A stretch of 39,563 nucleotides of DNA from a virus. Every line of letters begins with the position of its first letter. Within the stretch, counting starts at the first letter, position 1. The translations under genes were made by a program, and so were the position numbers. The notes under the pieces are model-generated. The model did no database searches and had not been told where the DNA came from. It saw only the letters and a program-made list of their open reading frames with translations. The stretch lies in the UHGV virus genome UHGV-0170560. One strand, given 5' to 3'. This document shows, one piece after another, positions 1 through 39,563 of the stretch.

Positions 1-29
1 CGGCAGCGTCAGATGTGTATAAGAGACAG
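1..29. other. Sequencing adapter remnant (Nextera/Tn5 read-1 adapter with mosaic end); not biological
   Basis: Bases 1-29 CGGCAGCGTCAGATGTGTATAAGAGACAG equal the Nextera transposase adapter lacking its first 4 nt. Confidence 0.9.
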
Positions 30-109
30 CCTTAATACGCAATACATTTACTTTCCTCTTTTGATGATCTTAAATGTCTTATTTTTCGTAATGTGTATAA
101 CAAGGAATA

Positions 110-628
110 GTGATGAAATTTAAAAAATGTCTTCTGCCTGTGGTAATGTTAGCGTCATTCACTCTGGCAGGATGCCAGTCAAATGCTGATGATCATGCCG
201 CCGATGTTTATCAAACCGATCAACTGAATACCAAACAAGAAACTAAAACCGTTAATATTATTTCCATTCTTCCCGCAAAAGTTGCCGTAGACAACTCCCA
301 AAATAAACGAAACGCACAAGCCTTCGGCGCGCTTATTGGTGCAGTCGCTGGCGGTGTTATTGGCCACAACGTCGGGTCTGGCAGCAATTCCGGAACGACG
401 GCAGGTGCAGTTGGCGGCGGAGCTGTTGGCGCGGCAGCGGGTTCTATGGTGAATGATAAAACCTTAGTGGAAGGTGTTTCTCTAACGTATAAGGAAGGCA
501 CCAAAGTGTATACCTCCACCCAGGTGGGTAAAGAGTGCCAGTTTACGACAGGTTTAGCCGTTGTTATTACCACGACGTATAACGAAACGCGTATTCAGCC
601 AAATACCAAATGTCCTGAAAAGAGCTAA
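110..628 (+). CDS. Lipoprotein with glycine-zipper-like Gly/Ala-rich segment (cargo/moron)
   Basis: 172-aa ORF; AAGGAA RBS before tandem ATG; N-terminal signal with lipobox LAGC; GAVAGGVIG...GGGAVGAAAG stretch. Confidence 0.7.
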   Translation: MMKFKKCLLPVVMLASFTLAGCQSNADDHAADVYQTDQLNTKQETKTVNIISILPAKVAVDNSQNKRNAQAFGALIGAVAGGVIGHNVGSGSNSGTTAGAVGGGAVGAAAGSMVNDKTLVEGVSLTYKEGTKVYTSTQVGKECQFTTGLAVVITTTYNETRIQPNTKCPEKS

Positions 629-643
629 TAATCAGGAGGAGTC

Positions 644-1183
644 ATGAAGAAAGTTTTTCTTTGCGCCATCTTAGCTTCCTTAAGCTATCCGGCTATCGCC
701 TCATCATTGCAGGATCAACTCTCTGCTGTCGCAGAAGCGGAACAGCAAGGTAAAAATGAAGAGCAAAGGCAGCATGACGAATGGGTCGCGGAGCGCAACA
801 GGGAAATCCAGCAAGAGAAGCAACGTCGCGCAAACGCCCAGGCCGCCGCTAACAAAAGAGCGGCAACGGCAGCGGCAAATAAGAAAGCTCGTCAGGATAA
901 ACTGGACGCCGAAGCCTCTGCGGACAAAAAACGCGATCAAAGTTATCAAGATGAGCTACGCAGCTTAGAGATTCAGAAACAAAAACTGGCGCTGGCGAAA
1001 GAAGAAGCCCGCGTTAAGCGAGAAAACGAATTTATCGATCAGGAACTGAAGCACAAAGCTGCGCAAACCGATGTGGTGCAATCTGAAGCTGACGCAAACA
1101 GGAATATGACTGAGGGCGGTCGAGATCTGATGAAAAGCGTGGGCAAAGCAGAAGAGAACAAATCGGACAGCTGGTTTAATTAA
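644..1183 (+). CDS. Secreted charged coiled-coil protein (cargo/moron), function unknown
   Basis: 179-aa ORF 15 nt after previous stop with AGGAGG RBS; Sec-type signal peptide ending AIA; K/E/Q/A-rich body. Confidence 0.6.
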   Translation: MKKVFLCAILASLSYPAIASSLQDQLSAVAEAEQQGKNEEQRQHDEWVAERNREIQQEKQRRANAQAAANKRAATAAANKKARQDKLDAEASADKKRDQSYQDELRSLEIQKQKLALAKEEARVKRENEFIDQELKHKAAQTDVVQSEADANRNMTEGGRDLMKSVGKAEENKSDSWFN

Positions 1184-1224
1184 TCGATGTAAGTAACTTC
1201 AAGCCTATAATTCTTGAAGATAAA

Positions 1225-1254
1225 AAACCCTCTGTAGTAACAGAGGGTTTTGTT
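1225..1254. terminator. Rho-independent terminator, potentially bidirectional
   Basis: Stem CCCTCTG (1228-1234) / CAGAGGG (1241-1247), loop TAGTAA, A-run upstream and T-run downstream; lies between convergent genes. Confidence 0.7.
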
Positions 1255-1402
1255 CATTCATAGTGCAGGGATCAAAATCATTCCCACTCAATTATTTACG
1301 GCAACCATAACCAATTGAGTGATAACATTTTTCCAAAACTTCATTTTTTTAGTACCGTTTTATATACCGTCACCGGAAATCAGTACCATGAAAAATGCCA
1401 TG

Positions 1403-1885
1403 CTATCTTGTCAGGGTGTCATACTGTTTTTCGCAGACTCTTCCGGCTTCGGCTGCCCGGTCAGCATACTCTGCCAGTTGTCTGTTTCTCTCGAGAGATT
1501 TGCTGAGCACGTCGGCAAGCAAAACTCCGGTGTCTGCGGCTGACGTCCCAGCGCCGACAATGGCGTTATACTGCCTGAGCTGCTCACGGATGGCAACGAG
1601 CTGTTTCTGCAACCGGCCAGCGCGAGCGGCAGCATCAAGAGCATCATTGCGCGCCTGGTCGATCCTCTGCTGCGCTTCACGTTCATTGATCGCTTTCTCC
1701 TGTTCGTAGTGCTGACGAACTTTCTCATCTTCGGCTTTGCGCTCTTCCTTCGCCTGCACATACCCGGCGTCGTACTGACGGCTACCGTGCACATTCCAAG
1801 CAACAATTCCGGATATGACCAGAACAGCAAGCATCACCACGATAATTAACTGTTTCCAGTATGCTTTTGCGAATGCCCAGATCAT
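1403..1885 (-). CDS. Rz-like i-spanin (lysis)
   Basis: 160 aa; N-terminal TM helix then charged coiled-coil periplasmic domain; ATGA start/stop overlap with upstream endolysin; embedded lipoprotein ORF in +1 frame. Confidence 0.75.
   Translation of the reverse strand: MIWAFAKAYWKQLIIVVMLAVLVISGIVAWNVHGSRQYDAGYVQAKEERKAEDEKVRQHYEQEKAINEREAQQRIDQARNDALDAAARAGRLQKQLVAIREQLRQYNAIVGAGTSAADTGVLLADVLSKSLERNRQLAEYADRAAEAGRVCEKQYDTLTR
1411..1686 (-). CDS. Rz1-like o-spanin, embedded in Rz in alternate frame
   Basis: Internal Met followed by basic n-region and MMLLMLPLALAGC lipobox, Pro-rich mature part; start ambiguous (alternative ATGs at 1647/1644). Confidence 0.5.
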   Translation of the reverse strand: MNVKRSRGSTRRAMMLLMLPLALAGCRNSSLPSVSSSGSITPLSALGRQPQTPEFCLPTCSANLSRETDNWQSMLTGQPKPEESAKNSMTP

Positions 1886-2511
1886 ACCGCCAGCACCTTA
1901 CTGGCAGTGATGTACCGCGCGCGCCGGTCGTCGATGCCGTTCCGGCCACCATTGATAATCAGAGTTACACGTGCAATATCGCCGGTATACTTCATGCATC
2001 CTTTGCTGGCAAAGAACCACGCTGCGCTACGAGCCGCATATTCGTCATGCGCCAGCAATTCAGGGCTCTCCAGCAGGTCAACCTTCAGACCGTTTCCGCA
2101 ATCACGATAGTTATTCAAACCGGTTATCTGGATAAGCCCGCGCCCACGGTAATTCCAGCCATCGCCGGGAGCATTGTTACCCATGCGTTTGCTGTACACC
2201 AGATTGGCGATCGCTCGCTGGCGCTCGAGTGGCAATGGAGGTTCGCCTGCGCGGCGACCCAATGCGTTGGCCTGTCCCTGAGTGAGACGCCCAGCCCGAA
2301 CGAAGTTAGCCAGTCCGGTGACACTGTAGTTGAAATTCTCCTGCAACCGGATGAAACCACCAGACTCATGCCCGACCTGAGCAATAAACATTGCCTGATC
2401 TTCAGCTTTGCTGATACCAAACTCTTTCATCGCAGAAGTTATATGCGAGAACCAGCGTGCGGCCAGCGCCTCGCTAATACCAGCAGCTCGCTGGAATTGT
2501 TTAATCTCCAT
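1882..2511 (-). CDS. Endolysin, glycoside hydrolase family 19 (chitinase-like lysozyme)
   Basis: 209 aa; motifs QVGHESGGF and NYRGRGLIQITGLNNY match the GH19 catalytic signature; sits between holin and Rz. Confidence 0.85.
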   Translation of the reverse strand: MEIKQFQRAAGISEALAARWFSHITSAMKEFGISKAEDQAMFIAQVGHESGGFIRLQENFNYSVTGLANFVRAGRLTQGQANALGRRAGEPPLPLERQRAIANLVYSKRMGNNAPGDGWNYRGRGLIQITGLNNYRDCGNGLKVDLLESPELLAHDEYAARSAAWFFASKGCMKYTGDIARVTLIINGGRNGIDDRRARYITASKVLAV

Positions 2512-2809
2512 GTTTAGACCTCGTTATTTTGAAAATCTGAACGACGTTACCGCGAGTTTTAAGAACCGCAGCAAACATGACAGCGTTGATAATGACCTCA
2601 GATAAATCCACAGCCATTGGCGTGCGTAACCAGATTGCATAGACGACACGAACAGGAATACTGGCCGCAGCAACAATAAGGAAATAAGCAAGCCACCCTC
2701 CCCATCTTCGGTGTTGTGAACCGTTACGCCGGAATGTGACAACACGAATTGCTATGCCAGTACAAATAAGTGCATTGGTGATAAGCAAAAAATACTCATG
2801 CGTTACCAT
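2501..2809 (-). CDS. Holin-like small membrane protein
   Basis: 102 aa with 2-3 hydrophobic helices and charged C-terminus; overlaps endolysin start by 11 nt. Confidence 0.6.
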   Translation of the reverse strand: MVTHEYFLLITNALICTGIAIRVVTFRRNGSQHRRWGGWLAYFLIVAAASIPVRVVYAIWLRTPMAVDLSEVIINAVMFAAVLKTRGNVVQIFKITRSKHGD

Positions 2810-3155
2810 CGCCTTTTCTCCCCGGAATTAACTCGCGTGGATTATCGGAGCGGTGATAGAGCCAGATGCCAATTCGCACTGCGACGATTGCTGACACGAA
2901 TGCGCCGGCAGAGAAAACAATCCCTTTCTCGAAGGAATCCTGTGTGATGGTAGGGATCAGGCTGGCTATGCCGATAAGAATTGATGCTGCTGGTTTGTAA
3001 AAAAGAAGGCCGCAAAGAAAGCTGAGCATCGACAGGAGTACCCGGCGGCGGATCGGATATTCGACAGCAGAGGTAACAAAAATCACAGCTCCAGCAAGGG
3101 AGCCTAAAGCCACCTCAGGAGGTGCTCCTGCTATAACCGCCGCCAGAGAACTCAT
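2796..3155 (-). CDS. Holin/antiholin-like membrane protein
   Basis: 119 aa, several predicted TM helices, first gene of the lysis cassette; overlaps next gene by 14 nt. Confidence 0.55.
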   Translation of the reverse strand: MSSLAAVIAGAPPEVALGSLAGAVIFVTSAVEYPIRRRVLLSMLSFLCGLLFYKPAASILIGIASLIPTITQDSFEKGIVFSAGAFVSAIVAVRIGIWLYHRSDNPRELIPGRKGDGNA

Positions 3156-3315
3156 GCTAAGCCACTGATTTAAAGACTCATTGGTTATCTAAACTGACAT
3201 AAAAACCACCGTTTAATGTGCATGAAGAACCACCTTAGTATGGGGTTCACCATGCATATTAAACCATATATGAATAGTTATTACCTCTACATCAATTAAA
3301 TCACTATCATATAAA

Positions 3316-5901
3316 TTACATCTGGTTATTAATTTTCATTTCAATATTTTTAATGCGCTCAACCAATCCTCGCATAATGAAACGATCAAGTTCTTGATCG
3401 CGGAATTGCCACAAATCTCCTGCTTTCTTAACTAATTTTTTTTCACCAGTATTCACAGGAACAATGAATTTTTCACCATTTTGATCCGTAATTAACTCAT
3501 CTTTAATGACATCTTCATATACATCATCCCATTTGTCATACCCTATAAATCCATAATCTCGCCAGTCCAGGCCCTCATCCTCTAAAACAGCAATAACTGC
3601 CTGAACAGTGGTGCCAGAGTGCAACCTTTTAGAATCATCATCAATCCATGTCCAGAAACCTAGCAGATCAGCCACTTTAATTGCTGCATTAATTTCAGAT
3701 TTGGTGAATCCGCGAATCGGGTCTTTAAGACGACCATCTGAACTTGACTGGGTTCCTCCGGCAAAATAACCAATGTTATATCGTAGTGATGCGCTACCTA
3801 TATTTGAAGTGGCATCAGCTCCAGGAGTGATTCCCCCTGATGTTGCTATTTGCATTGCTGGAGTAGATCCAGACCCATCAGGTCTGAACTGTAATTGACC
3901 TACACTGTTGTATTGTGTTCTCATGAACCAAGATGTAGCATTGCCATTACTGAGCAGGCCAAGAATAGCATCAGAACCAGATGGAGCCGATACAGTGTAC
4001 ATTCCTGTCTTAGTGAGTGACGTCATGGTTTTTCCATCCTTGCTGACCAATAGTCTGTCGGAGCTTGCATCCATCATCACTTTCCATCCTGTAGACCCAT
4101 CAGCAGCATTCTTCGTAAACTGAATTGATGCGTCACCAATATTCCCATCAGAGCCAAGAATTGCAACGGTATAACCGCCTGCTGGGTCTTTACCCACAAC
4201 TCCAAATCTACCGTTTAGCGGATCGCCTGAAACTATTATTTTTACAGGAATCACTCCGGCAAAATTGTCATTAAATATCTGAGAAATATAATTCATGCGC
4301 ATGCCATAAAAACTAACACCTCTCTTTACATTCTCAGAACCAATAAAAGTCGGAATATCTGAATTTGTAATACCATAAGGTGATTGCTCTACCACACCAC
4401 CATAAAACTGGATGTTGGATGCGTGATCAAATTCTAATGCATGATTAGCTCTGGTTCTAAACTCACAGCCATAAAAGTAATGCCCATTTATTTCAGCGGA
4501 TGTCGCATTAACATCACCATCTATATAAAGGCATCGCCATGTGTTTGCGCTAGAGTAATAAGAAACAAGCTCTTCATGAGACATTGATGCGCGACTGTGG
4601 TGATCAAGGGTATAAATACCACATTTATCTACTCTAGTTCCGCTGAGACCATAACTTGCAGGCCCAGTGTTTGAACCAAGAATTGCTAAACCGACTCGCC
4701 CCATAGTTGACCCACCAGTAATGGTATTGTAATCAGGGTCATCGTTTCCTTGCTTTGACTGAATTATTGTACCTGCTTTTGAAAAGTATCCGAATACACA
4801 AACATCCTCCTGAAGATTTCTTGCAGAGTCATCGTAATAAACCCCACACTCATAATCTGCACGTTGGTCTTCATCAGGTTTTGTGTGATTACCGATGGAA
4901 TCATAACAAATCATGTCTTGAACCACGGCAATGCCTTTAAGGACAGATCCACTTGAACCATATTCTGGAGAAAGAACTCTCACGCAATATCGAACACTTG
5001 CGAAATGATCGTCTCTGTTATCTGTAGTAGCTATCTTTGTTCCTGCTCCAGAAAATATAAACGTAGCACCAGGCATATTTTCTTTTCTACCTTCAGCAAG
5101 AAAGAATTTGTCATCATCAGTACCAAATCCAAGAACAGGAGAACCATTACCAATGAATCGAAAATCACCAGGTATTTCTATACCATCAGAGAATCGATAA
5201 ACCCCATCAGGAACAAAAAAAGTTTTCTTTCCAGATGCAAGCAAAGCCTGCCACTGCGTTAAGTTGTCCGTTTTATAGTCACCTTTTAATCCAAAATCGG
5301 TTATGCTGACTGTATCTCGCATCTTATCCTGGAACGTTCGATATATCGCACCAGAACCATACTGAATAAACCAACCAAAACCACCAACAACTCCGGCGAT
5401 TGCAGCATCAACATAATTACGCATTGAGCGATTATTTACAGCATCCTGCTCAAGTGATGGATCTGCAAGGTTAGAAATTCTGTTTTGCTTTGCATCGTAA
5501 TATTTTGCAAGCAAAGATGGTTTCATCAATGCACGTCTGAACCACCCAAAACATTGCTGGATCAGCATCGTCAGGTAGTCAAAAGCATCTTCATGCACTT
5601 CGGGGAAAAATTTTCCCTGATTGCGAAGGTCTGTCTCCTGCACTACATCAAGCACACGATCTATCGTAATTCGCCATCCAGCAGCAAGCGGCGACGGAAG
5701 AACAACAGAACCGCCACTATAAGTGCCCGCCCCAGTTACCGTATAACCGGTATCCAGAACCAATTCTGTTACGTTCCCGTTCAGGTCAGACACCTGAACA
5801 ACCAGGTCGGATTTTTTGAAAATACGGAAGGTATACGGAAATGATGTCGTAGCGCCGTTACCGGTGTATTCGTTGTGGTCAACTTCGGTTGAGACCGTCA
5901 T
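3316..5901 (-). CDS. Tail fibre/tailspike with T7 gp17-like N-terminal adaptor domain and C-terminal intramolecular chaperone (peptidase S74-like) domain
   Basis: 861 aa; N-terminal ~110 aa resemble the T7 gp17 adaptor region by recollection; C-terminal ~140 aa begin with SSDGRLKD (S-D-x-R-x-K autoprocessing motif); central part AT-rich. Confidence 0.8.
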   Translation of the reverse strand: MTVSTEVDHNEYTGNGATTSFPYTFRIFKKSDLVVQVSDLNGNVTELVLDTGYTVTGAGTYSGGSVVLPSPLAAGWRITIDRVLDVVQETDLRNQGKFFPEVHEDAFDYLTMLIQQCFGWFRRALMKPSLLAKYYDAKQNRISNLADPSLEQDAVNNRSMRNYVDAAIAGVVGGFGWFIQYGSGAIYRTFQDKMRDTVSITDFGLKGDYKTDNLTQWQALLASGKKTFFVPDGVYRFSDGIEIPGDFRFIGNGSPVLGFGTDDDKFFLAEGRKENMPGATFIFSGAGTKIATTDNRDDHFASVRYCVRVLSPEYGSSGSVLKGIAVVQDMICYDSIGNHTKPDEDQRADYECGVYYDDSARNLQEDVCVFGYFSKAGTIIQSKQGNDDPDYNTITGGSTMGRVGLAILGSNTGPASYGLSGTRVDKCGIYTLDHHSRASMSHEELVSYYSSANTWRCLYIDGDVNATSAEINGHYFYGCEFRTRANHALEFDHASNIQFYGGVVEQSPYGITNSDIPTFIGSENVKRGVSFYGMRMNYISQIFNDNFAGVIPVKIIVSGDPLNGRFGVVGKDPAGGYTVAILGSDGNIGDASIQFTKNAADGSTGWKVMMDASSDRLLVSKDGKTMTSLTKTGMYTVSAPSGSDAILGLLSNGNATSWFMRTQYNSVGQLQFRPDGSGSTPAMQIATSGGITPGADATSNIGSASLRYNIGYFAGGTQSSSDGRLKDPIRGFTKSEINAAIKVADLLGFWTWIDDDSKRLHSGTTVQAVIAVLEDEGLDWRDYGFIGYDKWDDVYEDVIKDELITDQNGEKFIVPVNTGEKKLVKKAGDLWQFRDQELDRFIMRGLVERIKNIEMKINNQM

Positions 5902-6059
5902 GTTAAATCTCCAGATAGTCGCAGCACCCGTTGCGCCGCATATCTGGTTATTCTATTACCTGAAAAACCACATATGGATAGATAACCCATAAATACGAAA
6001 AGATATTACCTTTCAGGTGATTTGCAAAACGTGCTGGATAGCAAACAAATTATTTGATA

Positions 6060-6075
6060 CTGTATATTTATACAG
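6060..6075 (+). promoter_or_regulatory. LexA (SOS) box
   Basis: CTGTATATTTATACAG = CTGT-N8-ACAG with AT-rich spacer, flanked TA..TT, about 20 nt upstream of the 6097 start codon. Confidence 0.65.
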
Positions 6076-6096
6076 TTATTGCATGGAGAAGATAAG

Positions 6097-6354
6097 ATGC
6101 AGCAGTATCACTATCCACTGGAAGACGGATTTACCGAAAGGATTCACACGCCGGGAGGCGTCAGATCACTGGTGGAGGGATCGCACTTGATGAAATTACT
6201 CCGGGATCTCGATAAGGATGGATTTAATGTCGATGGCCCACTTGCCGAACTGACTGCACTGATTAACTACGTCACCAGCTCACAGATGTCTATGCGGGAT
6301 CTGCAAACACATCTCGACTATTGTGCCGAACAATTACGAAAACAAACCAGATAA
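6097..6354 (+). CDS. Small protein paralogous to the C-terminal domain of the downstream antirepressor
   Basis: 85 aa from ATG with GGAGAA RBS (track ORF begins at an upstream TTG); aligns with the last ~65 aa of the 6670..7380 protein (shared pattern IH.P.GV..L.E.S.LM.LL..L..DG..V.G..AELT....Y.......RD.QTH..Y). Confidence 0.6.
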   Translation: MQQYHYPLEDGFTERIHTPGGVRSLVEGSHLMKLLRDLDKDGFNVDGPLAELTALINYVTSSQMSMRDLQTHLDYCAEQLRKQTR

Positions 6355-6490
6355 GGTTTGCAATTACCAAGTGGAGTGCTTATATTTACCTTTGAGGTGA
6401 ATTTACATCGCACTCCTCTTATGCCATAGTAATCGGGCACTGGCAAAATCCAGTGCCGGGATTGGCGTCCCGGGTTACTAAGTGGCGCAT

Positions 6491-6514
6491 ACCACGCCAG
6501 ACGTGGTTTTTTTA
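6491..6514 (+). terminator. Rho-independent terminator-like hairpin
   Basis: Stem ACCACG/CGTGGT with loop CCAGA followed by TTTTTTT. Confidence 0.6.
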
Positions 6515-6669
6515 TGCGTTAAGCACAGCTATATCCGAATTATGGTGGGCTGGGCAGGGGTCCGAAAGGACGCCGGTACCACTTAGGCCGGTACGCCAAC
6601 CTTGTCCAGTTCACCACCAGTAATTGGCGTTGCGGTGGTGATTAAAATCACTAAGTGGAGATAACCACC

Positions 6670-7380
6670 ATGGCTAATGCTCAAACTGCCATCTTCAAAT
6701 TTGAATCTGTTAACCCTATCCGTTCCATCATTATCGATGGCCAACCATGGTTTGTAGCCCAAGACGTTTGTAGTGCGCTGCGTATCCAAAACGTCACCCA
6801 AGCACTTGAAAAACTGGATGATGATGAAAGGTCTATGTTCAACATAGGGCATGAACATCGTGCAATTTTTGACAGCCGAGTAAAAGAGATCAACATCATC
6901 TCCGAGTCAGGCCTCTACACACTGATCCTCCGCTGCCGCGACGCAGTGACACCAGGCACTATCCCCTACCGCTTTCGTAAATGGGTTACAGGTGAGGTTC
7001 TTCCTCAGATCCGCCGCACCGGAAGTTACATTAAAAACTCGCTCCCGCAGGAAGAACGCATAAAGATGGTTGCCGACCAGGTAGCCAACGCCACGGCGTC
7101 AGCAGTAATGCAGGCGATGAAGATAGAGAACAAAACCTACAGCGCCCCGCTGCAGCCCGGCTACCGCAGCCTGATTCACTCGCCGTCTGGTGTTCTCGGC
7201 CTGACGGAGAACTCACTGCTGATGAATCTGCTGAACCAGTTACAGGACGACGGGCACGACGTATCGGGCGCGGCGGCGGAGCTGACCACCATGTTCTGCT
7301 ACATCGTCGGTGTGAGTAAATGCCTGCGTGATATCCAGACCCACGCGGAATACATCAACGACAAGGCAGGGTTCTTCTGA
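6670..7380 (+). CDS. Antirepressor (Bro-N domain protein)
   Basis: 236 aa from ATG preceded by GGAG; N-terminal Bro-N hallmarks (WFVAQDVCSAL, ISESGLYTLIL, FRKWVTGEVLPQIRRTGSY). Confidence 0.8.
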   Translation: MANAQTAIFKFESVNPIRSIIIDGQPWFVAQDVCSALRIQNVTQALEKLDDDERSMFNIGHEHRAIFDSRVKEINIISESGLYTLILRCRDAVTPGTIPYRFRKWVTGEVLPQIRRTGSYIKNSLPQEERIKMVADQVANATASAVMQAMKIENKTYSAPLQPGYRSLIHSPSGVLGLTENSLLMNLLNQLQDDGHDVSGAAAELTTMFCYIVGVSKCLRDIQTHAEYINDKAGFF

Positions 7381-7504
7381 CGGGCGGCGGCACAGGGATG
7401 TGCCTTTAAATAATTCTGTACGATTGCAGACAGGGGGGTGAATAGAGTACTATTACCTTACGGGTGATCCATAGCGATTAGGCACCGATACAGGAGGAGC
7501 CCAC

Positions 7505-7537
7505 ATGAGAAAATTTGACGAGTACGAAGGCGTTTAA
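7505..7537 (+). CDS. Possible 10-codon leader peptide (MRKFDEYEGV)
   Basis: Strong RBS CAGGAGGAG 5-8 nt upstream; located between an operator-like palindrome and a terminator hairpin; too short to call confidently. Confidence 0.25.
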   Translation: MRKFDEYEGV

Positions 7538-7555
7538 CATTCGGATAGTTTAATG

Positions 7556-7579
7556 ACGGGGCCATTAGGCCCCGTTTTC
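7556..7579 (+). terminator. Rho-independent terminator / possible attenuator
   Basis: Stem ACGGGGCC/GGCCCCGT with loop ATTA followed by TTTT; immediately upstream of the 7597 gene. Confidence 0.6.
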
Positions 7580-7596
7580 ATGTCTGGAGACAGTTT

Positions 7597-8136
7597 GTGT
7601 TAAGTGAAGAAATGCAATTTGCCATGGCTGTGGCTCAAATCGTAAGTGCAGTCGCGGTTTCGCTTGGCTTGTTCATAGCTATCGCTACTATTATTTATAA
7701 TGTAAATACAGCGAGAAAAGTACACACTTCAGTATTCCTTGGTGAAAGCAGGTTTGATGTAGATTATAAGAAAGGCCTATCTACTATGCGCCGCATTCAC
7801 GAATCGAACAAATCATTCCGCTCTTATATGTATCCAAGCAATGGGCAGGCTGATCTTACGGATGAAGAAAAGATAGAGAAGAGAGAAATAATTTACTGTC
7901 TAGGTTTCTACGAACGCATGGCTGTGAGCGTGAAGCGGAAAACTTATGATGAGACCATGATTAAGGAAGTATTTTACAGCTCCGTTGTAAATAACTATCA
8001 GATTGCGCTACCTCTTATACAAGCTATTAGAGAAAAAGAAAACATAAACACATATTTTAAAGAATATGAATGGTTGGCAACACGATGGAAGGATTGTCCA
8101 TTGAAGGATAAATCCCCATGGTACAAGTTTTGGTAA
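7597..8136 (+). CDS. Membrane-anchored accessory protein; candidate superinfection-exclusion/defence protein
   Basis: 179 aa, GTG start with GGAG RBS; N-terminal TM helix; markedly AT-rich relative to the structural genes; position matches the P22 immI/sieA neighbourhood next to the tailspike. Confidence 0.55.
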   Translation: MLSEEMQFAMAVAQIVSAVAVSLGLFIAIATIIYNVNTARKVHTSVFLGESRFDVDYKKGLSTMRRIHESNKSFRSYMYPSNGQADLTDEEKIEKREIIYCLGFYERMAVSVKRKTYDETMIKEVFYSSVVNNYQIALPLIQAIREKENINTYFKEYEWLATRWKDCPLKDKSPWYKFW

Positions 8137-8158
8137 GCCCGCAGCGCGGGCTTTTTTG
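8137..8158 (+). terminator. Rho-independent terminator
   Basis: Stem GCCCGC/GCGGGC with loop AGC followed by TTTTTT. Confidence 0.75.
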
Positions 8159-8229
8159 TGGACGAAACAAAAGTCAGTGCTACACTCATTGACGCCACAT
8201 TGAGGTGGCTTATAGATGGAAATTTCACA

Positions 8230-8391
8230 ATGAAAAAAGCATTTGCTGCACTGTTCGTTTTGTTGTCTCTGGTAGCTTCAACTCAGGCCTTTGCCGGTCG
8301 TTGTCAGCACGACAGCGATACTGCCGCTGACGGCTCCCGCTGCGGTGGGCGTTCTGCGGATTCCCGCCCGGGCGGCGGTGGCATTCGTTAA
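8230..8391 (+). CDS. Small secreted peptide, function unknown
   Basis: 53 aa from internal ATG; clean Sec signal MKKAFAALFVLLSLVASTQAFA; two Cys in the ~31-aa mature part. Confidence 0.45.
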   Translation: MKKAFAALFVLLSLVASTQAFAGRCQHDSDTAADGSRCGGRSADSRPGGGGIR

Positions 8392-8413
8392 AAACAAGGC
8401 CGCGAAAGCGGCC
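8391..8413 (-). terminator. Rho-independent terminator for the minus-strand virion operon
   Basis: Stem GGCCGC/GCGGCC with loop GAAA; on the minus strand it is followed by a T-run. Confidence 0.6.
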
Positions 8414-8422
8414 TGTGACATG

Positions 8423-8719
8423 TCACGTTCCTTTTCTGAATGATAGCCGTTCGAAAAATGATGACATTCCACCGCAGACAATAGCAAAGATGATCCCACC
8501 AAAGAAGAGAAGGCCAGCCTGCCACCACTCCCACCGCCATACATCCACAGCACCAACCATACCAACAATCGCTCCAACAAATGGAATATAGCTCACGATG
8601 AAAGCAATGGGGGCTGCAATTATCCAGTGCAATCCCCACCATGATTCAAGCCCAGCCATAATTGCTGCCAACTGAAAAAGGCCAACGACGATATAAACAA
8701 TGAATCCTATCGCTTGCAT
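8423..8719 (-). CDS. Small integral membrane protein
   Basis: 98 aa, 3 hydrophobic helices, GGTG RBS; last gene of the minus-strand virion operon. Confidence 0.55.
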   Translation of the reverse strand: MQAIGFIVYIVVGLFQLAAIMAGLESWWGLHWIIAAPIAFIVSYIPFVGAIVGMVGAVDVWRWEWWQAGLLFFGGIIFAIVCGGMSSFFERLSFRKGT

Positions 8720-8731
8720 GTAGTCACCTAT

Positions 8732-8905
8732 TTACCCAGTAAAAATCAGAGGCCTCCCCTCAATAAGGCTTGCAACAAGAACTATTCCCTGCACAACAAA
8801 GATGAACCAGCAAATAGCTTGAGTCTGAGGGTTAAGAAAATATTTGTAGCGGTCAATAAATAACAACCCACCAGAAATTATCACACTCAAAATAATTAAA
8901 AACAC
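8732..8905 (-). CDS. Possible small membrane protein (57 aa, GTG start)
   Basis: Below the track cutoff; my own translation gives VFLIILSVIISGGLLFIDRYKYFLNPQTQAICWFIFVVQGIVLVASLIEGRPLIFTG with AGGAAG RBS upstream. Confidence 0.3.
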   Translation of the reverse strand: MFLIILSVIISGGLLFIDRYKYFLNPQTQAICWFIFVVQGIVLVASLIEGRPLIFTG

Positions 8906-8914
8906 AACACTTCC

Positions 8915-11389
8915 TTATTGCGGAGTGACATCCTGAGGTCGCCACCAGTATGTCTGATTAAACTCTTTCTTCGAACGTTGCTCCATTTTACGCAAATAGC
9001 CTGGTGAAAAATACTCCTGCATCTGGTTAAAGATCATATGATCGAGAGCCGCCTTTAAGTACCAGAGATTCGCACCTGGCATCAAACCTTTCCCCAGCTT
9101 CACCAGATCACCACCAGTCTGCTCACTCTTCCCTTCCACAGCATTTAACGGTATGCCCTGAGCAATCTTCACTACGTCATCAACCAGACCAGCTACCGGG
9201 CCAAGCATCGACGCCAGCGCGCCGCTTCCGTACCTAGTGTGATCTGACAATAAAAAGTCACCGTAAAGGCCAAGGCCACCACCTTTCAGTAGAGCACCAA
9301 GCCAGAATTTTGCGGCACCTTCTCCTGTCATCTCTCGAGGATTACGACCAGACGCAAGGTCGTTAAGTTGCTGCGACAAAGCGCCAAGAATGGTCGTACT
9401 GGCAATAAACGTCGCAATATATGCCGCACGCCCACCAGCAGACGGCATACTCATAGCGCGTGACCAGTGACGCATAACAACCGAGATAGGGAACGATTTA
9501 AACAGGAAAACACTTCTCGTTAATTCACCTTTCCATGTTCCACGCTGAATACCAGAACCGGTTATCAGTTGCTCACGTGCTCCCGGTGTAATAATAGCCA
9601 TATCAACTTCTTCAGTTACGGCACCGAGCAGTTTACGCATTGCCTCAAATTTCACTCGTTCAGGCTCACCAAGATGTTTAACTGCTGAATCAGGGATACG
9701 CATAATGCTTTCCGGTGTCAGCATCGTATTATTACCGTTCCCCCAGTCCTCCTGTTGCGCCAGCTTCCATACGCTCCAGTCTGTGTCAGTAATCCCTTTG
9801 CTTTTCAGGATACGAAAATCAGAGTCATCGAGGCTACGAAGGTCTGGTGTCCGTGACACTACTTCTCCCAGGCTTCCCATCATGGTTACGCCATAGGCGC
9901 GCTTGTGCGCATCTGACCATGCTGTAAGCCCACTGGCACGCATTACCGCCGTTGCCGCCCAACGAGACACAGACGGCCCCATATTATCCATCGCCCAGCG
10001 GTTAACGCTGCCAAGTAGAGATTCCATCGCCAGGCCAGCGCGGCGCGCCCGCGCAAGCTCAGTACGGTTCGTTGGGTCCATAGCTTCAAGCTGGTTGCGA
10101 AATAACTGGTTCATTGGAAGGTTGGTAACCTTCGCAGACAGATACATGGTTCCAAGATCAGAGAACGATGACAGCAACGCGGATCCGAGTCTGCTGGCAA
10201 CCAGCCAGTTGCGGATATTGTCAGACCATCGCGCGATGTGCGGATTCGCTACAGGCTGTGTTTTTCCGGAAATAAAGTTGTACAGATTCTCTGTGTTGTT
10301 CGCCAGCCGCTCGACTTTACCGGTTTTACTCGGGTTAGCTGTTGCCGTTTCTGCCTTAACCTGATCAAGAAGGGAGCGGAAAACATGATCGGGGTTTGGG
10401 CCATATGTTTCCACCAGCGCAATATCTTTACTGATACCTTCCAGGTGACCGACCATGATTTCCCATAGAGAGCGATCGCCATAAAGTTGCTGATATTGCA
10501 GATAGGAATCTGCATCTTTGAAATGTATCTGTCGTGATGCATTACCACGGTTAGCACGTACGCCGGAAATTCGCATTCCGGTATCAGTAAGCTTATTCAG
10601 CCCACCAGTAGCGATCGTGTTATAAGCCTCTCCAAGAAATGCAGACAACTCGGCATCGTTCATCAGTTGTCCATCGGCTCGGGTATAATATTTGCGATCC
10701 AGCTTACCTATAACATCGCTAACCCATTTATCTTTTGATACCGCCCCAACCTTTTCCATAGAATGATGTTGAGGGATCCCCCAGTTTTCGAGATAGCCAA
10801 TGTCCCCACCAGCATCATTAAACCGGCGGCGCAGTAGATCTGTCACTTCTCTCCACGCCTTAGCACCTTTTCTTGCTTTAGCATTGCCAGTATTTTGCCC
10901 TCGCATTTCATATACCAGGTCACGCACGCCCGCTTCATCTTCAAACAGGCCAAAAAAGCGAGGATCAACTGCTTCAAATGCCTCCTGCAATTGACTCAAT
11001 GCATAATCACGAGTGGCTTTTGTTCTGGATTCAACAGAGAGGAAATTCGATTTACCGTCTGCATTAAAAGCAATAGTACGGTTAAGAGCGCCAAGTTTCC
11101 CATCAGCCCCTTGATAGCTATTGATAAATTTATCCAATCTCTGACGTGCGGCTATAGTGAGGGCCACACGACGTTTCTTTAATGCCGCTTCTCGCTGTAA
11201 TTCTTCAGATGCCAATTGTGCTGCACGATACAACCGTTCTGATTCGGAAAGTTGTCGCCACGACATCGGGTCATCACGAGCAATGGAGCGCATATTTCGA
11301 TAAATGCGGTCTTCAATGTTCTGTATTTCTCGCGCCGTTAACGTGCGCTGCGCCGCCTGCTGGACCGCTTGTATACATTCCTGTCTCAT
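8915..11389 (-). CDS. Internal virion/ejection protein (T7 gp16-like position)
   Basis: 824 aa; translationally coupled within the long minus-strand virion operon. Confidence 0.65.
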   Translation of the reverse strand: MRQECIQAVQQAAQRTLTAREIQNIEDRIYRNMRSIARDDPMSWRQLSESERLYRAAQLASEELQREAALKKRRVALTIAARQRLDKFINSYQGADGKLGALNRTIAFNADGKSNFLSVESRTKATRDYALSQLQEAFEAVDPRFFGLFEDEAGVRDLVYEMRGQNTGNAKARKGAKAWREVTDLLRRRFNDAGGDIGYLENWGIPQHHSMEKVGAVSKDKWVSDVIGKLDRKYYTRADGQLMNDAELSAFLGEAYNTIATGGLNKLTDTGMRISGVRANRGNASRQIHFKDADSYLQYQQLYGDRSLWEIMVGHLEGISKDIALVETYGPNPDHVFRSLLDQVKAETATANPSKTGKVERLANNTENLYNFISGKTQPVANPHIARWSDNIRNWLVASRLGSALLSSFSDLGTMYLSAKVTNLPMNQLFRNQLEAMDPTNRTELARARRAGLAMESLLGSVNRWAMDNMGPSVSRWAATAVMRASGLTAWSDAHKRAYGVTMMGSLGEVVSRTPDLRSLDDSDFRILKSKGITDTDWSVWKLAQQEDWGNGNNTMLTPESIMRIPDSAVKHLGEPERVKFEAMRKLLGAVTEEVDMAIITPGAREQLITGSGIQRGTWKGELTRSVFLFKSFPISVVMRHWSRAMSMPSAGGRAAYIATFIASTTILGALSQQLNDLASGRNPREMTGEGAAKFWLGALLKGGGLGLYGDFLLSDHTRYGSGALASMLGPVAGLVDDVVKIAQGIPLNAVEGKSEQTGGDLVKLGKGLMPGANLWYLKAALDHMIFNQMQEYFSPGYLRKMEQRSKKEFNQTYWWRPQDVTPQ

Positions 11390-11394
11390 TTAAT

Positions 11395-13197
11395 TTAACC
11401 TCTCAAGAAACACGCCACAGCAACATCAAACAGGCTGGAATCCTGTATTGCCTGCTCACTTTCCCTGTTCGCTTCATCCAGTACTTCACGCGCACTGCGC
11501 GATTGTGGATTACCATCATCATCCAGCACGGTGATTATCATGTCCGGAGATTCAAGCAGCGAGTCTTCAGCTATACGCAGATCAATATCTCCTGCCGGAT
11601 CTGCCATCATTTTTTGTTCTGTCTGTTGCAATATCTTACCGGGCTCAAAAGGAGCTACTTCGTCTGGCGTCCTGACCTCTGCTGTTTTATAGAATGAAAC
11701 AGCCTGAGCATTAAGTTCACTTTCTGCCTGCTGTCGCCGTGCCAGTTCTGCTCGAGCTTCAAAAAACTGACCTCCAGGCTCGTGCGGCGCCAACGCGTTA
11801 CGGGAAAATTCCAGGCGTTCTTGTGCCTGCCGGATTCGTTGATCAATATCGCGAAGTCTGGCCTGTTTATCTGATCGAGCACGAGACAAAGCTTTACCGC
11901 TACCGGTTGGCTCTTCTGCAAGAATTTGTGCACGCTGTTCAGTGAGATTGTCGATAATTCGTTGGCTATTAGCGATTTCAGACTGGTAAACCTGTCTATC
12001 GCCACGCGGCAAAAGCTGCGCAGCCTGTTCTTCAAGCAACCGATTTTCGATAGCGCGCGCCGTTACTCCATCATCTACAGATGACAGAGCCTCATTAACT
12101 GCCTGAGACAGCAGATTCTTGCGCCCAGGAATTTCACTGAAAGATGCAGACTCAACAATGCTGGCAACGTCTACAGGTCTCCCCTGGCTAACATCAGACA
12201 TAGCTTTTCGCAGAGCCTGAATGTGAGAATTGCGCGAAAGCACGTTGATCGGCACGCCGGGAGCAATATCAATTTCAGCATGATGAGCGGCATTCGCCGC
12301 CAGTGCAGCATCGATATCAACTGGTGAAAAATTTGGTGCGCTTGTAGACTCGCCGCGAGAGTTAATAAATCTGCCGACACCACCAAACGCCACCCCAAGA
12401 ACAGCATCAATAGCAATTGCCTGTCGATCCAACACATCATACTGGTTAGCCATTTCGCTATAGCCACCATCACGAAGCGTTTTTGCAGTAAGCCCACGCT
12501 GTGCCATACCGAACGCAATATTTGTACCTGCGGCATAGGCAATATCTGGCGTTGCACGTACTGCTGTTGCTGCGGCGCGTCGCACTGAACTCTCACTCGT
12601 CCGCGCAAGCTGAGCCGCCACACCTTCCGCCAGCGCACCACCAGCACGTAACCCGAGGCTCATAGGGATCAGTGTTCCGGCACCAGCAGTAATACCCTGC
12701 ACTAATCCCGCTTCCTGCGCCGTCCTGAAATCAACACCCTGTGCTGTCAGCCGTTCAAACTCAGAAAAACCCTGTAGCGAAGTTACCGCCGCAGCACCTC
12801 CGACCGGACCACCGAGCGTTGTACCGATAACAGCCTGCCCGCCCATATCGAACAACCCATAAAGAACCTGCCCGGCGGTTCCGGTTGTCGCGGCATCAGG
12901 CGTCAGCCGCTTAACCTGCTGCTCTGCTAGTTTTCTCTGCTCGGCAATGTATGAAACTGAAGTGTCATTGAGCGAGGTGTTTTCGTTAACAAACTGAGCA
13001 ATCGGGGATACGATTTTATCCATCCCTGCCCAGAGCAACTGATCAGGCTTTGCCACCAGCCCGGAGTACAAACCAGACAATGCCGCTCCTACAGCATTGT
13101 CGAAAAAACCAACATCGCTGTTAAAGCCCGCTGGATTTGATGCTGCTTCGTCAAGTTGCTGATTCTGGTTTACTGGATTAAGGCCAAAGTAACTCAT
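11395..13197 (-). CDS. Internal virion/ejection protein
   Basis: 600 aa, Ala/Gly-rich N-terminal part and coiled-coil C-terminal part; start abuts upstream stop. Confidence 0.65.
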   Translation of the reverse strand: MSYFGLNPVNQNQQLDEAASNPAGFNSDVGFFDNAVGAALSGLYSGLVAKPDQLLWAGMDKIVSPIAQFVNENTSLNDTSVSYIAEQRKLAEQQVKRLTPDAATTGTAGQVLYGLFDMGGQAVIGTTLGGPVGGAAAVTSLQGFSEFERLTAQGVDFRTAQEAGLVQGITAGAGTLIPMSLGLRAGGALAEGVAAQLARTSESSVRRAAATAVRATPDIAYAAGTNIAFGMAQRGLTAKTLRDGGYSEMANQYDVLDRQAIAIDAVLGVAFGGVGRFINSRGESTSAPNFSPVDIDAALAANAAHHAEIDIAPGVPINVLSRNSHIQALRKAMSDVSQGRPVDVASIVESASFSEIPGRKNLLSQAVNEALSSVDDGVTARAIENRLLEEQAAQLLPRGDRQVYQSEIANSQRIIDNLTEQRAQILAEEPTGSGKALSRARSDKQARLRDIDQRIRQAQERLEFSRNALAPHEPGGQFFEARAELARRQQAESELNAQAVSFYKTAEVRTPDEVAPFEPGKILQQTEQKMMADPAGDIDLRIAEDSLLESPDMIITVLDDDGNPQSRSAREVLDEANRESEQAIQDSSLFDVAVACFLRG

Positions 13198-15707
13198 TGC
13201 GGAATATCTCCGGAGAATCTCTGACGCTTCTGTGTCAGATCAAGAACAACAGGAGAACCATCATCCTTCAGCAGATATCCAGTCCCAAGTTTTACCAAGT
13301 ACTGACTATCGCCGTAACTTTGCAAACCATACTGACCAGGCGGTGTTTTTATCCCTGTGCCGACAACTTGTTCATTCCAAGCCTGATTAACCTGCTTATC
13401 GAATTGCTCTGCAGACATTCCCCACGGCAAAAGAACATTCCCCATTCCGTTATAGTCATGCACGCCACCTGTAGCTACGTTAACAGCCTGTTTCCAGATA
13501 TCATTGTCAATTTCGCCTGATACCACGCCTTTTTTCGCCATCACACCAGCGTAATAGTCCTTTGCGATCTCGTATGCCATTGATGCCCCCTGAGCATCAC
13601 CAGCAAATGCATCCTTCACCATGTCAGAAAACTCAAGGCGAAGATCAGCATCTTTAGGCATCGGAATACCTTTCGCATCATCAGTACCTTTACGAGCCGC
13701 CGCGCCAGCAAGAATTGTCTGCGCAGCGGTTTCAGGTGACACGGAAACATCAGGATTAAACCAGTTTTTTTCTGCCAAAATACCACCAGGTTTATCCATC
13801 AGTATCCCGGCAACGGCAGCAGATGGAGCGTTGGCGCTGATCTGCTGTAGTGCTGACATATACACCTGCCCACCACCAGTGCTCTGCCTGATGGTATCGA
13901 GATATGCTGCCTGTTGGGAAACGGGCGCATCACGAAAGAAAACACCGATCTGATTGGCCTCGTCTTTGGAAAAGAAAGTCAGTGGAGTGCCATATGACTT
14001 GGCAAGGTCACTGACCTGAGCGGCACGCAAGGCAACGCTCTGTCCAAAGTTATCCTTATTGCTCATGTCGATAGGCTTTGCCTGTCCGGCGGCAAGAGAG
14101 AACTGCACAGGATCCGATTGCCGCTGCTTTATCACCTGATTTGCAGCCGAAACAACGTTGTCATAAAGAGCTGCGCGTGCCGCATACCCCTCCCCTGTCT
14201 CACCAGTATCCGGGCGTAATTGCTCAACATATGCTGTAATGCTGCTTGTCGGCATGTTGCGGAAAGAGCCTATATACTGTCCGGCGATCTGCGTATTTCT
14301 GAACTCGGTATATCGCAGGTTTCCTTCTCTGACGCCATAAGCTGCAATAAAATCAGCCTCACCAGGTGGATTAGGAAATTCAACGCCACGCATATACGCA
14401 GCCGTCGCATCGCGAACCTGGCTGTCAATCATCGTTTTATATTCAGCCTGCTGCTGCCGACGCAGTTGATCCGCCTGTCGCATAAAACTTGCCTGCGCCT
14501 CAGGAGAGGCCGCATCGAATGCTGCATTACCGGTATAGCGTTTGGTGTTGGTTGGAATTGTTGATAAACCAAGTGCTGCACTGACACCAGCAGTTAACTG
14601 CTGATCACTGTATGGCTGGCTACCGTTCTCATGATGGATAATGGCTGCACAAAGCGCCTTCAGGGTATCAGGATTTGATGCATCGAGAGGCTCATCAGCA
14701 GAAACGCCAAGTTGTTCGCATACTGCTTTGATATACGACATAGTGTCATTTTTATCAGTAGGCGGTGCCCAGCGATTAATTATCTCGCTGACTGTATCAA
14801 TACCCTGCCGCTGATACGACATCAGGTTCCGCCCTAATGCACGAATCCCGTGTTCAGGTGTTTCGAATTTAGCAAATCGACCATCATCACCGGTCTGGCC
14901 TACCCACGGATTAGTTTTGCTGTATTCGAGATTTCCTGGGTTATTGTTGCGTATGCCACGGGCACGCTCGGAAGAATCACTATCTGCTACAGCACGGCGA
15001 GCTCCAGCAGAAGTATCACTTAACTCGCCATTACTTTGGATGAATGCGGTCGCATTGTTTGCCGACCACTGGGACAATGCGGCATCAGCAACCTTCTCTT
15101 TAAACTCGATTTTCTTGGCCTGGATTTGCTCGTCGCTCCAGCCATGCGCAATGCCGTAATCCTCAATTTGCTGGAAAGTTTGCTTATTAGCCAATACATA
15201 TGCGGCGTTGTCGCCATACAATGCTGCGGCATTTTTACCATTGTTCAGCAGCGTAGCCTGAAACTGGCCTTCTTCGTAGGCATTTATTTGCCCTATCTCG
15301 TGCCGCCCGGCCTGCGTAGTGAACTGAATGCGCTGCTGCTGCGCCTGCTGCATGAAAGCATTACGAGCCTGTTCATCCGGCAGCGACATAGCCAGTTGTT
15401 CGATCTGAGCATCAAACTGCTGCGTATACTCCTGACCTTTTCCAATAGCATTTTTCCCTTTCAGGTTAAGCAATCCTGTTTCAGGATTATTCAGCAGATC
15501 GCTGCTTATCTGACTGAGGTTAAGAGATGCCTCCTGAGCCAGAGCGATATTGGCACGCTGTTTTGCCTGACCAAAAACATCAATTGCCTCTGCCCCTGCC
15601 CGAACAAAAGCATCACCAATACCTGGCTGAGAAAACGCCTGCAAGCCTGCTGACTGAACTCCACGGCTCTCAACCTGACGTCCGGATACTGTTGGTACGA
15701 CTGGCAT
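13194..15707 (-). CDS. Internal virion/ejection protein (T7 gp15-like position)
   Basis: 837 aa from ATG overlapping the upstream stop (TAATG) with GGAGG RBS; the track ORF extends 25 codons further upstream. Confidence 0.65.
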   Translation of the reverse strand: MPVVPTVSGRQVESRGVQSAGLQAFSQPGIGDAFVRAGAEAIDVFGQAKQRANIALAQEASLNLSQISSDLLNNPETGLLNLKGKNAIGKGQEYTQQFDAQIEQLAMSLPDEQARNAFMQQAQQQRIQFTTQAGRHEIGQINAYEEGQFQATLLNNGKNAAALYGDNAAYVLANKQTFQQIEDYGIAHGWSDEQIQAKKIEFKEKVADAALSQWSANNATAFIQSNGELSDTSAGARRAVADSDSSERARGIRNNNPGNLEYSKTNPWVGQTGDDGRFAKFETPEHGIRALGRNLMSYQRQGIDTVSEIINRWAPPTDKNDTMSYIKAVCEQLGVSADEPLDASNPDTLKALCAAIIHHENGSQPYSDQQLTAGVSAALGLSTIPTNTKRYTGNAAFDAASPEAQASFMRQADQLRRQQQAEYKTMIDSQVRDATAAYMRGVEFPNPPGEADFIAAYGVREGNLRYTEFRNTQIAGQYIGSFRNMPTSSITAYVEQLRPDTGETGEGYAARAALYDNVVSAANQVIKQRQSDPVQFSLAAGQAKPIDMSNKDNFGQSVALRAAQVSDLAKSYGTPLTFFSKDEANQIGVFFRDAPVSQQAAYLDTIRQSTGGGQVYMSALQQISANAPSAAVAGILMDKPGGILAEKNWFNPDVSVSPETAAQTILAGAAARKGTDDAKGIPMPKDADLRLEFSDMVKDAFAGDAQGASMAYEIAKDYYAGVMAKKGVVSGEIDNDIWKQAVNVATGGVHDYNGMGNVLLPWGMSAEQFDKQVNQAWNEQVVGTGIKTPPGQYGLQSYGDSQYLVKLGTGYLLKDDGSPVVLDLTQKRQRFSGDIPQ

Positions 15708-16252
15708 TATAATCCTCCGGGTAATCTGGTTCCTGCTGCTGCCCCGATTGGCGCAGGAGTGCTTTGAGTAAACGGACTCCACGTCCCACCAAACATCTGG
15801 TACGCACCGTATGCCTTCAGAGGCGCAGTGAGCAATGTTGTTGCTGCTCCCACATTCCCCTGTTTACGGGCTGAACTGGCTTCTGCTTTATAGTTGGCAG
15901 CCTGAACCTGATAACCGTAAGCCTCGCGTTGCGCGTTATTCACCGTCGTCAGCGAATCAAGAGCGCCAAACTGGGCAGTGTCGCCAAATATATCCAGCGC
16001 GTTACCTGTAGATAAATCAGCGCCGGCAGCCCCCATTGTCGCCGCCTGTGTACCAAGCCGCTGTCGGGTCTCTCTGCGCCGTTGCTCAGCTTCAGCGTTA
16101 CCTCTGTTTATTGCATCATTTGCCTGAGCAGTGGCTATATCTGCGTTCGCTTCTGCAACCTTCGAGGCATACTTTCCCTGTTGGTACTGGGTGTATGCCT
16201 GAATGCCACTCATGGCGAGCATTGCGCCACCAGCAATAACCGGATCGCACAT
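15707..16252 (-). CDS. Internal virion protein (T7 gp14-like position)
   Basis: 181 aa, Ala/Gln-rich; start overlaps upstream stop. Confidence 0.6.
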   Translation of the reverse strand: MCDPVIAGGAMLAMSGIQAYTQYQQGKYASKVAEANADIATAQANDAINRGNAEAEQRRRETRQRLGTQAATMGAAGADLSTGNALDIFGDTAQFGALDSLTTVNNAQREAYGYQVQAANYKAEASSARKQGNVGAATTLLTAPLKAYGAYQMFGGTWSPFTQSTPAPIGAAAGTRLPGGL

Positions 16253-16716
16253 TATTTTCTCTCCATGTGAAATCTGTGGAAATTAAGACCAAGAGCACCA
16301 TAAGGCGCGACTTCTTCAAGCCTGAATCCAAGCCAGTGCAGCCATGCTTTGGCAACATGGTTTCGCTCGTCGACATAGTTTTCCAGGCGCGGATAAACTG
16401 CCAGCATCTGCTGCAATACAGGGCGGCAGTGGCGAAGAAATGTCTTCTGATATTTTTCAATACGGCTGGTACCGACCAGCCATGGCGTCCCATTGCCACC
16501 GATCATTGACGCCGGAGATACACCAAACATGGTTACCAGTTCTCCGTTCGCAAATCCTGACCAGGCCATAGTCGCAGTGCGAAGACCAACACGCAGCGCA
16601 TCTTCGGTAGTCATCAGTGATACCGCATACAGTTCGTCAATATCAGCCTGACGAACATCCGGCAAAATCATCTGAAGATGCTCTTCGGTGGCGGGAATAA
16701 TTTGAACGTCGATCAT
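16252..16716 (-). CDS. Internal virion/assembly protein (T7 gp13-like position)
   Basis: 154 aa; ATGA coupling at both ends. Confidence 0.55.
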   Translation of the reverse strand: MIDVQIIPATEEHLQMILPDVRQADIDELYAVSLMTTEDALRVGLRTATMAWSGFANGELVTMFGVSPASMIGGNGTPWLVGTSRIEKYQKTFLRHCRPVLQQMLAVYPRLENYVDERNHVAKAWLHWLGFRLEEVAPYGALGLNFHRFHMERK

Positions 16717-19187
16717 CAGAATCCCCCAACAGTAAGGCGAGGAATAACGGCAAGAACAGACAGCGGCAACGGGTCAAGCTGACGGATTTTTACACGTCCG
16801 TTTTTGCCCCAGTTACTGTCCAGTTTCACTTCTACTTTTCCGGTAGCGTCATCAACAGGATCATCATAGAACTCGAATTCACGCTGTGGATATTCGTACC
16901 ATTTACCTCCGGGCGTAGTCGCCCAGATGCCGCGACTGGCATTCACAACCAGAGTAACGGAGGGGATCACCTGTTTTTTGTCCAGCAGCGTTTCCTGTCC
17001 GTTGATGTTGATATCCAGTGTTTCGAATTCAGCAGTTATTGGCAGGCCGATGTGCACTACAGCCCCCGGAGATTCCAGCGTGACGGCACCTCCGGAAACC
17101 ACTTTCTGTGGTTCCACGTTCGCATCAGAGAGAATGTTTACGGTCTGGCCTTCAAGATGAGACAGGCCTCCAAATGTCCGGCGCGCCATCTGCCAGTTCG
17201 TGGTGGCCACATTCCTGAGGGATGGCGGGACGTTCCTGTTAGCACGAACCACTACAGCGGTATTGCTGGTTACAGAAATAATGTCGCAACGTAATTCTTT
17301 TGACACCTCATCGCCAGTATCAGGAGCAGTTCCGGTATAAGGGAACTGTAGTTGCGCGCCGACATCACTACTGGTGAAGTACGCACCACCAGAAACACTG
17401 ATTGTATATTCCGCGCGGTAATCCCATTCGCCAGAACCACCAGTGATGATCATCGTTCTGTCAGACGTATTTCTTCCATCATAGCTAAGTCCAGAATCAA
17501 CAAAGAAAGCATCTTCATCGCCGGTAAATAAACGGCTGGACAGCCGCTCGATGTATCTCACTGTTTGCCCGTTAACGGTTCGGTTAACGACGAAATACAC
17601 CGCATCTTCATTGCCTTCGCTGATACTGCATGTGCTTTCATATTTTCCGGTACTGGATTGTGGTGCCCATGCAAAAACCTGCTGATCACGCAAATAGGTC
17701 ATCACCAGTAATTTACCGTCATCACGAATGCAGAAGGCGCTGGAGTAAGGGACAATAGAGAAGCACCAGTCAACAATGCTGTGCTTCTGAAAAAGATGAT
17801 TGGCAAGGATGGTCAGGTCGTTCCCCTGATAGCCGTCAACATCGAATGAGTAGGCCAGATCACGGACAACACTGCCTTTCTCCTGGACGAACAGAGCAAT
17901 ATTCGCCACGGCAATTGGTGGGACATTGCTCGAGCCATTTGATCCCTGAGAGCTGAATGCAAATGATGATGGGGTTAACACTTTGTTCTGGTCGCCGGTG
18001 ATGACGTACTCACCTCCGGAAGTCAGCGCCACCAGCGAACCAACATCAATCAGGTGGCGGATCTCATTAACCTGACGCCCGGCATAGGTGTAGATAATTC
18101 TGTCGTCATCCTGCGTAGGATTGCTTTTGCCAAAATCCTTATAATCCCCGGTACGGCTGGCCCAGATAGTCTGAGGGAACGCAGTAGATGCGGCGAAGTA
18201 AAGACGTTGTTGATAATAAACAACAGTGCCAGGATAACCGTTAATACTGTTCCAGGCATATTTAGCCCATTTATAGCTGGCATTATCCTCGCCAACTACC
18301 TGCGAAGGGATATAGGAAATCACCTCGGCAGTTGCAGTAGTTCCATTTGCAGCAGAGATACGGGCAATGCCAAAACCACTGTGCAGATACTCCCACTCAA
18401 TGCCGGTATCATCATCACCGGATCCGCCCCAGCCATCCCATGATGTGCCTTCTGTATGCGAAGGGCGCAAAGTACCTGTTTTGCCTGCTGTAACGGCGCG
18501 ATAGTAATTACTGTCTGCACGGCGAATATCGCCAATCGACGTACTCTTACTGGTTTCCCATACCGGTACTGAATCCACTGCTGGCTGTTCCAGATAGAAC
18601 AATTTGCCTACCTGCTCCGCGCCAAAAATAGAGGCGCTTGCCGTTAACGTAATTGTCCCGGTGCTGGCGCTGGCATAAACCGTCACTGACTCGTCAATAT
18701 TGATATCTTCAAATGGCCCGTTCTTCGTTACCACATCAACCAGTTGCCAGTTGTCATGAGCATATCGGCGCAACTCTTTCGGCGGGTATGCCGGGTGAAC
18801 CAGCGTAAGCACGTCGGCGCTTTGCGTGAATTTAATTCGGAACAGATCGGCTTCAGTATATGGCGTGGCAATTTCATAAATAACATTGCTGCTGTTCAGC
18901 ACCAACGCACCATCTTTGATAACGCGCATGTACTGGTGTCCGAACTCCAGAGCATAGGTCTGAACCGTCGAGAACTGGAACGGGATCAGGCGGCATTTCC
19001 GATTTGGGTATTTGGCGGCACCGACAAAACGCGTACCAGGTCGATTCTCAACGCCGCCATACTGCCGCACGATAAAATTATCGCACTTGCGCAATGCCAC
19101 CTGGTACTTCGCCATGTCGATACGCCCGTACAACGACGGTCCAATCTCACCACCGGCAAAGCTGGGCTGGATCCAACTGATAGCCAT
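16716..19187 (-). CDS. Tail tubular protein B-like (nozzle)
   Basis: 823 aa; size and position after the gp11-like gene match the T7-type tail module. Confidence 0.6.
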   Translation of the reverse strand: MAISWIQPSFAGGEIGPSLYGRIDMAKYQVALRKCDNFIVRQYGGVENRPGTRFVGAAKYPNRKCRLIPFQFSTVQTYALEFGHQYMRVIKDGALVLNSSNVIYEIATPYTEADLFRIKFTQSADVLTLVHPAYPPKELRRYAHDNWQLVDVVTKNGPFEDINIDESVTVYASASTGTITLTASASIFGAEQVGKLFYLEQPAVDSVPVWETSKSTSIGDIRRADSNYYRAVTAGKTGTLRPSHTEGTSWDGWGGSGDDDTGIEWEYLHSGFGIARISAANGTTATAEVISYIPSQVVGEDNASYKWAKYAWNSINGYPGTVVYYQQRLYFAASTAFPQTIWASRTGDYKDFGKSNPTQDDDRIIYTYAGRQVNEIRHLIDVGSLVALTSGGEYVITGDQNKVLTPSSFAFSSQGSNGSSNVPPIAVANIALFVQEKGSVVRDLAYSFDVDGYQGNDLTILANHLFQKHSIVDWCFSIVPYSSAFCIRDDGKLLVMTYLRDQQVFAWAPQSSTGKYESTCSISEGNEDAVYFVVNRTVNGQTVRYIERLSSRLFTGDEDAFFVDSGLSYDGRNTSDRTMIITGGSGEWDYRAEYTISVSGGAYFTSSDVGAQLQFPYTGTAPDTGDEVSKELRCDIISVTSNTAVVVRANRNVPPSLRNVATTNWQMARRTFGGLSHLEGQTVNILSDANVEPQKVVSGGAVTLESPGAVVHIGLPITAEFETLDININGQETLLDKKQVIPSVTLVVNASRGIWATTPGGKWYEYPQREFEFYDDPVDDATGKVEVKLDSNWGKNGRVKIRQLDPLPLSVLAVIPRLTVGGF

Positions 19188-19792
19188 CAGGACAACCTCG
19201 CAATGGTAAACTCATCAACCGGTGGCTGTGGTTCCTGTGATTCATTCTGGCTATGCGAGCCAGCACTAAGAATCACGCGATTGTACATATTGAGGGCAAA
19301 CGTACCGAGGTCTGCATTCCCAGTCAGCGCCATGTTAATAGCTGCCGCAAGACGCCAGGCCAACGCCTCCATAAAAATGGCATCAAACATGTTCACATCT
19401 GAAACGCGAGAGACATACTTGAGCCATGCCTGCGGCTGGTCTGTGTAGATCAACTTTCCTGTTCCGTTGGTGTCTGCACCAACTTCGTACTGAACGCGCA
19501 TTGCTGCTGTTGGATTGCGTACACCAGGAAGCATAATTTCAGTAATGCGCAGACAATCGGACGGGTACTGATACGCATATTCCCAGTCAGGCGGTGGATT
19601 GCTCGTATCTGCAAGCGCCACGCGTTTGGTAGCAAAGTTCCAGTCAAAATCAGAAAGCACAGCATCACGGCAGGCCTCAAAGTGCAGCGAACATTCCCCC
19701 GCTTCCTTGCTGGCTTCCGTCAGGCTGTTAATGCTGCGGCTATTGCCAATATTGGACAGCGCACGATTGCAGATCTCTACTACAGAGGCCAT
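19187..19792 (-). CDS. Tail tubular protein A-like (adaptor)
   Basis: 201 aa; weak recalled resemblance to T7 gp11 at N- and C-termini; synteny. Confidence 0.55.
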   Translation of the reverse strand: MASVVEICNRALSNIGNSRSINSLTEASKEAGECSLHFEACRDAVLSDFDWNFATKRVALADTSNPPPDWEYAYQYPSDCLRITEIMLPGVRNPTAAMRVQYEVGADTNGTGKLIYTDQPQAWLKYVSRVSDVNMFDAIFMEALAWRLAAAINMALTGNADLGTFALNMYNRVILSAGSHSQNESQEPQPPVDEFTIARLS

Positions 19793-20121
19793 TACTCACC
19801 CCCATTGCCGTACAGGGTTTCAGCCGCTGATTTTTCTACATCCCCGGAAACAGGAGCGATCGCCATATCAGTGATCTGCAGATCGGCGCTGCGATTAACA
19901 CCATCGTCAGTTTCTCTGGCAGACAGGCCTCGAATAACAGCTTTTGCAGTTATCATCACTTCTGTTCCGACGCCCTGAGGTTGCGCCTTCAGCTTATTCA
20001 ATGTGTCGTTATTAAGAGTGATGCACAGCCCCCACGGGTATTCATCGCGAGTTCTGGTTTCTCCGCTCTCATCCTGGTAGCTGTCAGTGCCGGTTTTGAG
20101 GTTTACGAGTTCCATATACAC
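19792..20121 (-). CDS. Hypothetical virion-associated protein
   Basis: 109-aa ORF in the head-tail gene block. Confidence 0.5.
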   Translation of the reverse strand: MYMELVNLKTGTDSYQDESGETRTRDEYPWGLCITLNNDTLNKLKAQPQGVGTEVMITAKAVIRGLSARETDDGVNRSADLQITDMAIAPVSGDVEKSAAETLYGNGGE

Positions 20122-20127
20122 TCCTGC

Positions 20128-20148
20128 AATAAAGGGGCCGAAGCCCCT
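20128..20148 (-). terminator. Rho-independent terminator inside the late gene cluster
   Basis: Minus-strand stem GGGGC/GCCCC with loop TTCG followed by TTTATT. Confidence 0.55.
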
Positions 20149-20165
20149 TGTCGGATTCGCGAGGC

Positions 20166-20510
20166 TTACACGCCTAGTTCTTTACGCTTATCTGCGATCT
20201 TCTCGCGGAGCGTTTCGGCTTTAGCGTTATGGTGTGGCTTCTCGTTAAAGAGCAATTCGTACTCTTCACGGAGCTTATCCAGTTCACCATCATCTGACAC
20301 ATCGTTGATGATTTTGGTGCTGGTTGCTGCCATTGACACCTTTCCTGCAACTTTTGCTTTTGCCTGTCTGGCTGCATCGTTAACAGGTTCCAGTGCGCTA
20401 CCAGGCTCACCTTCGTATTCGATTTCTGCCCCCTCCGGCCACAGAGTGTTATGGATATGAGAGAGGCGCAGAACGCGGTATCTTGGTTTCTCACCTGACA
20501 TCGATATCAC
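20166..20510 (-). CDS. Hypothetical head protein
   Basis: 114-aa ORF directly after the 145-aa gene. Confidence 0.5.
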   Translation of the reverse strand: MISMSGEKPRYRVLRLSHIHNTLWPEGAEIEYEGEPGSALEPVNDAARQAKAKVAGKVSMAATSTKIINDVSDDGELDKLREEYELLFNEKPHHNAKAETLREKIADKRKELGV

Positions 20511-20511
20511 C

Positions 20512-20949
20512 TTAACCAGTTACTTTTGAGCGGATCGGATACGGCGTATTGGCATCAACATCAAGACTGATACCAGCAGTGAATTCGCCAGCCGTTAGTG
20601 GGCCAGTTGCGACGGAGTAGTTAACACGCAGATATCGCTGAACACCGGCAGGCACCTTTGCAGAAACAACTCGTTTACCTGCTGTCAGGGTGGTCTTTGC
20701 CAGTGCACCACTATCATAAATAGTGGTCCATGAGCTGTTATCCTCACTCGTCTGCAACTGGATGTTTACAGTTGCATTACCGCTTGCTGCGGCGGCTGTG
20801 TTAACCAGCGCCCAAAACTCAAGCGGGTAACCCACGCCGATATCACGACGTTTTCCGTCAATTGGACCGAGATCGATTACGTCAGTAGAAGCCGCGGTAT
20901 CAGTTACCGCCTGTGCTTCGGAGAACATCAACAGTTTGTCGGTGATCAT
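20512..20949 (-). CDS. Putative capsid decoration/minor capsid protein
   Basis: 145 aa, Thr/Ala/Gly-rich beta-type composition, immediately after the major capsid gene. Confidence 0.45.
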   Translation of the reverse strand: MITDKLLMFSEAQAVTDTAASTDVIDLGPIDGKRRDIGVGYPLEFWALVNTAAAASGNATVNIQLQTSEDNSSWTTIYDSGALAKTTLTAGKRVVSAKVPAGVQRYLRVNYSVATGPLTAGEFTAGISLDVDANTPYPIRSKVTG

Positions 20950-21000
20950 CTTCTTTCTCCATTAGTGGGTCTGTTACGACCCACAGGTTAATAACAGGCG

Positions 21001-21993
21001 TTACACCACGCGGGCTTCTGTTTCCAGAAGCGTATCAGTTTCACGGATTGGTACACCACGGAATGACGTCCACCACTCGCCTTCAGTCTCTTTTACGCTG
21101 ATCGCCAGAGATGTTTTCTCCAGAGACTGCAAATCAAGAGCCTGGCCTACAGTGCGGTTCATGTAGAACACCGGGCGCCCCATGCCACGGTTCGGAATGC
21201 GATGCAGTGCTTTAACCATCAACTTCGCAATATTTGCGGTAGAGGAAGGTTCTGAAAGATTGCTGACATCGATGTTTGCAATGCGAACAACATAACGCCA
21301 GTCACGCAGAGCAAGTCCGTTGTCCCATTTGTAATGGGTTCGGTAGCCTTCGTACTTGCCACCATTAGCATCTTCCAGTGTCACCTGGCCTTTATCTTCC
21401 ATCTGGATGCCAGCCTTCTGCCCTTTCGGGAAGATGCCATGCACGGTGTTTTCGCCCCACACCACTAACCAGATTGAGGTGTTATCTGTACCCGTGCCAC
21501 CAGCATCAATGATGTTCTGAGCATTACCTGCAGACAGGCTGGAATAGCGGGAGGACAGTCCCATAAACTGCTGAGGGTTAACGCTGGAATCACCATAAAA
21601 CAGCGTCTGCGCCATCTGCTGATTCATCGCTTCAATAAATGCGCGGTCTTCAGACAGGCGGAATTCGGCGGTATTGCCGTTCAGATCAGCCAGTGACTTA
21701 TCGACTTCAGCATAGGTTTCCAGCATGCCAACGGAATCGGTTACCTGCACTGTGGTTGATTTGCTTGGCTGTACGCCATAGTTCAGCAAACGCCAAGTAG
21801 CTGAAGGTAAACCAGAACGAATGGTGGTTCGGTGTCCGGTAGGAAGGTTCCCTTCGACAAAAGGCATATCCTGAAGGATCGGGTTAGTTTGACCGAGAAG
21901 CTCGATAATCTTATCGACTTTCCCGTTTGGATCGACGCGCTTACCCCAGTCAGCCAGCGTTAGCGCAGTTAAGCCTTTAACAGCCATTGTCAT
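21001..21993 (-). CDS. Major capsid protein
   Basis: 330 aa; position directly after the scaffold-like gene; size and composition typical of an HK97-fold coat protein. Confidence 0.7.
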   Translation of the reverse strand: MTMAVKGLTALTLADWGKRVDPNGKVDKIIELLGQTNPILQDMPFVEGNLPTGHRTTIRSGLPSATWRLLNYGVQPSKSTTVQVTDSVGMLETYAEVDKSLADLNGNTAEFRLSEDRAFIEAMNQQMAQTLFYGDSSVNPQQFMGLSSRYSSLSAGNAQNIIDAGGTGTDNTSIWLVVWGENTVHGIFPKGQKAGIQMEDKGQVTLEDANGGKYEGYRTHYKWDNGLALRDWRYVVRIANIDVSNLSEPSSTANIAKLMVKALHRIPNRGMGRPVFYMNRTVGQALDLQSLEKTSLAISVKETEGEWWTSFRGVPIRETDTLLETEARVV

Positions 21994-22001
21994 TTCCTCT
22001 C

Positions 22002-22703
22002 TTATTTGCCATAGAGCACTTCGGCCGCACTACGCTGGCCTTCATTACCACCGGTGACCATGCCATCTTCAGACATCGCCTTTCCGATTTTCACGAACGT
22101 TTTAACCAGATCAGGGTGATTACCCAGCCCGGTGGTGTTCAGATATTCTTTGAGTTCAGGTGTCCCGAACTGGTCAAGCGCACGCTGTGCGGCGCTAAGG
22201 TTAGAAATCAACTTGTCGCCACCGATTTCTTTGTCAGCTTTTACATCAGCAGCCCACTGCTCGGTCGTTTTCTGCCAGGCTTCTGCCTGACGCTGCTGCA
22301 CACCTGCCAGAATCTTCGGATAAGCATCAACCAGCTTTTGCGCTTGCTCGTTGGTCAGGTTAAGGTCTCGCGCCACCGGCTCGAATTCCTTCAACGCTTC
22401 TGTATCCAGCTCTACGCCTTCGGCAGCCTGAAACTCGTACTTCTCAGGCGCACCATCTGGTTTATCGCCGTCCTTTTTTTCATCCTGCTTATCGTTTTCA
22501 GACTTTTTGTCATCAGTAGGTTTATCGCCATCAGCAACAGGTTGTGGCTTATCACCTTCCTGTTGTGATGGCTCACCAACTGGAGCAGGGTTATCACCTG
22601 CAGGCGCTGACGATTCTGACGCAGCCGGAGCTGCTCCACCATCGACTGGTTGCTCATTGCAAAGACGGCGATACAGCAAACGCTCAAATAAATTCATGAT
22701 CAC
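22002..22703 (-). CDS. Scaffolding protein
   Basis: 233 aa, acidic low-complexity Pro/Asp/Lys-rich middle and helical C-terminus, between portal and capsid. Confidence 0.65.
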   Translation of the reverse strand: MIMNLFERLLYRRLCNEQPVDGGAAPAASESSAPAGDNPAPVGEPSQQEGDKPQPVADGDKPTDDKKSENDKQDEKKDGDKPDGAPEKYEFQAAEGVELDTEALKEFEPVARDLNLTNEQAQKLVDAYPKILAGVQQRQAEAWQKTTEQWAADVKADKEIGGDKLISNLSAAQRALDQFGTPELKEYLNTTGLGNHPDLVKTFVKIGKAMSEDGMVTGGNEGQRSAAEVLYGK

Positions 22704-22996
22704 TCCTGTTCACTGGCCTCTTTGGCCATCTTCAAATACTGTTCAGGGCAATGCGCCATAACGCGCTGAAACAGTTCCAGCGCCAGATTGCGTTGCCCCT
22801 CATTAAATGCCATTGCCATAGCGTCCATCGGCGAGATAGCGGAAAACACACGGCCTTTCTCCAGCACCGACCAGACAACGCGACGCCCCTGTTCACTGCT
22901 CATGACAAAGCGAATGTCATCAATTTCACGCTGCGCCATGTCACGTTGCTTACGGGCGTTTTCTTCTTTCAGATGATCGTCTTCGTAATCTGTCAT
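22700..22996 (-). CDS. Hypothetical protein between portal and scaffold
   Basis: 98-aa ORF, overlap coupling at both ends. Confidence 0.5.
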   Translation of the reverse strand: MTDYEDDHLKEENARKQRDMAQREIDDIRFVMSSEQGRRVVWSVLEKGRVFSAISPMDAMAMAFNEGQRNLALELFQRVMAHCPEQYLKMAKEASEQE

Positions 22997-24672
22997 TGTG
23001 ATTGCCCACCCTGGCCACTAACTGCATTCGCCATAGCTGACAAAACACTCGGATCCGAAGTTTTAGCTTCGCTAAGCGTCTTGGCACCCTGTGCCGCCGC
23101 CATCCCCATCGCCATCATTTGTTGCTGCTGTTGCTGCTGTGCCCGTTGCTGGCGAGCCTGCTCAACCTGTTCCTGCGGAACAATGACGGTTGGAGACACT
23201 CCGGACATATCAGCGAATGCATCGATCGCCTGATCAACGTTGAGTTTGTCGAGAGCTTCTGGTTTCGCTTGCGCAAGTTGACCAATGAAGTTGACCGTGG
23301 ACGCCAGACTGGACAAGCCGATAGACTTCTGCGCCTGAGCCATGACGGAAATGTATTCGACCTTCAGGGGCATACCTTCCATCACGTCTGGCGGTGGCGG
23401 CAGCATGTTTTTACGCACCATCATCGAGAAAGCGCGGTCAATGAGAGGATTAAGACATTCGTCGTTCAGACGCTCCAGAACCGGCCCCAACATCAGAAGT
23501 TTTTCTTCTTTCATTTCGATCACCGCTTCAACAGGCATCGAGCGGGTATTGATGTTCTGCAACATCATGAACAGATCGACAAAGTAGGCGCTGTTAATGA
23601 TTTGACGAGTGTCCTGAATGTCTGCCACCAAATCTGCTGTACTGGGGTTAACCAGATAAGCAGGCCTGAAACCATCCTGACCAGTAATCTGATCGATATA
23701 CGTGATGTCGCCAGGAAGAAGGGAGGCACGCTGATTCTTGAGGGAAGTCGGAGCAACCATCGGCGGATTGGTGGCTTTATCAATCAACTGCGACTTGCGC
23801 TTCTGGAGAAGCTGCAATGCCTTAACAGGTCCAAGCGCCAGCATACCCGGGCATGATGATCCATAAACATCTTCGCCGTTAACTTCCCAGCGCGGAGCCA
23901 TAATTGGAAACTCATCGAATCCGGACTCACGCAACAACTTGTCGTTATCGCCGCCAACCTCGTAATAAACCGATTTGAATGGCTTGTTCTTGCTATCCAG
24001 CTTCGATGTATCGCGGTCAATGTTCGGGTAAACCGAATGCATCACTTCAATCCACTTCTCGTAGGTGCCGCTTTCCCACATGCTTTTTACGGATTCGCTG
24101 ACGTTATTTAGCCCGAACTCCTGAACAAGCTGACGAACAGTCATAGAGAACTTGCGAAAACAGGTGTCCACACTGCCACGAGGTGAGTTAGCCAGGTAGT
24201 AACTGCCTATCGGGAATGGCATTGTGCGAATGATGTCCTCGTCATCCTCCAGCACTGCCATTGCACCAGTGCTGTATGTGCCGAGGCTTCCGTATAACTG
24301 CGGCAGCGACTGATAGAGATTCGACTTATTGAACATATCGTTCATGCGGTTCTGCACCGCCTCAAGCCACAACTTAACAGGGCCATAATCCATCATTTCA
24401 GGATCTGGCGTAGCCAGGCGAAACCACGGACGCGCGGGGCTTGTGATGCCTGACATCATGCCGCTGGCGAGAGTGCGCGCCGCCATAGTCCCGGTCGAAT
24501 CAATAATGCGTGTATTGCGCCGATCGTTACGGTTGACCTCAGAAGTCAGAAAGCGGGAACCACGCGGGTTGATGTAATCACTCAACTCGCGCCAGTGCGG
24601 CTCGAACGACTGACGCTCGCTTTCAAGTTGTGCGAACTGTTTGTTCAATCGCTCTTTAGTTGTTTCCGCCAT
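22993..24672 (-). CDS. Portal protein (T7 gp8-like)
   Basis: 559 aa; C-terminal Q-rich/MAMGMAAAQG region resembles the T7 gp8 C-terminus by recollection; lies after the terminase region. Confidence 0.8.
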   Translation of the reverse strand: MAETTKERLNKQFAQLESERQSFEPHWRELSDYINPRGSRFLTSEVNRNDRRNTRIIDSTGTMAARTLASGMMSGITSPARPWFRLATPDPEMMDYGPVKLWLEAVQNRMNDMFNKSNLYQSLPQLYGSLGTYSTGAMAVLEDDEDIIRTMPFPIGSYYLANSPRGSVDTCFRKFSMTVRQLVQEFGLNNVSESVKSMWESGTYEKWIEVMHSVYPNIDRDTSKLDSKNKPFKSVYYEVGGDNDKLLRESGFDEFPIMAPRWEVNGEDVYGSSCPGMLALGPVKALQLLQKRKSQLIDKATNPPMVAPTSLKNQRASLLPGDITYIDQITGQDGFRPAYLVNPSTADLVADIQDTRQIINSAYFVDLFMMLQNINTRSMPVEAVIEMKEEKLLMLGPVLERLNDECLNPLIDRAFSMMVRKNMLPPPPDVMEGMPLKVEYISVMAQAQKSIGLSSLASTVNFIGQLAQAKPEALDKLNVDQAIDAFADMSGVSPTVIVPQEQVEQARQQRAQQQQQQQMMAMGMAAAQGAKTLSEAKTSDPSVLSAMANAVSGQGGQSQ

Positions 24673-24686
24673 TTCAATGACTCCGG

Positions 24687-24893
24687 TTACTGACCAAGTA
24701 GCGTTTTACCGCTGGTATTAGCGGTTGATGTGTCGCCCTGAGAACCGGTAAGCAGCGTAGAACTACGACCAGCAGCAGCGCGACGGCGACGAGTTTCTTC
24801 GTCGCGGGCATCAACAACGGCGGCATCCTGCTCCTGTGGTGCTGCCTGAACTTCTGGTGTTGCAGGCACTGATGGTGAGCTACCCATGCACAT
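24687..24893 (-). CDS. Hypothetical small Ala/Gln-rich protein upstream of portal
   Basis: 68 aa with GGAG RBS at 9-nt spacing; preferred over the overlapping 79-aa ORF, which would need a TTG start. Confidence 0.4.
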   Translation of the reverse strand: MCMGSSPSVPATPEVQAAPQEQDAAVVDARDEETRRRRAAAGRSSTLLTGSQGDTSTANTSGKTLLGQ

Positions 24894-25320
24894 ATCAATG
24901 ACTCCGTACGCAATTAAATTATTACCAATTTAACCACATATGATTTATTTATCGTAGATAGTTGACATTTTATGCACGAATTATTACCTTTTGGGTAACC
25001 AAAGAGTTCATTCCGGTTACTAACCTGACTGGCTTGTCGTTAAATTGAACAGGTGGAGTGAGCTTTTATTTTGAGCAGTACGGCGTATGGCACATGCGCC
25101 GATAGCGGTCTGGATACGTTTAAGGGGCACCCTCCCTTGCTCGGGCAAACGAACCAGGTAGCCGGAATGTGCAAGTCGAGCGGTTTTATTCCGCGCACGG
25201 GGATTCACCATCCCGGCGATTCGGTGTGACGCCTCGGAAGAGACGAGGGTACAACGATGAGAGCATTTATGGAGCCGCGACAAAGTGTGGCGCCTTAACA
25301 GGCTAAGTGCTCTCAGCGTT

Positions 25321-25397
25321 GTGGCATTAGCTCAGTTGGACAGAGCAACCGCCTTCTAAGCGGTTGGCCGCAGGTTCGAATCCTGCATGCCACGCCA
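25321..25397 (+). tRNA. tRNA-Arg (anticodon UCU), CCA encoded
   Basis: Hand-folded cloverleaf: acceptor GTGGCAT/ATGCCAC, D-stem GCTC/GAGC, anticodon stem ACCGC/GCGGT with loop CTTCTAA, T-stem GCAGG/CCTGC with TTCGAAT loop; argU-like. Confidence 0.9.
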
Positions 25398-25439
25398 GAA
25401 TCACGCCTAAGGACCGTGATGCCAGAAGTTCAAGGGCTT

Positions 25440-25481
25440 GGCGGTGATGGTTTCCCTTGAAGGACTATCACCGCCCTTTTT
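25440..25481 (+). terminator. Terminator-like hairpin after the tRNA
   Basis: 9-bp stem GGCGGTGAT/ATCACCGCC followed by CTTTTT. Confidence 0.6.
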
Positions 25482-25559
25482 ACAGCAGGACGCCATTGCG
25501 ATGACTTCATGCTGTAAACCAGTACAGCCACGGAAGGCATAACTCATTGCTTCCAGTTC

Positions 25560-25584
25560 GCCCGGTTCGTCCGGGCATTTTTTT
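25560..25584 (+). terminator. Rho-independent terminator
   Basis: Stem GCCCGG/CCGGGC with loop TTCGT followed by a 7-T run. Confidence 0.7.
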
Positions 25585-25637
25585 GCCTGTAGGTTACCTT
25601 ACAGGTATCATCGAAATTCACATAGCAAGGAGGAATT

Positions 25638-25820
25638 ATGACTGACCAGGTTTATGATTTAACTAAAATTACCGAGATTGAACAGACTAACGATGCGCAA
25701 AGAGCAAACTTCCTTTTAGGAAGCGGATGGGTATTACTCAAGGTAACTGAAACGCAATTCCATGATAACTATGGTGCTTTAAAAGCAGACGTGGTTTTCA
25801 CATTAGGCAATCCACAGTAA
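25638..25820 (+). CDS. Hypothetical small protein (moron)
   Basis: 60 aa, AGGAGG RBS, followed by a hairpin at 25829-25851. Confidence 0.5.
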   Translation: MTDQVYDLTKITEIEQTNDAQRANFLLGSGWVLLKVTETQFHDNYGALKADVVFTLGNPQ

Positions 25821-25895
25821 TTGTTAATAGCCCGCCCTATGCGGGCTCTTTAGTGTGGCAAGATCAGTTATATTATTTTCCGCAGCGAGCCAGCA

Positions 25896-26177
25896 ATGAA
25901 ATTAAAACAGAAGATCGTTAATGCCTTTGTGAATTCAACACATGAGTGGAATATGGCAATGCACAATGCCATCGAGAGAAAAGTACATGAAGGATTTAAA
26001 GATACCTTCCCAAATGGACTGAAGGATCCAGAGGAAACAGAGGAAAGAATCGAGTCCATGCGCACATTCTATTACCAGCGAATGATGAATACAGCCTCCT
26101 TGCTTCTAACAGGCTCATCGCTAATCATCGCTTTAATAGCTCTGCTTGTGGCAATGGTCTCAATCCACTATGCATAG
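25896..26177 (+). CDS. Hypothetical small C-terminally membrane-anchored protein (moron)
   Basis: 93 aa, AT-rich, C-terminal TM helix; converges on the TerL 3' end. Confidence 0.5.
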   Translation: MKLKQKIVNAFVNSTHEWNMAMHNAIERKVHEGFKDTFPNGLKDPEETEERIESMRTFYYQRMMNTASLLLTGSSLIIALIALLVAMVSIHYA

Positions 26178-27643
26178 GGGTCGTAATCTGTGACCGCTTT
26201 CCCCTGCTGGCTCTCCTGACCAAGAATGCGCAGGCGCTTCGTAACCGGGAACGCAAACGTCAGCAGTAGCGCATCGCCTTTACCCGGCGAACGCCCAAGC
26301 CGCTCCTTGATATCTTCCTTCGGTTCGATAACGATTTTACCGTCCACGCGAACTTTGTACTCTGCCGCCGACAGGTCGTCCGCTGTTTCCTGGTCATCCA
26401 GCATGCCGCCCAGCCTCAGCCATGTCTTGCATGAGTTGAACATCTCCCCACGCTTGTTAAGCATCTGCGGGTCAGTAGACGCGCCACCGAACGGAACAAG
26501 TTGCCATGTACGCCCCCAACCGTCACCGATTGACTTCAGACCGGTACCGTAACCGAAGTCGATGAACACCGCGTCAGCCTGGTACTGGTCTTCAAAGTCA
26601 GCGATACGCTTCGCCATAATCAGATCGTCGGTGGTCTTGTTACCAGTCCATAGCACCTTACTGTGCAGCCCCTGCCGCAGGTATATCACCGCGTCATCAA
26701 CGCCGGAGTATGCAGGGTCAACGCCGATTATCACCGGAGCATGTGCAACCTGCGCAGCAGTTACCACCCGTTTCATTGCCTCGTCAGTAAGTCCGGTAGG
26801 GATAAACTGCAATTCAGATGCATCCGGGAATATGCCGCGCACACGGATTTTAACGAAGTCGCTGTCTTCCCCGTAGTCATCAACCCATTTCTGCAACTGC
26901 TGTTTGTTAGTGCCTTCCACCGTCCGGCTGTCAATCTGCGCAGTTTTCCAGCGGTGTTTATATTTGCGGAAACATTCGCGGAAACGACCGGTATTACGCG
27001 TCGGGTTCCCGAACGCCACCCAGATGATTTCGGTGTCTTCGTCCGTCAGCGCACCCTCTGCTACCTCCCACACCAGATCCGCAATGTTCGACGCTTCATC
27101 GAATACCACGATGATGCGTTTGCGCTCGTTGTGTAGTCCGGCGAATGCCTCAGTGTTGTGCTCAGACCAGGGGATTGCGTCAGCTCGCCACCGCTTGTCG
27201 TGCCCAGGGTCATTGCTGTACATCGCGGTAGCGGTACAGGTAAACCAGTCTTTCGTGATAGCAAGGTTCGACCACTTGATAATTTCCGGCCAGGTCTTCG
27301 TTCGTAGCTGGTTGTCGGTGTTGGCGGTCACCACGACCTTACAATCCTCGCAAGTGGACATGCCCCAGTTGATCAGCATTGAGATGAATGCTGATTTACC
27401 AATACCGTGACCAGAAGCACGTGCCAGCATAATCGGCTGATAGCGCGTCTCTGGATTCTGCAGGTGGTCACGTATCTCTCGGAACGCATCAGCCTGCCAC
27501 TGACGTGGGCCGGTAGCATGTGCCAGTTCAGTCCCCTCTTCCCCCCACGGGAACGCATAGAGGGCATAGCCAAGCGGATCGTGAGTGAACCCTGCAATAT
27601 CCTCGATTAACTGCTCTTCAGGAGATAACGCTGTATCTGTCAC
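26168..27643 (-). CDS. Terminase large subunit
   Basis: 491 aa; Walker A-like GHGIGKS, Walker B-like IIVVFDEAS, C-terminal nuclease-type acidic motifs; ATGA-coupled to TerS. Confidence 0.85.
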   Translation of the reverse strand: MTDTALSPEEQLIEDIAGFTHDPLGYALYAFPWGEEGTELAHATGPRQWQADAFREIRDHLQNPETRYQPIMLARASGHGIGKSAFISMLINWGMSTCEDCKVVVTANTDNQLRTKTWPEIIKWSNLAITKDWFTCTATAMYSNDPGHDKRWRADAIPWSEHNTEAFAGLHNERKRIIVVFDEASNIADLVWEVAEGALTDEDTEIIWVAFGNPTRNTGRFRECFRKYKHRWKTAQIDSRTVEGTNKQQLQKWVDDYGEDSDFVKIRVRGIFPDASELQFIPTGLTDEAMKRVVTAAQVAHAPVIIGVDPAYSGVDDAVIYLRQGLHSKVLWTGNKTTDDLIMAKRIADFEDQYQADAVFIDFGYGTGLKSIGDGWGRTWQLVPFGGASTDPQMLNKRGEMFNSCKTWLRLGGMLDDQETADDLSAAEYKVRVDGKIVIEPKEDIKERLGRSPGKGDALLLTFAFPVTKRLRILGQESQQGKAVTDYDPYA

Positions 27644-28236
27644 TGATTACCATCCTGACGTTCTTTGAGTCGCTTCCTGGCTGCTGCTATGCGATCAGCA
27701 ATTGTCACATTCACATTAACATCCAGACGTTCTTTGAACGCGTTGACATCAACATGCTTACCAATCAGTTCTAGGTTCTTCACCTTGTCAGGCCATTTAA
27801 TTTTTTTGAGGATTGTCTCTATCGAGTCCTCGTTCATGTTCATGATGGTCGATGACAGATCAAAGCCGCTAAGCGTAGTGCGCCAGATTTTCGGCCACTC
27901 ACGGATTGGTTTAAGGCTCCCATCGTCGTTGAGGATATCGATCACGTCCATCTGGTCGATCTCCACCAGGCGCATGAGAACGTAATCAGCACTGACGCGC
28001 ATTCGTTTGTTGCGCTCCTCCATCAACTCGGCAATCCGTTTTTGAATGCGTTCATCGCGCATCATAACACTGGCTTTAACTGCCGCTGTATTTGGGGAGA
28101 ATCCAGCGTTAATCGCAGCCTGAGTCTGGTTTTCAGGCGTTTTGATGTATGACTGGCAATAAGCCTCCTGCATTGCTGTGAGCGGCTTAAATTGCGTTGA
28201 TTTGCGTTTATAGGTTTTAGGTTCAGCAGGCATCAT
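27640..28236 (-). CDS. Terminase small subunit
   Basis: 198 aa from ATG (the track ORF starts at an upstream TTG); basic helix-rich protein immediately upstream of TerL. Confidence 0.6.
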   Translation of the reverse strand: MMPAEPKTYKRKSTQFKPLTAMQEAYCQSYIKTPENQTQAAINAGFSPNTAAVKASVMMRDERIQKRIAELMEERNKRMRVSADYVLMRLVEIDQMDVIDILNDDGSLKPIREWPKIWRTTLSGFDLSSTIMNMNEDSIETILKKIKWPDKVKNLELIGKHVDVNAFKERLDVNVNVTIADRIAAARKRLKERQDGNQ

Positions 28237-28354
28237 AACCACCCTGGTAATTGTTACCGTTGTGGTAATAGTACCATGCAAAATAAAGCCACCATAGTTG
28301 GCGGCAGTATTCAAAACCCATCAAATTCATCATGCATAATCTACTCGTGACATG

Positions 28355-28696
28355 TCACACTATTAATTTAGTTTCATGCCAGCCTTTAGTCACCCAGCAT
28401 TGCGAGTCACCATTACACGGGCATGAATTAACGGGAACTTTCTCGCCGCACTTACCGCAACGTTTTCTGCTAATCGATTTTATACGCCCGCGCACGCGTG
28501 CATCATCCTGGCGGATCAGTAACGCTATATACTCACCAAATTCGTAAGGAGAACGCCCGGGGCGACGCGTGGCACAGTTACGTTCCAGCATTTCAATTTC
28601 CTGAGTATCAAGCACAATCTCCAGCTTACGTACACCGGATTCAGCTTGTCTGGCTCTCTGAGCGGCTTTGCGCTCTGCTGCTGATTTAGCCATCAA
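28355..28696 (-). CDS. Hypothetical Cys-rich protein (possible zinc-binding)
   Basis: 113 aa with CGKCGE...CPCNG cluster; no HNH His signature recognised. Confidence 0.45.
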   Translation of the reverse strand: MMAKSAAERKAAQRARQAESGVRKLEIVLDTQEIEMLERNCATRRPGRSPYEFGEYIALLIRQDDARVRGRIKSISRKRCGKCGEKVPVNSCPCNGDSQCWVTKGWHETKLIV

Positions 28697-28967
28697 TATT
28701 TACCTTTATCGCGAACACCTTTACCGGTTTATCACCGAAGTGCGGATGTGTGATTGTCTTGATTTCATATCCGTCATACGGGACGTTAATTCTGCGACTG
28801 GAGTCGTCGCGCTTCGGATATCCCCTTGTGATAATCAGGCGGTCATACTTACGGTTAACGAGGCGCTTATTCCAGTAGTCATTACACAGGCGATACTCTT
28901 CCGTTTTCTCCCCGCGAATCATGGCATCGAAGTATTCACCTTTAACGGCAAGTTGCAGGTTAGCCAT
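28686..28967 (-). CDS. ASCH-like domain protein
   Basis: 93 aa from internal ATG; N-terminal G-x-K-T-x-E-x-R pattern typical of ASCH. Confidence 0.45.
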   Translation of the reverse strand: MANLQLAVKGEYFDAMIRGEKTEEYRLCNDYWNKRLVNRKYDRLIITRGYPKRDDSSRRINVPYDGYEIKTITHPHFGDKPVKVFAIKVNIDG

Positions 28968-29227
28968 TACCGCACCTCCAGTCTCCATACCGCCTGACCA
29001 ATCCGGCTGGCATAGGTATCTTTGGATACTGCTCCGTCTTTAGCCAGCTCCATAAGAATTTTGCGCAAATCTGCCGAACGCCATTCTTCATCAGGAAATT
29101 CCTTCTCCATTGCCAACCGCAGATTCCAGGTTGCCATCCTGAATTGATATTCCCCGCCGAGAGCTTTATCTTGCAGGGCAGCCCGGGAACGCATCACCTG
29201 CAAAACCTTCTCTTTTACATCCATCAT
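28967..29227 (-). CDS. Hypothetical protein
   Basis: 86 aa from ATG overlapping the upstream stop (ATGA). Confidence 0.45.
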   Translation of the reverse strand: MMDVKEKVLQVMRSRAALQDKALGGEYQFRMATWNLRLAMEKEFPDEEWRSADLRKILMELAKDGAVSKDTYASRIGQAVWRLEVR

Positions 29228-29799
29228 TTCGCCTCCTGCGGCGGTTCTGGTAGCGGCATCCAGTGTGACGGTTTCCACGACGCACCAGGAATTATCCACC
29301 CATCATTAGCGTCAGGATGACCCGGGATGTAAGTCGCCCATTTCATTCGCCAGTCACCTTTCCTGCCAAACTCCACGGCAACAAGAACGGCTGTTTTGGT
29401 ATCCGGCATTCGCTCACTACAGCTTATCCAACCATCCGGAGTTACCGGAGAGTTGCCATTTACATCGAAGTTTGGCTCTGCGTCCTGAACCAGGAGGATG
29501 TAACCATTCTTGGCCGTATCAAGTTCTAACGCCTCGGTGACGGTGCCGAAATAGCGATTACCTAAATCAGCATCACAAGTGCTTACATCAATGGAAACTT
29601 CCATCCCTTCGATTAATTCTGGCAAGTTGTAAGTTTGGCTTACAGGTTCTGCACTATCAGCTTCGCGCCGCTTCTGTAGCTCTGCTGCCATCGCTCTCAC
29701 GACTTCAACTGGTGCCCTTGCAGCAAACTCTATGTTGGTGATTAGCTCATTAAGATATTGCTCGCCTGGATACTGTTTCTTATCGGTTATAGTGGTCAT
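29224..29799 (-). CDS. DUF551-like protein
   Basis: 191 aa; C-terminal HWMPLPEPP motif characteristic of DUF551. Confidence 0.6.
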   Translation of the reverse strand: MTTITDKKQYPGEQYLNELITNIEFAARAPVEVVRAMAAELQKRREADSAEPVSQTYNLPELIEGMEVSIDVSTCDADLGNRYFGTVTEALELDTAKNGYILLVQDAEPNFDVNGNSPVTPDGWISCSERMPDTKTAVLVAVEFGRKGDWRMKWATYIPGHPDANDGWIIPGASWKPSHWMPLPEPPQEAK

Positions 29800-29800
29800 A

Positions 29801-30253
29801 TCACTCTCCTTTTCCCTGAAGCATGGCGGCACGACAGGCGTTCCAGCCTCTCACCTCTGCAATAGCGGCAACAGCATCGACCGCGTACATTTTAAGAGGG
29901 TTAGGCATTGGTTTTTCTTCAGGTACTACTGGAATGGGTGGGGCGGCGTAGACCTCAATAATTCCATTATCAATAGGCCATTCTCCATCCTTGAGGTAGT
30001 CACTTGTGCCGTCAACTTGCTGTTCTGCAATGTGGAATGCACCTATTGGTTTTGCCTCAAGCGATGCCAGAGCAATCCGCGCCAGCTCACGCACAACTTC
30101 AGGGGGAGCGTGACGGTCATTCAGGTCATCCCACAGACGTAGCATGTTATCGCTACCAGGGTGAACATCCTCATTAGTTCCGGCCAGCGCACTAATAACC
30201 TCATCGGCTGCTTCAATAATTTTCTGTGCCTGTTCTCTGGTAATAGTGGTCAT
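29801..30253 (-). CDS. Hypothetical protein (shares MTTIT N-terminus with the adjacent gene)
   Basis: 150-aa ORF with GAGGA RBS. Confidence 0.5.
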   Translation of the reverse strand: MTTITREQAQKIIEAADEVISALAGTNEDVHPGSDNMLRLWDDLNDRHAPPEVVRELARIALASLEAKPIGAFHIAEQQVDGTSDYLKDGEWPIDNGIIEVYAAPPIPVVPEEKPMPNPLKMYAVDAVAAIAEVRGWNACRAAMLQGKGE

Positions 30254-30459
30254 TTGTTAATCCTCAAAACTTTATGCCCTGGCGCAAAAGCACGCGTTTT
30301 GTCTTTGCTTATTCGCCAGCCATCCTTGCGCGCCTCTTTTGCACAGCCAGCCCATGACGTACCTATATACTCACCGAAGTCTGGCACTGGATATACACCT
30401 TCCGTACACTGGCGGCAGTCACAATAGAGATGCATGGTGTAACTTGCGGCAATAGACAT
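30250..30459 (-). CDS. Hypothetical small Cys-rich protein
   Basis: 69 aa from ATG with AGGAG RBS at 7 nt; CDCRQC...C pattern. Confidence 0.45.
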   Translation of the reverse strand: MSIAASYTMHLYCDCRQCTEGVYPVPDFGEYIGTSWAGCAKEARKDGWRISKDKTRAFAPGHKVLRINK

Positions 30460-30460
30460 A

Positions 30461-30652
30461 TCAGGCTCCTTTAGTGCGCAAGTGGTTTTTCCAGCGGTTT
30501 TGCGCCGCGCTGCGCTTATCTTTGATTCCCTCTCTGGCAATTCCAGAATATAAGTACAACACCACACGGCGATTGCTAACTCTCAACCACTGGCTGGGAT
30601 AGCAACGTCTGTATACACGGGAAATAAGCATCTTTGCCTTACGGTTTTTCAT
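30461..30652 (-). CDS. Hypothetical small basic protein
   Basis: 63 aa; ATGA overlap with the upstream gene. Confidence 0.4.
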   Translation of the reverse strand: MKNRKAKMLISRVYRRCYPSQWLRVSNRRVVLYLYSGIAREGIKDKRSAAQNRWKNHLRTKGA

Positions 30653-30825
30653 CGTTTTGCTCTCCTGCGTTTCTTTGCTTCGCGTCGTGCAGCCGCAATA
30701 CCGGTATGGCGGCGCTTTGGTGCCGGGATGATGTTGTCAGCCATCAGTACATGCGGCTTTGCAATTAGCGCAGAAGCCCAAAATCGAGTCGGATACGGTA
30801 ACAAGCCGATACATGCCACACGCAT
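30649..30825 (-). CDS. Hypothetical small protein with basic C-terminus
   Basis: 58 aa, below track cutoff; GGAGG RBS 7 nt upstream of ATG; my translation MRVACIGLLPYPTRFWASALIAKPHVLMADNIIPAPKRRHTGIAAARREAKKRRRAKR. Confidence 0.4.
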   Translation of the reverse strand: MRVACIGLLPYPTRFWASALIAKPHVLMADNIIPAPKRRHTGIAAARREAKKRRRAKR

Positions 30826-30828
30826 TAC

Positions 30829-31524
30829 TCACCTCCTTTGATGCGAATGCCAGCGGCGTGGCACATTAACTTCCACGATGCGCACAGTTGGTTTGTACAT
30901 CTCAATCGCTGTCAGCCAGTCAGCGCCAGTCATGCGCTTTTCTGCATCGCCATTAGTCCACTTAACCGGTACACCAATAGCCTTCATCGCGATTTCTATT
31001 TCCCCGGCAATGGCGCTTTTTCCGCAACCAGTAAAACCAGAAACAACGACAAGAACTTCACCTTTGGCTGGTTTTATTTCCCGTGCTTCCAGTTCTGCAA
31101 TACGCTTACTCCCATCCGAGATAACACCTTCGTAATACTCGCGTTGCTCGTTGAGTTTTGATTTTGCTTCCTCAAGCTCAACACGCAGCTTCCCTACCGT
31201 TAGCGCAATTTCCTCGTTCTCCTGGTCGCGGCGTTTGATGTATTGCTGGTTTCTTTCCCGTTCATCCAGAAGCGCCAGCACAGTAGCCGGATTGGCTGCG
31301 GCGATGAATTCAGCATTGGCCTGCTGTTCAGTTTGGAAATCTTCATCGAAACCGCTTTCAGGATGCGCTCCTTCAATTCTGCAAATGGGAATATATCCAG
31401 CAACTTCACGATGAATTAGTGCATCATCACCATCAAATCGGCCATCTCCATATTCGAGCGACCACTCGCCACACGTTGCTTTCTCTGCCGCCTCGCGCAG
31501 TGCCTGATAGTTAATTTCGCTCAC
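30829..31524 (-). CDS. Ea22-like protein with C-terminal Walker-A-like motif
   Basis: 231 aa; N-terminus MSEINYQALREAAEKATCGEWSLEY resembles lambdoid Ea22-family proteins; C-terminal GFTGCGKS. Confidence 0.55.
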   Translation of the reverse strand: MSEINYQALREAAEKATCGEWSLEYGDGRFDGDDALIHREVAGYIPICRIEGAHPESGFDEDFQTEQQANAEFIAAANPATVLALLDERERNQQYIKRRDQENEEIALTVGKLRVELEEAKSKLNEQREYYEGVISDGSKRIAELEAREIKPAKGEVLVVVSGFTGCGKSAIAGEIEIAMKAIGVPVKWTNGDAEKRMTGADWLTAIEMYKPTVRIVEVNVPRRWHSHQRR

Positions 31525-31828
31525 TGGCTGCCTCCTTTGCTGGGCTTTCTAACTTCTGAGTGGTTGTATCAAACTCAAACAACTTAACCACGTCATCAAA
31601 CAGGACATAATCGCCATCAGAATCTTCAGTCATGTCAGCGCCACAATCCTGACCGAACGAGTCACAACCATCCATATCAAGTTCGTATCGCTTGAGTTTT
31701 GCGATATTTGATAAATTCAGCGCCAGTACAGCAAGGTCATAAACCTCATCAGCGGTATACCCGGCACCATGCCCATACATTTCAATACGGGATATGATTT
31801 CTTCTACACGTTGTTTTGTGATCGTCAT
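31511..31828 (-). CDS. Hypothetical acidic protein
   Basis: 105-aa ORF in the nin-like block. Confidence 0.45.
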   Translation of the reverse strand: MTITKQRVEEIISRIEMYGHGAGYTADEVYDLAVLALNLSNIAKLKRYELDMDGCDSFGQDCGADMTEDSDGDYVLFDDVVKLFEFDTTTQKLESPAKEAASERN

Positions 31829-31830
31829 TT

Positions 31831-32349
31831 TTACTCACCTTCCTGTTCTTCCAGAAAAATACGCATAGCCTCAAGCATCTCTTCGGTGTCATACGGTGAC
31901 AACTTGTCACGCAGGATGTGTTCAATGCTGTTAATGAACTTGCGGATTGCTTTGCGTTCAATTTCAGCAAGGAATGCGTCGGTGGCCGGGGTTTTGATTT
32001 CGTTAAGTGCATCACTGAATCCACCTCTCTCCATACCTAGCTCTGCTTCGTAATCGGCATCGAATGCAGCGTCTTTGCAGAACTTCTTCAGCCCCGCATT
32101 CTCCGCAGCCAGCGCCGAAAATTTCTCGTGTGCCAACTTAACAGCTGCATCAGCCTGCTTAATTGACTCAATCGCTTTCTGCTGGTCTTCGGCCAGCGCA
32201 TTAGCACGCACCAGTTGCACTTCCAGTTGCGTTGCCAAATCGCTGATCAGCTTTGCCACACTGCGCATATCAACGGCACCACATTCTGCTTTCAGTTCCG
32301 AAGCCATCTCATGCCCGGCGGCAACTAACCCTTTGATATTACTTTCCAT
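31831..32349 (-). CDS. Hypothetical coiled-coil protein
   Basis: 172-aa ORF. Confidence 0.45.
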   Translation of the reverse strand: MESNIKGLVAAGHEMASELKAECGAVDMRSVAKLISDLATQLEVQLVRANALAEDQQKAIESIKQADAAVKLAHEKFSALAAENAGLKKFCKDAAFDADYEAELGMERGGFSDALNEIKTPATDAFLAEIERKAIRKFINSIEHILRDKLSPYDTEEMLEAMRIFLEEQEGE

Positions 32350-32410
32350 CTTTACCCTCGCTTATCCACATAACTTATTGATTACATTGATAACTAAAAA
32401 GATCGTCGAT

Positions 32411-32755
32411 TCAGAACTCTTCGATGTTCCAGCCACCACCCGCTTTCTTTGTCTTAACCGTTACCCCGATGATGCGAAACGGGTACTGGTCTGCTGCGAC
32501 TTTGGTTTTCACCCTGGCGTCGTCGGTCCAGAAACCTTTCACTTCGTGTAGTTCCATCTCGCCGGTGGCGAGCATCACAGCAAAATCGGGCGTATAGAAC
32601 GTGTTGTCAGCTAACCGCAGCTTGATACCCTCGAATCGATACCAGGCGATTTCCCCTGCACGTTTACGCAGCTCAAGGTGCTGGCAATACGCAGATTCTG
32701 TTTTGTTCATCTGGCCTGTTTTGAGTCGACCAAGAGCCTGTATCTGTTTTCTCAT
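32411..32755 (-). CDS. DUF1064-like protein
   Basis: 114 aa; YTPDFAV...ELHEVKGFWTDDARVK pattern recalled for DUF1064. Confidence 0.5.
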   Translation of the reverse strand: MRKQIQALGRLKTGQMNKTESAYCQHLELRKRAGEIAWYRFEGIKLRLADNTFYTPDFAVMLATGEMELHEVKGFWTDDARVKTKVAADQYPFRIIGVTVKTKKAGGGWNIEEF

Positions 32756-32872
32756 GATTTACCCCTTAGGTAATTAAAAACCACATAAGACATGAAATCA
32801 ATAGAAGTTAGAAGATTTTATTACCTTCTAGGTAATCATATAGACGTAAAAAAATGCGCTATCGCGCTGGTA

Positions 32873-33673
32873 TTACTTGATAAATCCTGCCGCCTTTCCC
32901 CGCCTGTATTCCTCCATCAGCCACTGCGCCGGTGTTATTCCCCCAAGGGTGGCGGCGTTAGGCATGCACCCGAAACTTCGCCCTGGTGGATGGTAAACGT
33001 CTCTCCCTGTGTCCGGAGGCGTACTCATGGGTTCTGGCTTTGCCTGTATGCTGATCACCGGATCGGGTATCTGCTGTCCGGAAGCCACCTTTTTCGCCCA
33101 ATCATCGAGCAGCCTGCGCGCGTGTTTCTCAACCTCAATCTCGCTAAGCTGGCGCTGATACATTGCACGGCGGGTATCACATACGACCCAGTACATAACC
33201 GGATGTCGCCACGGGAATCTTTCCGGACCACCAGGATATAAACTTTTTTCCTTGCTGTACCGGTGAAACTCCGCCATCACATCGTCAATGGTGATGCCAA
33301 GAACCATCTTGCTGTCTTTACACCACTTGATGAATTGCCCTGGCGACGGCCAGAACGGAGATTCACTGGCGCGGGCGTGGCGCATACCAGCAGAAACCTG
33401 TTCACGGGTTCGGATCCCACCTTCGGCAAACGCAGCAATCCACTGCTGTTTTGCAGCGACTTCCTGCTCTGGCGTCTTCAGGTTGGTTACCACTGCCGCC
33501 GGAAACAGTTGTTTCAGCTGTTTGAAAAGGGCATCAACAAGCCTCTCTGCTGACATGTTCACCACATTGTCATTGTTGACGTACTGATGCTCATAACCTG
33601 ACATGCGAGAAAGGGCTTCTCCGTCACGGTTTTGTATCGCGGTAAAAACGTTGTTCACAAGAAATCCTCCCAC
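32873..33673 (-). CDS. Replication protein P-like (helicase loader)
   Basis: 266 aa; QWIAAFAEGGIRTREQVSAGMRHARASESPFWPSPGQFIKWCKD closely parallels lambda P by recollection. Confidence 0.8.
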   Translation of the reverse strand: MGGFLVNNVFTAIQNRDGEALSRMSGYEHQYVNNDNVVNMSAERLVDALFKQLKQLFPAAVVTNLKTPEQEVAAKQQWIAAFAEGGIRTREQVSAGMRHARASESPFWPSPGQFIKWCKDSKMVLGITIDDVMAEFHRYSKEKSLYPGGPERFPWRHPVMYWVVCDTRRAMYQRQLSEIEVEKHARRLLDDWAKKVASGQQIPDPVISIQAKPEPMSTPPDTGRDVYHPPGRSFGCMPNAATLGGITPAQWLMEEYRRGKAAGFIK

Positions 33674-34470
33674 GCTTCAGGGCTGTTCCAGTGCGGAACG
33701 TTGTTATCAGGTAATGTTGATTGCTTCTGTCTGCTAATCTGCAGCCGCCTTGCCAGCTTCTGCTCCCACTGTGCCTGATGGTATGCCTTACCCTCAGCCA
33801 TCCAGTAAATTCTGAACTCTGCAAGTTCCTGTGCCGTTGGCAGACTGTCCAGGTAGATTCCCTGCAATGAGCTTTTTCGAAGAAAGTCATCTGATGGCTG
33901 CCATTGTTCATGCATGACAAATTTGCCTAATTGCCCTGGCCCACCAGGAGGAACAAAGTTATTCATCACGGCGTTGTTTGCGCCGGGGTCATGAGGCACA
34001 GAATCCCCGGTTTTTGTCCTGCTCTCCCTCTCTTGGTTAAATGACTGGTTATATGACTGGTTCTGGATCCCGTTTTTGGGATCATTCAACATCCCGTTTT
34101 TGGGATCATTCAACATCCCGTTTTTGGGTATATTCCCGTTTTCGGGAACATTACCGTTTTCGGGTTCATTACCCCCCTCCCGGTTGCCTTTAATGTTCCC
34201 GTTTTTGGTTATATTAAGAGAGAAAACCCGCACTCTTTTCGTCGCTCCCTTTCTCTCTCCGGTATCTAAAATAAGCCCCATTTTCATGAGCGATATAAGC
34301 CCGGCCTGCACGGTTTTTTTATTCAGGCAAGTGTCTTTAACGAGGCGTTCTATGCTGGGGTAGCAGAGGTTATATTCATCGGCTCTGTCAGCCATCGAGA
34401 GCAGTATGAGCTTTAATGACGAGCTACCTGGATCTGTCTCCCAGGCCCAATCTGTTGCATGTCTGCTCAT
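33655..34470 (-). CDS. Replication initiator O-like protein (iterons inside the gene)
   Basis: 271 aa; N-terminal HTH-like domain; internal NGN.P.NG repeat region encoded by the iteron array; overlaps the P-like gene. Confidence 0.75.
   Translation of the reverse strand: MSRHATDWAWETDPGSSSLKLILLSMADRADEYNLCYPSIERLVKDTCLNKKTVQAGLISLMKMGLILDTGERKGATKRVRVFSLNITKNGNIKGNREGGNEPENGNVPENGNIPKNGMLNDPKNGMLNDPKNGIQNQSYNQSFNQERESRTKTGDSVPHDPGANNAVMNNFVPPGGPGQLGKFVMHEQWQPSDDFLRKSSLQGIYLDSLPTAQELAEFRIYWMAEGKAYHQAQWEQKLARRLQISRQKQSTLPDNNVPHWNSPEAWEDFL
34066..34215. repeat. Iteron array, probable replication origin within the O-like gene
   Basis: Two perfect 24-bp copies ATCCCGTTTTTGGGATCATTCAAC (34066-34089, 34090-34113) plus 3-4 degenerate copies. 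Confidence 0.75.
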
Positions 34471-34485
34471 GATTAATCTCCGCTA

Positions 34486-34686
34486 TCAGCTTGAATGTTG
34501 TGGGGAGGAATTAATCATGATCTGCTTAATCTCTGCCCTGATACGACGGTTTGATTCCATGGTGCACTCAACACAGTGTCCGTTGTAAACCCAGCGTTCA
34601 CTGTCATGTCCGTGCTTACATGTTTTTCCGGTGTAGTAGCGTTTAAGTCCGCGCTTTGCGGCATCAATACGTGTAATGATTTCCAT
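34486..34686 (-). CDS. Small putative zinc-ribbon protein at the cII position
   Basis: 66 aa from internal ATG (start uncertain); CKHGH...CVEC motif. Confidence 0.4.
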   Translation of the reverse strand: MEIITRIDAAKRGLKRYYTGKTCKHGHDSERWVYNGHCVECTMESNRRIRAEIKQIMINSSPQHSS

Positions 34687-34790
34687 GGTAAGCCCTGTTA
34701 TTAGTATTGGGATTACGGTCATTTTGTGCTGACACAAAAAAAAGATCAACCAGATTTGGTTTTTTATTACCTTTGAGGTGCGAATAGATA

Positions 34791-34814
34791 TGAAAAGACC
34801 GCCGGGTGGCGGTC
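34791..34814 (-). terminator. Rho-independent terminator downstream of the Cro-like gene (tR1-like position)
   Basis: Stem GACCGCC/GGCGGTC with loop GGGT; T-run on the minus strand. Confidence 0.65.
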
Positions 34815-34836
34815 TACAGAGGGTTGTAGCTGGATA

Positions 34837-35067
34837 TCATGAGTAGAAGAAGTATGCCAGTTCTGCTTTTGAGCGCAGCCATTGTCTTGTTTTACAGGCT
34901 TTAAAAAGCCCATTCATCAATACTTTACCTGGCATTTTGCGCTTACCTGTTAAGTGAGTCTGGATATAGTGACTCGTCGTTCCGGCTTCCTGTGCGAAGG
35001 CTTCACGCTCATCCGGAGTAAGTGCAAGCCAGTGCTTTTTGAAATCGAAATGTCCGTTATCGCTCAT
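34837..35067 (-). CDS. Cro-like HTH regulator
   Basis: 76 aa with HTH-like segment EAFAQEAGTTSHYIQTHLTG; divergent from the repressor gene across an operator-rich intergenic region. Confidence 0.55.
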   Translation of the reverse strand: MSDNGHFDFKKHWLALTPDEREAFAQEAGTTSHYIQTHLTGKRKMPGKVLMNGLFKACKTRQWLRSKAELAYFFYS

Positions 35068-35103
35068 AGCTATTGCCTGATATTTATTTCAGATAATAAA
35101 TAT

Positions 35104-35166
35104 TCACCCATAAGGTAACAAAAATCAAGGATAGTTACCTATGGGGTGCATTTACCTGTTGGGTAA
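35104..35166. promoter_or_regulatory. Three adjacent operator-like palindromes in the repressor/cro intergenic region
   Basis: TCACC-CATAA-GGTAA (35104-35118), TTACC-TATGG-GGTGC (35135-35149), TTACC-TGTTG-GGTAA (35152-35166). Confidence 0.6.
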
Positions 35167-35221
35167 TATTGCTTTAAATTGAATCATCTACTGATTCATA
35201 TATGAGGCGATTTTCCAGAAA

Positions 35222-35806
35222 ATGAAAAGTATCCAGGACGTCCGCAGGCAAAATCTCAACGACTTGATCGACCGTGAATTCAATGGTGTTCAGACGCGGA
35301 TGGCAGAAAAACTTGGAACTCAGGCAAATCTGGTAAACCGCTGGGCTCTTGGCAAGAAGGTTATCGGCGACCAGGTTGCGCGAAAAATTGAAGCTGCCGC
35401 CAATAAACCACGTAACTGGCTTGATATCGATCGCTCGCTTTCTCAGGAAGGTTTTCAGCCTGTCGGCCCAAGCGACATTGGTCAGCTGGCGGCTCACAAC
35501 CTGGAACGCTGGATGAGCGAAAGCCGCGACCTTTCAACACAGGGAAAACTTCACCGCGCATCCGGCGTCGCCCAGGTGACAATCAGCCGCCTGTTAAACA
35601 ATGAGGTCAGCGTTTCCATTTCCACCCTGGAGAATGTTGCATCTGCATTCGGGCGTCACGGATATGAATTACTGATTCACCCGCACGACCCCGCGACTAT
35701 CAACTATGACCGCTCGCGCTACGCATTGTTACCTGAAACAGAGAAGGCAAAGATCGAAAGTTACATTGAATTTGTCATCAACCAGAACGAAAAAAGCAAA
35801 CAATAA
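35222..35806 (+). CDS. CI-like repressor without recognisable S24 autocleavage domain
   Basis: 194 aa with two HTH-like segments; no Ser/Lys peptidase-type C-terminal motifs recognised. Confidence 0.6.
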   Translation: MKSIQDVRRQNLNDLIDREFNGVQTRMAEKLGTQANLVNRWALGKKVIGDQVARKIEAAANKPRNWLDIDRSLSQEGFQPVGPSDIGQLAAHNLERWMSESRDLSTQGKLHRASGVAQVTISRLLNNEVSVSISTLENVASAFGRHGYELLIHPHDPATINYDRSRYALLPETEKAKIESYIEFVINQNEKSKQ

Positions 35807-35828
35807 AACTATAGTTTTCAGCAAGTAA

Positions 35829-35850
35829 GCCGCCTCATGGCGGCTTTTTT
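35829..35850 (+). terminator. Rho-independent terminator after the repressor gene
   Basis: Stem GCCGCC/GGCGGC with loop TCAT followed by TTTTTT. Confidence 0.75.
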
Positions 35851-35959
35851 ATTGCCCATGAAATTACCTTACGGGTAATTTTTTTAACTCATATCTATTG
35901 ACATCAAACCAAATACGAATAATCATTACCTCAACAGTAACAAGCCGAGGTAACAAGTT

Positions 35960-36112
35960 ATGCAGTGGAAAATCATCAACGGTTGGTACTGCGTTACTGC
36001 ATGCGGATTCATGAGCTGGAAGTTCCGCACCTTACAGGAAGGCATTAAGTGGGCTTTCGTCAGCAAAGAAGCTCGCGATGTGGCCAACGATAACGAGATA
36101 TGGGAGGGCTGA
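35960..36112 (+). CDS. Hypothetical small protein, first gene of the leftward-early-like operon
   Basis: 50 aa, below track cutoff, GAGG RBS; preceded by an operator-like palindrome at 35864-35878. Confidence 0.4.
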   Translation: MQWKIINGWYCVTACGFMSWKFRTLQEGIKWAFVSKEARDVANDNEIWEG

Positions 36113-36114
36113 TA

Positions 36115-36414
36115 ATGAACGTTAATCAGCAGAAAAATCTTCAAAAAATCATGCTGGCATTCGACAAGGACTACCGCCTGTCAGAACAGCTATATGACCG
36201 ACAAGTTGAACTGATTGAGAGCATCCGACTTCATCAACTGTCCTCAACTTTCGACGTTGTAACAGGCAAAGGCGTTCGCCAGGAAGTACTGGAGGCTGCT
36301 AAAGACAGCCCTGAGTTCGAAGAACTGATGGATGCATACCGGCGCGAGGCAATGGCAATTATCGCCCGCTGGGATCTGGCGGATCAGCTTGATGGGCAGA
36401 GGGACGCGGCATGA
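36115..36414 (+). CDS. Hypothetical protein
   Basis: 99 aa from ATG preceded by GGGAGGG; coupled to the exonuclease gene. Confidence 0.5.
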   Translation: MNVNQQKNLQKIMLAFDKDYRLSEQLYDRQVELIESIRLHQLSSTFDVVTGKGVRQEVLEAAKDSPEFEELMDAYRREAMAIIARWDLADQLDGQRDAA

Positions 36415-37232
36415 AAGCGGGAATTTATTTCGACATCAGCAACGAAGACTACCACGCCGGTGACGGCGTGAGTAAATCGCAACTGGACATGGTTGCCAAG
36501 AATCCGGCGCTTCTTAAATGGGTTCAGGCAGCACCAGAAGACGAAGAGAAAAAGTCTGCACTGGATATGGGAACCGCATTGCACTGTCTGCTTCTGGAGC
36601 CTGGAGAGTTCGACAAACGCTTCATTGTTTCACCGAAATTCGAACGTCGGACGAAACAAGGTAAAGCTGACGAAGAGGCATTTCTTCGTGATGTGGCGGA
36701 TATGGGGATTACGGTACTTGATGCCGAGCAGTGGCGGAAACTGGAGCTGATGCGTGATAGCGCAATGGCTCACCCGGCGGCACGCTGGATGCTGGAAGCA
36801 CCTGGTTACTGCGAAGCATCAATGTACTGGAACGATGAAGATACTGGTGAGTTGTGCCGCATTCGTCCAGACAAATGGCTGAACGAGCACAACGTGATCG
36901 TCGACGTGAAAAAGGTTGCAGATATGGACCGTTTTGCACGCCACATCGAGGAATTCCGCTACCACGTGCAGGACGCAATGTACCGCGAAGGCGCAATGAG
37001 GGTTACTGGTCAGCCGCATGGTTTTTTCTTTCTTGCCGTGAGCGAAAGCATTGATTGTGGTCGATATCCGGTACGCGTGTTCGAGCTGGATGCGCCGGAT
37101 GTCGATGCCGGGCACGCTCTGTTCCGCCGGGATCTGAATACCTATCACGAATGCCGCATCAACGATGAGTGGGGCGGAGTGGAAATTATTAAACGCCCTG
37201 ACTGGGCACGCAAACAGGATATGTACATATGA
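36411..37232 (+). CDS. PD-(D/E)xK-type recombination exonuclease
   Basis: 273 aa; D...E/D-x-K-like motifs (RIRPDKW, VIVDVKK); directly upstream of and coupled to the annealing-protein gene. Confidence 0.6.
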   Translation: MKAGIYFDISNEDYHAGDGVSKSQLDMVAKNPALLKWVQAAPEDEEKKSALDMGTALHCLLLEPGEFDKRFIVSPKFERRTKQGKADEEAFLRDVADMGITVLDAEQWRKLELMRDSAMAHPAARWMLEAPGYCEASMYWNDEDTGELCRIRPDKWLNEHNVIVDVKKVADMDRFARHIEEFRYHVQDAMYREGAMRVTGQPHGFFFLAVSESIDCGRYPVRVFELDAPDVDAGHALFRRDLNTYHECRINDEWGGVEIIKRPDWARKQDMYI

Positions 37233-38170
37233 GCAACGACATCGCAAACATCAACGCACCAGTAGACACAGCAATCGCTGGAACTGCTGCAACTATTTTC
37301 AGCCCAGACGGCTTGAACCAACTGATGAAATTCGCCGAGGTAATGGCGCAAAGCCGCGTAACGGTACCGGCGCATCTCGCCGGGAAACCAGCTGATTGCA
37401 TGGCCGTGGCAATGCAAGCTGCGCAGTGGGGAATGAACCCGTTTGCCGTGGCTCAGAAAACCCATGTTGTGAACGGCACGCTAGGTTATGAAGCCCAATT
37501 AGTAAACGCAGTTATCTCAACGATGTCGCCAACAAAAGATCGCATCAACTACGAGTGGTTCGGGCCGTGGGAACGCGTGATCGGTAAGTTTGTTGAGAAA
37601 ACATCCAAAAACGGCAATCCATATATCGCACCAGGCTGGACTCTAAAAGACGAAGAAGGCTGCGGTGTTCGCGTATGGGCAACCATGAAGGGCGAGGATC
37701 AACCTCGAGTGCTTGAGTTAATGCTGTCTCAAGCACAGGTAAGAAACTCCACACTTTGGGCCAGTGATCCGAAACAACAACTCGCATACCTTGCGACAAA
37801 ACGCTGGTCTCGCTTGCACTGTCCTGACGTAATCATGGGCGTCTACACACCAGACGAATTACAGGAAACGGCACCGCGCGTTGAGCGAGACATTACTCCG
37901 CAAACGACCACTGCTGCGGGAATGAACAGTCTGATCAACGCTAAACAAGTGAAAAAGCCTGATGAGCAAACGCGTAAAGCGGATAGCCGTGATCCAGAAG
38001 AAATGCTGATGGCCTTTACCAGCGCAGCGATGAATTACAGCACTGTCTCCGAACTGGATAAAGCTTACAAATACATTGCACAAAAACTTTCAGATGATGA
38101 CGAACTGCTGGCAAAAGCCACCGACGTTTACAGCGTTCGTCGGGAAGAATTAAACGAAACATCTATGTAA
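37229..38170 (+). CDS. Single-strand annealing protein, Redbeta/RecT-like
   Basis: 313 aa; QWGMNPF...NGTLGYEAQ and ERDITPQ resemble lambda Redbeta regions (QYGLNPW, ERDITPV) by recollection. Confidence 0.6.
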   Translation: MSNDIANINAPVDTAIAGTAATIFSPDGLNQLMKFAEVMAQSRVTVPAHLAGKPADCMAVAMQAAQWGMNPFAVAQKTHVVNGTLGYEAQLVNAVISTMSPTKDRINYEWFGPWERVIGKFVEKTSKNGNPYIAPGWTLKDEEGCGVRVWATMKGEDQPRVLELMLSQAQVRNSTLWASDPKQQLAYLATKRWSRLHCPDVIMGVYTPDELQETAPRVERDITPQTTTAAGMNSLINAKQVKKPDEQTRKADSRDPEEMLMAFTSAAMNYSTVSELDKAYKYIAQKLSDDDELLAKATDVYSVRREELNETSM

Positions 38171-38219
38171 CCACCACCGCGGCGCCACGCGCGTCGCACT
38201 GCAACCAAGAGAGGTATTT

Positions 38220-38468
38220 ATGAAAGGTGCATTAGGTAAGAAGGAACTCCTGGCGGTGGTGCCACTGTCATGGAGCACTATCGACCGCATGGAGCGCGCA
38301 GGGGAATTTCCTAAACGCTGGTATATCACTGACAAACGCTGCGCATGGAACCGTGATGAAGTTGAGCGTTGGCTTGATGAACGTCAGGCAGCAAGCCCGG
38401 CAGAGTTCCAGGGTAAAAAGCCTCCTGTTCAGCAACGTGTATATCGTCCTGTGAGCAACGCTGCATGA
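38220..38468 (+). CDS. AlpA/excisionase-like HTH regulator
   Basis: 82 aa; LSWSTIDRMERAGEFPKRWYIT...WNRDEVERWL fits the AlpA-type HTH pattern. Confidence 0.6.
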   Translation: MKGALGKKELLAVVPLSWSTIDRMERAGEFPKRWYITDKRCAWNRDEVERWLDERQAASPAEFQGKKPPVQQRVYRPVSNAA

Positions 38469-38577
38469 GTGTGCTGCTAAGGCACTGGAGCAAATGGTCA
38501 GGATGGTACTTATTCCTGGCCTCTGTTTCAGCATGGCTTTATCTGCTGGCATTAATTTTCAGAGAGGGTTGGATTAA

Positions 38578-38877
38578 GTGAAAAAGTTAAGCCGACTTGA
38601 AAAATATCACATGAACAAGGTTTCAATGCGCAGTCCGTCAAAGATTGTCGCCGTTACTCCTGCGGCGATAGAGATCGAAAAACGCGCGATTGAAAGAGAG
38701 AAAAAAGGGCAGTTCCGCATTGCCGCTCACCTTTGGCTTCAGTGTATGGATGTTGCTTCTGGTGATGTTGAGCGTGCGAGGATCGCGGTTCGCAGGGACC
38801 AATGTATCACAAAAGGTAACGGCCTTCGCCGTGGCGACTATAGCGGCATAGGATGTTGTGGGGTGGTTTATGACTAA
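38578..38877 (+). CDS. Hypothetical protein (weak, uncertain resemblance to PerC-type small regulators)
   Basis: 99-aa ORF, GTG start, weak GAGGG RBS. Confidence 0.35.
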   Translation: MKKLSRLEKYHMNKVSMRSPSKIVAVTPAAIEIEKRAIEREKKGQFRIAAHLWLQCMDVASGDVERARIAVRRDQCITKGNGLRRGDYSGIGCCGVVYD

Positions 38878-39520
38878 GAAATACACACTAATCTATGCAG
38901 ATCCACCCTGGGTATACCGGGACAAAGCCGCAGATGGTAATCGCGGTGCCGGTTTTAAATATCCGGTTATGAGTGTGCTGGACATCTGCCGCCTTCCTGT
39001 GTGGGATTTGGCCGATGAAAACTGTCTGTTGGCCATGTGGTGGGTGCCAACACAACCACTCGAAGCACTAAAAGTTGTTGAAGCCTGGGGATTCCGTCTG
39101 ATGACCATGAAGGGATTCACGTGGATAAAATGTGGTAGTCGACAACCAGATAAACTGGTTATGGGTATGGGACACATGACTCGCGCCAATAGTGAAGATT
39201 GCCTGTTTGCGGTAAAGGGAAAACTACCTCCGCGCATTAATGCAGGTATCGTTCAGTCATTTACCGCACCGCGGCTTGAGCACTCAAGAAAACCAGATGT
39301 CGTTCGTGAAAAACTTGTGCAATTGTTAGGCGATGTTTCTCGCATTGAACTGTTCGCCCGCCAGTCGTCTCATGGCTTCGATGTTTGGGGTAATCAGTGC
39401 GAAGACCCGGCAGTGCAACTACACCCTGGATACGCGTTGGATATTGGCGGATTAACAAATGCATTCAGCAATTCTCCGCTGTCACCAACAGACAACCAGG
39501 GGCGGGAGCGTGCAGCATGA
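38870..39520 (+). CDS. DNA N6-adenine methyltransferase, MT-A70 family
   Basis: 216 aa from ATG; DPPW catalytic motif in IYADPPWVY near the N-terminus; stop codon lies 2 nt before the adapter. Confidence 0.75.
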   Translation: MTKKYTLIYADPPWVYRDKAADGNRGAGFKYPVMSVLDICRLPVWDLADENCLLAMWWVPTQPLEALKVVEAWGFRLMTMKGFTWIKCGSRQPDKLVMGMGHMTRANSEDCLFAVKGKLPPRINAGIVQSFTAPRLEHSRKPDVVREKLVQLLGDVSRIELFARQSSHGFDVWGNQCEDPAVQLHPGYALDIGGLTNAFSNSPLSPTDNQGRERAA

Positions 39521-39522
39521 AC

Positions 39523-39563
39523 CTGTCTCTTATACACATCTGACGCTGCCGACGATCGCATAA
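39523..39563. other. Sequencing adapter remnant (reverse complement of Nextera read-1 adapter plus 8-nt index-like tail); not biological
   Basis: CTGTCTCTTATACACATCTGACGCTGCCGACGA followed by TCGCATAA. Confidence 0.9.

Follow-up and report, generated by a model that had tools for sequence, protein, structure and literature searches.

Temperate short-tailed phages of the phiV10 type (genus Uetakevirus, to which epsilon15 also belongs) are common in E. coli and already described. The phiV10-type lineage has been described since 2006–2007 and was analysed by Hardies et al. 2016 (PMC4819975), who reported the same homologies and named an 'epsilon15 subgroup' of T7-related tails, so that the T7-tail kinship of epsilon15-type phages is not new. 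The ejection operon of epsilon15 is syntenic and its core stack is T7-like (Swanson and Cingolani 2022). Uetakevirus phages have been reported to integrate at the guaA 3' end (PMC9782041).

The window analysed here was the whole 39,563-nt stretch of virus genome UHGV-0170560. Its segment 8915–24672 was identified, with a probability of roughly 0.94, as the late structural (virion) operon of a Uetakevirus prophage of the phiV10 type integrated in E. coli, whose genes for tail and ejection share an ancient homology with those of T7. The sequence-only reading, a T7-supergroup-like virion module in a temperate lambdoid backbone, was therefore correct in outline.

Genomic setting and operon layout

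When the 15.8-kb module was compared with temperate podovirus genomes, as had been proposed, it was matched over its full length (100% of the region covered) by vB_EcoP_ZX5, phiv142-3, and phiV10 (NC_007804) at 97.9–98.3% nucleotide identity. The module was collinear gene by gene with phiV10p07–p21, the terminase-to-tailspike gene order was identical in all three phages, and the whole window, including the early region, was collinear with long-known phages of the phiV10 type. They also share the same early set, composed of lambda P, a DnaT-type initiator, a two-HTH repressor, RecET, and a methylase. However, only 61–75% of the non-structural part was covered: the tailspike body of the window differed and had no oac (O-acetyltransferase) gene beside it, and the antirepressor/DUF4760 island and some early genes also differed, as a mosaic outside the module.

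The prophage adjoins the E. coli core genes yfgH/yfgI: positions 30–1400 matched these genes in 5422 of the 5426 E. coli genomes, and phage homology begins at about position 1276. The position beside yfgI fits the guaA 3'-end integration reported for ZX5 (PMC9782041); the integrase end falls outside the window. The adaptor–nozzle segment was found in 537 of 5426 complete E. coli genomes (~10%).

The early region contained a lambda P homologue, a DnaT/HTH_36 initiator, an HTH repressor, RecE-like protein, and RecT. The proposed lambdoid backbone thus held for the temperate character, lambda P, and the repressor, but not for lambda O, whose place is taken by the DnaT/HTH_36 protein. Every ORF of at least 250 aa in the window was assigned and none of these matched an RNA polymerase family, in agreement with the claim that no phage RNA polymerase is present.

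The ends of segment 8915–24672 coincide exactly with the stop of the 824-aa gene and the start of the portal gene, and the minus-strand order and sizes given for its genes were found for all ORFs. The small terminase gene (27640–28314, minus strand; phiV10p01; Pfam PF03592 Terminase_2, E 1.4e-29) opens the late operon upstream of this segment, and the large terminase gene lies at 26168–27643 on the same strand (phiV10p02; phrog_2 terminase large subunit, E 4e-52). The virion block is tightly packed, yet most junctions are not of the ATGA type. Nearly all had been described as ATGA-type overlaps, which did not hold, as only 3 of the 13 were ATGA (two) or GTGA (one); five were 1-nt TAATG/TGATG overlaps and five were gaps of 1–51 nt. 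Stop and start overlapped at 8 of 13 junctions. The GTGA junction hinges on the choice of start, and phiV10 annotates a later ATG that leaves a 2-nt gap instead.

At the operon end, two small membrane-protein ORFs (8423–8905, minus strand) of 57 aa (8732–8905) and 98 aa (8423–8719) were recognized from the ORF list by their hydrophobic sequences, where phiV10p21, an 'integral membrane protein', sits. An intrinsic-terminator-like hairpin (8397–8414, minus strand; AGGCCGCTTTCGCGGCCT then TGTTTTT), with seven pairs of which six are GC, is a predicted strong terminator closing the late operon block. No promoter-like excess was seen within the virion block. From the type of phage, host RNA polymerase would be expected to read the minus strand, starting with the terminase genes and stopping at the terminator near 8400, and a phage polymerase would be unnecessary for the late operon.

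Head and tail genes

All genes in this section lie on the minus strand. The portal (559 aa, 22993–24672) belongs to the T7 gp8 family, as had been claimed: both it and T7 gp8 matched Pfam PF12236 Head-tail_con (E 1.3e-187 and 2.8e-113, respectively), and the two gave reciprocal matches to phrog_332 and phrog_449. The portal also matched the Carin-1 portal (PDB 8ck0_A, 1.5e-177). It is followed by a 98-aa Bbp19-like protein (22700–22996; Pfam PF25181, E 2.8e-17) and an acidic 233-aa protein (22002–22703; phrog_458 'protease') in the scaffold position. The acidic protein is probably the scaffolding protein, by analogy with relatives. Despite its database label, it matched none of the Pfam or NCBIfam protease models. 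The capsid protein solved for epsilon15 aligned starting at its residue 1, and therefore no prodomain removal is evident.

The major capsid protein (330 aa, 21001–21993) was assigned by Pfam PF20911 GP7 (E 4.8e-149) to the epsilon15 gp7/BPP-1 type with a predicted HK97 fold, and matched 3j4u_A (major capsid protein, 6.7e-126) and 3j40_A (epsilon15 gp7, 1.3e-83) in the PDB. T7 gp10A belongs to PF21703 (Gp10A-like). Between capsid and adaptor are a Bbp16-like cement/decoration protein (145 aa, 20512–20949; Pfam PF21190, E 1.4e-46), which matched the 'cementing protein' 3j4u_H and the 'capsid decoration protein' 8cjz_B; a 114-aa epsilon15 gp9-like protein (20166–20510; phrog_590 only; phiV10p12); and an epsilon15 gp10-like capsid 'staple' protein (109 aa, 19792–20121; Pfam PF21628, E 1.2e-51; PDB 3j40_N gp10, 2.4e-19). 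T7 has no counterpart of the 145-, 114-, 109-, and 98-aa genes, all of which had been left out of the earlier description. Neither the scaffold candidate nor the capsid and decoration proteins showed homology to T7 gp9 or gp10. The scaffold candidate and capsid follow the T7 pattern in order and size, and neither matched a T7 family.

The tail adaptor/gatekeeper (201 aa, 19187–19792) had no sequence-level match to T7 gp11. Its AF2 model (pLDDT 85.9) confirmed a gp11-type ('tail tubular protein A') adaptor fold as predicted, with Foldseek matches to the Carin-1 connector (E 1.8e-16, TM 0.84, 32% identity), T7 gp11 (7box_M, E 3.7e-6, TM 0.59–0.60), and KP32 tail tubular protein A. The tail nozzle (823 aa, 16716–19187) was assigned as a homologue of T7 gp12, 'tail tubular protein B'. 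Its family profile aligned collinearly with T7 gp12 over 384 columns (hhalign, E 1.7e-5) and matched cyanophage A4 tail tubular protein B in the PDB (1.4e-8), and the protein matched the Carin-1 nozzle at 1.3e-215 and 45% identity. The nozzle model was weak (pLDDT 65.7), and its seven top Foldseek matches were without exception tail-complex chains of podoviruses; one of them, from T7, scored 5.8e-9 with a TM of only 0.19–0.20. These results support the tail tubular-like identity suggested earlier for the proteins of about 200 and 820 aa. The adaptor, nozzle, gp13-like protein, and tailspike of this window did not reach the Pfam T7-family thresholds; a nozzle homologue (P0412, ~50% identical) passed Pfam PF25675 Phage_nozzle.

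Ejection proteins and tailspike

The proteins described as about 150, 180, 840, 600, and 820 aa were found, on the minus strand, as 154, 181, 837, 600, and 824 aa. The 154-aa protein (16252–16716) is an internal virion protein A homologue, a T7 gp13-like assembly factor; it was assigned to phrog_308 (E 2.3e-62), as was T7 gp13 (1.1e-42), and its match to Pfam PF11090 was below threshold (E 0.092). The 181-aa internal virion/ejection protein B (15707–16252) belongs to the T7 gp14 family, with a match to Pfam PF24072 T7_gp14 (E 1.4e-7, 32 bits; cut-off 27 bits) that T7 gp14 itself shares.

The 837-aa ejection protein (13194–15707), the counterpart of T7 gp15 by gene position, contains an internal peptidoglycan-hydrolase domain (residues ~249–398) that matched PDB 9vvp_L Gp29 (3.1e-37) and the endolysin 7q47 (1.2e-16) at concatenated positions 1608–1757, as well as endolysin and tail injection transglycosylase families in PHROG. 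The mechanical ORF is 862 aa from an upstream GTG, but ATG 15707 is taken as the true start because it overlaps the preceding stop and agrees with the phiV10 annotation. The 600-aa virion protein (11395–13197), at the epsilon15 gp16 position, matched only phrog_1145 and gave no match in Pfam, NCBIfam, or PDB searches; it is presumed to be the second ejection protein. Epsilon15 gp15 and gp16 are presumptive IVP-C, and gp17 is IVP-D (Hardies et al. 2016, PMC4819975).

For the 824-aa ejection protein (8915–11389; phrog_684 virion structural protein), tblastn identified relatives annotated 'internal virion protein' in VP5, Liberibacter SC1/SC2, and Pelagibacter podophages. The protein is probably homologous to the C-terminal part of T7 gp16 (IVP-D), on the basis of a weak hhalign match between the two families (E 3.9e-4, probability 36%, 138 columns) and a common QFKSF motif. 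A PDB profile search found nothing for this link.

The tailspike (861 aa, 3316–5901, minus strand) has an N-terminal particle-binding domain of ~165 aa related to the T7 gp17 N-terminus. Both proteins matched phrog_1640, phrog_27277, and phrog_15695, and the tailspike matched Pfam PF03906 below threshold (E 1.3e-4, 22.1 bits; cut-off 25.2 bits). Matches to PF12708 and PF13884 indicated a pectate-lyase-like beta-helix and a C-terminal S74 chaperone domain. The fibre had been placed directly after the ejection genes; instead, the tailspike lies outside the block, separated from it by a 3-kb stretch of mainly opposite-strand genes. Between it and the 824-aa gene are the two small membrane ORFs, the terminator (8414–8397), and plus-strand genes, namely a Bro-N/Ant antirepressor (6655–7380) and a DUF4760 gene (7597–8136).

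By analogy with epsilon15 and T7, these products would assemble into an HK97-fold head (T=7) of epsilon15/BPP-1 type, built on a portal of the T7 gp8 type. The 233-aa protein would probably act as scaffold in head assembly, and the cement and staple proteins would strengthen the head. The 181-, 837-, 600-, and 824-aa proteins may form the internal core, loaded with the help of the 154-aa gp13-like factor. After packaging, the gp11-type adaptor ring and gp12-type nozzle would close the portal and hold six tailspikes through the gp17-like N-terminal domain. The infection steps are reported in the literature to have been shown for epsilon15 by cryo-tomography. Here, the tailspikes would bind and cut O-antigen, the nozzle would then open, and the core proteins would leave the head to form a temporary channel across the envelope, with the muralytic domain of the 837-aa protein cutting peptidoglycan.

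Relation to known systems and alternative readings

When the window was compared with epsilon15 (Salmonella phage, type species of the group; cryo-EM 3J40 and others), the architecture and the gene order gp4–gp17 and gp20 were the same. The likeness extends to the capsid gp7 and staple gp10 families and, as predicted from the genes, to the core stack and the six tailspikes. However, DNA similarity was detected only over positions ~14182–19803, and the window carries a different allele of the 600- and 824-aa genes and of the distal half of the 837-aa gene; the 824-aa protein was 28% identical to its VB_ST_E15 homologue and 94% identical to that of SPN1S. The closest solved structures are from Carin-1 (Cobetia marina phage; PDB 8CJZ, 8CK0, and 8CK1), for the portal, nozzle, adaptor, capsid, and decoration proteins, and from Legionella phage LME-1 (PDB 9EFK), for the nozzle and adaptor. 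These phages have other hosts and genomes and resemble the window at the protein level only, and they offer no solved counterpart to the 600- and 824-aa proteins.

The T7-like gene 8–17 order and the lambda-type early genes would also be expected if a T7-type (Autographiviridae) virion module had recently moved into a lambdoid temperate phage and created a new chimeric type. This hybrid is highly improbable and effectively refuted, since BLASTP detected no significant pairwise similarity to any T7 protein, which indicates an ancient relationship rather than a recent graft, and since the window is collinear with phiV10-type phages. The capsid, scaffold candidate, and terminases outside T7 families, the presence of the module in ~10% of E. 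coli genomes, and the long record of the lineage (PMC4819975) also argue against it.

A P22-type module (gp1 portal, gp4, gp10, gp26 needle, and gp7/gp20/gp16 ejection proteins), the type carried by most temperate enterobacterial podoviruses, is very unlikely as well. P22 falls in the same broad tail homology group with a syntenic ejection operon (Hardies et al. 2016, PMC4819975; Swanson and Cingolani 2022), and one review clusters epsilon15 gp14-like and gp16-like proteins nearer P22. However, the portal is of the PF12236 family, the nozzle resembles T7-type nozzles, no tail-needle gene is present, the proteins of capsid and decoration belong to the epsilon15/BPP-1 type, and the adaptor model (E <= 0.001) matched adaptors of T7-like, Carin-1, LME-1, and other podophages with no P22 entry among the matches listed. 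More improbable still is a siphovirus or myovirus tail module misread from gene sizes. Large ORFs are present and one PHROG match is named 'tail length tape measure protein', but that match is confined to the muralytic domain; no tail tube, tape measure, sheath, or baseplate family was matched, the adaptor (Foldseek) and nozzle (hhalign) were confirmed, and ZX5 and phiV10, to which the window is closely related, are podoviruses.

In the phiV10-type prophage, the T7-supergroup likeness applies to one half of the module, so that the sequence-only interpretation was supported in part. The tail/ejection half is distantly related to T7 genes 8, 11, 12, 13, and 14, weakly to 16, and to the 5' end region of 17, with their order kept. 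No such likeness to T7 holds for the head half (capsid shell of PF20911, scaffold candidate without a gp9 match, and decoration), for the terminase genes, or for the temperate early region. T7 shares the order of portal, adaptor, nozzle, assembly factor, and small then large ejection proteins, the portal and gp14 Pfam families, and a fibre with a related N-terminal domain. Unlike T7, the phage is temperate, and the window lacks an RNA polymerase and T7 promoters and adds cement and staple proteins. It encodes three large ejection proteins (837, 600, and 824 aa) where T7 has two (747 and 1318 aa), and its muralytic domain is non-SLT and lies inside the first of them instead of at the N-terminus of the last. 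Furthermore, the fibre gene is detached, and the portal has the terminase genes upstream of it, whereas in T7 they come after the fibre. The large terminase subunit, P1 PacB-like in the phiV10 annotation, is positioned unlike T7 gp19.

A Uetakevirus prophage and its virion block

The minus-strand block of virion genes at 8915–24672 aligned over 100% of its length with the Escherichia phages vB_EcoP_ZX5, phiv142-3, and phiV10 at 97.9–98.3% identity, whereas Enterobacter phage Tyrion (82% identity) and the epsilon15-group phages of Salmonella were less similar to this region. Positions 1–25000 of the window matched Uetakevirus phages at 97% identity over 78–83%, and positions 24673–39563 at 96% identity over 61–75%; outside the virion block, the matches to the same phages were broken by mosaic gaps. 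By ICTV convention, the genus level corresponds to about 70% or more nucleotide identity across the genome. On this genome-wide measure, the element is assigned from its sequence to the genus Uetakevirus, the epsilon15/phiV10-like temperate podoviruses. The gene order of the genus (terminases, portal, capsid gp7, staple gp10, gp11–gp17, tailspike, lysis genes, and integrase side) was present up to the window end, and the RefSeq annotation of phiV10, a member of the genus, was collinear gene for gene from the terminase to the recombination genes.

The left window end (30–1400) consisted of E. coli chromosome with the core genes yfgH (110–628) and yfgI (644–1183), matched in 5422 of 5426 complete genomes. 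The junction between prophage and host was located near 1276, where homology to phiV10 started, and the other junction and the integrase lie past 39563. These host genes, together with phage homology from about 1276, indicate that the window is an integrated prophage. Both genes are neighbours of guaA. The position of the prophage fits integration at the 3' end of guaA, as reported for Uetakevirus (PMC9782041). The segment of the adaptor and nozzle genes was found in 537 of the 5426 complete E. coli genomes with 95–99% identity, and the exact cluster of the nozzle protein held thousands of member sequences; the phage type is very common and already named.

The virion block was composed of 14 closely packed ORFs on the minus strand, encoding in order a portal of 559 aa, proteins of 98 and 233 aa, a capsid protein of 330 aa, proteins of 145, 114, and 109 aa, the adaptor (201 aa), the nozzle (823 aa), and proteins of 154, 181, 837, 600, and 824 aa. 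The protein sizes and gene order claimed in the sequence-only reading agreed with this map. Its description of nearly all junctions as ATGA-type was not borne out: only three of the 13 were 4-base ATGA/GTGA overlaps, five were 1-base TAATG/TGATG overlaps, and five were gaps of 1–51 bases. Nor did the fibre directly follow the block, as the tailspike gene (3316–5901) was separated from it by small ORFs, a hairpin, and a plus-strand island. Two small membrane ORFs (8732–8905 and 8423–8719) came next after the 824-aa gene, and a strong terminator-like hairpin was located at 8414–8397. The region 5902–8400, between the ejection genes and the tailspike, formed an island of opposite strand. It contained a Bro-N/Ant antirepressor (6655–7380) and a DUF4760 protein (7597–8136) whose N-terminal segment was hydrophobic, both on the plus strand, as well as a 91-aa ORF (6079–6354). 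PADLOC matched no defence model to the ORFs of this island, and none among the 10 accessory ORFs scanned.

A GC-rich hairpin on the minus strand at 20122–20165, with the sequence GGGGCTTCGGCCCC and then TTTATT, fell midway through the late operon, in the spacer that separates the 114-aa gene from the gene of the staple protein. A simple scan missed this hairpin, which may act as a partial terminator or affect RNA stability. The longest ORF of the 837-aa gene (13194–15782, 862 aa) had a GTG start and ran 76 bases into the upstream gene. With the ATG at 15707 as start, the protein was 837 aa long and the junction at the previous stop codon was of the TAATG type; the phiV10 annotation uses this start as well, and it is likely the true one for this muralytic ejection protein gene.

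Tail and ejection proteins compared with T7

The T7 late region was taken for comparison, and the protein sets of T7 and of the window were scanned against identical libraries. The portal and T7 gp8 fell into the same Pfam family, PF12236 (E 1.3e-187 and 2.8e-113, respectively), and each matched the PHROG family of the other, in agreement with the gp8-like portal that had been proposed. In pairwise BLASTP of the portal, adaptor, nozzle, 154-aa protein, and tailspike against T7 gp8, gp11, gp12, gp13, and gp17, nothing was significant. NCBIfam gave no useful match among 10 virion proteins.

The adaptor gave no signal against T7 gp11 by sequence or sequence profile. Its AlphaFold model was of good confidence (pLDDT 85.9) and matched T7 gp11 in Foldseek with an E-value of 3.7e-6, a probability of 1.0, and a TM-score of 0.59–0.60. 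The model also matched the Carin-1 connector (TM 0.84), the LME-1 adaptor, KP32 tail tubular protein A, and chains of about 12 further podovirus tail structures; 26 of the 30 best matches were chains of podovirus tail, neck, or adaptor structures. The protein of about 200 aa, whose gene comes right before the nozzle gene, is thus predicted to have the gp11 (tubular tail A) fold, as the sequence-only reading had supposed.

The nozzle (16716–19187) shared 45% identity with the solved Carin-1 nozzle. Among PDB chains, a profile of 49 nozzle sequences matched the cyanophage A4 'tail tubular protein B' as well as another chain named 'nozzle', and it aligned collinearly with T7 gp12 in hhalign over 384 columns with an E-value of 1.7e-5. 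AlphaFold modelled the nozzle poorly (pLDDT 65.7, pTM 0.39), so that the Foldseek ranking and E-values of this model are usable and its TM-scores are not. The top seven Foldseek matches were exclusively podovirus tail-complex chains, including the T7 chain 7ey7_s (E 5.8e-9), which we take to be gp12. By profile, the claimed tail tubular-like protein of about 820 aa after the adaptor is a homologue of gp12 (tubular tail B). The initial homologue sets consisted of Enterobacterales prophage copies only, 54–99% identical to the query and too similar for use, and such shallow alignments of close relatives (A1 and A2) gave no match to single T7 sequences in hhalign.

An exhaustive representative search yielded 18,273 clusters related to the nozzle, and the Pfam nozzle model is at the edge of its coverage for this family. 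The homologue P0412, about 50% identical to the nozzle, matched PF25675 (Phage_nozzle) in its central domain with 35.6 bits against a cut-off of 27 bits. It was the only one of five homologues of about 50% identity with precomputed PF25675.2 matches that passed with the local PF25675.1; the other four gave no match, and neither did the nozzle of the window itself. Many of the homologues P0393–P0413, about 50% identical to the nozzle, carried a precomputed PF25675.2 match.

The genes for homologues of the internal virion proteins IVP-A (gp13) and IVP-B (gp14) directly followed the nozzle gene. The 154-aa protein shared the PHROG phrog_308 with T7 gp13, and the 181-aa protein was above the threshold for Pfam PF24072 (T7_gp14), which upholds the T7 order proposed for these proteins of about 150 and 180 aa. 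Relatives of the 824-aa protein in Pelagibacter, Vibrio VP5, and Liberibacter phages are named 'internal virion protein'. In hhalign, the 824-aa family aligned with the C-terminal third of the gp16 family over 138 columns, centred on a common QFKSF motif, with an E-value of 3.9e-4 and a probability of only 36%; the 824-aa family profile gave no real match to PDB sequences. This alignment weakly suggests that the 824-aa protein is a homologue of the C-terminal region of T7 gp16 (IVP-D). The muralytic domain inside the 837-aa protein had relatives in an endolysin and at the N-terminus of the 1295-aa Gp29 (PDB code 9vvp). With the 837- and 600-aa proteins as queries, T7 gp15 did not appear among the matches in Pfam, PHROGs, or PDB sequences, and the 600- and 824-aa proteins have no homologue of solved structure.

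Residues 1–166 of the tailspike matched three PHROG families in common with the N-terminus of T7 gp17. Its sole Pfam match of this kind, PF03906 (Phage_T7_tail), was below the cut-off (22.1 against 25.2 bits), and BLASTP against T7 gp17 gave only a short motif (E 0.09). The body was pectate-lyase-like, with an S74 intramolecular chaperone domain at the C-terminus. In phiV10, the O-antigen acetyltransferase gene oac lies beside the tailspike gene, whereas in the region 2796–5901 of the window no such gene adjoins the tailspike gene, which is only 160 bp from the next gene. This prophage probably differs from phiV10 in O-antigen specificity and in its mechanism of superinfection immunity.

Head, terminase, and early region

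Apart from the portal, the head proteins matched no T7 family. The capsid protein belonged to PF20911, the epsilon15 gp7/BPP-1 family (PDB codes 3j40 and 3j4u), and the T7 capsid protein to PF21703. The window encoded a cement protein of the Bbp16 type and a staple protein of the epsilon15 gp10 type, whereas T7 has neither. The terminase genes were located upstream of the portal, unlike in T7. The acidic 233-aa protein at the scaffold position (22002–22703) matched neither PF05396 nor the T7 gp9 scaffold. In PHROGs and several GenBank records it is named 'protease', 'peptidase', or 'endoprotease'; no protease family model matched it, and its N-terminal half was acidic and proline-rich. We infer that this protein is the scaffold, and the 'protease' name looks like a propagated mis-annotation.

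The window contained no T7-type RNA polymerase, with no family match and every ORF of suitable size assigned, as had been read from the sequence; the collinear genome of phiV10 likewise lacks one. The features of Autographiviridae (T7 proper), an RNA polymerase together with a PF21703 capsid and a PF05396 scaffold, were absent. The temperate backbone was corroborated by integration in the chromosome and by a two-HTH repressor (35222–35806) of the HTH_3 family, in keeping with the CI/Cro-type immunity region of lambdoid phages. Of the lambdoid O/P replication genes assigned to it, P had a counterpart in a lambda P homologue (PF06992, E 1.4e-56); the initiator was a protein with HTH_36 and DnaT domains that gave no match to a lambda O family. 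Also found in the early region were genes for RecE-like and RecT proteins, for AlpA, and for a methylase, along with Ea22, DUF551, and DUF1064 genes.

Descent of the module and its ejection proteins

The sequence-only reading of a T7-like module in a temperate backbone was largely correct: its tail and ejection half and the polymerase-less backbone held, and its head half was overstated. A recent chimera of T7 and a lambdoid phage was rejected, as no pairwise BLASTP similarity to any T7 protein was found. A virion module of P22 type and one of a long-tailed phage were also considered and rejected. The kinship with T7 goes back to an ancient common ancestor of the tail and ejection ensemble and is not due to a recent module graft.

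This picture is not new. Hardies et al. 2016 (PMC4819975) reported a strong HMM–HMM match of epsilon15 gp12 to T7 gp12 (E < 1e-10) and, through intermediate profiles, identified epsilon15 gp17 as the IVP-D homologue. An IVP-C homologue was not confirmed there, and epsilon15 gp15 and gp16 were presumed to be IVP-C by position only. The same authors named an 'epsilon15 subgroup' within the T7-related tail group ('transient tail structural homology group'), and read the grouping of epsilon15 terminase and capsid proteins with siphovirus proteins as interfamily horizontal transfer. A review (PMC8954989) places epsilon15 among phages with a syntenic gp14/15/16-like operon and a T7-like core stack. 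The independent tests made here reproduce the 2016 picture, its weak spots included.

The T7-related virion module of Uetakevirus is already known, the genus having sequenced, imaged, and partly solved members, and its T7 kinship, in print since 2016, carries little weight as a discovery. The value lies in annotation: most genes of the module are still 'hypothetical protein' in E. coli genomes, about one-tenth of the complete genomes carry it, and the adaptor, nozzle, and gp13/gp14-like labels can be transferred with confidence.

The following working steps are drawn from relatives, the present contribution being the sequence assignments. Host RNA polymerase would transcribe the late operon as a single long transcript ending at the 8414–8397 terminator. 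The portal, scaffold, and capsid would form the procapsid, whose internal core would consist of the 181-, 837-, 600-, and 824-aa proteins and be loaded with the aid of the gp13-like factor, and the terminase would package the DNA. The adaptor and nozzle would close the portal and hold six tailspikes. On O-antigen binding, the nozzle would open and the core proteins would leave to form a temporary envelope channel, the cell wall being cut by the muralytic domain.

DNA similarity to epsilon15 was detectable only at about 14182–19803 of the window and ended inside the 837-aa gene near 14180. The 824-aa protein was 94% identical to that of SPN1S and 28% identical to that of the epsilon15-type phage VB_ST_E15. 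From the distal half of the 837-aa gene through the 600- and 824-aa genes, the window carried the allele of SPN1S and phiV10, which differs from that of epsilon15. These identities, together with the stop in DNA similarity, suggest an exchange of ejection-protein genes within Uetakevirus. It is a tentative and rather doubtful further proposal that this phiV10/SPN1S-type set is an allele swapped at the breakpoint in the 837-aa gene that builds its channel unlike T7 gp15/gp16, from three large proteins with a mid-protein non-SLT muralytic domain. If this were true, the swapped allele would provide a tractable natural case of ejectosome module swapping.

Follow-up and report, generated by a model that had tools for sequence, protein, structure and literature searches.

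This locus raises the question whether a run of seven glutamines (Q7) near the end of a phage portal protein, which is encoded by a short CTG/TTG-rich stretch, reflects an unstable DNA repeat that differs between isolates or a part of the protein that is kept by selection. The window, i.e., the whole stretch of 39,563 nucleotides that was analyzed (UHGV virus genome UHGV-0170560), represents a temperate E. coli podophage of the phiV10/epsilon15 type (Uetakevirus).

The portal gene and its glutamine tract

The earlier note had assigned the minus-strand gene carrying the tract to the portal, and this assignment is well founded. The open reading frame matches the Pfam family PF12236 (Head-tail_con) with 624.5 bits (cutoff 27; E 1.3e-187) over residues 7-496 and over profile positions 2-488 of 489, and it matches the head-tail adaptor family phrog_332 with an E-value of 2e-253. 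As a test of the fold, the AlphaFold model of the protein was compared by Foldseek, which returned a probability of 1.00 for 8ck0, 9efk, 8i4m and the T7 entries 6qwp, 7bou and 9jyz. At the DNA level the gene shares 98-99% identity with its counterparts in phiV10, vB_EcoP_ZX5 and TL-2011b, among others, and the gene is present as prophage in about one tenth of the complete E. coli genomes (517-520 of 5426). The gene and its tract are composed as follows:

22993 to 24672, minus strand: portal (head-to-tail connector) gene, a 559-aa open reading frame with PF12236, phrog_332 and AlphaFold/Foldseek portal matches
23185 to 24654, minus strand: Pfam Head-tail_con region, residues 7-496, comprising clip, stem, wing and crown
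23119 to 23139, minus strand: seven glutamine codons, Gln512-Gln518, CAG CAG CAA CAG CAG CAA CAA
23122 to 23139, no strand given: two exact tandem copies (23122-23130 and 23131-23139) of the 9-bp unit TTGCTGCTG, found with Tandem Repeats Finder

The portal gene lies in a morphogenesis module that is encoded entirely on the minus strand and contains a 491-aa open reading frame, the portal, a Bbp19-like protein, a 233-aa open reading frame and the GP7 major capsid protein. The 491-aa frame (26168-27643, minus strand) has the length and position of the annotated terminase large subunit of relatives, and the 233-aa frame is annotated as protease/peptidase in relatives. Upstream of the portal a 68-aa open reading frame (24687-24893) belongs to phrog_831, to which no function is assigned. 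It starts with MC... like T7 gp6.7 and was considered as a gp6.7 homologue, which was rejected at a BLASTP E-value of 2.0 and with no Pfam match. In public records two anomalies of portal annotation were seen: one is the portal of PAS61 with 735 aa, the other a portal-capsid fusion of 673 aa. Elsewhere the window encodes a tRNA-Arg(TCT) at 25321-25397, shows Rfam matches to isrK and C4 antisense RNA at 6437-6621 and contains iteron-like repeats at 34034-34173, within a 271-aa open reading frame.

On the plus strand the tract reads TTGTTGCTGCTGTTGCTGCTG (23119-23139). The window was shuffled 100 times with its dinucleotides preserved and no shuffle gave a (YTG)7 match, so the tract exceeds what is expected by chance. 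Q7 is the longest run of a single amino acid in the window, and the two other runs of seven residues come from these 21 bases as well, translated in other frames of the opposite strand. The description of a run of seven glutamines within a Q-rich tail in the earlier note holds, as 25% (16/63) of the residues past the Pfam domain are glutamine versus 6.8% in the whole portal. Its placement at the portal C-terminus is right insofar as the tract lies near the end of the protein, and it has to be corrected insofar as 41 residues follow. Similarly, a short CTG/TTG repeat is present, but its trinucleotides are not uniform: at most two identical codons stand side by side, the 9-bp unit present in two copies is the only exact repeat, and Tandem Repeats Finder reported a period of 9 with 2.3 copies at 23120-23140. 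An enrichment of CAA (three of seven tract codons versus 7 of the 31 other glutamine codons of the gene) was considered as a sign of selection against pure CAG and was discarded as too weak.

A predicted helix past the crown and its proposed counterparts in other portals

The portal was modeled as monomer by AlphaFold2 with an alignment of 132 sequences (pLDDT 90.5, pTM 0.84). In this model Gln512-518 is located in the middle of a single predicted helix spanning residues 500-535, which comes after the crown helices H443-469, H471-476 and H479-490 and for which the mean pLDDT amounts to 92 (501-510), 94 (511-520) and 85 (521-530). The last 25-30 residues are of low confidence (pLDDT 51-62).

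23068 to 23175, minus strand: predicted 36-residue alpha-helix, residues 500-535 (DSSP on the AlphaFold model), proposed equivalent of alpha13 of T7 gp8
23017 to 23049, minus strand: predicted short last helix, residues 542-552, of low confidence (pLDDT about 59), possible equivalent of T7 alpha14

The top Foldseek matches are the portals of Carin1 (8ck0; E 1e-47, TMt 0.92), LME-1, T7 (gp8) and P-SCSP1u. In T7 gp8, clip, stem, wing and crown (428-492) are followed by a C-terminal helical barrel (PMC7196576). The barrel consists of twelve alpha13 helices of about 40 Å length and an alpha14 rim in contact with the internal core, and the portals of procapsids and of capsid II lack it (PMC7196576). 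The barrel of mature T7 is surrounded by gp6.7 and gp14, which fasten the core to it, and it collapses on ejection (PMC11784390). The number of residues modeled per T7 chain, 525-526 in the mature and 429-431 in the DNA-ejected state, is consistent with a barrel that is present in the mature virion and collapsed on ejection.

T7 gp8 and the portal studied here belong to the same PF12236 family and share the fold, at an overall identity of only 14-17%. An hhalign alignment of the family profile with T7 gp8 pairs query residues 11-500 with T7 residues 15-484 and stops at query residue 500, without reaching the barrel helix. Query residue 500 falls on T7 residue 484, which still lies in the T7 crown (428-492), so that helix 500-535 matches the T7 barrel helix in position. 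In both proteins the helix begins directly past the crown and is rich in Gln, Met and Ala, the T7 tail TEEQKQQKMAQQSMQMGM resembles PQEQVEQARQQRAQQQQQQQMMAMGM of the present portal with the common motif M-x-MGM, and a second short helix is located near the C-terminus. The two differ in that T7 has no homopolymer run and in that the distance from the TEEQ/PQEQ anchor to MGM is 18 residues in T7 and 26 here, i.e., 8 residues longer. We propose, by position and composition and not by alignment, that helix 500-535 is the equivalent of T7 alpha13; residues 542-552 may likewise correspond to T7 alpha14, the core-contacting rim, a match suggested by the model and not by an alignment. The barrel is demonstrated in T7, whereas for the present portal we infer it from the homologues, and we likewise infer its contacts with DNA or core as well as any role that is specific to the glutamines.

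The closest solved structure is the portal of Carin1 (8ck0), to which phmmer aligns residues 2-547 (E 8e-179) and Foldseek assigns 47% identity (TMt 0.92). It contains the same segment, RAQQQQQAQAMEMAQQAAQGAKLLSE, at identical length, with the difference that QQQQQAQ, i.e., a run of five glutamines broken by alanine, stands in place of Q7. In the 8ck0 chain 478 of 556 residues are modeled, with about 78 missing somewhere in the chain. A literature search on 8CK0, Carin1 and glutamine-rich portals returned no relevant publication. The Salmonella phage epsilon15, the type species of Uetakevirus, belongs to the same genus and has the same gene order; its virion has a dodecameric portal ring at one capsid vertex, seen at about 7 Å, and an internal core that tops the portal (PMC12391199). 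Its portal gp4 has the same tail length and the same flanking motifs, RA-x7-AMAMGQAAAQGAKTLSE, whereas the seven positions read KQAQAAQ with no glutamine run, which shows that the run itself is dispensable. In the distant homologue gp16 of the cyanophage P-SCSP1u, phmmer aligns the tract with QQAQQQQ in the barrel region EQQAQQQQLLETGI, a very distant match (E 2e-5). The P-SCSP1u barrel lines the DNA channel and was described as flexible (PMC10575957). It is longer and contains a proline ring ("valve S"), which was not identified in the present portal.

We consider it probable that Q7 is the local extreme of a conserved Gln/Ala/Met-rich helix that follows the portal crown, with selection acting on the protein and the repeat being a by-product. 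Judged from the homologues T7 gp8 and P-SCSP1u gp16, a C-terminal helical barrel would be built from twelve copies of helix 500-535. The barrels of these homologues extend the DNA channel into the capsid, carry the internal core (ejection) proteins and are ordered only in the DNA-filled virion. Seven glutamines cover two helical turns, and in a dodecamer they would form a belt of 84 glutamines on every side of the helices, facing the lumen, the neighboring helices and the exterior. Selection would then act on the length of the helix and on polar, helix-forming side chains and not on the DNA repeat, which would arise as a by-product of there being only two glutamine codons.

Conservation of the segment and a possible role of its glutamines

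Synonymous CAA/CAG spellings of Q7 were found in ten forms, every one of seven codons. In a set of 85 complete portal genes, with 76 distinct DNA sequences, the amino acids of the tract are invariant and two of its codons are synonymously variable. Of the 29 helix codons, 7 have synonymous and 4 amino-acid variation, nearly all singletons; in the core of 499 codons the corresponding numbers are 161 and 59. Purifying selection in the helix is comparable with that in the remainder of the portal gene. Variants other than Q7 are, within the clade, substitutions at constant length, and substituted tracts in relatives include DQAKQQQ, QKQQQQQ, LQQQQQQ, QQQKQQQ, QQLQQQR, KQIQQQQ and others.

The pattern extends to a family-wide set of 146 representatives at 40-50% identity. 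In this set glutamine ranks first in six of the seven tract columns (0.40-0.63) and alanine second, and the segment R510-K531 contains 27% Gln and 37% Ala, compared with 5.7% and 9.3% in the whole proteins. The conserved flanking residues are R507, R510, A511, A527, A530, K531 and L533, and the R510-K531 segment has a length of 20 residues in 74 of 98 anchored sequences (76%). The longest glutamine run within it ranges from 1 to 7 across the representatives, so Q7 is the extreme of a continuum and no isolated oddity.

The same region could be read as a neutral low-complexity tail, in which the C-terminal 60 residues are flexible and largely disordered and the glutamine richness results from mutational or compositional drift. 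This reading would accommodate the low pLDDT of the last 25-30 residues, the roughly 78 residues that are unmodeled in 8ck0, the persistence of alleles with four glutamines (Q4; described below) and the report that the T7 barrel is dispensable for DNA packaging (PMC7196576), as well as the fact that across the family Gln, Ala, Met, Lys and Glu replace one another freely in the tract. It is at odds with the spacing kept in 76% of the anchored representatives between conserved residues on either side, with the confident helix prediction all through the tract, with a purifying selection similar to that of the rest of the gene and with the finding that the homologous segments of T7 and P-SCSP1u are ordered barrels in virions. 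We therefore regard drift in a disordered tail as unlikely, though of the alternatives it keeps the most of its appeal.

It might also be assumed that the glutamines themselves are the functional element, e.g., that the belt acts as a hydrogen-bonded polar zipper that would hold the barrel together only in the presence of DNA or core proteins, and that Q4 shortens the helices. If this were true, each helix of a Q4 portal would be about 4.5 Å shorter than in Q7 and its distal half would be re-phased, which would alter core docking, DNA retention or ejection, and the tract would be a natural handle for testing the role of the T7-type portal barrel. The sequence KQAQAAQ of epsilon15 and the persisting Q4 alleles argue that glutamine is not essential at these positions and lend little support to a mechanism that is specific for glutamine, so that a dedicated function of the belt, be it as polar zipper or in the sensing of DNA, appears improbable. 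The reading as local extreme of a helix under selection for length and polarity is compatible with substitutions at constant length.

Length of the tract among isolates

The tract was reported in the earlier note as slippage-prone and as possibly variable in length between isolates, and a comparison of repeat length across related genomes and within reads was named beforehand as the check, with an invariant length as the outcome that would contradict it. Across isolates the length is almost invariant, i.e., very close to this contradicting outcome. A query of 54 nt across the tract was designed so that any insertion or deletion lowers the identity below 95%, and 518 of 523 records of complete E. 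coli genomes matched it at 95% or more (at most two mismatches and no indel). The remaining records fell at 90-95% (one, compatible with three substitutions or, at most, an indel of 3 nt), at 80-90% (one) and at 60-80% (three); the lowest-ranked one, in the 60-80% band, is a divergent lineage of Klebsiella type that has Q7 in another codon spelling. The alignments of the 14 close phage relatives all cover the complete gene of 1680 bases, with a span of exactly 1680 bases of the record in all except PAS61, and in each of the 60 E. coli prophage copies sampled the region around the tract has exactly 408 of 408 bases.

In IMG/VR, 119 of the 120 contigs among the matches listed contain the 21-nt tract, and dedicated scans of the whole of IMG/VR retrieved two shorter and no longer alleles, compared with at least 119 standard ones. 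Metagenome scans returned neither shorter nor longer alleles, zeros without a denominator as standard alleles were uncounted there. A degenerate scan with the downstream motif MGMAAAQGAK as anchor widened the sample of portal loci by Klebsiella, Kluyvera, Citrobacter, Buttiauxella, Scandinavium and further lineages. The sample from several genera comprises 163 portal loci, of which 160 are collinear and the three exceptions are Q4 loci; expansions of the tract were found neither in IMG/VR nor in the metagenome or portal-locus sets.

The Q4 alleles of the three loci, L026, L121 and L127, read TTGTTGCTGCTG. They have lost one 9-bp copy, in frame and with the portal reading frame intact. In the E. 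coli genomes a query for the short junction had exactly one match, strain 214-4, with the same sequence TTGTTGCTGCTG, and the locus of this strain is identical to L026 over 1500 bases. Over 1500 flanking bases L026 and L127 are separated from L121 by 21 differences, and each of them has Q7 neighbors that are closer to it, which indicates that the 9-bp loss arose independently at least twice. Q4 persists in two prophage lineages. Slippage or deletion between short repeats can thus occur at the tract, but rarely and not in steps of one trinucleotide; the variation seen is the loss of one 9-bp unit in two lineages.

The tract was compared with contingency loci of bacteria and phages, with which it shares a tandem repeat inside a coding sequence and an observed copy change of one unit. 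It differs from them in that only two copies are present, the unit is in frame, no expansions were seen and more than 99% of isolates are equal in length; frequent copy-number differences among close isolates, which would mark a contingency locus, were not found. A slippage-prone simple repeat that varies between isolates, possibly tuning or switching the portal in the manner of such a locus, would account for the perfect 9-bp tandem duplication and for its exact loss on at least two occasions. Hypermutable simple-sequence repeats have many perfect copies of a short unit, whereas here 2.3 copies of a 9-bp unit with never more than two identical codons in succession are present, and for hypermutability the tract is too short and has too many interruptions. 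Furthermore, Q4 was seen in one E. coli genome only, and in the commonest IMG/VR allele (66 of the 120 contigs among the matches listed) the 9-bp repeat is interrupted by a synonymous change; on/off switching is impossible with a unit that is a multiple of three. At the level of isolates this reading is close to refuted and we judge it very improbable. A nucleic-acid signal, e.g., a structured RNA, a binding site or an overlapping gene (the 245-aa open reading frame at 23119-23856, plus strand, which begins exactly at the tract), is hardly conceivable. The ten synonymous spellings retain glutamine while the nucleotides vary, whereas a DNA or RNA signal or a plus-strand frame (poly-Leu/Cys) would lead one to expect the reverse. 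The plus-strand open reading frame lies entirely within the strongly supported portal gene, and Rfam has no match at the tract.

A known protein and a known structural element make the Q7 tract ordinary. The portal was already well annotated and the helical barrel of T7-type portals was already described, so by itself the finding is minor. It teaches on the negative side that a conspicuous run of glutamines in the structural gene of a phage marks no variable locus; seven codons are kept through ten synonymous spellings. On the positive side, the richness of the helix in Gln and Ala and its fixed length are conserved from the present clade to T7 and the cyanophages, and the natural Q4 allele of E. 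coli strain 214-4 could be used in experiments on the length of the barrel.

Sequence around the portal gene

The Gln codons of the portal gene are adjoined by a second short repeat, and further features lie on either side of the portal:

22002-22703, minus strand: 233-aa ORF, acidic and rich in Lys, Asp and Glu, between the Bbp19-like and major capsid genes
23098-23116, plus strand: 6-bp repeat CGCCAT, 3.2 copies, adjoining the Gln codons
24687-24893, minus strand: 68-aa ORF (phrog_831), directly upstream of the portal
25321-25397, plus strand: tRNA-Arg, anticodon TCT, in the stretch separating the terminase gene from the portal operon

The CGCCAT repeat encodes the Met/Ala stretch MAMGMA of the portal. 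The motif M-x-MGM is common to this portal and to the barrel helix of T7 gp8, in which it reads MQMGM; this shared occurrence may mean that the barrel helix has conserved the motif since ancient times. The 68-aa ORF is by position and size the counterpart of epsilon15 gp3, and its N-terminus (MCMGSSPS...) is reminiscent of that of T7 gp6.7 (MCFSPKIK...), a small protein wrapping the T7 portal barrel; a relationship to gp6.7 is unsupported, with a BLASTP E-value of 2.0 and no Pfam match. The 233-aa ORF likewise has no Pfam match and is annotated in relatives as 'putative endoprotease', 'peptidase' or 'protease', while its position and composition indicate that it may be a scaffolding protein rather than a protease. 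Both the terminase gene and the portal operon lie on the other strand from the tRNA-Arg(TCT), and the same tRNA is annotated in the prophage of E. coli strain 214-4 (5208-5284 of its portal locus, L127).

Portal records of unusual length

The portal of Escherichia phage vB_EcoP_PAS61 is annotated with 735 instead of 559 aa (1501-3708 of its portal locus L122, corresponding to OQ921333.1 15937-18144). Its residues 1-293 match residues 1-300 of the portal studied here at 87%, and its residues 250-735 match residues 74-559 at 99%. Part of the protein is thus duplicated internally, one of the copies being divergent; the arrangement is a genuine mosaic or else an artefact of assembly. The NCBI E. 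coli 'portal protein' P0016 (673 aa) consists of portal residues 1-490 fused to a C-terminal portion containing the major capsid protein domain (PF12236 and PF20911), lacking the entire barrel helix and the genes between portal and major capsid, and P0122 (366 aa) is a portal without residues about 230-404. Both are probably derived from degraded prophages or misassemblies.

Possible control regions and prophage occurrence

Further elements were found distant from the portal:

6437-6513, plus strand: isrK Hfq-binding RNA match (Rfam, 67.7 bits, above the gathering score)
6538-6621, plus strand: C4 antisense RNA match (Rfam, 66 bits, above the gathering score)
34034-34173, within a minus-strand ORF: tandem-repeat cluster, with repeat-like sequence on to about 34215

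The adjoining isrK and C4 matches (6437-6621) suggest that this phage has a region of the P1/P7 type for antisense immunity or antirepressor control. The repeat cluster, enclosed by a 271-aa ORF (33655..34470, minus strand), comprises a 24-bp unit ATCCCGTTTTTGGGATCATTCAAC (2.6 copies, 100% identity), an 18-bp unit CCGTTTTCGGGTACATTA (3.1 copies) and a 12-bp unit (2.4 copies), each unit containing the small inverted repeat CCC-GTTTTT-GGG. Lambda O is a replication-initiator gene with origin iterons inside, and by analogy the cluster looks like origin iterons within what we presume to be a replication-initiator gene.

The portal tail is present at 92-99% identity in 517-520 of 5426 complete E. 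coli genomes, a few of which carry two copies, and three of its places are on plasmids. This phage type is a very common E. coli prophage.

Follow-up and report, generated by a model that had tools for sequence, protein, structure and literature searches.

The DNA analysed here (the window) is the viral genome UHGV-0170560, 39,563 nt in length. It carries a tRNA island that lies between minus-strand genes, named via the annotations of phages epsilon15 and phiV10. As the first-pass annotation had pointed out, the portal and terminase ORFs are both on the minus strand and the tRNA on the plus strand. The features of the region are as follows:

22993-24672, minus strand: homologue of gp4/portal (portal/adaptor)
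24687-24893, minus strand: homologue of gp3
24962-24998, plus strand: putative early promoter, with a -35 hexamer TTGACA (24962-24967), a 17-nt spacer and a weak -10 hexamer TACCTT (24985-24990)
24984-24998, plus strand: putative operator palindrome TTACCTTTTGGGTAA, overlapping the -10 hexamer
25081-25248, plus strand: conserved 5' core (about 170 nt), defined by a 97-sequence alignment and a covariance model
25081-25085/25097-25101, plus strand: core helix P1
25110-25113/25154-25157, plus strand: core helix P2, with a variable insert
25175-25177/25215-25217, plus strand: core helix P3a
25180-25194, plus strand: core hairpin P3
25200-25203/25211-25214, plus strand: core helix P4
25232-25236/25244-25248, plus strand: core helix P5
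25157-25175, plus strand: invariant 19-mer GGTAGCCGGAATGTGCAAG of the core
25090-25095/25167-25172, plus strand: candidate pseudoknot PK1 (GCACAT with ATGTGC), an invariant pairing
25206-25209/25223-25226, plus strand: pseudoknot PK2 (CACC of the P4 loop with GGTG), identified by covariation
25252-25265/25308-25321, plus strand: long-range helix P6 (CAACGATGAGAGCA/TGCTCTCAGCGTTG), covarying in relatives and enclosing a variable insert
25321-25397, plus strand: tRNA-Arg(UCU) with encoded CCA (ARAGORN; Rfam tRNA model RF00005)
25400-25420, plus strand: trailer hairpin ATCACGCC-TAAGGAC-CGTGAT, conserved after tRNA-bearing and tRNA-less slots
25440-25481, plus strand: terminator 1 (T1), GGCGGTGATGG...CTATCACCGCC followed by T5, from the terminator scan; 3' end of the basic unit
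25529-25584, plus strand: second sRNA-like module (motif conservation; terminator scan), ending in terminator 2 (T2, 25560-25584)
26168-27643, minus strand: large terminase

The 741 bases around the island are 97-98% identical to phiV10, TL-2011b, the O157 typing phages 9 and 10 and similar Uetakeviruses, and of 5426 complete E. coli genomes 1080 contain a match to them, which in 502 extends over 80% or more of their length. The phiV10-like homology stops just past the second sRNA-like module, and the island lies at a mosaic junction. A tRNA-Arg has been annotated in some relatives of the window phage. The phiV10 RefSeq record (L137, NC_007804) contains no tRNA or RNA annotation at the island, and an ORF (PhiV10p04, 2672-2923) is called there antisense to the trailer and terminator region. 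Elsewhere in the window, positions 6437-6513 and 6538-6621 match isrK (67.7 bits) and the C4 antisense RNA (66 bits), with scores that in both cases exceed the Rfam gathering score; this antirepressor-control RNA pair is known from P1, P7 and Gifsy-type phages, and is also present in cdtI (L002, 277-465).

The tRNA gene, placed at 25321-25397 (plus strand) by the first-pass annotation, was recovered both by ARAGORN, as tRNA-Arg(tct) and the only tRNA reported for the window, and by the Rfam tRNA model (73.3 bits against a gathering score of 29). Its description as an argU-like molecule with a distinct acceptor stem also holds: it is 83% identical to argU of E. coli K-12 and differs from it by compensatory changes at three acceptor-stem pairs (2-71, 4-69 and 6-67), with similar changes in the anticodon stem. 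The anticodon, D arm, T arm, A20 and CCA are common to both. Unlike E. coli argU, the tRNA of the window is phage-borne, and it is not an integration site here. The tRNA body used by itself as a query retrieved only generic phage tRNA-Arg matches. AGA makes up 7.2 per 1000 codons and 12% of the Arg codons in the 39 ORFs of the window, compared with an E. coli average of about 2 per 1000; the tRNA thus plausibly supplements decoding of this rare codon, as had been proposed.

The leader had been described as GC-rich and structured, and the 243 nt located 5' of the tRNA do contain 57.6% G+C (vs 49.1% for the window) and fold at -96.5 kcal/mol, i.e. better than shuffled sequences (z = -2.63; 2 of 200 shuffles as good). 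The two hairpins originally singled out (25092-25110 and 25242-25258) do not correspond to the conserved helices, which include P1 and P5. An alignment of homologues revealed invariant blocks separated by variable hairpins, with evident compensatory changes, and RNAalifold agrees with this pattern; 43 positions of the core are invariant throughout. When base pairs of a hand-drawn structure were counted in 97 distinct core homologues, with the 3' partners slid as a control, 96.9% of the base-pair cells were paired, compared with 27-45% in the slid controls. Both-sided changes were observed at 11 pairs (246 cells), one of which lies in PK2, where the covarying pair is CG in 76 sequences, AU in 20 and unpaired in none. 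PK1 may form as well; since its pairing never varies, it draws no support from covariation.

These homologues were gathered by means of the exact 19-mer GGTAGCCGGAATGTGCAAG, which biases the family towards close relatives. The 19-mer occurs in at least 159 loci. Scanning for it gave at least 120 viral contigs, and also 24 species genomes, which all belong to Enterobacterales with the exception of two probably contaminated metagenome bins. A covariance model made in this analysis (R1) scores the window at 158 bits, with one copy only; neither nhmmer nor R1 detected a second (putR-like) copy in the window. No Rfam 15 family matched the core, whether in the window at the gathering score, in positions 24880-25660 at E <= 10, or in 20 related loci at E <= 1. 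The only trace of the core in epsilon15 (L003, 2524-2630) is its first ~75 nt (P1 and the start of P2), a region for which the annotation gives an RNase III processing site on the other strand.

The earlier statement that the leader has no convincing ORF is borne out by the alignment, in which the best frame is open in 34 of the 97 homologues and the spacers vary in all residues modulo 3. The ORFs over the leader gave no Pfam or PHROG hits, and an 87-aa minus-strand ORF and plus-strand ORFs of 52 and 45 aa were rejected as genes, their frames not being conserved and family hits lacking. A tmRNA- or tRNA-like reading of the T-arm-like hairpins present in relatives was also discarded, as ARAGORN finds no tmRNA. 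Several database records (e.g. mEp460, Ayreon and Tyrion) place hypothetical proteins over the RNA.

Taken together, these data show that the 240 nt upstream of the tRNA constitute the constant part of an RNA family, i.e. a pseudoknotted core of about 170 nt plus helix P6. They argue against the suggestion that the leader is a remnant of the element that delivered the tRNA, since, within a widespread RNA family whose members are mostly tRNA-less, no other part is as strongly conserved. Another proposal, that the leader is co-transcribed with the tRNA, is almost certainly correct, and the leader itself is non-coding and structured. Neither Rfam 15 nor the searchable literature yielded an earlier account of the core RNA family; the tRNA had already been annotated in sister phages.

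Helix P6 connects the core to the tRNA, the last G of the helix being position 1 of the tRNA. Relatives carry the compensatory variants GGGTAGCTCAC/GTGAGCTACTC and ACGAGAGCGCAC/GTGCGCTCCCG, as well as AGGAAAAGGCG/CGCCGTTTCC and CCAAAAGAGC/GCTCTTTTTG. The terminal GTTG of P6 can pair with the upstream CAAC at the base of P6; a second CAAC, located downstream at the base of the slot helix, offers an alternative partner in tRNA-less relatives, and this choice of partners might represent an alternative-structure switch. The boxA of nut-type (Nus-dependent) antitermination sites is a conserved, single-stranded, UGCUCUUUAACAA-like sequence, and the P6 3' strand of many members contains UGCUCUUU or UGCUCUCA. 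This segment is base-paired and covarying, and it has been lost in members L008 and L081 and in the P1-like members; the resemblance of UGCUCUUU to boxA is probably coincidental.

The slot that follows P6 is filled by tRNA-Arg in the window and in other Uetakeviruses, and in most relatives by an STnc100-like domain closed by GTTGTGGTG/CACCACAAC (GTGGTG...CACCAC). The slot-closing helix starts with the same GTTGTGG for either cargo. The STnc100-like domain contains a covarying loop-loop pair (GCTGAT/ATCAGC, replaced by GCTAAT/ATTAGC in L089) and scores just below the gathering score of 47 bits of the Rfam STnc100 model (RF02076) in L121 (4242-4452, 45.8 bits), and 38.4 bits in L041 (1183-1390); positions 24880-25660 of the window gave no STnc100 hit at E <= 10. 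A tRNA lies beside the core in 45 of 134 loci, as Arg(UCU) downstream of the core in the Uetakevirus type and as Ile2(CAU) upstream of it in the P1 type, and approximately 89 of the 134 have no tRNA at all. The leader is thus the most conserved portion, most relatives are tRNA-less and phage P1 carries a different tRNA upstream, all of which identifies the tRNA as variable cargo.

The basic unit extends past the leader and includes the trailer hairpin, whose pattern was found in 54 of 143 loci, and T1, whose position is occupied in relatives by a conserved GGCGG...CCGCC terminator with a T run. The scan detected two terminators after the tRNA (25440-25475 and 25560-25576, each with a T run), in agreement with the first-pass annotation. 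The median length from helix P1 to the terminator is about 400 nt in relatives. These observations show that tRNA-Arg(UCU) is an interchangeable cargo within a modular non-coding RNA of about 400 nt (about 25081-25481). Sub-modules of the element of mEp390 (L012, about 1720-1805 and 1630-1705) are 93-94% identical to sequences of unrelated phages, namely Pantoea phage PSKM, Xanthomonas phage DIBBI and several Klebsiella phages, which suggests that RNA modules are exchanged independently.

The module ending in T2 is separate from the basic unit, conserved and sRNA-like. Located 5' of T2 is the 13-mer CATTGCTTCCAGT (25545-25557), identical to a part of RyhB. This 13-mer and the terminator layout are the only features shared with RyhB, and the RyhB model (RF00057) scores 25529-25584 at 22 bits (E = 0.16), below its gathering score of 55 bits. 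Among the 159 loci, 32 that represent several genera have conserved the motif TTGCTTCCAG ahead of a terminator, whose stem varies in sequence from locus to locus but remains self-complementary throughout. The T2 module could be a phage mimic of RyhB. The RprA-like GCTGTGTGTAGTC precedes the terminator in 28-30 loci. In L011 (1631-1750), L081 (5260-5370) and about 28 further loci the element closes with GCTGTGTGTAGTCTT plus a terminator, a segment similar to the 3' portion of RprA; those of L011 and L081 score 50.2 and 37.4 bits with the Rfam RprA model, under its gathering score of 70.

Upstream of the core, the putative promoter at 24962 was read by eye; its -10 hexamer is too weak for a consensus scan. 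The operator copy that overlaps this hexamer is located about 85 nt upstream of helix P1. The palindrome TTACC-N5-GGTAA is present at 13 sites in the window, compared with 0.44 expected (6006, 6386, 7453, 24984, 25594, 28236, 28254, 32759, 32821, 35104, 35152, 35864 and 35926), and four of these (35104, 35152, 35864 and 35926) flank the repressor-homologue gene on both sides. The palindrome probably represents the binding site (operator) of the phage repressor, its copies marking several regulated promoters. The layout TTGAC(A/C)/spacer/TTACC-N5-GGTAA is kept 5' of the element in Uetakeviruses of other genera, and the annotation of epsilon15 places a repressor site in the same intergenic region. 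We infer from this arrangement that transcription of the unit depends on an early promoter under repressor control, located at about 24962-24998; such control would keep it off in the lysogen and switch it on after induction or infection.

A BLAST search with the leader alone revealed matches in three types of phages, nearly always unannotated: (i) Uetakeviruses (SPN1S, BUCT711, BUCT554, 65FD and Tyrion), (ii) lambdoid phages (cdtI, mEp460, mEp390, Ayreon, 2H10, 1720a-02, Stx2a_WGPS2 and twelve Stx2c phages) and (iii) P1-like phages (P1, P7, D6, SJ46 and RCS47). The contexts found among the 159 loci comprise 81 lambdoid loci with a CI-type repressor, 53 loci of the Uetakevirus type and 13 P1-like loci, and the element is always oriented along the early transcription unit. 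At the 81 lambdoid loci the repressor gene precedes the element in the same orientation, in most cases with its end about 100-160 nt away, and the repressors represent many immunity types (29-100% identity). The order in cdtI is cI, the cI terminator, a promoter (TTGACA-16-CATAAT), the element, the element terminator and the early-left genes; the promoter is near-consensus with an operator-like sequence, and the element begins about 45 nt past the start site. The layout of mEp390 resembles that of cdtI.

The genes downstream of the element in lambdoid phages encode DUF2303/YfdQ, a dNMP phosphatase, a recombination-associated exonuclease, a ParB-like protein and others. Among the gene clusters in the first ~2.6 kb downstream of the element at the lambdoid loci, the analysis found no N-type antiterminator. 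A paper from 2025 notes that mEp460/2H10-like phages are devoid of N, and guesses at a put-like RNA (PMC12315714). In phage P1 the core is situated between trnI and ban, within the C1-controlled ban operon. Judging from these contexts, the element most probably belongs to a repressor-controlled early unit in all three phage types.

As to function, we rank first, with somewhat less than even confidence, a cis-acting role of the core, which would target RNA polymerase in the manner of a put-like antiterminator or anti-Rho element, by analogy with HK022. The ranking reflects the circumstances, which are those in which HK022 uses put: a conserved folded RNA fronts an early transcript and is followed by an untranslated, hairpin-rich stretch with one or two terminators, and beyond these there are genes in the lambdoid phages and in P1. 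The core would fold on leaving RNA polymerase and act in cis on the elongating enzyme in the style of HK022 put RNA, rendering it resistant to pausing, Rho and intrinsic terminators. The enzyme could then cross several hundred untranslated, hairpin-rich nucleotides, among them the slot cargo (tRNA or STnc100-like domain) and the sRNA modules with their terminators, and a fraction of the polymerases would proceed beyond them, i.e. into the T2 module and small ORFs in the window, the early-left genes in lambdoid phages, and ban in P1. RNase P and 3' trimming would free the tRNA, which could then supplement AGA decoding. The T2 module is conserved and the scan found no promoter-like site between T1 and T2, which we count in favour of a need for read-through.

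Several observations weigh against such antitermination. The core has no statistically significant similarity to put, the Uetakevirus unit runs into the convergent terminase gene, and the next ORF possesses its own operator-bearing promoter-like site, so that little in the window obviously needs read-through. Moreover, the loss of all but the first ~75 nt in epsilon15 indicates that the element is dispensable there, and the fact that the terminators are conserved parts of sRNA-like modules suggests that termination at these sites is wanted.

The main rival is a stable RNA acting in trans, which we regard as possible although doubtful. The core, freed by RNase P at the tRNA 5' end or by other processing, would accumulate early in lytic growth and bind or sequester a conserved host macromolecule (e.g. 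RNA polymerase, an RNase, Hfq/ProQ, the ribosome or a defence protein), in a manner comparable to 6S, GOLLD or ROOL. The 43 positions that are invariant across unrelated phage lineages, together with the covarying pseudoknot, suggest a specific three-dimensional fold that binds a conserved partner. The Uetakevirus unit also looks self-contained (promoter, RNA and terminators), its neighbour modules resemble trans-acting RNAs (tRNA, STnc100-like, RprA-like and RyhB-like), and GOLLD and ROOL are likewise phage-borne, tRNA-associated and modular. However, in classical P1 no terminator belongs to the core, which leads directly into ban, a trans-acting RNA does not need the strict promoter-proximal, sense-strand position seen in the 81 lambdoid loci, and the GOLLD, ROOL and 6S models of Rfam show no match over the core. 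We consider it rather unlikely that the core and P6 serve as a processing scaffold, which would fold, stabilize and direct the processing of the cargo RNAs (e.g. by presenting the slot helix to RNase P or RNase E), with no effect on polymerase and no target in trans. Such a role accords with the GTTGTGG start shared by both kinds of slot helix, with the overlap between the last P6 pair and tRNA position 1, with the tRNA abutting the 5' side of the core in P1, and with the well-known examples of tRNA-linked processing, such as the T4 tRNA cluster. For a scaffold, though, neither the 43 invariant nucleotides nor the conserved pseudoknot would be required, and P1 keeps the core without a downstream cargo module. 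Most genomic copies of STnc100 also seem to lack the core, since 11 copies are reported in EDL933 (PMC5331693), whereas the element occupies a median of one place in E. coli genomes.

It is highly improbable that the region is a decaying remnant, a DNA-level site (attachment or packaging) or a missed small protein gene, despite the mosaic junction and the hypothetical proteins annotated over it in mEp460, Ayreon and Tyrion. The compensatory changes include strand-specific G-U pairs, which points to an RNA transcribed from the plus strand; in addition, no frame is conserved, the ORFs have no Pfam or PHROG hits, and the orientation relative to the early transcription unit is constant. Finally, the element may be viewed more broadly, albeit with considerable reservation, as a new class of phage RNA, a modular chassis that would combine an active or host-targeting pseudoknotted core with exchangeable cargo (a rare-codon tRNA, an STnc100-like domain, or RprA and RyhB mimics). 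Firing from early promoters under repressor control, it would reprogramme the host as lytic growth begins, and exchange of modules would have carried it through lambdoid, P1-like and epsilon15-like phages.

Should the core be an antiterminator, it would explain early-left expression in many N-less lambdoid phages, including Stx2c-converting and cdt-carrying ones, a gap already noted in the literature, and would constitute a second antitermination RNA besides put, structurally unrelated to it. Whatever its function, a strongly covarying pseudoknotted RNA of about 170 nt is unannotated in P1, in Stx phages and in approximately one fifth of complete E. coli genomes, and spurious ORF calls routinely take its place. 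The way in which the cargo is arranged suggests that tRNAs and mimics of host sRNAs are combined by temperate phages into one early RNA unit, a matter of relevance to how phages control translation, stress and iron regulation in the host. The STnc100-like slot domain, in turn, ties a known prophage sRNA to a larger element.

Among the systems to which the element may be compared, P1 trnI is, like the tRNA of the window, a phage tRNA for a rare codon placed in the untranslated leader of a regulated operon, and the same is true of the tRNAs ileZ-argN-argO of the Stx phage 933W; the rare codons served by these tRNAs are AGA/AGG and AUA. The tRNA of the window is nested in a defined structured RNA family, whereas the tRNAs of 933W and P1 have not been described in this way. 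GOLLD and ROOL are large, ornate, modular RNAs of phages and prophages, often located beside a tRNA and sometimes containing one, and their function is unknown. In contrast, the RNA of the window is smaller (about 400 nt), belongs to temperate phages of enterobacteria and occupies a fixed promoter-proximal position.

STnc100 is an expressed, multi-copy prophage sRNA of unknown function (PMC5331693; bioRxiv 10.64898/2026.05.13.724894), copies of which are reported downstream of stx2 (PMC12370729), and the related PasD is reported near Q and LpxR (bioRxiv 10.64898/2026.05.13.724894). The supplement of the Pas sRNA preprint contains none of the sequences of the window. STnc100/PasD (RF02076; prophage-encoded and Hfq-associated) resembles the slot domain of the relatives, with a score just under the threshold, and both occur in lambdoid prophages of Enterobacteriaceae. 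The element differs in that the slot of the window holds a tRNA, the 5' core lies outside the STnc100 model, and the genomic context is not the same.

The put RNA sits just downstream of PL (PMC9378689). As judged by the features that define put homology (two stem-loops, a 5' triplex strand, U28, G35 and A64), the core has no counterpart of G35 or of the 5' triplex strand, Smith-Waterman comparison of the two gave z <= 2 against shuffles, and the put regions of HK022 and HK639 were matched neither by nhmmer nor by R1. A 5-bp hairpin (CGGCG/CGUCG, the P1 stem) and the 9-mer CAUGCGUCG are common to the core and putL, although not significantly so, and membership of the put family was rejected. 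The put RNA is also shorter (~70 nt, with two stem-loops) than the core, which comprises ~170 nt, at least five helices and a pseudoknot and is accompanied by further modules; unlike put, the core has no second copy and is present in P1 and Uetakeviruses as well. In HK022 itself, a T-rich stretch that looks terminator-like by eye lies between putL and nun. HK022-type put acts in cis, by binding the zinc-binding domain of the RNA polymerase beta' subunit, and causes read-through of terminators. Like the put RNAs of HK022 and HK639, the core is positioned just downstream of PL, past the repressor gene, in lambdoid phages devoid of N, and has no evident dedicated protein partner; as shown by the layouts of cdtI and mEp390, it lies near an early promoter and ahead of the early genes of an N-less phage, i.e. 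in the location typical of put.

Follow-up and report, generated by a model that had tools for sequence, protein, structure and literature searches.

The variable slots of temperate phages tend to gather exclusion, defence and anti-defence genes. Phage morons such as lambda bor and lom and HK97 gene 15 are self-contained cassettes of promoter, ORF and hairpin with a deviant, AT-rich composition, lying between conserved virion or packaging genes on the opposite strand and present or absent among close relatives, a category defined in lambdoid phages. The hallmark of a moron is expression from the repressed prophage. Small inner-membrane proteins for superinfection exclusion are encoded by phages including T4 (Imm, an early gene product), HK97 (gp15) and P22 (SieA), and the E. 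coli proteins ElaB, YqjD and YgaM (DUF883) combine a helical cytoplasmic N-terminal part with a single C-terminal transmembrane (TM) anchor in about 100 aa. Additionally, the C1 operators of phage P1 and the gp71 "stoperators" of mycobacteriophage L5 are short sites present more than ten times, nearly always intergenic, in the immunity region and at scattered promoters, those of accessory genes among them.

Here we compare with these systems a locus in the virus genome UHGV-0170560, of which a stretch of 39,563 nt, hereafter the window, was analysed. The original prediction placed two AT-rich small genes of unknown function, acquired as cargo, between a tRNA gene and the terminase large subunit gene TerL. 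They were described as plus-strand ORFs of 60 and 93 aa (the latter C-terminally anchored) with a palindrome-associated promoter and a hairpin of their own, converging on the 3' end of TerL. Both ORFs were found as described, and RefSeq calls their products, p60 and p93, as hypothetical proteins WP_096934093 and WP_096934092 in E. coli JNE25-001. The features of the locus are collected in Table 1.

Table 1. Features of the tRNA-TerL slot and its borders, in window coordinates.
Feature	Position	Strand	Basis or remark
Promoter-like TTGACA-17-TACCTT with palindrome copy TACCTTTTGGGTA (24985-24997)	24962-24997	+	5' of the tRNA-Arg unit
tRNA-Arg, anticodon TCT (reads AGA)	25321-25397	+	ARAGORN; Rfam tRNA 73.3 bits
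Two intrinsic-terminator-like hairpins 3' of the tRNA	25440-25584	+	terminator scan, folding energies
p60 promoter TTGCCT-17-TATCAT	25583-25611	+	promoter scan; conserved in 6 orthologous loci
Shine-Dalgarno (SD) AAGGAGG, 4 nt 5' of the p60 ATG	25627-25633	+	read from sequence
p60 ORF, 60 aa	25638-25820	+	ORF list; RefSeq hypothetical protein
Hairpin AGCCCGC-CCTAT-GCGGGCT, shared slot terminator	25829-25847	+	-13.0 kcal/mol
Degenerate extended -10 TGGCAAGAT (putative)	25856-25864	+	alignment of regions 5' of p93; inference
p93 ORF, 93 aa	25896-26177	+	ORF list; RefSeq hypothetical protein
Palindromic 10-nt p93/TerL overlap CTATGCATAG	26168-26177	both	sequence; inverted repeat I5
TerL (terminase large subunit), right slot border	26168-27643	-	ORF list, homology

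The gene order TerS-TerL-[slot with tRNA-Arg]-small gene-portal is that of Uetakevirus genomes. The slot flanks share 94-98% DNA identity with phiV10, with protein identities of 98% for TerL and 99% for the portal, and identify the host element as a Uetakevirus (phiV10/epsilon15-like) temperate podophage prophage of E. coli. The tRNA-Arg, which is also annotated in relatives, is followed by a first hairpin at 25440-25475 with a T run (-22.8 kcal/mol) and a second at 25560-25576 with a T7 run ending at 25584 (-13.1 kcal/mol). The second hairpin forms the left slot border, as homology to phiV10 and to locus L012 ends at 25584; homology to phiV10 restarts at 26169, and the variable slot spans the tRNA-Arg terminators (25584) to the TerL stop (26168). 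GC content is 0.385-0.46 over 25500-26200 (0.39-0.41 in p60 and p93) against 0.52-0.58 on either flank, which bears out the AT-rich composition. Both genes run counter to the late operon, being encoded on the other strand; p93 does converge on TerL, overlapping its stop by 10 nt. A promoter and terminator scan found no minus-strand promoter or terminator inside the slot, and late transcripts are accordingly expected to read through it; an Rfam scan of 24600-26400 found no non-coding RNA other than the tRNA.

Comparison with relatives identifies the slot as hypervariable, with at least seven alternative cargos among close relatives: Gp49_66, a 140-aa protein, 246-283-aa membrane/coiled-coil proteins, 113-aa, 115-aa and 64-aa proteins, or nothing, the slot being almost empty (135-nt cargo) in some. 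None of the 77 IMG/VR relatives with TerL at least 98% identical carries p60 or p93. Among 5,426 complete E. coli genomes p60 occurs in 8, p93 in 4 and the pair in only 4, with the flanks in about 900; phiV10 lacks both genes, as do about 99% of the related E. coli prophages. A tblastn search of 50,697 deposited phage genomes matched neither gene, and a profile scan of genome contigs with the p93 alignment returned only the already known Kluyvera locus and one spurious match. The genes were not found in literature on phiV10/epsilon15 morons, Uetakevirus exclusion, tail-anchored prophage proteins or DUF4177, nor in that on the SPC32H operator, a search in which the SPC32H and epsilon15 genome papers were not included. 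Their absence from phiV10 and most relatives shows that the phage can dispense with both genes, and their variable slot, AT-rich composition and patchy occurrence mark them as accessory cargo.

Despite this patchy occurrence, both genes belong to conserved families rather than being conserved nowhere. Homologues of conserved length were found in at least eight genera, with identities as low as 48-60%, and dN/dS against the window copy is 0.06-0.13 for p60 and 0.03-0.08 for p93 (dS saturated), values that indicate real genes under purifying selection. Their uncharacterised status stands. Searches with p60, p93, their alignments and remote or long homologues against Pfam, PHROGs, NCBIfam, PADLOC and PDB sequences produced nothing but hits below threshold that were regarded as noise (MTES_1575, Hol_Tox, LptG, MobP2, designed beta-trefoils, DUF4231), and the PADLOC-DB v2 defence models assigned no family to p60, p93 or three long p93 homologues.

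The p60 family comprises 14-28 clusters across Enterobacterales, and its SD is kept as CACACAGCAAGGAGG in orthologous loci. The protein is acidic (net charge about -4) and soluble, with a beta-alpha-beta-beta fold in its AF2 model (pLDDT 90), and has no significant match of its own in Pfam, PHROG, PADLOC, NCBIfam or PDB. The model superposes on a 54-aa viral DUF4177 (PF13783) protein as its best fold match (Foldseek E 4.9e-4, TM 0.65/0.72, 30% identity) and more weakly on DUF1737 (PF08410) proteins, and UniRef labels one Klebsiella family member DUF1737; none of 23 p60 family members, however, matches either Pfam model, even at E<=10. To our knowledge, neither DUF4177 nor DUF1737 has a known function, so the likeness gives no mechanism. 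Assignment to a Vsr-like nuclease (REase_MTES_1575, PF18741) was rejected, the match reaching 14.5 bits against a cut-off of 38.2 and being limited to the 36 C-terminal positions of the profile; the name "Vsr" that JGI gives to one homologue is likewise unsupported, and a 60-aa beta-alpha-beta-beta fold cannot hold the core of a PD-(D/E)xK endonuclease. Most likely, p60 acts by binding another protein.

The p93 family forms 19 clusters when grouped at 90% identity and has 61 representatives at 50%. Salmonella prophages commonly carry it, one 93-aa cluster member being present in 632 contigs. The predicted C-terminal anchor is borne out by a hydrophobicity maximum of 2.59 (KD, 19-residue window) over residues 70-88, with no other hydrophobic segment, and by the AF2 model, a helical hairpin of residues 3-37 and 45-92 (pLDDT 90.3) whose second helix reaches the C terminus as the single TM helix. 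The model describes a tail-anchored inner-membrane protein in which a cytoplasmic hairpin (3-37/45-65) runs into a C-terminal TM helix at about 66-90, with a predicted topology of about 65 cytoplasmic and only about 3 periplasmic residues. A nearly invariant motif, FYYQRMxNT, lies at the membrane interface (Y59, Y60, Q61, R62, M63, N65 and T66 invariant), and the TM helix has a conserved small-residue face (S75, A82, A86). A weak SD, GCGAG, precedes p93.

No family or structure match to p93 was found in Pfam, PHROG, PADLOC, PDB or BFVD, the best Foldseek hit in BFVD having an E of 1.1. The protein resembles ElaB, YqjD and YgaM in size, helical cytoplasmic part and anchor, but has no Pfam DUF883 match, a different conserved motif and a phage-borne context. 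Like Imm, gp15 and SieA it is a small phage-encoded accessory inner-membrane protein, and if expressed early it would parallel Imm; unlike them it is tail-anchored and mostly cytoplasmic, with no similarity to Imm, SieA, SieB or gp15 by Pfam, PHROG, BFVD or PDB. A role in a lysis cassette, suggested by its position after Rz in two loci (L035, L041), was rejected because the Uetakevirus copies lie far from and antisense to the lytic genes and the lambdoid-type copies carry a TerL fossil that shows import.

The two genes also occur apart from each other. The p60 gene is the only one in the slots of Serratia, Salmonella and Klebsiella prophages (L017, L020, L023) and precedes unrelated 199/249-aa genes in L013 and L008, a distribution that identifies it as a long-standing, co-diverging slot occupant across Enterobacterales, rare only among E. 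coli phiV10-type phages. The p93 gene is found without p60 behind Gp49_66, a 140-aa-like gene or no recognised gene, and also in another phage type, adjoining the lysis cassette, where its copies keep 68-82 nt of the Uetakevirus TerL 3' end at 87-97% identity. In the window the p93/TerL overlap encodes -Tyr-Ala-stop for both proteins, p93 on the plus and TerL on the minus strand. L026-L028 and L049 share this 10-nt overlap; L006 and L035 have one of 4 nt, TTAA/TTAG. These positions mark p93 as a mobile add-on, always flush against the TerL stop or 3' end. Together, p60 and p93 occur in only two lineages, which rules out an obligate pair (toxin-antitoxin or two-component) and argues for two separable modules. 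The claim of acquired cargo thus stands as regards accessory genes in a variable slot, but not as regards a single unit or a recent acquisition of p60.

The joint between the modules is likely the predicted hairpin, which was found 3' of p60. The same hairpin with a T5-6 run lies 3' of p60 in p60-only loci and 5' of p93 in p60-less loci, and is the likely recombination joint where the p93 module was added to the p60 module. In the window it is followed by CTTTAGTG instead of T6, so that the U tract is lost, and as a terminator it is probably leaky. An extended -10 (TGnTAtnAT) precedes p93 in all p60-less loci; the relatives' p93 upstream regions have TGGCATAAT where the window has TGGCAAGAT, an element that the promoter scan did not call and that is possibly a weak promoter for p93 itself. 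Both loci with p60 and p93 combine the degenerate extended -10 with the lost U tract. Because its hairpin lacks the U tract and the p93 promoter is degraded, p60 is probably co-transcribed with p93 from the p60 promoter.

Promoter consensus matches alone are at chance level (2 found, 2.3 expected). The p60 promoter is part of a unit of terminator T run, -35, palindrome, -10, AAGGAGG and ATG that is kept in the orthologous loci of six other genera or lineages, and its association with a palindrome was confirmed: the perfect palindrome TACCTTACAGGTA at 25595-25607 overlaps the spacer and the first two -10 bases. There are 13 copies of the palindrome against 0.17 expected (maximum 2 in 200 shuffles), and 12 of the 13 are intergenic. 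Three lie in the 154-bp gap between a cro-like gene and a double-HTH repressor gene, one follows the repressor terminator ahead of the recombination genes, and copies are also found at other early promoters. The JNE25-001 prophage and a Hafnia locus share this layout. The TTGACA-N17-palindrome element 5' of the tRNA-Arg unit is kept in phiV10, Kluyvera, Salmonella and IMG/VR loci, and marks where the slot's plus-strand transcription unit begins. Irrespective of their cargo, all relatives have two plus-strand promoters with an operator copy that are directed against the late operon.

This distribution points to the palindrome as the operator of the prophage repressor, the 194-aa double-HTH protein encoded at 35222-35806. 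The palindrome resembles the P1 and L5 sites in its copy number, intergenic placement and presence at both the immunity region and scattered promoters; unlike them, it is truly palindromic and fused to the -10 of sigma-70-type promoters, and we infer its binding by the 194-aa protein from where the copies lie. One of the 13 dispersed operator copies sits in the p60 promoter and three separate the cro-like gene from the repressor gene; p60 is therefore probably under the control of the repressor, shut down in the lysogen and switched on early once infection or induction has begun. Looking for p60 expression in a lysogen would probably turn out negative. The bases flanking the p60 copy (GT...TC), however, deviate from the extended consensus ATTACCT...AGGTAAT, so repression there could be weak. 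As a candidate for the palindrome-binding factor, p60 itself was rejected: it is acidic, its fold is not RHH or HTH, and the palindrome regulon exists in p60-less phages.

We consider it somewhat better than an even bet that the slot holds two stacked, independent accessory cassettes, with an operator-linked p60 promoter and an early accessory role against competitors or in host modulation. Both cassettes would be transcribed antisense to the late operon, in which TerS and TerL lead on to the portal gene. The first would consist of a sigma-70 promoter with a built-in operator copy, a strong SD, p60 and the hairpin, and the second, mobile and always inserted directly at the TerL stop, of p93 and what is left of an extended -10 promoter. 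The unit would be silent in the lysogen, fire early upon infection or induction and be shut off again as late transcription traverses it from the opposite direction, a timing suggested by the palindrome of the p60 promoter, of which three further copies separate the repressor gene from the cro-like gene and others sit at early promoters. The site of action of p93 may be the inner membrane, where it could, for instance, exclude superinfecting phages or modulate a membrane protein through its small-residue TM face, and p60 may act as a cytoplasmic inhibitor or adaptor. An anti-competitor or host-modulating function is a best guess, held with low confidence: neither protein resembles known exclusion, defence or anti-defence proteins in PADLOC, Pfam, PHROGs, BFVD or PDB, and the bulk of p93 is predicted to face the cytoplasm, contrary to what would be expected of a blocker of DNA entry from the periplasmic side.

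Classical lysogenic conversion, in which both genes are constitutive morons that benefit the lysogen through superinfection exclusion or a fitness trait, is a doubtful alternative. Like lambda bor and lom and HK97 gene 15, the cassette is AT-rich, has its own promoter and hairpin, and lies between conserved virion and packaging genes on the strand opposite the late operon. Deviating base composition and presence or absence at the same position in close relatives are both found here; a promoter and terminator of its own can be read from the sequence for p60, and the p93 extended -10 is degenerate. The operator-free extended -10 of p93 in p60-less loci is compatible with constitutive expression, and the abundance of p93 in Salmonella prophages also fits. 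Unlike a moron promoter, however, that of p60 includes an operator-like palindrome of the phage itself; this perfect copy of the repressor/cro-region element overlaps the -10, a repressing position, which makes expression in the lysogen doubtful. The p93 promoter of the window is degraded to CAAGAT, and p60 is a conserved slot occupant across several genera and not a sporadic insertion.

More speculative, and in our judgement rather unlikely, is a reading of the whole slot as a repressor-gated locus lying antisense within the late operon, switched on only between derepression and late transcription, whose cargos form a reservoir of uncharacterised early anti-competitor or anti-defence proteins. 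The interchangeable cargos would include p60, the tail-anchored p93 family, phrog_4780 membrane/coiled-coil proteins and Gp49_66.

We regard it as improbable that p93 is a small membrane toxin (holin-like, type-I-toxin-like or an abortive-infection effector) that depolarises the inner membrane, with p60 or the antisense late transcript as antidote or regulator. Its TM segment gives Hol_Tox (PF16935) matches of 15.3 bits, and remote homologues 14.9-17.6 bits, against a cut-off of 23.3; one long homologue has a weak DUF4231/SLATT-like match (E 0.0097), the small-residue face is compatible with oligomerisation, and antisense control would be built in, as the late operon covers the gene completely on the opposite strand. 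Yet every match is below its curated cut-off and confined to the hydrophobic helix, PADLOC gives none, and the conserved 65-residue cytoplasmic hairpin is far bigger than in type I toxins. Moreover, p93 occurs mostly without p60 and vice versa, and they are therefore no obligate toxin-antidote pair.

Still less probable is a mainly regulatory cassette, in which plus-strand transcription starting at the tRNA and p60 promoters collides with the late operon between TerL and portal and tunes or delays the structural genes, the ORFs being secondary. The pair of operator-bearing promoters facing the late operon in every relative and the lack of a detected minus-strand promoter or terminator inside the slot fit this idea, but protein-level purifying selection (dN/dS 0.03-0.13) and invariant residues would be unexpected if only transcription mattered, and some relatives have an almost empty slot. 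That one or both ORFs are annotation artefacts in non-coding AT-rich spacer, as their shortness, the lack of database family matches and the weak p93 SD might suggest, is effectively refuted by their length-conserved homologues in at least eight genera, dN/dS well below 1 with saturated dS, AF2 pLDDT of 90 for both proteins and the strong conserved SD before p60.

If the slot were indeed such a repressor-gated reservoir, p93 would found a new tail-anchored inner-membrane family of exclusion or defence-modulating proteins, one that moves from one phage type to another with a piece of TerL attached. The operator in the p60 promoter would place p60, and other operator-driven cargos, among early lytic functions and not among lysogen-expressed morons, which would correct the timing expected of them; in other respects the finding is one of ordinary phage mosaicism and accessory cargo. 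About one sixth of complete E. coli genomes have the tRNA-TerL slot, as do many prophages of Salmonella, Klebsiella and Serratia, and the two families described here, being conserved, under selection, confidently folded and wholly unannotated, may serve as inexpensive candidates for a phage-challenge screen.

Similarity between the window and Escherichia phage phiV10 (Uetakevirus, epsilon15-like), which matches the flanks at 94-98% identity, ends at 25584, where the T run behind the second terminator hairpin finishes, and restarts at 26169, at the TerL stop codon. The slot between these points holds two ORFs, p60 and p93, and GC content is 0.385-0.46 over 25500-26200 versus 0.52-0.58 in the flanks. 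The ORFs, promoter, hairpin and neighbors named in the original prediction proved accurate at every coordinate.

Features of the slot and its surroundings, with the sites of two recurrent palindromes (window positions unless a compared locus is named; L002, phiV10)
Feature	Position	Strand
portal gene	22993-24672	-
68-aa gene	24687-24893	-
tRNA-Arg(tct)	25321-25397	+
terminator-like hairpins	25440-25475, 25560-25576	
promoter-like match TTGCCT-17-TATCAT	25583-25611	+
p60 ORF, 60 aa	25638-25820	+
hairpin	25829-25847	
p93 ORF, 93 aa	25896-26177	+
TerL	26168-27643	-
TerS	27640-28314	-
dispersed palindrome	6007, 6387, 7454, 10435, 24985, 25595, 32760, 32822, 34768, 35105, 35136, 35153, 35865	
GTGACATGTCAC	8415-8426, 28347-28358; L002 3277-3288; 5' of p93 in L026-L033, L006, L035-L041	

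Of 5,426 complete E. coli genomes, about 900 have the flanks of the slot, but just four, the Japanese JNE strains, have the whole 25200-26300 segment (99.4%); p60 DNA is present in eight and p93 DNA in four. Neither gene was found in the slots of 77 IMG/VR relatives with TerL at least 98% identical. About 36 of these relatives carry a Gp49_66-family gene, as does phiV10, about 17 a 140-aa phrog_4846 gene, and about 12 a 246-283-aa membrane and coiled-coil phrog_4780 gene; other cargos are genes of 113, 115 or 64 aa, and the slot is nearly empty in four. This range of contents makes the stretch a hypervariable accessory slot in which p60 with p93 is a rare variant, and this bears out the earlier description of the pair as accessory cargo.

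Both ORFs are genuine genes. Homologues of p60 fall into 28 clusters with lengths of 59-60 aa, besides a few fragments and extended calls, and come from E. coli, Salmonella, Klebsiella, Serratia, Citrobacter, Enterobacter, Hafnia and Kluyvera. Homologues compared with the window copy give dN/dS of 0.06-0.13 at dS of 0.9-2.7. In Serratia, Salmonella and Klebsiella prophages p60 is the sole slot gene, with the TerL stop 27-30 nt away; in the commonest E. coli variant it is followed by a 199-aa gene, in Hafnia by a 249-aa gene, and by p93 only in the window and one Kluyvera prophage. All seven lineages examined keep the unit 5' of the gene (terminator hairpin, T7 run, TTGCCT/TTGCTT, TACCTnnnAGGTA-bearing spacer, TATCAT/TATTAT, CACACAGCAAGGAGG, ATG), as well as a hairpin AGCCCGC...GCGGGCT after its stop. 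These comparisons make p60 a long-established occupant of the slot in several genera rather than a newcomer.

Three alternative cargos, of 199 aa (L013, 4283-4882), 249 aa (Hafnia locus L008, 5279-6028) and 272 aa (L011, the E. coli 201609 prophage, 1921-2739), are mutual homologues within phrog_4780, with an N-terminal membrane domain followed by a long coiled coil. Against the SMC-like defense proteins DndD, LmuB and JetC they gave only sub-threshold matches of coiled-coil type; they are a further uncharacterized membrane-protein family behind the same operator-promoter. In L011 (1880-1925) and L073-type IMG/VR loci the palindrome-bearing promoter ends AGGTATAATC and the annotated ATG of the 272/283-aa variant follows immediately, so that its mRNA would be leaderless or nearly so unless an upstream in-frame start is used.

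At 90% identity the p93 family forms 19 clusters and at 50% it has 61 representatives, almost all with 88-99 aa; one Salmonella member is present on 632 contigs, and comparison with the window copy gives dN/dS of 0.03-0.08. The gene adjoins the TerL stop in every locus, and its end mirrors that of TerL: in CTATGCATAG (26168-26177) the final two codons plus stop of each gene are reverse-complementary to the other's. In loci without p60 it is preceded by Gp49_66, by Gp49_66 and a 76-aa gene, by a fragment like the 140-aa gene, or by no recognized gene. Homologues with 56-59% identity occur in another phage type, 3' of holin, endolysin and Rz genes. In three such contigs, with the lysis cassette upstream and an unrelated 434-aa TerL downstream, the p93 homologue is directly followed by 68-82 nt of Uetakevirus TerL 3' end (L035 4286-4353, L037 4280-4359, L041 4284-4365), 87-97% identical to Klebsiella locus L023. 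The p93 module must therefore have left this slot together with a piece of TerL, which is a molecular fossil of its origin. Thus the single inserted pair originally proposed stands as accessory cargo and falls as a unit: p60 and p93 are independent modules, each found without the other.

Where p60 is missing, p93 is preceded by the hairpin that otherwise follows p60, with a T6 run, and then by an extended -10 (TGGCATAAT, TGCTATGAT, TGTGATAAT or TGATATCAT), at which the dispersed palindrome is absent. In both loci with p60 and p93, the window and Kluyvera, the U tract and the extended -10 are degenerate (in the window CTTTAGTG and TGGCAAGAT), which suggests that the cassettes have been fused into one operon under the p60 promoter. 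On the minus strand of the slot, a scan for promoters and terminators detected neither, so late transcription from TerS/TerL toward the portal gene should cross the cassette antisense. A perfect palindrome, GTGACATGTCAC, adjoins terminator hairpins at module borders: at the late-operon end, 5' of TerS, after the phiV10 slot gene, and before the p93 hairpin of relatives, non-Uetakevirus contigs among them. Its count in the window alone is not above chance (3 versus 1.7 expected, two mismatches allowed); its recurrent placement is striking, and it may serve as a linker or joint for recombination, or be bound by a protein.

The dispersed palindrome (13-17 bp, (AT)TACCTnnnRGGTR(AT)) is strongly enriched: 13 window sites match TACC[TC]NNN[AG]GGT[AG], where 0.17 are expected and none of 200 dinucleotide shuffles gave more than 2. 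All but one of the 13 sites are intergenic. The 154-bp gap that separates a cro-like gene (34837-35067, minus strand) from a repressor-like gene (35222-35806, plus strand; 194 aa, double-HTH; Pfam HTH_3, 1.2e-9) contains three of them, and one follows the terminator of the repressor-like gene, before the recombination genes. Others occur in the Bro-N/antirepressor region, between early-operon genes, and in the TTGACA-17-TACCTT promoter 5' of the tRNA. The layout recurs in L008 and in the JNE25-001 prophage, where one site lies 5' of int; the promoters of the second-position genes in L013 (199 aa) and L011 (272 aa) also carry the palindrome. Most copies overlap, with their right half-site, the beginning of a -10 element. 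We infer that the palindrome is probably the operator of a prophage repressor regulon, which would place the tRNA and p60 promoters in the repressed (early) regulon; p60 is then probably repressor-controlled and not expressed in the lysogen. In distribution this regulon resembles those of P1 C1 and L5 gp71. The putative repressor contains two HTH regions (YdaS-like, residues 21-61; HTH_3, residues 106-147), which is unusual for a phage repressor expected to bind short palindromes.

Palindrome copies also border a region with a Bro-N antirepressor-like gene (6655-7380) and a DUF4760 gene (7597-8136; Pfam 1.6e-30), at whose place the JNE25-001 prophage has two YafO-family toxin genes. The difference makes this region a second variable locus for accessory genes and marks the window as a mosaic relative, not a copy, of the JNE prophage. 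Directly 5' of the tRNA-Arg and overlapping its start, about 110 nt (25215-25327) match unannotated DNA in the lambdoid phages cdtI, mEp460 and 2H10 at 91-93% identity; the stretch matched no Rfam family and may represent either a leader for tRNA processing or the leftover of a tRNA cluster. Window-wide counts of AGA, the codon read by this tRNA-Arg(UCU), gave none in the TerL, TerS, portal, major capsid and repressor genes. AGA is common in genes that are AT-rich or exchangeable, with 14 in the tailspike gene (16 per 1000 codons), 6 in the O-like replication gene and 3 in the DUF4760 gene, and makes up three of the five Arg codons of p60 and p93. The tRNA may mainly serve horizontally exchanged genes.

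Searches of p60 and p93 against Pfam, PHROGs, NCBIfam, PADLOC and PDB gave no match above threshold, and neither belongs to any characterized exclusion, defense, toxin or nuclease family among those tested. AlphaFold2 models p60 as a beta-alpha-beta-beta domain (pLDDT 90); since the protein is acidic, single-domain and without a catalytic signature, it most likely acts by binding a partner. The p93 model is a helical hairpin (residues 3-37 and 45-92, pLDDT 90), and its only hydrophobic segment, the last ~25 residues, makes it a tail-anchored membrane protein with ~65 conserved residues predicted on the cytoplasmic side. Invariant residues are W18, N19, H23 and E27, with Y59, Y60, Q61, R62, M63, N65 and T66 at the membrane interface; an invariant small-residue face of the transmembrane helix (S75, A82, A86) fits contact between p93 helices or with a host membrane protein.

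Most relatives lack both genes, which are therefore dispensable. With low confidence, we suggest an accessory anti-competitor or host-modulating role early after derepression; our confidence is greater in the structural and regulatory description, and little in the functional assignment. The cassette resembles a moron in architecture, composition and patchy distribution, but on sequence grounds fails the expectation of expression from a repressed prophage; it works like the cargo of other variable phage slots. The proposed comparison of relatives gave a patchy distribution for two families that are both conserved, with low dN/dS, and p60 and p93 represent ordinary phage mosaicism with two unannotated protein families.

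Follow-up and report, generated by a model that had tools for sequence, protein, structure and literature searches.

Three very small genes, here called orfA, orfB and orfC, are likely to be genuine, conserved protein-coding accessory genes that form a mobile mosaic cassette in an early 'post-replication' operon. They lie on the minus strand of the viral genome UHGV-0170560, an E. coli phage, analysed as one stretch of 39,563 nucleotides (the window). Taken one by one, orfC is almost certainly a real gene, orfB very probably is, and orfA probably is.

Layout and junctions of the three genes

An initial annotation, made from the DNA letters, placed three minus-strand micro-genes of 58, 63 and 69 aa at 30250-30825, and their positions are exactly as it gave them. 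The features of the region are listed below; the Shine-Dalgarno sites, and the joint between orfC and the next gene, were read from the sequence.

30829..31524, minus strand: upstream ead/Ea22-like gene, 231 aa (Pfam Ead_Ea22, E 4.9e-41)
30811..30866, minus strand: predicted hairpin enclosing the Shine-Dalgarno site and ATG of orfA, with its 5' arm in the end of the upstream gene
About 30855..30245, minus strand: conserved mosaic module, the three genes and their junctions, delimited by mean pairwise identity
30837..30832, minus strand: Shine-Dalgarno site of orfA, AGGAGG, 6 nt ahead of the ATG
30825..30649, minus strand: orfA, 58 aa, ATG start
30666..30661, minus strand: Shine-Dalgarno site of orfB, AGGAGA, within the end of orfA, 8 nt ahead of the ATG
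30652..30461, minus strand: orfB, 63 aa, its ATG overlapping the orfA stop as ATGA
30471..30466, minus strand: Shine-Dalgarno site of orfC, AAGGAG
30457..30471, minus strand: linker AAGGAGCCTGATATG, comprising the Shine-Dalgarno site, the orfB stop, 1 nt and the orfC start
30459..30250, minus strand: orfC, 69 aa, with 1 nt between the orfB TGA and the orfC ATG
30250..30265, minus strand: joint of orfC to the next gene, with Shine-Dalgarno site GAGGA at 30265..30261 and an ATGA overlap at 30253..30250
29801..30253, minus strand: downstream gene, 150 aa, starting MTTIT (PHROG 5117, 60 and 660 matches)

Each gene is preceded by a Shine-Dalgarno site, in agreement with the good ribosome-binding sites described at first, and the ATGA or 1-nt junctions of that description are also there: an ATGA between orfA and orfB, a single nucleotide between orfB and orfC, and a second ATGA between orfC and the next gene. 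The TGA of the Ea22-like gene ends 3 nt before the ATG of orfA. This layout fits the proposed translational coupling, and its geometry is conserved: the orfA/orfB overlap is kept in 40 of 43 variants, the orfB/orfC gap in 46 of 48, and the ATGA after orfC in nearly all relatives. Other details held as well. The 58 aa of orfA fall below the 60-aa cutoff of the ORF track, orfB is in an alternate frame to a longer track ORF (a GTG ORF of 105 aa, 30567..30250), and orfC is the one with the Cys cluster (Cys at 13, 15, 18 and 39). The description of the genes as 'hidden' stands only in part, since all three are annotated in phage phiV10, while PGAP omits orfA in some genomes and calls it in others.

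Judged by this arrangement, the three genes are probably translated as a chain. They would share one minus-strand transcript with the Ea22-like gene. On it, a ribosome ending one gene would stop 0-3 nt from the next start, by a Shine-Dalgarno site inside the upstream coding sequence, and would there re-initiate or unmask the next site; the products of the Ea22-like gene, orfA, orfB, orfC and the next gene would then be made in linked amounts. At the first junction, the terminating upstream ribosome would open the hairpin that buries the Shine-Dalgarno site and AUG of orfA.

The predicted hairpin is no more stable than shuffled sequences (z -0.71), and an inner version of it recurs behind many different upstream genes. 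It lacks covariation because both arms lie in conserved sequence. At the A/B and B/C junctions the RNA folds less strongly than shuffled controls (z +1.1 and +1.5), and this absence of excess structure suggests that the starts there are open. A scan of the region against Rfam returned only one sub-threshold chance match; together with the low structure of the junction RNAs, this indicates that the conservation of the junctions is not due to a conserved RNA element. Within the cassette, no promoter-like or terminator-like sites were found on the coding strand.

Coding evidence and competing frames

The three proteins match, over their full length, PHROG families without known function: orfA matches phrog_13831 (E 6.9e-43, residues 1-58 of 58), orfB phrog_1380 (E 9.7e-33, residues 1-62 against 1-61 of 62) and orfC phrog_926 (E 2.2e-36, residues 1-69 of 69). 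Frame conservation was compared over 243 related viral loci. In the claimed frames, omega is 0.40 for orfA (p 6e-4), 0.44 for orfB (p 2e-5) and 0.19 for orfC (p 1e-10), p-values that overstate independence given the relatedness of the sequences; omega is 0.84 to 1.56 in the remaining sense frames. The comparison of synonymous with non-synonymous change, which the initial annotation had proposed as a check, thus gives a synonymous excess for each of its frames. Apart from the claimed frame, the excess appears solely in the antisense frame whose third positions coincide with those of that frame. Genes on the antisense strand were considered and rejected, as the antisense frames contain consensus stops and show no signal beyond the mirror image that third-position variation is expected to leave there.

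Frame-disrupting indels in otherwise conserved homologous regions, which had been regarded as speaking against the genes, are essentially absent: judged by net gap length, there is no frameshift in 45, 46 and 59 unique DNA variants of orfA, orfB and orfC, respectively. The sole clear frame-breaking exceptions are decayed prophage copies, namely P0177 and an orfC copy that PGAP calls 'frameshifted'. The indels of orfA across its 45 variants are only -3 and -21, and its start codon is retained as ATG or GTG, with swaps between the two. A Markov model trained on the long genes of the window ranks the claimed frame best of six for each gene. Absolute coding potential is near zero (-2.6, -1.8 and +0.8 bits per 100 nt for orfA, orfB and orfC), where neighbouring genes reach +6 to +9.

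The 105-aa GTG ORF (30250..30567, minus strand) is orfC over-extended upstream across orfB and is not a gene. The opposite view, in which this ORF is real and orfB is a spurious overlapping frame, could appeal to its being the longest ORF of the interval in the window and to a few database proteins with N-terminal extensions, such as P0001 (104 aa) and P0004 (109 aa). We find that view hardly credible: the PHROG 926 match is limited to residues 37-105, the same ATG opens all 58 orfC variants, the orfC frame, continued across orfB, meets stop codons in the relatives' consensus and has an omega of about 1.06-1.09, and the Markov score over 30460..30567 favours the orfB frame (-2.4 vs -9.4). For annotation, the practical value is that the 105-aa ORF should be swapped for orfB plus orfC, and that orfA, often skipped by PGAP, should be called.

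Constraint is unevenly spread along orfB. In the alignment, its N-terminus MKNRKAK is invariant, its C-terminus SAAQNRWKNHLRTKG is conserved and its core is hypervariable, with omega 0.11 at the N-terminus and 0.54 in the core. Synonymous divergence at the two ends (pS about 0.32-0.33) is not much below that of the core (0.45), which argues against purely nucleotide-level conservation.

The weakest case of the three is orfA, which PGAP leaves unannotated in several genomes and whose best frame scores barely above one antisense frame (-2.6 vs -3.3). Such omissions, together with the near-zero coding potential and a frameshifted orfA tail that persists on 95 contigs, could be read to mean that orfA, perhaps together with orfB, serves as a translated spacer or linker whose peptide is itself irrelevant. 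Its sequence would be kept for the recombination joints and because ribosomes that stay on the mRNA there prevent Rho polarity and go on to supply orfC. Constraint that is only moderate (omega 0.40-0.54), the hypervariability of the orfB core and the fact that gene ends and junctions are the best-conserved parts would fit such a role. We nevertheless regard it as unlikely. The synonymous excess is specific to the frames claimed for orfA and orfB; the N-terminus of orfB, with pS 0.33 vs pN 0.05, is constrained as protein and not as nucleotides; indels are all 3n; lengths are held across diverged alleles at 56-58 aa and 58-65 aa; and orfB has repeatedly been duplicated as an intact paralog.

Cassette structure and distribution

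Mean pairwise identity among relatives rises from about 0.35 outside to 0.76-0.98 inside 30245..30855, with sharp borders. The last ~9 codons and the stop of the Ea22-like gene lie inside the conserved junction of the cassette, and the body of the downstream 150-aa gene lies outside it. Among relatives the modules occur as A-B-C, A-B, B-C, B alone, C alone and B-B-C, orfB being often duplicated within the cassette, and inserts in shuffled cassettes use the same joints. The pattern of the 15-mer linker at 30457..30471 repeats at 29811..29797 (2 exact matches vs 0.19 expected). We propose that the linkers of Shine-Dalgarno site, stop and start, with the conserved gene ends, would double as recombination joints at which modules are swapped, inserted and duplicated.

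The same genes are annotated in phiV10, 933W and RefSeq genomes. Stx and P22-like prophages carry a homologous cassette within their exo-xis/ea region; its site in lambdoid, Stx and P22-like prophages (MB07011, 933W, O111:H8) adjoins ea22 in the leftward early operon, with the recombination genes on one side and xis/int on the other. It occurs on ~90-kb plasmids as well, and it is common: of 5426 complete E. coli genomes, 1300 match some part of it, Stx phages of EHEC among the matches. In the window, the one feature of an ea region that is found is adjacency to the Ea22-like gene. The block there has DnaT-like and lambda-P-like replication genes upstream and the small terminase downstream, and the P gene is followed by a weak terminator-like hairpin (GCGC-GATA-GCGC, then T7). 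Describing the block as nin-like is therefore apt as to position, between replication genes and small terminase and after the terminator-like hairpin; it is not apt as to content, as no nin homologue was found in Pfam.

Gene products and related systems

The N-terminal half of orfA is hydrophobic and is followed by an Arg/Lys-rich tail (KRRHTGIAAARREAKKRRRAKR); the protein has a pI of 12.0, a net charge of +13 and 15 Lys+Arg. One could imagine that orfA, like Kil or Hok, is a small peptide active at the membrane (toxin, division or lysis), its hydrophobic half being put to use there while the cationic tail faces the cytoplasm. A hydrophobic stretch at residues 3-28 does precede a +12 tail, and the orfA profile faintly matches the alpha subunit of a light-harvesting complex, a single-pass protein (E 0.15). 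However, that PDB match is not significant, the highest 19-residue Kyte-Doolittle mean (1.24) is below the usual membrane-helix threshold of 1.6, the segment includes Pro, Arg and Thr, and no family match was obtained, so that we consider such an activity very unlikely. orfB is also strongly basic (pI 11.6, net charge +16, 18 Lys+Arg), and its structural model is of low confidence (pLDDT 68.5). Going by composition, the most likely binding partner of the two hyper-basic peptides would be nucleic acid or some other polyanion.

orfC carries a CxCxxC motif and a distal His62, and its AF2 model has a pLDDT of 78. Over 54 family members, the candidate ligands are conserved at 100% (C13), 74% (C15), 87% (C18) and 96% (H/C62); a further C57 (56%) or C59 (30%) occurs in this family, and the orfC of the window has neither. 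We suggest that orfC is probably a small alpha/beta protein with a putative single zinc held by Cys13, Cys15, Cys18 and His62. As with nucleic-acid binding by orfA and orfB, zinc binding is here deduced from composition alone, and the biochemical proposals for the three products, taken together, are tentative. The best hit of orfC among solved structures by sequence or profile is a ZF-HD homeobox protein (E 0.063, not significant), and no fold match to known zinc folds was found.

The motif LYCDCxxC...ARxxGWxI...APGH defines a separate family, and the orfC profile reaches 398 clusters of 60-80 aa proteins, clustered at 50% identity. Its members come from phages of several hosts, temperate as well as virulent, and have no Pfam, NCBIfam or PDB relative; the cluster names of distant relatives are all 'hypothetical protein', and a Pfam scan of the 54 members gave nothing meaningful.

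Searches with the three proteins themselves returned no match in Pfam at E up to 1, none in NCBIfam or PADLOC at E up to 0.1, and no significant relative among solved structures in single-sequence and profile searches. The Pfam families DUF1317 and DUF1382 do not match any of them, and literature searches by locus tag and peptide string gave nothing relevant to them. The suggestion of the initial annotation that proteins of this kind are often host-takeover or anti-restriction factors is a generic one and is left unsupported by Pfam, NCBIfam, PADLOC and solved structures.

That the three are anti-restriction, counter-defence or host-takeover factors strikes us as improbable. They do belong to a block of early accessory genes that is highly mosaic, and an arms race would fit both the hypervariable core of orfB and residues 20-27 of orfC, a loop with omega about 1.0. 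Nevertheless, no sequence or fold match to known anti-restriction or anti-defence families was found. Classic DNA-mimic anti-restriction proteins are acidic, unlike the strongly basic orfA and orfB. An enrichment of counter-defence genes has been described for accessory regions of this kind (bioRxiv 10.1101/2023.04.06.535777), but the three genes are absent from the supplements of an accessory-gene screen.

A more speculative proposal, to which we give a small chance, is that orfC is the founding handle on an unnamed ~70-aa putative zinc family of at least 398 clusters and orfB a tandemly amplifying gene, that together they act as specificity-swapping host-interaction or counter-defence factors, and that the linkers serve as plug-and-play joints by which phages, prophages and phage-plasmids trade genes of this sort. 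The genes are already catalogued, ordinary phage dark matter, and nothing about them is surprising for a phage accessory region. The orfC family and the conserved ends and variable core of orfB are reasonable targets for small-protein studies. Whatever function the cassette may have would matter for the exo-xis/ea region, itself poorly understood and connected with prophage induction in published work.

Several known systems resemble the cassette in part. The Arg/Lys-rich stretches of the orfA tail and the orfB termini are short, like those of arginine-rich-motif RNA binders such as the N-terminus of lambdoid N; the resemblance is one of composition only, no homology having been found. Ral and Lar, which alleviate restriction, are likewise small early proteins of phages or prophages, about 60-70 aa long and containing several cysteines; they differ in that the three proteins here lack any Pfam match and the orfC motif marks a separate family.

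The lambda nin region holds small, tightly packed micro-genes between P and Q whose stop and start codons overlap. The block in the window shares this style, and it shares the position between replication and late genes, after a terminator-like hairpin. In contrast to the nin region, the three genes have no homology to the nin families in Pfam (ninA-ninH), and the cassette of most relatives is in the leftward ea region.

[quoted passage not shown] Their region is described as modulating the lysis-lysogeny decision (PMC3824215, PMC8614690), and Ea8.5 and Orf73 are zinc proteins (PMC8614690). By analogy with these genes, all three products probably modulate host or phage physiology without being essential. 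Kinship of orfC with lambda Ea8.5 or Orf55 was tried by profile comparison and rejected (hhalign probability 0.3%).

The closest known system is Escherichia phage phiV10 (Uetakevirus), in which PhiV10p49, p50/p51 and p52 are the same genes at 100%, 98% and 96% amino-acid identity, all labelled as hypothetical or of unknown function. phiV10 differs in having two orfB paralogs that partly overlap (p50 and p51, against one orfB in the window) and in the gene that follows orfC; the order of the genes, their junctions and their position downstream of an Ea22-like gene are the same.

Gene order and junctions of the cassette

The window covers essentially the entire genome of an E. coli podophage of the phiV10/epsilon15 type, genus Uetakevirus, with 96-97% identity over long stretches to phiv142-3, vB_EcoP_PAS61, vB_EcoP_ZX5 and phiV10. 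Around the finding, the minus-strand gene order is a DnaT/HTH replication protein and a lambda-P-like protein, then DUF1064, two genes of no known family and the ead/Ea22-like gene (31524..30829), then the three micro-genes orfA, orfB and orfC, and after them a gene of 150 aa, the DUF551 gene, three further small genes and the small and large terminase subunits. The block is nin-like by position, as it lies between the replication and packaging genes. The features considered here are as follows.

32845..32872, minus strand: weak terminator-like hairpin, GCGC-GATA-GCGC plus a T7 run, directly 3' of the lambda-P-like gene
30825..30649, minus strand: orfA, 58 aa; Shine-Dalgarno (SD) AGGAGG at 30837..30832; ATG 3 nt past the TGA of the Ea22-like gene
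30652..30461, minus strand: orfB, 63 aa; SD AGGAGA at 30666..30661; ATGA overlap with orfA
30459..30250, minus strand: orfC, 69 aa; SD AAGGAG at 30471..30466; start 1 nt past the orfB TGA

The orfC stop shares an ATGA overlap with the ATG of the next gene. When the minus strand was re-read, every element of the initial annotation's description of the three ORFs was correct. The 105-aa GTG ORF (30567..30250) is the orfC frame extended upstream over orfB. The hairpin is the counterpart of the terminator annotated in phiV10 and was missed by a consensus terminator scan. The last ~80 aa of the Ea22-like protein (30829..31080, minus strand) form an extension that has a P-loop-like stretch, VVVVSGFTGCGKSAIAGEIE, weak matches to APS-kinase and AAA_16 (E 0.06-0.1) and its own match to PHROG 11761 (E 4e-33); this part may add nucleotide binding to Ea22.

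A scan of the cassette's coding strand found no promoter-like or terminator-like site. The RNAs at the orfA/orfB and orfB/orfC junctions have less structure than shuffles (z +1.1 and +1.5) and these starts are therefore open; the closeness of each stop to the next start would favour re-initiation. At orfA, a predicted hairpin can enclose the SD and AUG; its 5' arm lies in the final codons of the gene before orfA. A terminating upstream ribosome would open it, the classic coupling arrangement. The inner form of this hairpin recurs downstream of many unrelated genes, its stability is no better than that of shuffles (z -0.71) and it shows no covariation. Hairpin-based coupling at orfA is put forward as a hypothesis.

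Coding evidence for the three ORFs

Each ORF has a full-length match to a single PHROG family (orfA 13831, E 7e-43; orfB 1380, E 1e-32; orfC 926, E 2e-36), and none of these families has an assigned function. From 243 related viral loci we obtained 49, 90 and 58 unique coding variants of orfA, orfB and orfC, respectively, and counted distinct substitutions per codon position in the claimed frames.

Substitutions at codon positions 1/2/3, omega (non-synonymous/synonymous measure) and p for excess synonymous change
orfA: 12/16/29; omega 0.40; p = 6e-4
orfB: 34/34/56; omega 0.44; p = 2e-5
orfC: 15/7/41; omega 0.19; p = 1e-10

Omega is 0.84-1.56 in the other two sense frames. On the antisense strand a comparable omega occurs only in the frame sharing third positions, as expected, and most antisense frames contain consensus stops. 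Indels among orfA variants are of -3 and -21 nt only, the start codon being ATG or GTG, and alignment gaps in orfB and orfC sum to a multiple of three in every case. The exceptions, an orfA variant with a frameshifted tail (P0177) on 95 contigs and a PGAP-flagged frameshifted orfC in a duplicated prophage cassette, appear to be prophage copies in decay. With the long genes of the window as training set, a three-periodic Markov model gave the claimed frame the best of the six scores for each ORF; across 30460..30567 it favoured the frame of orfB over that of orfC. Absolute scores are near zero throughout, which fits foreign, compositionally odd genes. Taken singly, orfC is almost certainly a real gene, orfB very likely one and orfA probably so.

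The initial interpretation was right in part: the micro-genes are real, their layout fits translational coupling and they belong to an accessory block. That they were hidden is not supported: they are already catalogued as hypothetical proteins, for example phiV10 p49, p50/p51 (orfB duplicated) and p52, so the finding is an ordinary one. Both orfB and orfC are annotated in 933W, RefSeq chromosomes and plasmids of about 90 kb; PGAP leaves orfA uncalled in some genomes but annotates it elsewhere, as WP_001261587.1. The value is modest and lies in the corrected 105-aa ORF, the support for orfA as a gene and the flagging of a large unnamed orfC family.

Distribution and shuffling of the cassette

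Sequence matching at least part of the cassette is present in 1300 of 5426 complete E. coli genomes (411 of the matching places lie on plasmids) and in 205 phage records, most of them of Stx phages. In those genomes it occupies the exo-xis/ea region, flanked by the recombination genes and by xis/int; on the ~90-kb plasmids, probably P1-like phage-plasmids, it lies near phd/doc. On plasmid pLD93-1-90kb (NZ_CP047663.1, locus L245, 3001..3800) the cassette is complete, with 89.8% identity across the full 801-nt query; a DUF968 gene is also nearby, and PGAP leaves orfA unannotated. Homologues of orfA and orfB were found in prophages of Enterobacteriaceae only.

Mean pairwise identity rises from ~0.35 to at least 0.76 at ~30855, 30 nt upstream of orfA and within the 3' end of whichever gene precedes, and drops again past ~30245. 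The orfA/orfB (30735..30631) and orfB/orfC (30510..30420) junctions are the most conserved parts (identity 0.90-0.98) and the orfB core (30630..30511) the least (0.6-0.8). ATGA joins orfA to orfB in 40 of 43 unique variants, the 1-nt gap between orfB and orfC is kept in 46 of 48, and the ATGA from orfC to the next gene is present in nearly all. The arrangements seen are A-B-C, A-B, B-C, B alone, C alone, B-B-C and C...A-B. In many loci an A-B 'insert' of 169-175 nt is an additional intact orfB paralog (58-60 aa), and a B-C insert of 916-985 nt contains two genes using the same joints.

A 15-mer linker, AAGGAGnnTGAtATG, comprises SD, stop, one nucleotide and start, and occurs exactly twice in the window (0.19 expected by chance):

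30457..30471, minus strand: linker joining orfB to orfC
29797..29811, minus strand: linker joining the 150-aa gene to the DUF551 gene

The proteins encoded before the linker terminate in KGE or KGA, and MTTIT opens both the gene starting at 30253 and the one starting at 29799. These linkers look like re-used recombination joints. The GTG ORF of the DUF551 protein (29224..29832, minus strand, 202 aa) is probably over-extended; both the linker and the conserved MTTIT favour ATG 29799 as its start (191 aa).

Database protein P0041 is a chimera of OrfC residues 1-31 and the C-terminal half of the final early gene (28355..28692, minus strand; a Cys-rich protein like phiV10 p55), fused at an FGEYI motif common to both partners, which implies a putative deletion through recombination at short shared sequence. 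One prophage in the E. coli O111:H8 chromosome NZ_CP077574.1 (locus L246, 727..2032) has two cassettes, Ea22-B-C then A-B-C, with partial genes between them and the second orfC flagged as frameshifted, showing in-place duplication and decay.

Protein features and possible roles

OrfA (pI 12.0, net charge +12.7) has a hydrophobic N-terminal half, with a maximum 19-residue hydropathy mean of 1.24, under the typical transmembrane value, and a tail, KRRHTGIAAARREAKKRRRAKR. OrfB (pI 11.6, net charge +15.6) has an invariant N-terminus, MKNRKAK (omega 0.11), a conserved SNRR and C-terminus, SAAQNRWKNHLRTKG, and a hypervariable core with indels (omega 0.54). Its ends have a pS of ~0.32-0.33, close to the core value of 0.45, so they are constrained as protein and not as DNA alone. 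A low-confidence AF2 model of OrfB (pLDDT 68.5) has a helix, three strands and a helix, with no PDB match.

A word-seeded search with OrfC returned enterobacterial relatives only; an exhaustive profile search returned 398 representative clusters, mostly proteins of 60-80 aa, some of which may be false. One, P0230 (697 aa, eukaryote-type matrix-metalloproteinase-like), has nine matches in fibronectin type II repeats and is almost certainly spurious, with Cys/Trp-rich repeats on both sides. The family motif is LYCDCxxC ... ARxxGWxI ... C-x-AP-x-H, and ligand-like residues are conserved at C13 (100%), C18 (87%), C15 (74%) and C57 (56%) or C59 (30%), with His or Cys at position 62 in 96%. The window's OrfC lacks C57 and C59 and, judging from these positions, would use C13, C15, C18 and H62. 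Its AF2 model has four short strands and two helices at moderate confidence (pLDDT 78) and matched only uncharacterised phage proteins in BFVD, such as one of Klebsiella phage KpS110. No Pfam family covers the OrfC family and no sequence-related solved structure was found. Lambda Ea8.5 and Orf55, compared as possible kin of OrfC, are unrelated.

None of the three ORFs has a match in Pfam, NCBIfam or PADLOC, and the possible anti-restriction role proposed in the initial annotation has no specific support. Searches of the literature by locus tag and peptide string returned nothing relevant, a large screen of phage accessory genes does not have the proteins in its supplements, and no link to a described function was found. 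The exo-xis literature treats orf60a, orf63, orf61, orf73, ea22, ea8.5 and orf55; orfA, orfB and orfC are not among the genes covered. Our best guess is that the ligand of OrfA and OrfB is nucleic acid or some other polyanion, that OrfC is a small zinc protein docking on a host or phage partner, and that all three may be dispensable modulators like their exo-xis neighbours.

Follow-up and report, generated by a model that had tools for sequence, protein, structure and literature searches.

A probable replication origin embedded in the non-O-family initiator gene of a phiV10-like Escherichia coli phage

The window analyzed here, the whole 39,563-nt stretch of viral DNA UHGV-0170560, carries an array of six iterons in the linker-coding middle of an initiator gene outside the lambda O family, and this array is in all likelihood (a probability of about 0.8) the initiator-binding part of a theta-replication origin. 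An earlier note on this DNA had proposed the array as the probable origin, and comparison with related and better-known phages supports that proposal: the layout is lambda-style, in that dyad repeats occupy the linker-coding centre of the initiator gene and a gene homologous to lambda P adjoins it downstream. We infer that initiator binding, unwinding and helicase loading would all take place at the array site. The element is of an ordinary kind and, as its mechanism is that of the lambda paradigm, the conceptual advance is small, but it is unannotated for a common phiV10-like prophage family. Of 5426 complete E. coli genomes, 424 (~8%) have the initiator gene at an identity of at least 90%, and records there name it only “DnaT-like ssDNA-binding domain-containing protein”; elsewhere it is called “primosomal protein”. 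The phiV10 RefSeq record annotates neither an origin nor iterons, and our literature search found no papers describing an origin in phiV10/epsilon15 or DnaT-domain phage initiators with iterons. The likely origin, comprising the iterons and a candidate unwinding element, is placed here for a common E. coli prophage replication module, and the same module is present in phiV10-type reporter and typing phages.

A repeat search on the plus strand identified six in-register 16-bp units at 34067-34211, in agreement with the array previously noted at 34066-34215, with successive spacings of 24, 24, 18, 18 and 45 bp between unit starts (Table 1). The sense-strand form of the unit is ATCCCAAAAACGGGAT or TTCCCGAAAACGGGAA. 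Two perfect 24-bp repeats and further degenerate copies had been described, and both are present: the first two 24-mers of the array (ATCCCGTTTTTGGGATCATTCAAC) are 100% identical, and the degenerate copies follow in register. The description of each copy as having ATCCC...GGGAT ends applies to copies 1 and 2 and has to be amended for the others, as copy 4 has TTCCCG/CGGGAA arms forming a perfect 6-bp dyad, and copies 3, 5 and 6 have the inner CC(C)...(G)GG dyad only. Full dyad arms of 5-6 bp are thus present in three of the six copies and the inner CC..GG dyad in all six. Tandem Repeats Finder reports one array with a period of 24 (34067-34128; 2.6 copies, 100% matches, score 124) and one with a period of 18 (34118-34173; 3.1 copies, score 77). 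These are the strongest tandem repeats of the 39.5-kb window, in which the same program finds no second repeat cluster comparable to the array. Of the seven copies of the 10-nt core CCGTTTTNGG in the window, six are in the array; 0.24 copies would be expected for the whole window, and none of 100 shuffles reached seven. A lone iteron-like core (CCAAAAACGG in ACATCCAAAAACGGCAATCC) stands at 37605-37614, 3.4 kb from the array and without dyad arms, and is likely due to chance. As the earlier note had it, the array falls in the middle of the initiator gene and encodes peptide repeats, which read N-x-P-(K/E)-N-G and correspond to codons 87-135 of a 271-codon minus-strand ORF at 33655-34470. On the strand antisense to this gene, adjoining iteron halves (GGGAT...ATCCC) together with T5 score as terminator-like hairpins at 34077-34096 and 34101-34120 (+), probably as a by-product of the iteron dyads.

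Table 1. Features of the initiator locus and its iteron array (window coordinates).
Feature	Position	Strand	Description
Lambda P homolog (helicase loader)	32873-33673	-	PF06992; 19-nt overlap with initiator 3' end
Initiator gene	33655-34470	-	271 aa; N-terminal winged helix, iteron-encoded linker and DnaT-like C-terminal domain
DnaT-like C-terminal domain	33715-33921	-	aa 184-252; Pfam and PDB matches
Three 12-bp direct repeats, candidate DNA-unwinding element	34027-34062		sense AACCAGTCATAT / AACCAGTCATTT / AACCAAGAGAGG, from 34062 down to 34027
Iteron 1	34067-34082		sense ATCCCAAAAACGGGAT; 5-bp dyad arms; proximal to 12-mer repeats
Iteron 2	34091-34106		same sequence as iteron 1
Iteron 3	34115-34130		sense TACCCAAAAACGGGAT; dyad of inner 3 bp only
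Iteron 4	34133-34148		sense TTCCCGAAAACGGGAA; perfect 6-bp dyad; 16/16 identical to phi80 gp15-binding site 36683-36698
Iteron 5	34151-34166		sense AACCCGAAAACGGTAA; degenerate
Iteron 6	34196-34211		sense TAACCAAAAACGGGAA; degenerate; distal
N-terminal domain	34216-34470	-	aa 1-85; presumed iteron-recognition module; recurs with iterons in other phages

By its sequence the window is a phiV10-like (Uetakevirus-type) E. coli phage, its 816-bp gene region being 98.8% identical to that of phage EC.W1-9 and 96.7% to that of phiV10. Pfam identifies HTH_36 at aa 18-67 of the initiator (E = 2e-10) and the DnaT domain PF17948 at aa 184-252 (E = 1.1e-15; 57.5 bits against a cutoff of 25), and the PDB DnaT chains 9zbt, 6aep, 4ou6 and 2ru8 match aa 180-265 with E-values of 6e-21 to 2.5e-19. 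The iterons fill the linker that separates the two domains. An AF2 model of the initiator, built on a shallow alignment of seven near-identical sequences, has a mean pLDDT of 36, too low for the model to be used; Pfam shows a single HTH_36. We presume the DnaT-like C-domain to be an ssDNA-binding and/or helicase-loader contact module. The gene immediately downstream of the initiator is, by its matches to PF06992 (E = 1.4e-56) and to lambda P (31% identity over 201 aa, E = 2e-35), a true lambda P homolog, and the order of repressor, cro-like gene, small ORF, initiator and P is as in lambda. With the P-homolog ORF read from a GTG at 33673, its overlap with the initiator spans 33655-33673; the phiV10 record annotates a shorter overlap of 4 nt. 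The overlap of the two genes suggests translational coupling.

The designation of this initiator as “O-like” is apt for its position and function only, no similarity in sequence being detectable. Lambda O and phi80 gp15 both belong to PF04492 (gp15 with E = 6e-25), whereas the window initiator has no BLAST similarity to either protein and no Pfam match to PF04492 even at E-values up to 10. One of five members of the initiator family reaches PF04492 at E = 0.034, and an hhalign comparison of 81 family N-termini with lambda O and gp15 returned a probability of 50%, the 42 aligned columns taking in the recognition helix and the wing. In the Pfam and PDB searches the window initiator also lacks the lambda-O-type, P-interacting C-terminal domain and has the DnaT-like domain instead. 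On these comparisons, the initiator is no detectable lambda O homolog.

Repeats that lie within a coding region may exist for the sake of the protein, in this case as a flexible or interaction linker of N-x-P-K-N-G units whose DNA would be a coding image expanded by slippage. The spacings in this phage, all multiples of 3, are in keeping with such an origin of the array, as is the wide occurrence of the peptide motif among homologs. We weighed DNA against peptide in loci gathered from public collections with a repeat-free query, an alignment confined to the N-terminal 85 residues. The query yielded two sets of 80 loci, one of near-identical E. coli phages and one of diverse prophages (41-86% identity) from Vibrio, Pseudoalteromonas, Acinetobacter, Marinomonas, Providencia, Edwardsiella, Enterobacter and others; 79 of the diverse loci were analysable. 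In the 420-nt linker windows that follow the N-terminal domain in these 79 loci, the strict core CC[AG]AAAACGG occurs 134 times; the other 290 kb, counted on both strands, have seven copies, and the core is thus enriched 337-fold in the linker. The occurrences are divided 100/26/8 among the reading frames, with more than one frame used in 23 loci, and by frame the core encodes PKNG, T/S-Q-K-R or P-K-T-E/G. When sites are chosen solely for the peptide P[KE]NG, which gives 76 of them in 36 loci, proline is encoded by CCC in 76 of 76 cases (background 16%), lysine by AAA in 56 of 56 (62%), glutamate by GAA in 20 of 20 (62%) and asparagine by AAC in 73 of 76 (45%). CCC is the sole proline codon at the motif in each of the 36 loci that have it. 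Loci and within-locus repeats share descent, and Fisher P-values computed from these counts overstate their independence; the frame result and the per-locus count of 36/36 are free of that assumption and more robust. Replacement of the asparagine by Ile, Phe or Tyr leaves the dyad in the DNA intact or even improves it (CCCAAAATTGGG, CCCAAATTTGGG).

One DNA core read in three frames into unrelated peptides, together with frozen synonymous positions, indicates selection on the DNA and not on the peptide. The protein-level explanation is largely refuted by this reading-frame and codon evidence, as well as by the survival of the dyad through amino acid replacement, and we regard it as hardly credible. 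The N-x-P-K/E-N-G repeats would then arise incidentally from iterons lying in frame in a linker that tolerates changes of length, and the array would illustrate neatly how, in nature, a DNA element can dictate the sequence of a protein linker. Length variation among relatives fits the same picture of the linker. Close homologs range from 271 to 311 aa and differ in length by whole repeat units only, which indicates that the linker tolerates length changes. Among the near-identical E. coli phages (the window and the 80 loci, complete ORFs), the number of strict cores ranges from 4 to 9 without frameshifts, and the 311-aa variant has about 11 copies; changes always involve whole units of 18 or 24 bp. 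The arrangement found in the window (in sense order 45, 18, 18, 24, 24) is the commonest and is shared by 47 loci.

The array travels with the N-terminal domain of the initiator. Searches by tblastn showed that aa 1 to ~145, comprising the N-terminal domain and the repeats, recur together in four other phage types (Edwardsiella GF-2, Vibrio H20-like, Acinetobacter AP22-like and E. coli PPompW phages), and that the DnaT-like C-domain is found apart from them, joined to other N-termini. All four of these genes contain arrays of the same kind in the same place (CCCAAAATTGGGAT, CCCGAAAACGGTA, ACCCAAATTTGGGT and CCCAAAAACGG). The C-terminal half varies independently, as does the partner gene, from a DnaT-like domain with a P-type partner in the window and a DnaT-like domain in PPompW to another C-terminus with a DnaB-like helicase gene in AP22. 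The GF-2 initiator, a natural chimera followed by a P-type gene, joins the N-terminal domain and iterons of the window family to a C-half of the lambda-O type, which matches lambda O aa 156-299 at 62% identity; in the DNA, the change to lambda/phi80-like sequence comes directly after the A-rich stretch. In its retrieved locus this chimeric gene occupies 1501-2343 (L002). By these comparisons the N-terminal domain and its iterons are exchanged as a unit, a classical lambdoid module structure. The type phage of the genus, epsilon15, has an initiator (883-1560 of its retrieved locus) with only the DnaT-like C-domain in common with that of the window. Its N-terminus differs and its initiator gene has no iteron array, which shows the origin module to be mosaic within the genus.

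The strict core is missing in 40 loci, mostly of an Acinetobacter subfamily with a longer N-terminal domain, and loci without it carry a variant iteron GTCCCAACAAYGG or a palindrome GTCCCAACGTTGGGAC. Within Acinetobacter, the nine loci with a short N-terminal domain have 24 cores with an A/T centre and none with an AAC centre, while the 29 loci with a long N-terminal domain have none of the former and 84 of the latter. Iteron type thus tracks the domain and not the host, and this co-variation points to the N-terminal domain as the reader of the iterons. It also argues against the repeats being sites for some other factor, such as a host nucleoid protein or a phage regulator, or a hotspot for recombination and module exchange with no role in initiation. 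Such a reading could draw on the module junctions that adjoin the array, as in the GF-2 chimera, and on the polymorphic copy number, but it is very improbable given that iteron type follows the N-terminal domain within one host genus and that near-identical sites in phi80 are annotated as sites of the initiator gp15.

Beside the array, the three 12-bp direct repeats likely represent the unwinding element of the proposed origin, to judge from their sequence and their conservation in the family. Tandem Repeats Finder detects a period-12 repeat at 34034-34062, immediately next to the iteron arrays, and an A/purine-rich tract extends from the 12-mers to ~34010. The window has two exact AACCAGTCAT sites, both of them within the 12-mer element. 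In 49 loci an in-frame anchor, C[AG]GAAYC, directly follows the last (best) iteron, and is itself followed by three 12-13-nt direct repeats (GAAYC..YCA) and then an A-tract. The period is 13 in many loci, so the 12/13-mer repeats do not remain in one frame and are not a protein feature. Past the last iteron, AT content averages 0.73 between +20 and +40, compared with 0.57 for the locus as a whole, and self-identity is 0.37 at an offset of 12 and 0.40 at an offset of 13, against 0.30 after shuffling. As to an adjacent AT-rich unwinding element, the family as a whole has the A-rich 12/13-mers and the A-tract, but AT content reaches only 57% in the 12-mer stretch of the window, where such an element is weak and the term “three 12-bp repeats” is more apt. 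Nearest-neighbour calculations place this stretch among the least stable 4-6% of the window (z ~1.6-1.8). The opposite flank at 34188-34227, which contains the least stable 30-40 bp of the gene and is overlapped by iteron 6, is slightly less stable still (least stable 2% of the window). With modest minima on both flanks, stability does not single out either of them as the side that opens, and it is by analogy with known origins and by conservation that the downstream flank is favored as the probable site of opening.

The weakness of the AT-rich flank in the window phage would also suit an array of genuine initiator sites with mainly regulatory roles (autorepression of the operon, titration, handcuffing or exclusion of related phages), while opening and replisome assembly take place elsewhere. 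Iterons in plasmids also control copy number, which counts in favor of such roles. What makes a mainly regulatory array unlikely is that it is always followed by the conserved triple 12/13-mer repeat and A-tract, the usual anatomy of an unwinding element, that the window offers no other comparable repeat cluster, and that the lambda and phi80 origins sit at the equivalent site; on the other side, the extra distal iterons of Stx phages are poorly bound and nevertheless matter (PMC7466680). It counts against the origin reading that no DnaA boxes were found near the array, the nearest TTWTNCACA match being 1.7 kb away and the number of matches not above chance, and an Rfam scan of 33000-35500 gave no match. 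The minimum of cumulative GC skew at ~34-36 kb coincides with a switch in gene orientation (divergent transcription) and is for that reason not discriminating. Just downstream (sense) of the 12-mers lies a 6-bp inverted repeat, CCGGGG / CCCCGG, at 33983-33988 and 34005-34010, the arms being 16 nt apart. An inverted repeat also occurs to the right of the AT-rich region of lambda, in a similar position.

Lambdoid origins in the middle of gene O consist of iterons and an AT-rich tract, and the iterons nearest to the tract suffice for unwinding and replication (PMC7466680). The lambda origin, with four iterons and an AT-rich tract inside O and with P downstream, is among the closest known models for the window. 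In the comparison with lambda iterons that had been suggested earlier, the annotated lambda iterons (TCCCTCAAAACGAGGGA) follow the plan TCCC-(A-rich)-GGGA common to both phages, and in both the repeats fall within the linker-coding stretch at the middle of the initiator gene. Both phages have the A-rich element on the downstream side of the iterons, followed by the gene for a P-type helicase loader, and both have the gene order cI / cro / cII-like / O / P. Apart from the initiator family and C-domain, the window differs from lambda in an iteron that is 3 bp shorter between its arms, in spacings that are multiples of 3, by virtue of which the initiator protein carries peptide repeats, and in three 12-mers of moderate AT content where lambda has a strongly AT-rich tract of ~40 bp. 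Phage phi80 has four annotated gp15-binding sites inside gene 15 (36663-36739), likewise in the middle of the initiator gene, and the P-like gene 14 follows. One of these sites (TTCCCGAAAACGGGAA) is identical to iteron 4 of the window at all positions. The phi80 spacing is 20-21 bp, in contrast to that of the window, and hence its sites do not share one frame; a segment GAGAATTCTGACGAATCCTCTGAC common to phi80 and lambda is absent from the window. The arrays of the window phage, GF-2, phi80 and lambda can nonetheless be aligned column by column.

Other origins offer partial parallels. Stx phages have six iterons (PMC7466680). The origins of the Stx phages 933W and P27 resemble the window in that iteron number varies among close relatives and in that extra, poorer copies lie distal to the unwinding element (PMC7466680), but theirs are true lambda O/ori alleles, while the window initiator is of a different family and has a wider range of copies (4-9, up to ~11). 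In P22 and phage L, whose initiators are but distantly related to O, each gene 18 has its own iterons within the coding region (bioRxiv 10.1101/2020.10.05.325894). The window shares such embedding of iterons in the initiator gene but not their sequence, that of phage L (TGTCCAACGGA) being different. P22 resembles Acinetobacter phage AP22, a relative within the window family, in having a DnaB-type helicase partner, whereas the window phage uses a P-type loader. Iteron-plasmid origins such as RK2 oriV and pPS10 combine iterons with a DUE of 13-mers. They are intergenic, usually with DnaA boxes, and their Rep proteins have tandem WH1-WH2 domains. The window shares with them initiator repeats that adjoin 12/13-nt direct repeats and an A-rich stretch, and differs in having its array inside a gene and in the lack of DnaA boxes found nearby.

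Taken as an origin of the lambda type, the array suggests the following course of initiation. Dimers of the N-terminal winged-helix domain of the initiator would bind the dyad iterons, the best of which adjoin the unwinding element, and the sites containing A5-tracts could be wrapped into an O-some-like complex. This complex may destabilise the adjacent 12-bp repeats and A-rich tract (34027-34062), whereupon the DnaT-like C-domain would hold the single strands and/or recruit the lambda-P-like loader carrying the host DnaB. Transcription of the rightward operon would pass through the origin site. A further, tentative idea, which we think is rather less than an even bet, is that two N-terminal domains without detectable similarity, those of gp15 (PF04492) and of the window initiator (PF13730-type), read essentially the same iteron TTCCCGAAAACGGGAA, and that the DnaT-like C-domain may capture the unwound 12-mers. 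If both domains bind TTCCCGAAAACGGGAA, co-resident prophages could fire, titrate or block each other's origins, and the common site would be due either to convergence or to a very deep homology in which DNA specificity has stayed frozen. Capture of the 12-mers by the DnaT-like C-domain, if true, would mean that a primosome-restart module has been recruited to origin firing.

The order of elements seen in this family may serve as a rule for finding origins: an N-terminal winged helix, followed by iterons in any frame, three 12/13-mers and an A-tract. The rule would extend to many Vibrio, Acinetobacter, Edwardsiella and enterobacterial prophages. In distant family members, high-GC Desulfovibrionaceae loci, quite different repeats occupy the same linker position, as CGCCGGAAACGG present three times in one locus (L145) and as CCCCCGAAC(C/G)(A/T)(C/G)GTTC in another (L162), and the gene-embedded iteron layout thus reaches well beyond Gammaproteobacteria. 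Elsewhere in the window, the 9-mer TTATACACA occurs three times at the ends, at 14-22 (-), 92-100 (-) and 39530-39538 (+); if the window is a permuted whole genome, these three copies lie within ~130 bp of each other.

Follow-up and report, generated by a model that had tools for sequence, protein, structure and literature searches.

What are the three palindromes that lie between two divergent regulator genes of this phage, and which of the two regulators would read them? The gap that contains them spans 154 bp, between an open reading frame at 34837-35067 (minus strand) and another at 35222-35806 (plus strand). The original prediction for this locus was a tripartite operator, resembling an OR1-OR3 arrangement, between a CI-like repressor gene and a Cro-like gene. 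We examined the gap within the whole stretch of DNA available (39,563 bp; hereafter the window) and located three copies of a 15-bp palindrome with the consensus TTACC-N5-GGTAA, at 35104, 35135, and 35152, as had been claimed:

35104-35118, unstranded: site a, TCACCCATAAGGTAA; one mismatch; a hybrid of one consensus half and one GGTGA-type half
35135-35149, unstranded: site b, TTACCTATGGGGTGC; two mismatches; degenerate right half
35152-35166, unstranded: site c, TTACCTGTTGGGTAA; perfect palindrome
34837-35067, minus strand: 76-aa Cro-like protein with an HTH, whose gene opens the replication-side operon; phrog_35
35222-35806, plus strand: rep, 194-aa repressor; match to PDB 5D50_A; Pfam HTH families

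The description of one perfect copy and two copies with a degenerate half proved correct. Measured start to start, sites b and c are 17 bp apart, as predicted, while the a-b distance is 31 bp rather than about 30 bp. The two half-sites of a copy are centred 10 bp apart, i.e., one helical turn, as expected for an HTH dimer.

The surrounding 1.3 kb matches Escherichia phage phiV10 and related phages at 97-98% identity, and the window is, by sequence, a Uetakevirus genome (phiV10/epsilon15-like podoviruses). At 39,563 bp, next to 39,565 bp for phage ZX5 and 39,104 bp for phiV10, it is probably a whole phage genome. The same immunity region is carried by 561 of 5426 complete E. coli genomes (~10%). 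Gene order is lambdoid, with the Cro-like gene, rep, and then a PL operon, and is identical in phage SPC32H. Downstream of the Cro-like gene are a terminator, a 66-aa gene, a DnaT-like initiator gene with iterons, and a lambda-P-like gene; 3' of rep, a terminator is followed by a TTGACA-17-AATCAT promoter for recombination genes. Within the DnaT-like initiator gene, 34069-34215 holds some six iterons of the form CCGTTTT[TC]GGG with a variable tail; two of them are perfect 24-bp repeats, and together they presumably mark the replication origin.

To what extent could such a grouping arise by chance? The window holds six perfect copies against 0.005 expected and seven one-mismatch copies against 0.57 expected. 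Among spacers of 1-10 bp, the excess is confined to the 5-bp centre, and spacers of 1-4 and 6-10 bp gave no perfect copy in the window. None of 300 windows simulated with a Markov model had three sites (up to two mismatches) starting within 49 bp. We therefore give next to no weight to the idea that an AT-rich palindrome clustered here by accident, or that the cluster is a side effect of promoter-like sequence composition: two of the three sites are indeed imperfect, and with two mismatches allowed, pentamers resembling half-sites show some enrichment whatever the spacing, but the six perfect copies occur solely with the 5-bp centre, no simulated window matched the cluster, and the positions are kept across at least eight host genera (see below). 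The imperfect halves are themselves patterned. TTACC-N5-GGTG occurs six times in the window, GGTC not at all, and GGTT once; because of this bias we regard the "degenerate" half as a specific variant, and the hybrid sites are a distinct subclass of six copies.

We next consider the product of rep. In a phmmer search against the PDB, it aligned over residues 1-190 with 5D50_A, the Rep repressor of SPC32H (E = 3.5e-42), and its matches were limited to the two SPC32H Rep entries (5D50 and 5D4Z); by tblastn, identity to SPC32H Rep is 42.7%. The N-terminus is an HTH of Cro/YdaS type, the middle contains a second HTH-like domain, and the C-terminus corresponds to a tetramerisation and Ant-binding region. 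This agrees with the outline given in PMC9986798, where the N-terminal HTH binds DNA, the middle domain dimerises, and the C-terminal domain tetramerises and binds Ant. A Pfam search of Rep returned HTH families only and no peptidase S24 (RecA-dependent autocleavage) domain. The N-terminal helix motif N-L-[VI]-[NS]-R-W has Asn, Arg, and Trp invariant among the Reps compared. Hence, the "CI-like" label does not hold: with two HTH domains, no Pfam S24 match, and an antirepressor partner, the protein is of the SPC32H type by sequence, although the layout around it is lambdoid.

Published work on close relatives bears on how such a repressor behaves. Rep is 99.5% identical to the ORF21 repressor of phage vB_EcoP_ZX5, overexpression of which abolished free phage and lowered holin and endolysin mRNA by more than 99.9% (PMC9782041). 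In the same phage, overexpression of Ant lowered rep mRNA by 75% (PMC9782041). SPC32H Rep is summarised as a tetramer on palindromic DNA whose DNA-binding pairs are drawn from different dimers, and which tetrameric Ant disassembles (PMC9638917). The two middle-domain pairs of the tetramer are outlined as facing opposite directions, ~100 A apart (PMC9986798).

To better understand which features of the gap are retained, we compared the locus with 11 further lineages from at least eight host genera, whose Reps are 43-78% identical. Seven are bacterial loci (Rep 46-74%: Superficieibacter, Pseudescherichia, Pseudocitrobacter, Buttiauxella, a Pseudomonas lundensis assembly, Samsonia, and Pantoea), and four are phages (Tyrion, 78%; BUCT711, 45%; SPC32H and epsilon15, 43%). 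The scan of bacterial genomes yielded the seven loci, a scan of viral contigs gave near-identical loci only, and the phage collection completed the diversity. All three sites are kept in 10 of the 11 further lineages, at about -118, -87, and -70 from the rep start codon. Across lineages, site c lies at -66 to -76 from the rep ATG, site b is 17 bp upstream of it in every lineage, and site a is a further 30-31 bp upstream; the hybrid or imperfect site a is found at -113 to -122 in the 10 lineages that keep it. The exception is Samsonia, where b and c are kept and a recognisable site a was lost through a 1-bp deletion.

The strong and weak character of each site is retained as well. Site c is perfect in all 12 lineages, and its preceding T is invariant, giving TTTACC. 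Site a, by contrast, is imperfect wherever it is present (11 lineages); most often it is a hybrid of the TTACC/GGTG type, and the weakened half switches side between clades. The right half of site b reads GGT[GT]C in eight lineages and is perfect in SPC32H, epsilon15, BUCT711, and Samsonia. Because the perfect/degenerate pattern is conserved across lineages, it supports functionally graded sites, and the graded affinity proposed originally is compatible with this sequence pattern. Nearly all invariant columns of the intergenic alignment belong to half-sites; the others form a TTGAT that separates a from b and, downstream of c, a block resembling a -10. The 5-bp centres show free variation among lineages. 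The same bias exists at close range: among 80 near-identical relatives (14 haplotypes), none of 30 half-site columns varies, versus 13 of 124 others; of those 13, five belong to the centres (N5) of sites a and b. All 12 lineages examined have an identical operator half-site, and a single operator specificity appears to be common to at least eight host genera.

We then asked how the sites sit relative to predicted promoters:

35123-35128, minus strand: -35 TTGATT of a predicted lytic promoter, with -10 GAATAT at 35100-35105; would drive the Cro-like gene
35116-35121 and 35093-35098, minus strand: alternative lytic pair from the promoter scan, TTGTTA and TATTAT; 17-nt spacer, 7 bp downstream
35151-35179, plus strand: predicted rep promoter, -35 TTTACC at 35151-35156, 17-bp spacer, -10 TTAAAT at 35174-35179

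The predicted divergent hexamers are conserved and overlap sites a and c. On the minus strand, the ATCAA block between sites a and b (TTGAT on the minus strand) is retained, and TTGATT with an A2/T6 hexamer 16-17 nt after it is the best candidate for the lytic promoter, although the promoter scan favours the alternative pair; in other clades the putative -10 hexamer reads AATAAT, AATTAT, or AACAAT. Site a fills the spacer and abuts or touches the -10 of this predicted promoter, and it overlaps the predicted lytic core with either hexamer pair. On the plus strand, a -10-like hexamer (TTAAAT, TCTAAT, TTTAAT, or GATAAT) follows site c by 6-7 nt in all lineages. The predicted rep promoter, whose -35 and spacer are overlain by site c, scores 8/12, under the threshold of the scan, and is probably weak. 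Site b lies between the two predicted -35 elements, centred at about -44 from the predicted rep transcription start. With consensus match as a proxy for affinity, the best site is on the rep promoter and the imperfect site a is on the lytic promoter.

Three other candidates in the gap were considered. A minus-strand promoter over site c (TTTAAA-17-GTAAAT) was set aside, since the conserved block after site c fits a plus-strand -10 better (4-5 of 6 positions) than a minus-strand -35 (~3 of 6). An IHF site at the conserved AATCAA block did not fit WATCAANNNNTTR by eye, and the block was read as the lytic -35 TTGATT. Finally, a seven-codon mini-ORF at 35202-35225 (ATG AGG CGA TTT TCC AGA AAA TGA) ends in a stop codon that shares bases with the rep start codon (ATGA); it is probably not functional, as only Superficieibacter among the other lineages keeps it.

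The second regulator is a plausible reader of the same DNA. The divergent neighbour had been called Cro-like, and the label fits: the gene encodes a 76-aa HTH protein that matches phrog_35 "transcriptional repressor" (E = 5.6e-13), is divergent from rep in every lineage compared, and aligns weakly with the N-terminal HTH of Rep (27% identity). Its putative recognition helix, EAGTT[SA]HYI, is near-invariant across lineages. The alignment of the rep/cro gap revealed no separate conserved motif for this protein to bind, and it most likely shares some of sites a-c, judging from these comparisons. A lambda-type Cro has its operators in common with the repressor, and none separate.

A rival reading, which would count against Rep as the principal reader, is that some sites could be bound mainly by the Cro-like protein. 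In its full form, sites a-c, or the hybrid GGTG subset a, b, and d (site d is described below), would be primarily targets of the Cro-like protein, Rep would mainly read the perfect palindromes elsewhere, and the cluster would serve to shut off rep and temper early transcription. We consider this unlikely. The ubiquity and near-invariant helix of the protein, its membership of the same HTH class as the Rep N-terminal domain, the lack of any other conserved motif in the intergenic region, and the preference for GGTG (six copies) over GGTC (none) and GGTT (one), which marks the hybrid as a specific variant, all accord with it, as does the fall in rep mRNA under Ant overexpression if Cro acts at site c. 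However, hybrid copies are also present around the ant genes, a long way from any expected Cro target, the epsilon15 equivalent of one of them (at 6006) is a perfect palindrome, and site b is perfect in the SPC32H/epsilon15 clade. Because a lambda-type Cro shares the operators of its repressor, the Cro-like protein more probably acts alongside Rep at these sites than in its place.

The motif is not confined to the gap. Copies of TTACC-N5-GGTAA occur at about eight promoter-proximal clusters, often paired 17-18 or 62 bp apart, so that the region predicted as the operator is one of ~8 operator clusters genome-wide, not one of two. The palindrome is spread before nearly every transcription unit. 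On the replication, recombination, and late sides of the genome we found the following:

34767-34781, unstranded: site d, TTACCTTTGAGGTGC; hybrid, downstream of the terminator of the Cro-like gene
34796-34815, minus strand: terminator-like hairpin directly 3' of the Cro-like gene; phiV10 annotates a terminator
35864-35940, plus strand: PL-like cassette; 35864-35878 perfect, 35926-35940 with one mismatch, 62 bp apart
32759-32773 and 32821-32835, minus strand: pair upstream of a DUF1064 gene; both perfect, 62 bp apart
28236-28268, unstranded: tandem pair starting at 28236 and 28254, one-mismatch plus perfect, 18 bp apart
24984-24998, unstranded: perfect site at the -10 position of a TTGACA promoter (24962-24967) aimed at tRNA-Arg
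25594-25608, unstranded: one-mismatch site ~30 bp upstream of an ORF at 25638-25820

The two 62-bp pairs have a cassette in common: site, 19 nt, -35, 17 nt, -10, with the last T of the -10 serving as the first T of the second site in both. The PL-like pair flanks TTGACA-17-AATCAT (35898-35926), the promoter of the recombination operon. Elsewhere, the PL pair is 62 bp apart in Tyrion, L083-L086, and SPC32H, 63 bp in BUCT711, and 73-74 bp in two others. The pair at 32759 and 32821 flanks a minus-strand TTGATT-17-TTTAAT and has epsilon15 equivalents at 35907 and 35969. The tandem pair at 28236-28268 abuts the RBS and start of the small terminase gene (epsilon15 equivalents at 12 and 30). Some 80 bp upstream of this terminase-side Rep-type pair, at 28346-28357, is a perfect 12-bp palindrome, GTGACATGTCAC, which may be the site of a late-gene regulator. 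The perfect site at 24984 has an equivalent at 2932 in epsilon15, annotated there as repressor-binding. The TTGACA promoter at 24962 leads into ~330 nt of G+C-rich sequence and then tRNA-Arg(TCT) at 25321-25397; an Rfam search upstream of this tRNA-Arg gave no match beyond the tRNA.

Site d is likewise retained: 10 of the 11 other lineages have an imperfect site between -441 and -489 relative to the rep ATG, and the Pseudomonas lundensis locus has no site at this position. A loop between sites a and d (337 bp) found no support, with lineage spacings of 324-341 bp and no constant helical phase. The replication genes beyond the 34796-34815 terminator would need read-through, antitermination, or a second promoter, and the conserved weak site d (34767) comes after that terminator.

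Several copies overlap an RBS, and the N5 centre at 28236 and at 32759 contains a Shine-Dalgarno sequence, which would suit palindromes that act as RNA hairpins, either as RNase III sites or as RBS-masking elements; the epsilon15 record has RNase III sites annotated elsewhere. We nevertheless regard this as very improbable. The predicted hairpins have little stability (0 to -6.4 kcal/mol), both predicted transcription starts are at or downstream of sites a-c, and sites flank promoters at a fixed 62-bp spacing. Moreover, across the 12 lineages the stems stay constant and acquire no compensatory changes, whereas loop sequence varies freely, and it is this combination that argues for base-specific contact by a protein.

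The remaining copies accompany a module of two antirepressor genes:

6006-6020, unstranded: hybrid site TTACC-N5-GGTGA; LexA box and small ant follow ~40 bp downstream
6058-6077: LexA box, TACTGTATATTTATACAGTT; perfect, 20 bp before the ant ATG, assigned by eye against the LexA consensus
6097-6354: small ant, 85 aa; match to SPC32H Ant (5D50_E, E = 1.4e-46) over 83 aligned residues, with few substitutions
6386-6400, unstranded: hybrid site adjoining a promoter-like TTTACA, followed by the isrK-like and C4 RNAs and large ant
6437-6513: isrK-like sRNA, preceding large ant
6538-6621: C4 antisense RNA, preceding large ant
6670-7380: large ant, Bro-N-type, 236 aa; its C-terminal 80 residues match phrog_450, as does small Ant
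7453-7467, unstranded: hybrid site downstream of the large ant gene

In SPC32H, ant is reportedly under LexA control. The tandem ant genes suggest two differently controlled inputs onto one repressor. The epsilon15 equivalent of the 6006 site, at 19896, is the perfect palindrome mentioned above and is annotated as repressor-binding. Rep is only ~43% identical to the Reps of SPC32H and epsilon15, whereas the small Ant is far closer to SPC32H Ant; given an Ant this similar and a Rep at ~43%, the partners of the switch have diverged very unevenly.

Taken together, these observations make it likely, in our view, that an SPC32H-type Rep/Ant lysogeny switch has its central operator cluster in these three palindromes. 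The tripartite operator of the original prediction gains partial, comparative support from the conserved sites, the "repressor" annotation of the motif in epsilon15, and the repressor and Cro-like neighbours. We suggest that Rep would bind the sites through its N-terminal HTH, with the invariant Asn, Arg, and Trp matching the invariant half-site, and that a two-headed tetramer would engage two palindromes at once; the two heads would be the reason that sites are usually paired. Occupancy of site a would block the Cro-side promoter and so prevent lytic transcription, with site b as its cooperative partner 31 bp away (~3 turns, ~105 A). By this inferred geometry, one tetramer on a and b would lie along one face of straight DNA, and the 62-bp pairs (~6 turns) would need a small loop around the promoter. 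Site c, on the -35 and spacer of the rep promoter, would permit rep autoregulation and is also the likely place for the Cro-like protein to shut off rep after induction. Across the genome, Rep would silence at least seven other promoter-proximal clusters. Induction would proceed by antirepressors that disassemble the Rep tetramer, with no repressor cleavage; one Ant would be LexA-controlled and the second is preceded by antisense-RNA genes.

Some observations sit less easily with this scheme. Ranked by consensus match, the rep promoter has the strongest site and the lytic promoter the weakest, an order that a simple lambda-like model does not readily accommodate. The promoter positions are predicted, and the low score of the rep promoter and the choice between two hexamer pairs for the lytic one also weigh against the scheme. 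The 75% fall of rep mRNA on Ant overexpression in ZX5 speaks against autoregulation that is purely negative and is compatible with either activation from site b or, at site c, shut-off by the Cro-like protein. In addition, the epsilon15 RefSeq record leaves the three sites of the rep-gp39 gap unmarked, which counts against the operator reading. A more far-reaching proposal is that the logic of the switch is unlike that of lambda, with a perfect site on the rep promoter, a weakened hybrid on the lytic promoter, a Rep tetramer clamping a and b, 62-bp pairs trapping promoters in loops, and one operator specificity for all Uetakevirus-type Reps. We hold this whole combination to be tentative and rather doubtful; if true, immunity would be pan-genus at the DNA level, and specificity would reside in the Ant-Rep interaction.

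How does the cluster compare with known systems? The nearest is SPC32H, which has the same three sites at -116, -86, and -69 from the rep start and a 62-bp PL pair, and which has in common with this phage a full-length Rep, a small Ant, and a LexA box ahead of ant. The two differ in that b and c are both perfect in SPC32H, whereas b has a degenerate half here; sites a and b are 30 bp apart in SPC32H and 31 bp apart in this phage; and the degenerate half of site a is on opposite sides. Only this phage has a second, Bro-N-type Ant behind isrK-like and C4 RNAs. In the epsilon15 record (RefSeq NC_004775.2), seven ATTACC-N5-GGTAAT sites are annotated "protein_bind: repressor", and both epsilon15 and this phage have the motif ahead of terS, at the gp3-side promoter, on the ant side, at PL, and at the nin-like promoter. 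Our scan placed three homologous sites in the epsilon15 rep-gp39 gap, at 33341, 33358, and 33388, the ones that the record does not mark.

The likeness to lambda OR is one of layout. Three tandem imperfect palindromes lie between a divergent repressor gene and cro, the outer sites are predicted to overlie divergent core promoters, and a second cluster is at a PL-like promoter. In three respects the OR1-OR3 analogy has to be amended. First, the spacing is 31/17 bp here versus 24/23 bp in lambda OR. Second, lambda CI follows the order OR1>OR2>OR3, whereas the order of consensus match is reversed here, with the best site on the repressor promoter. Third, unlike in lambda, at least eight clusters are distributed over the genome of this phage. 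The repressors differ as well: lambda CI is an autocleaving protein with an S24 domain, whereas Rep has no S24 match, and induction by antirepressor is proposed. Phage P1 offers another parallel, with one repressor and many operators dispersed before separate transcription units, and its immI region (c4-icd-ant) likewise has a C4-type antisense RNA ahead of an antirepressor gene. P1 operators are asymmetric 17-mers, and P1 C1 is unrelated to Rep; in contrast, the sites here are symmetric and often paired.

The analysis reveals no new kind of element: the repressor family, the antirepressor, and the motif were already known, and SPC32H and epsilon15 have the tripartite layout too. What stands out from the sequence comparisons is the conserved strong/weak pattern, a predicted hierarchy reversed relative to lambda, and what appears to be a single specificity across at least eight genera. 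Operators of the phiV10/ZX5 group were not defined in the one functional study found for it, that of ZX5 (PMC9782041). The present work supplies a testable operator map for phiV10/ZX5 prophages of E. coli, comprising the three central sites and about ten more, and the map ties this group to the structurally solved Rep/Ant system of SPC32H, with an operator layout and a strong/weak pattern conserved across genera. It would be useful for phiV10-derived reporter phages and for cross-immunity among Uetakeviruses.
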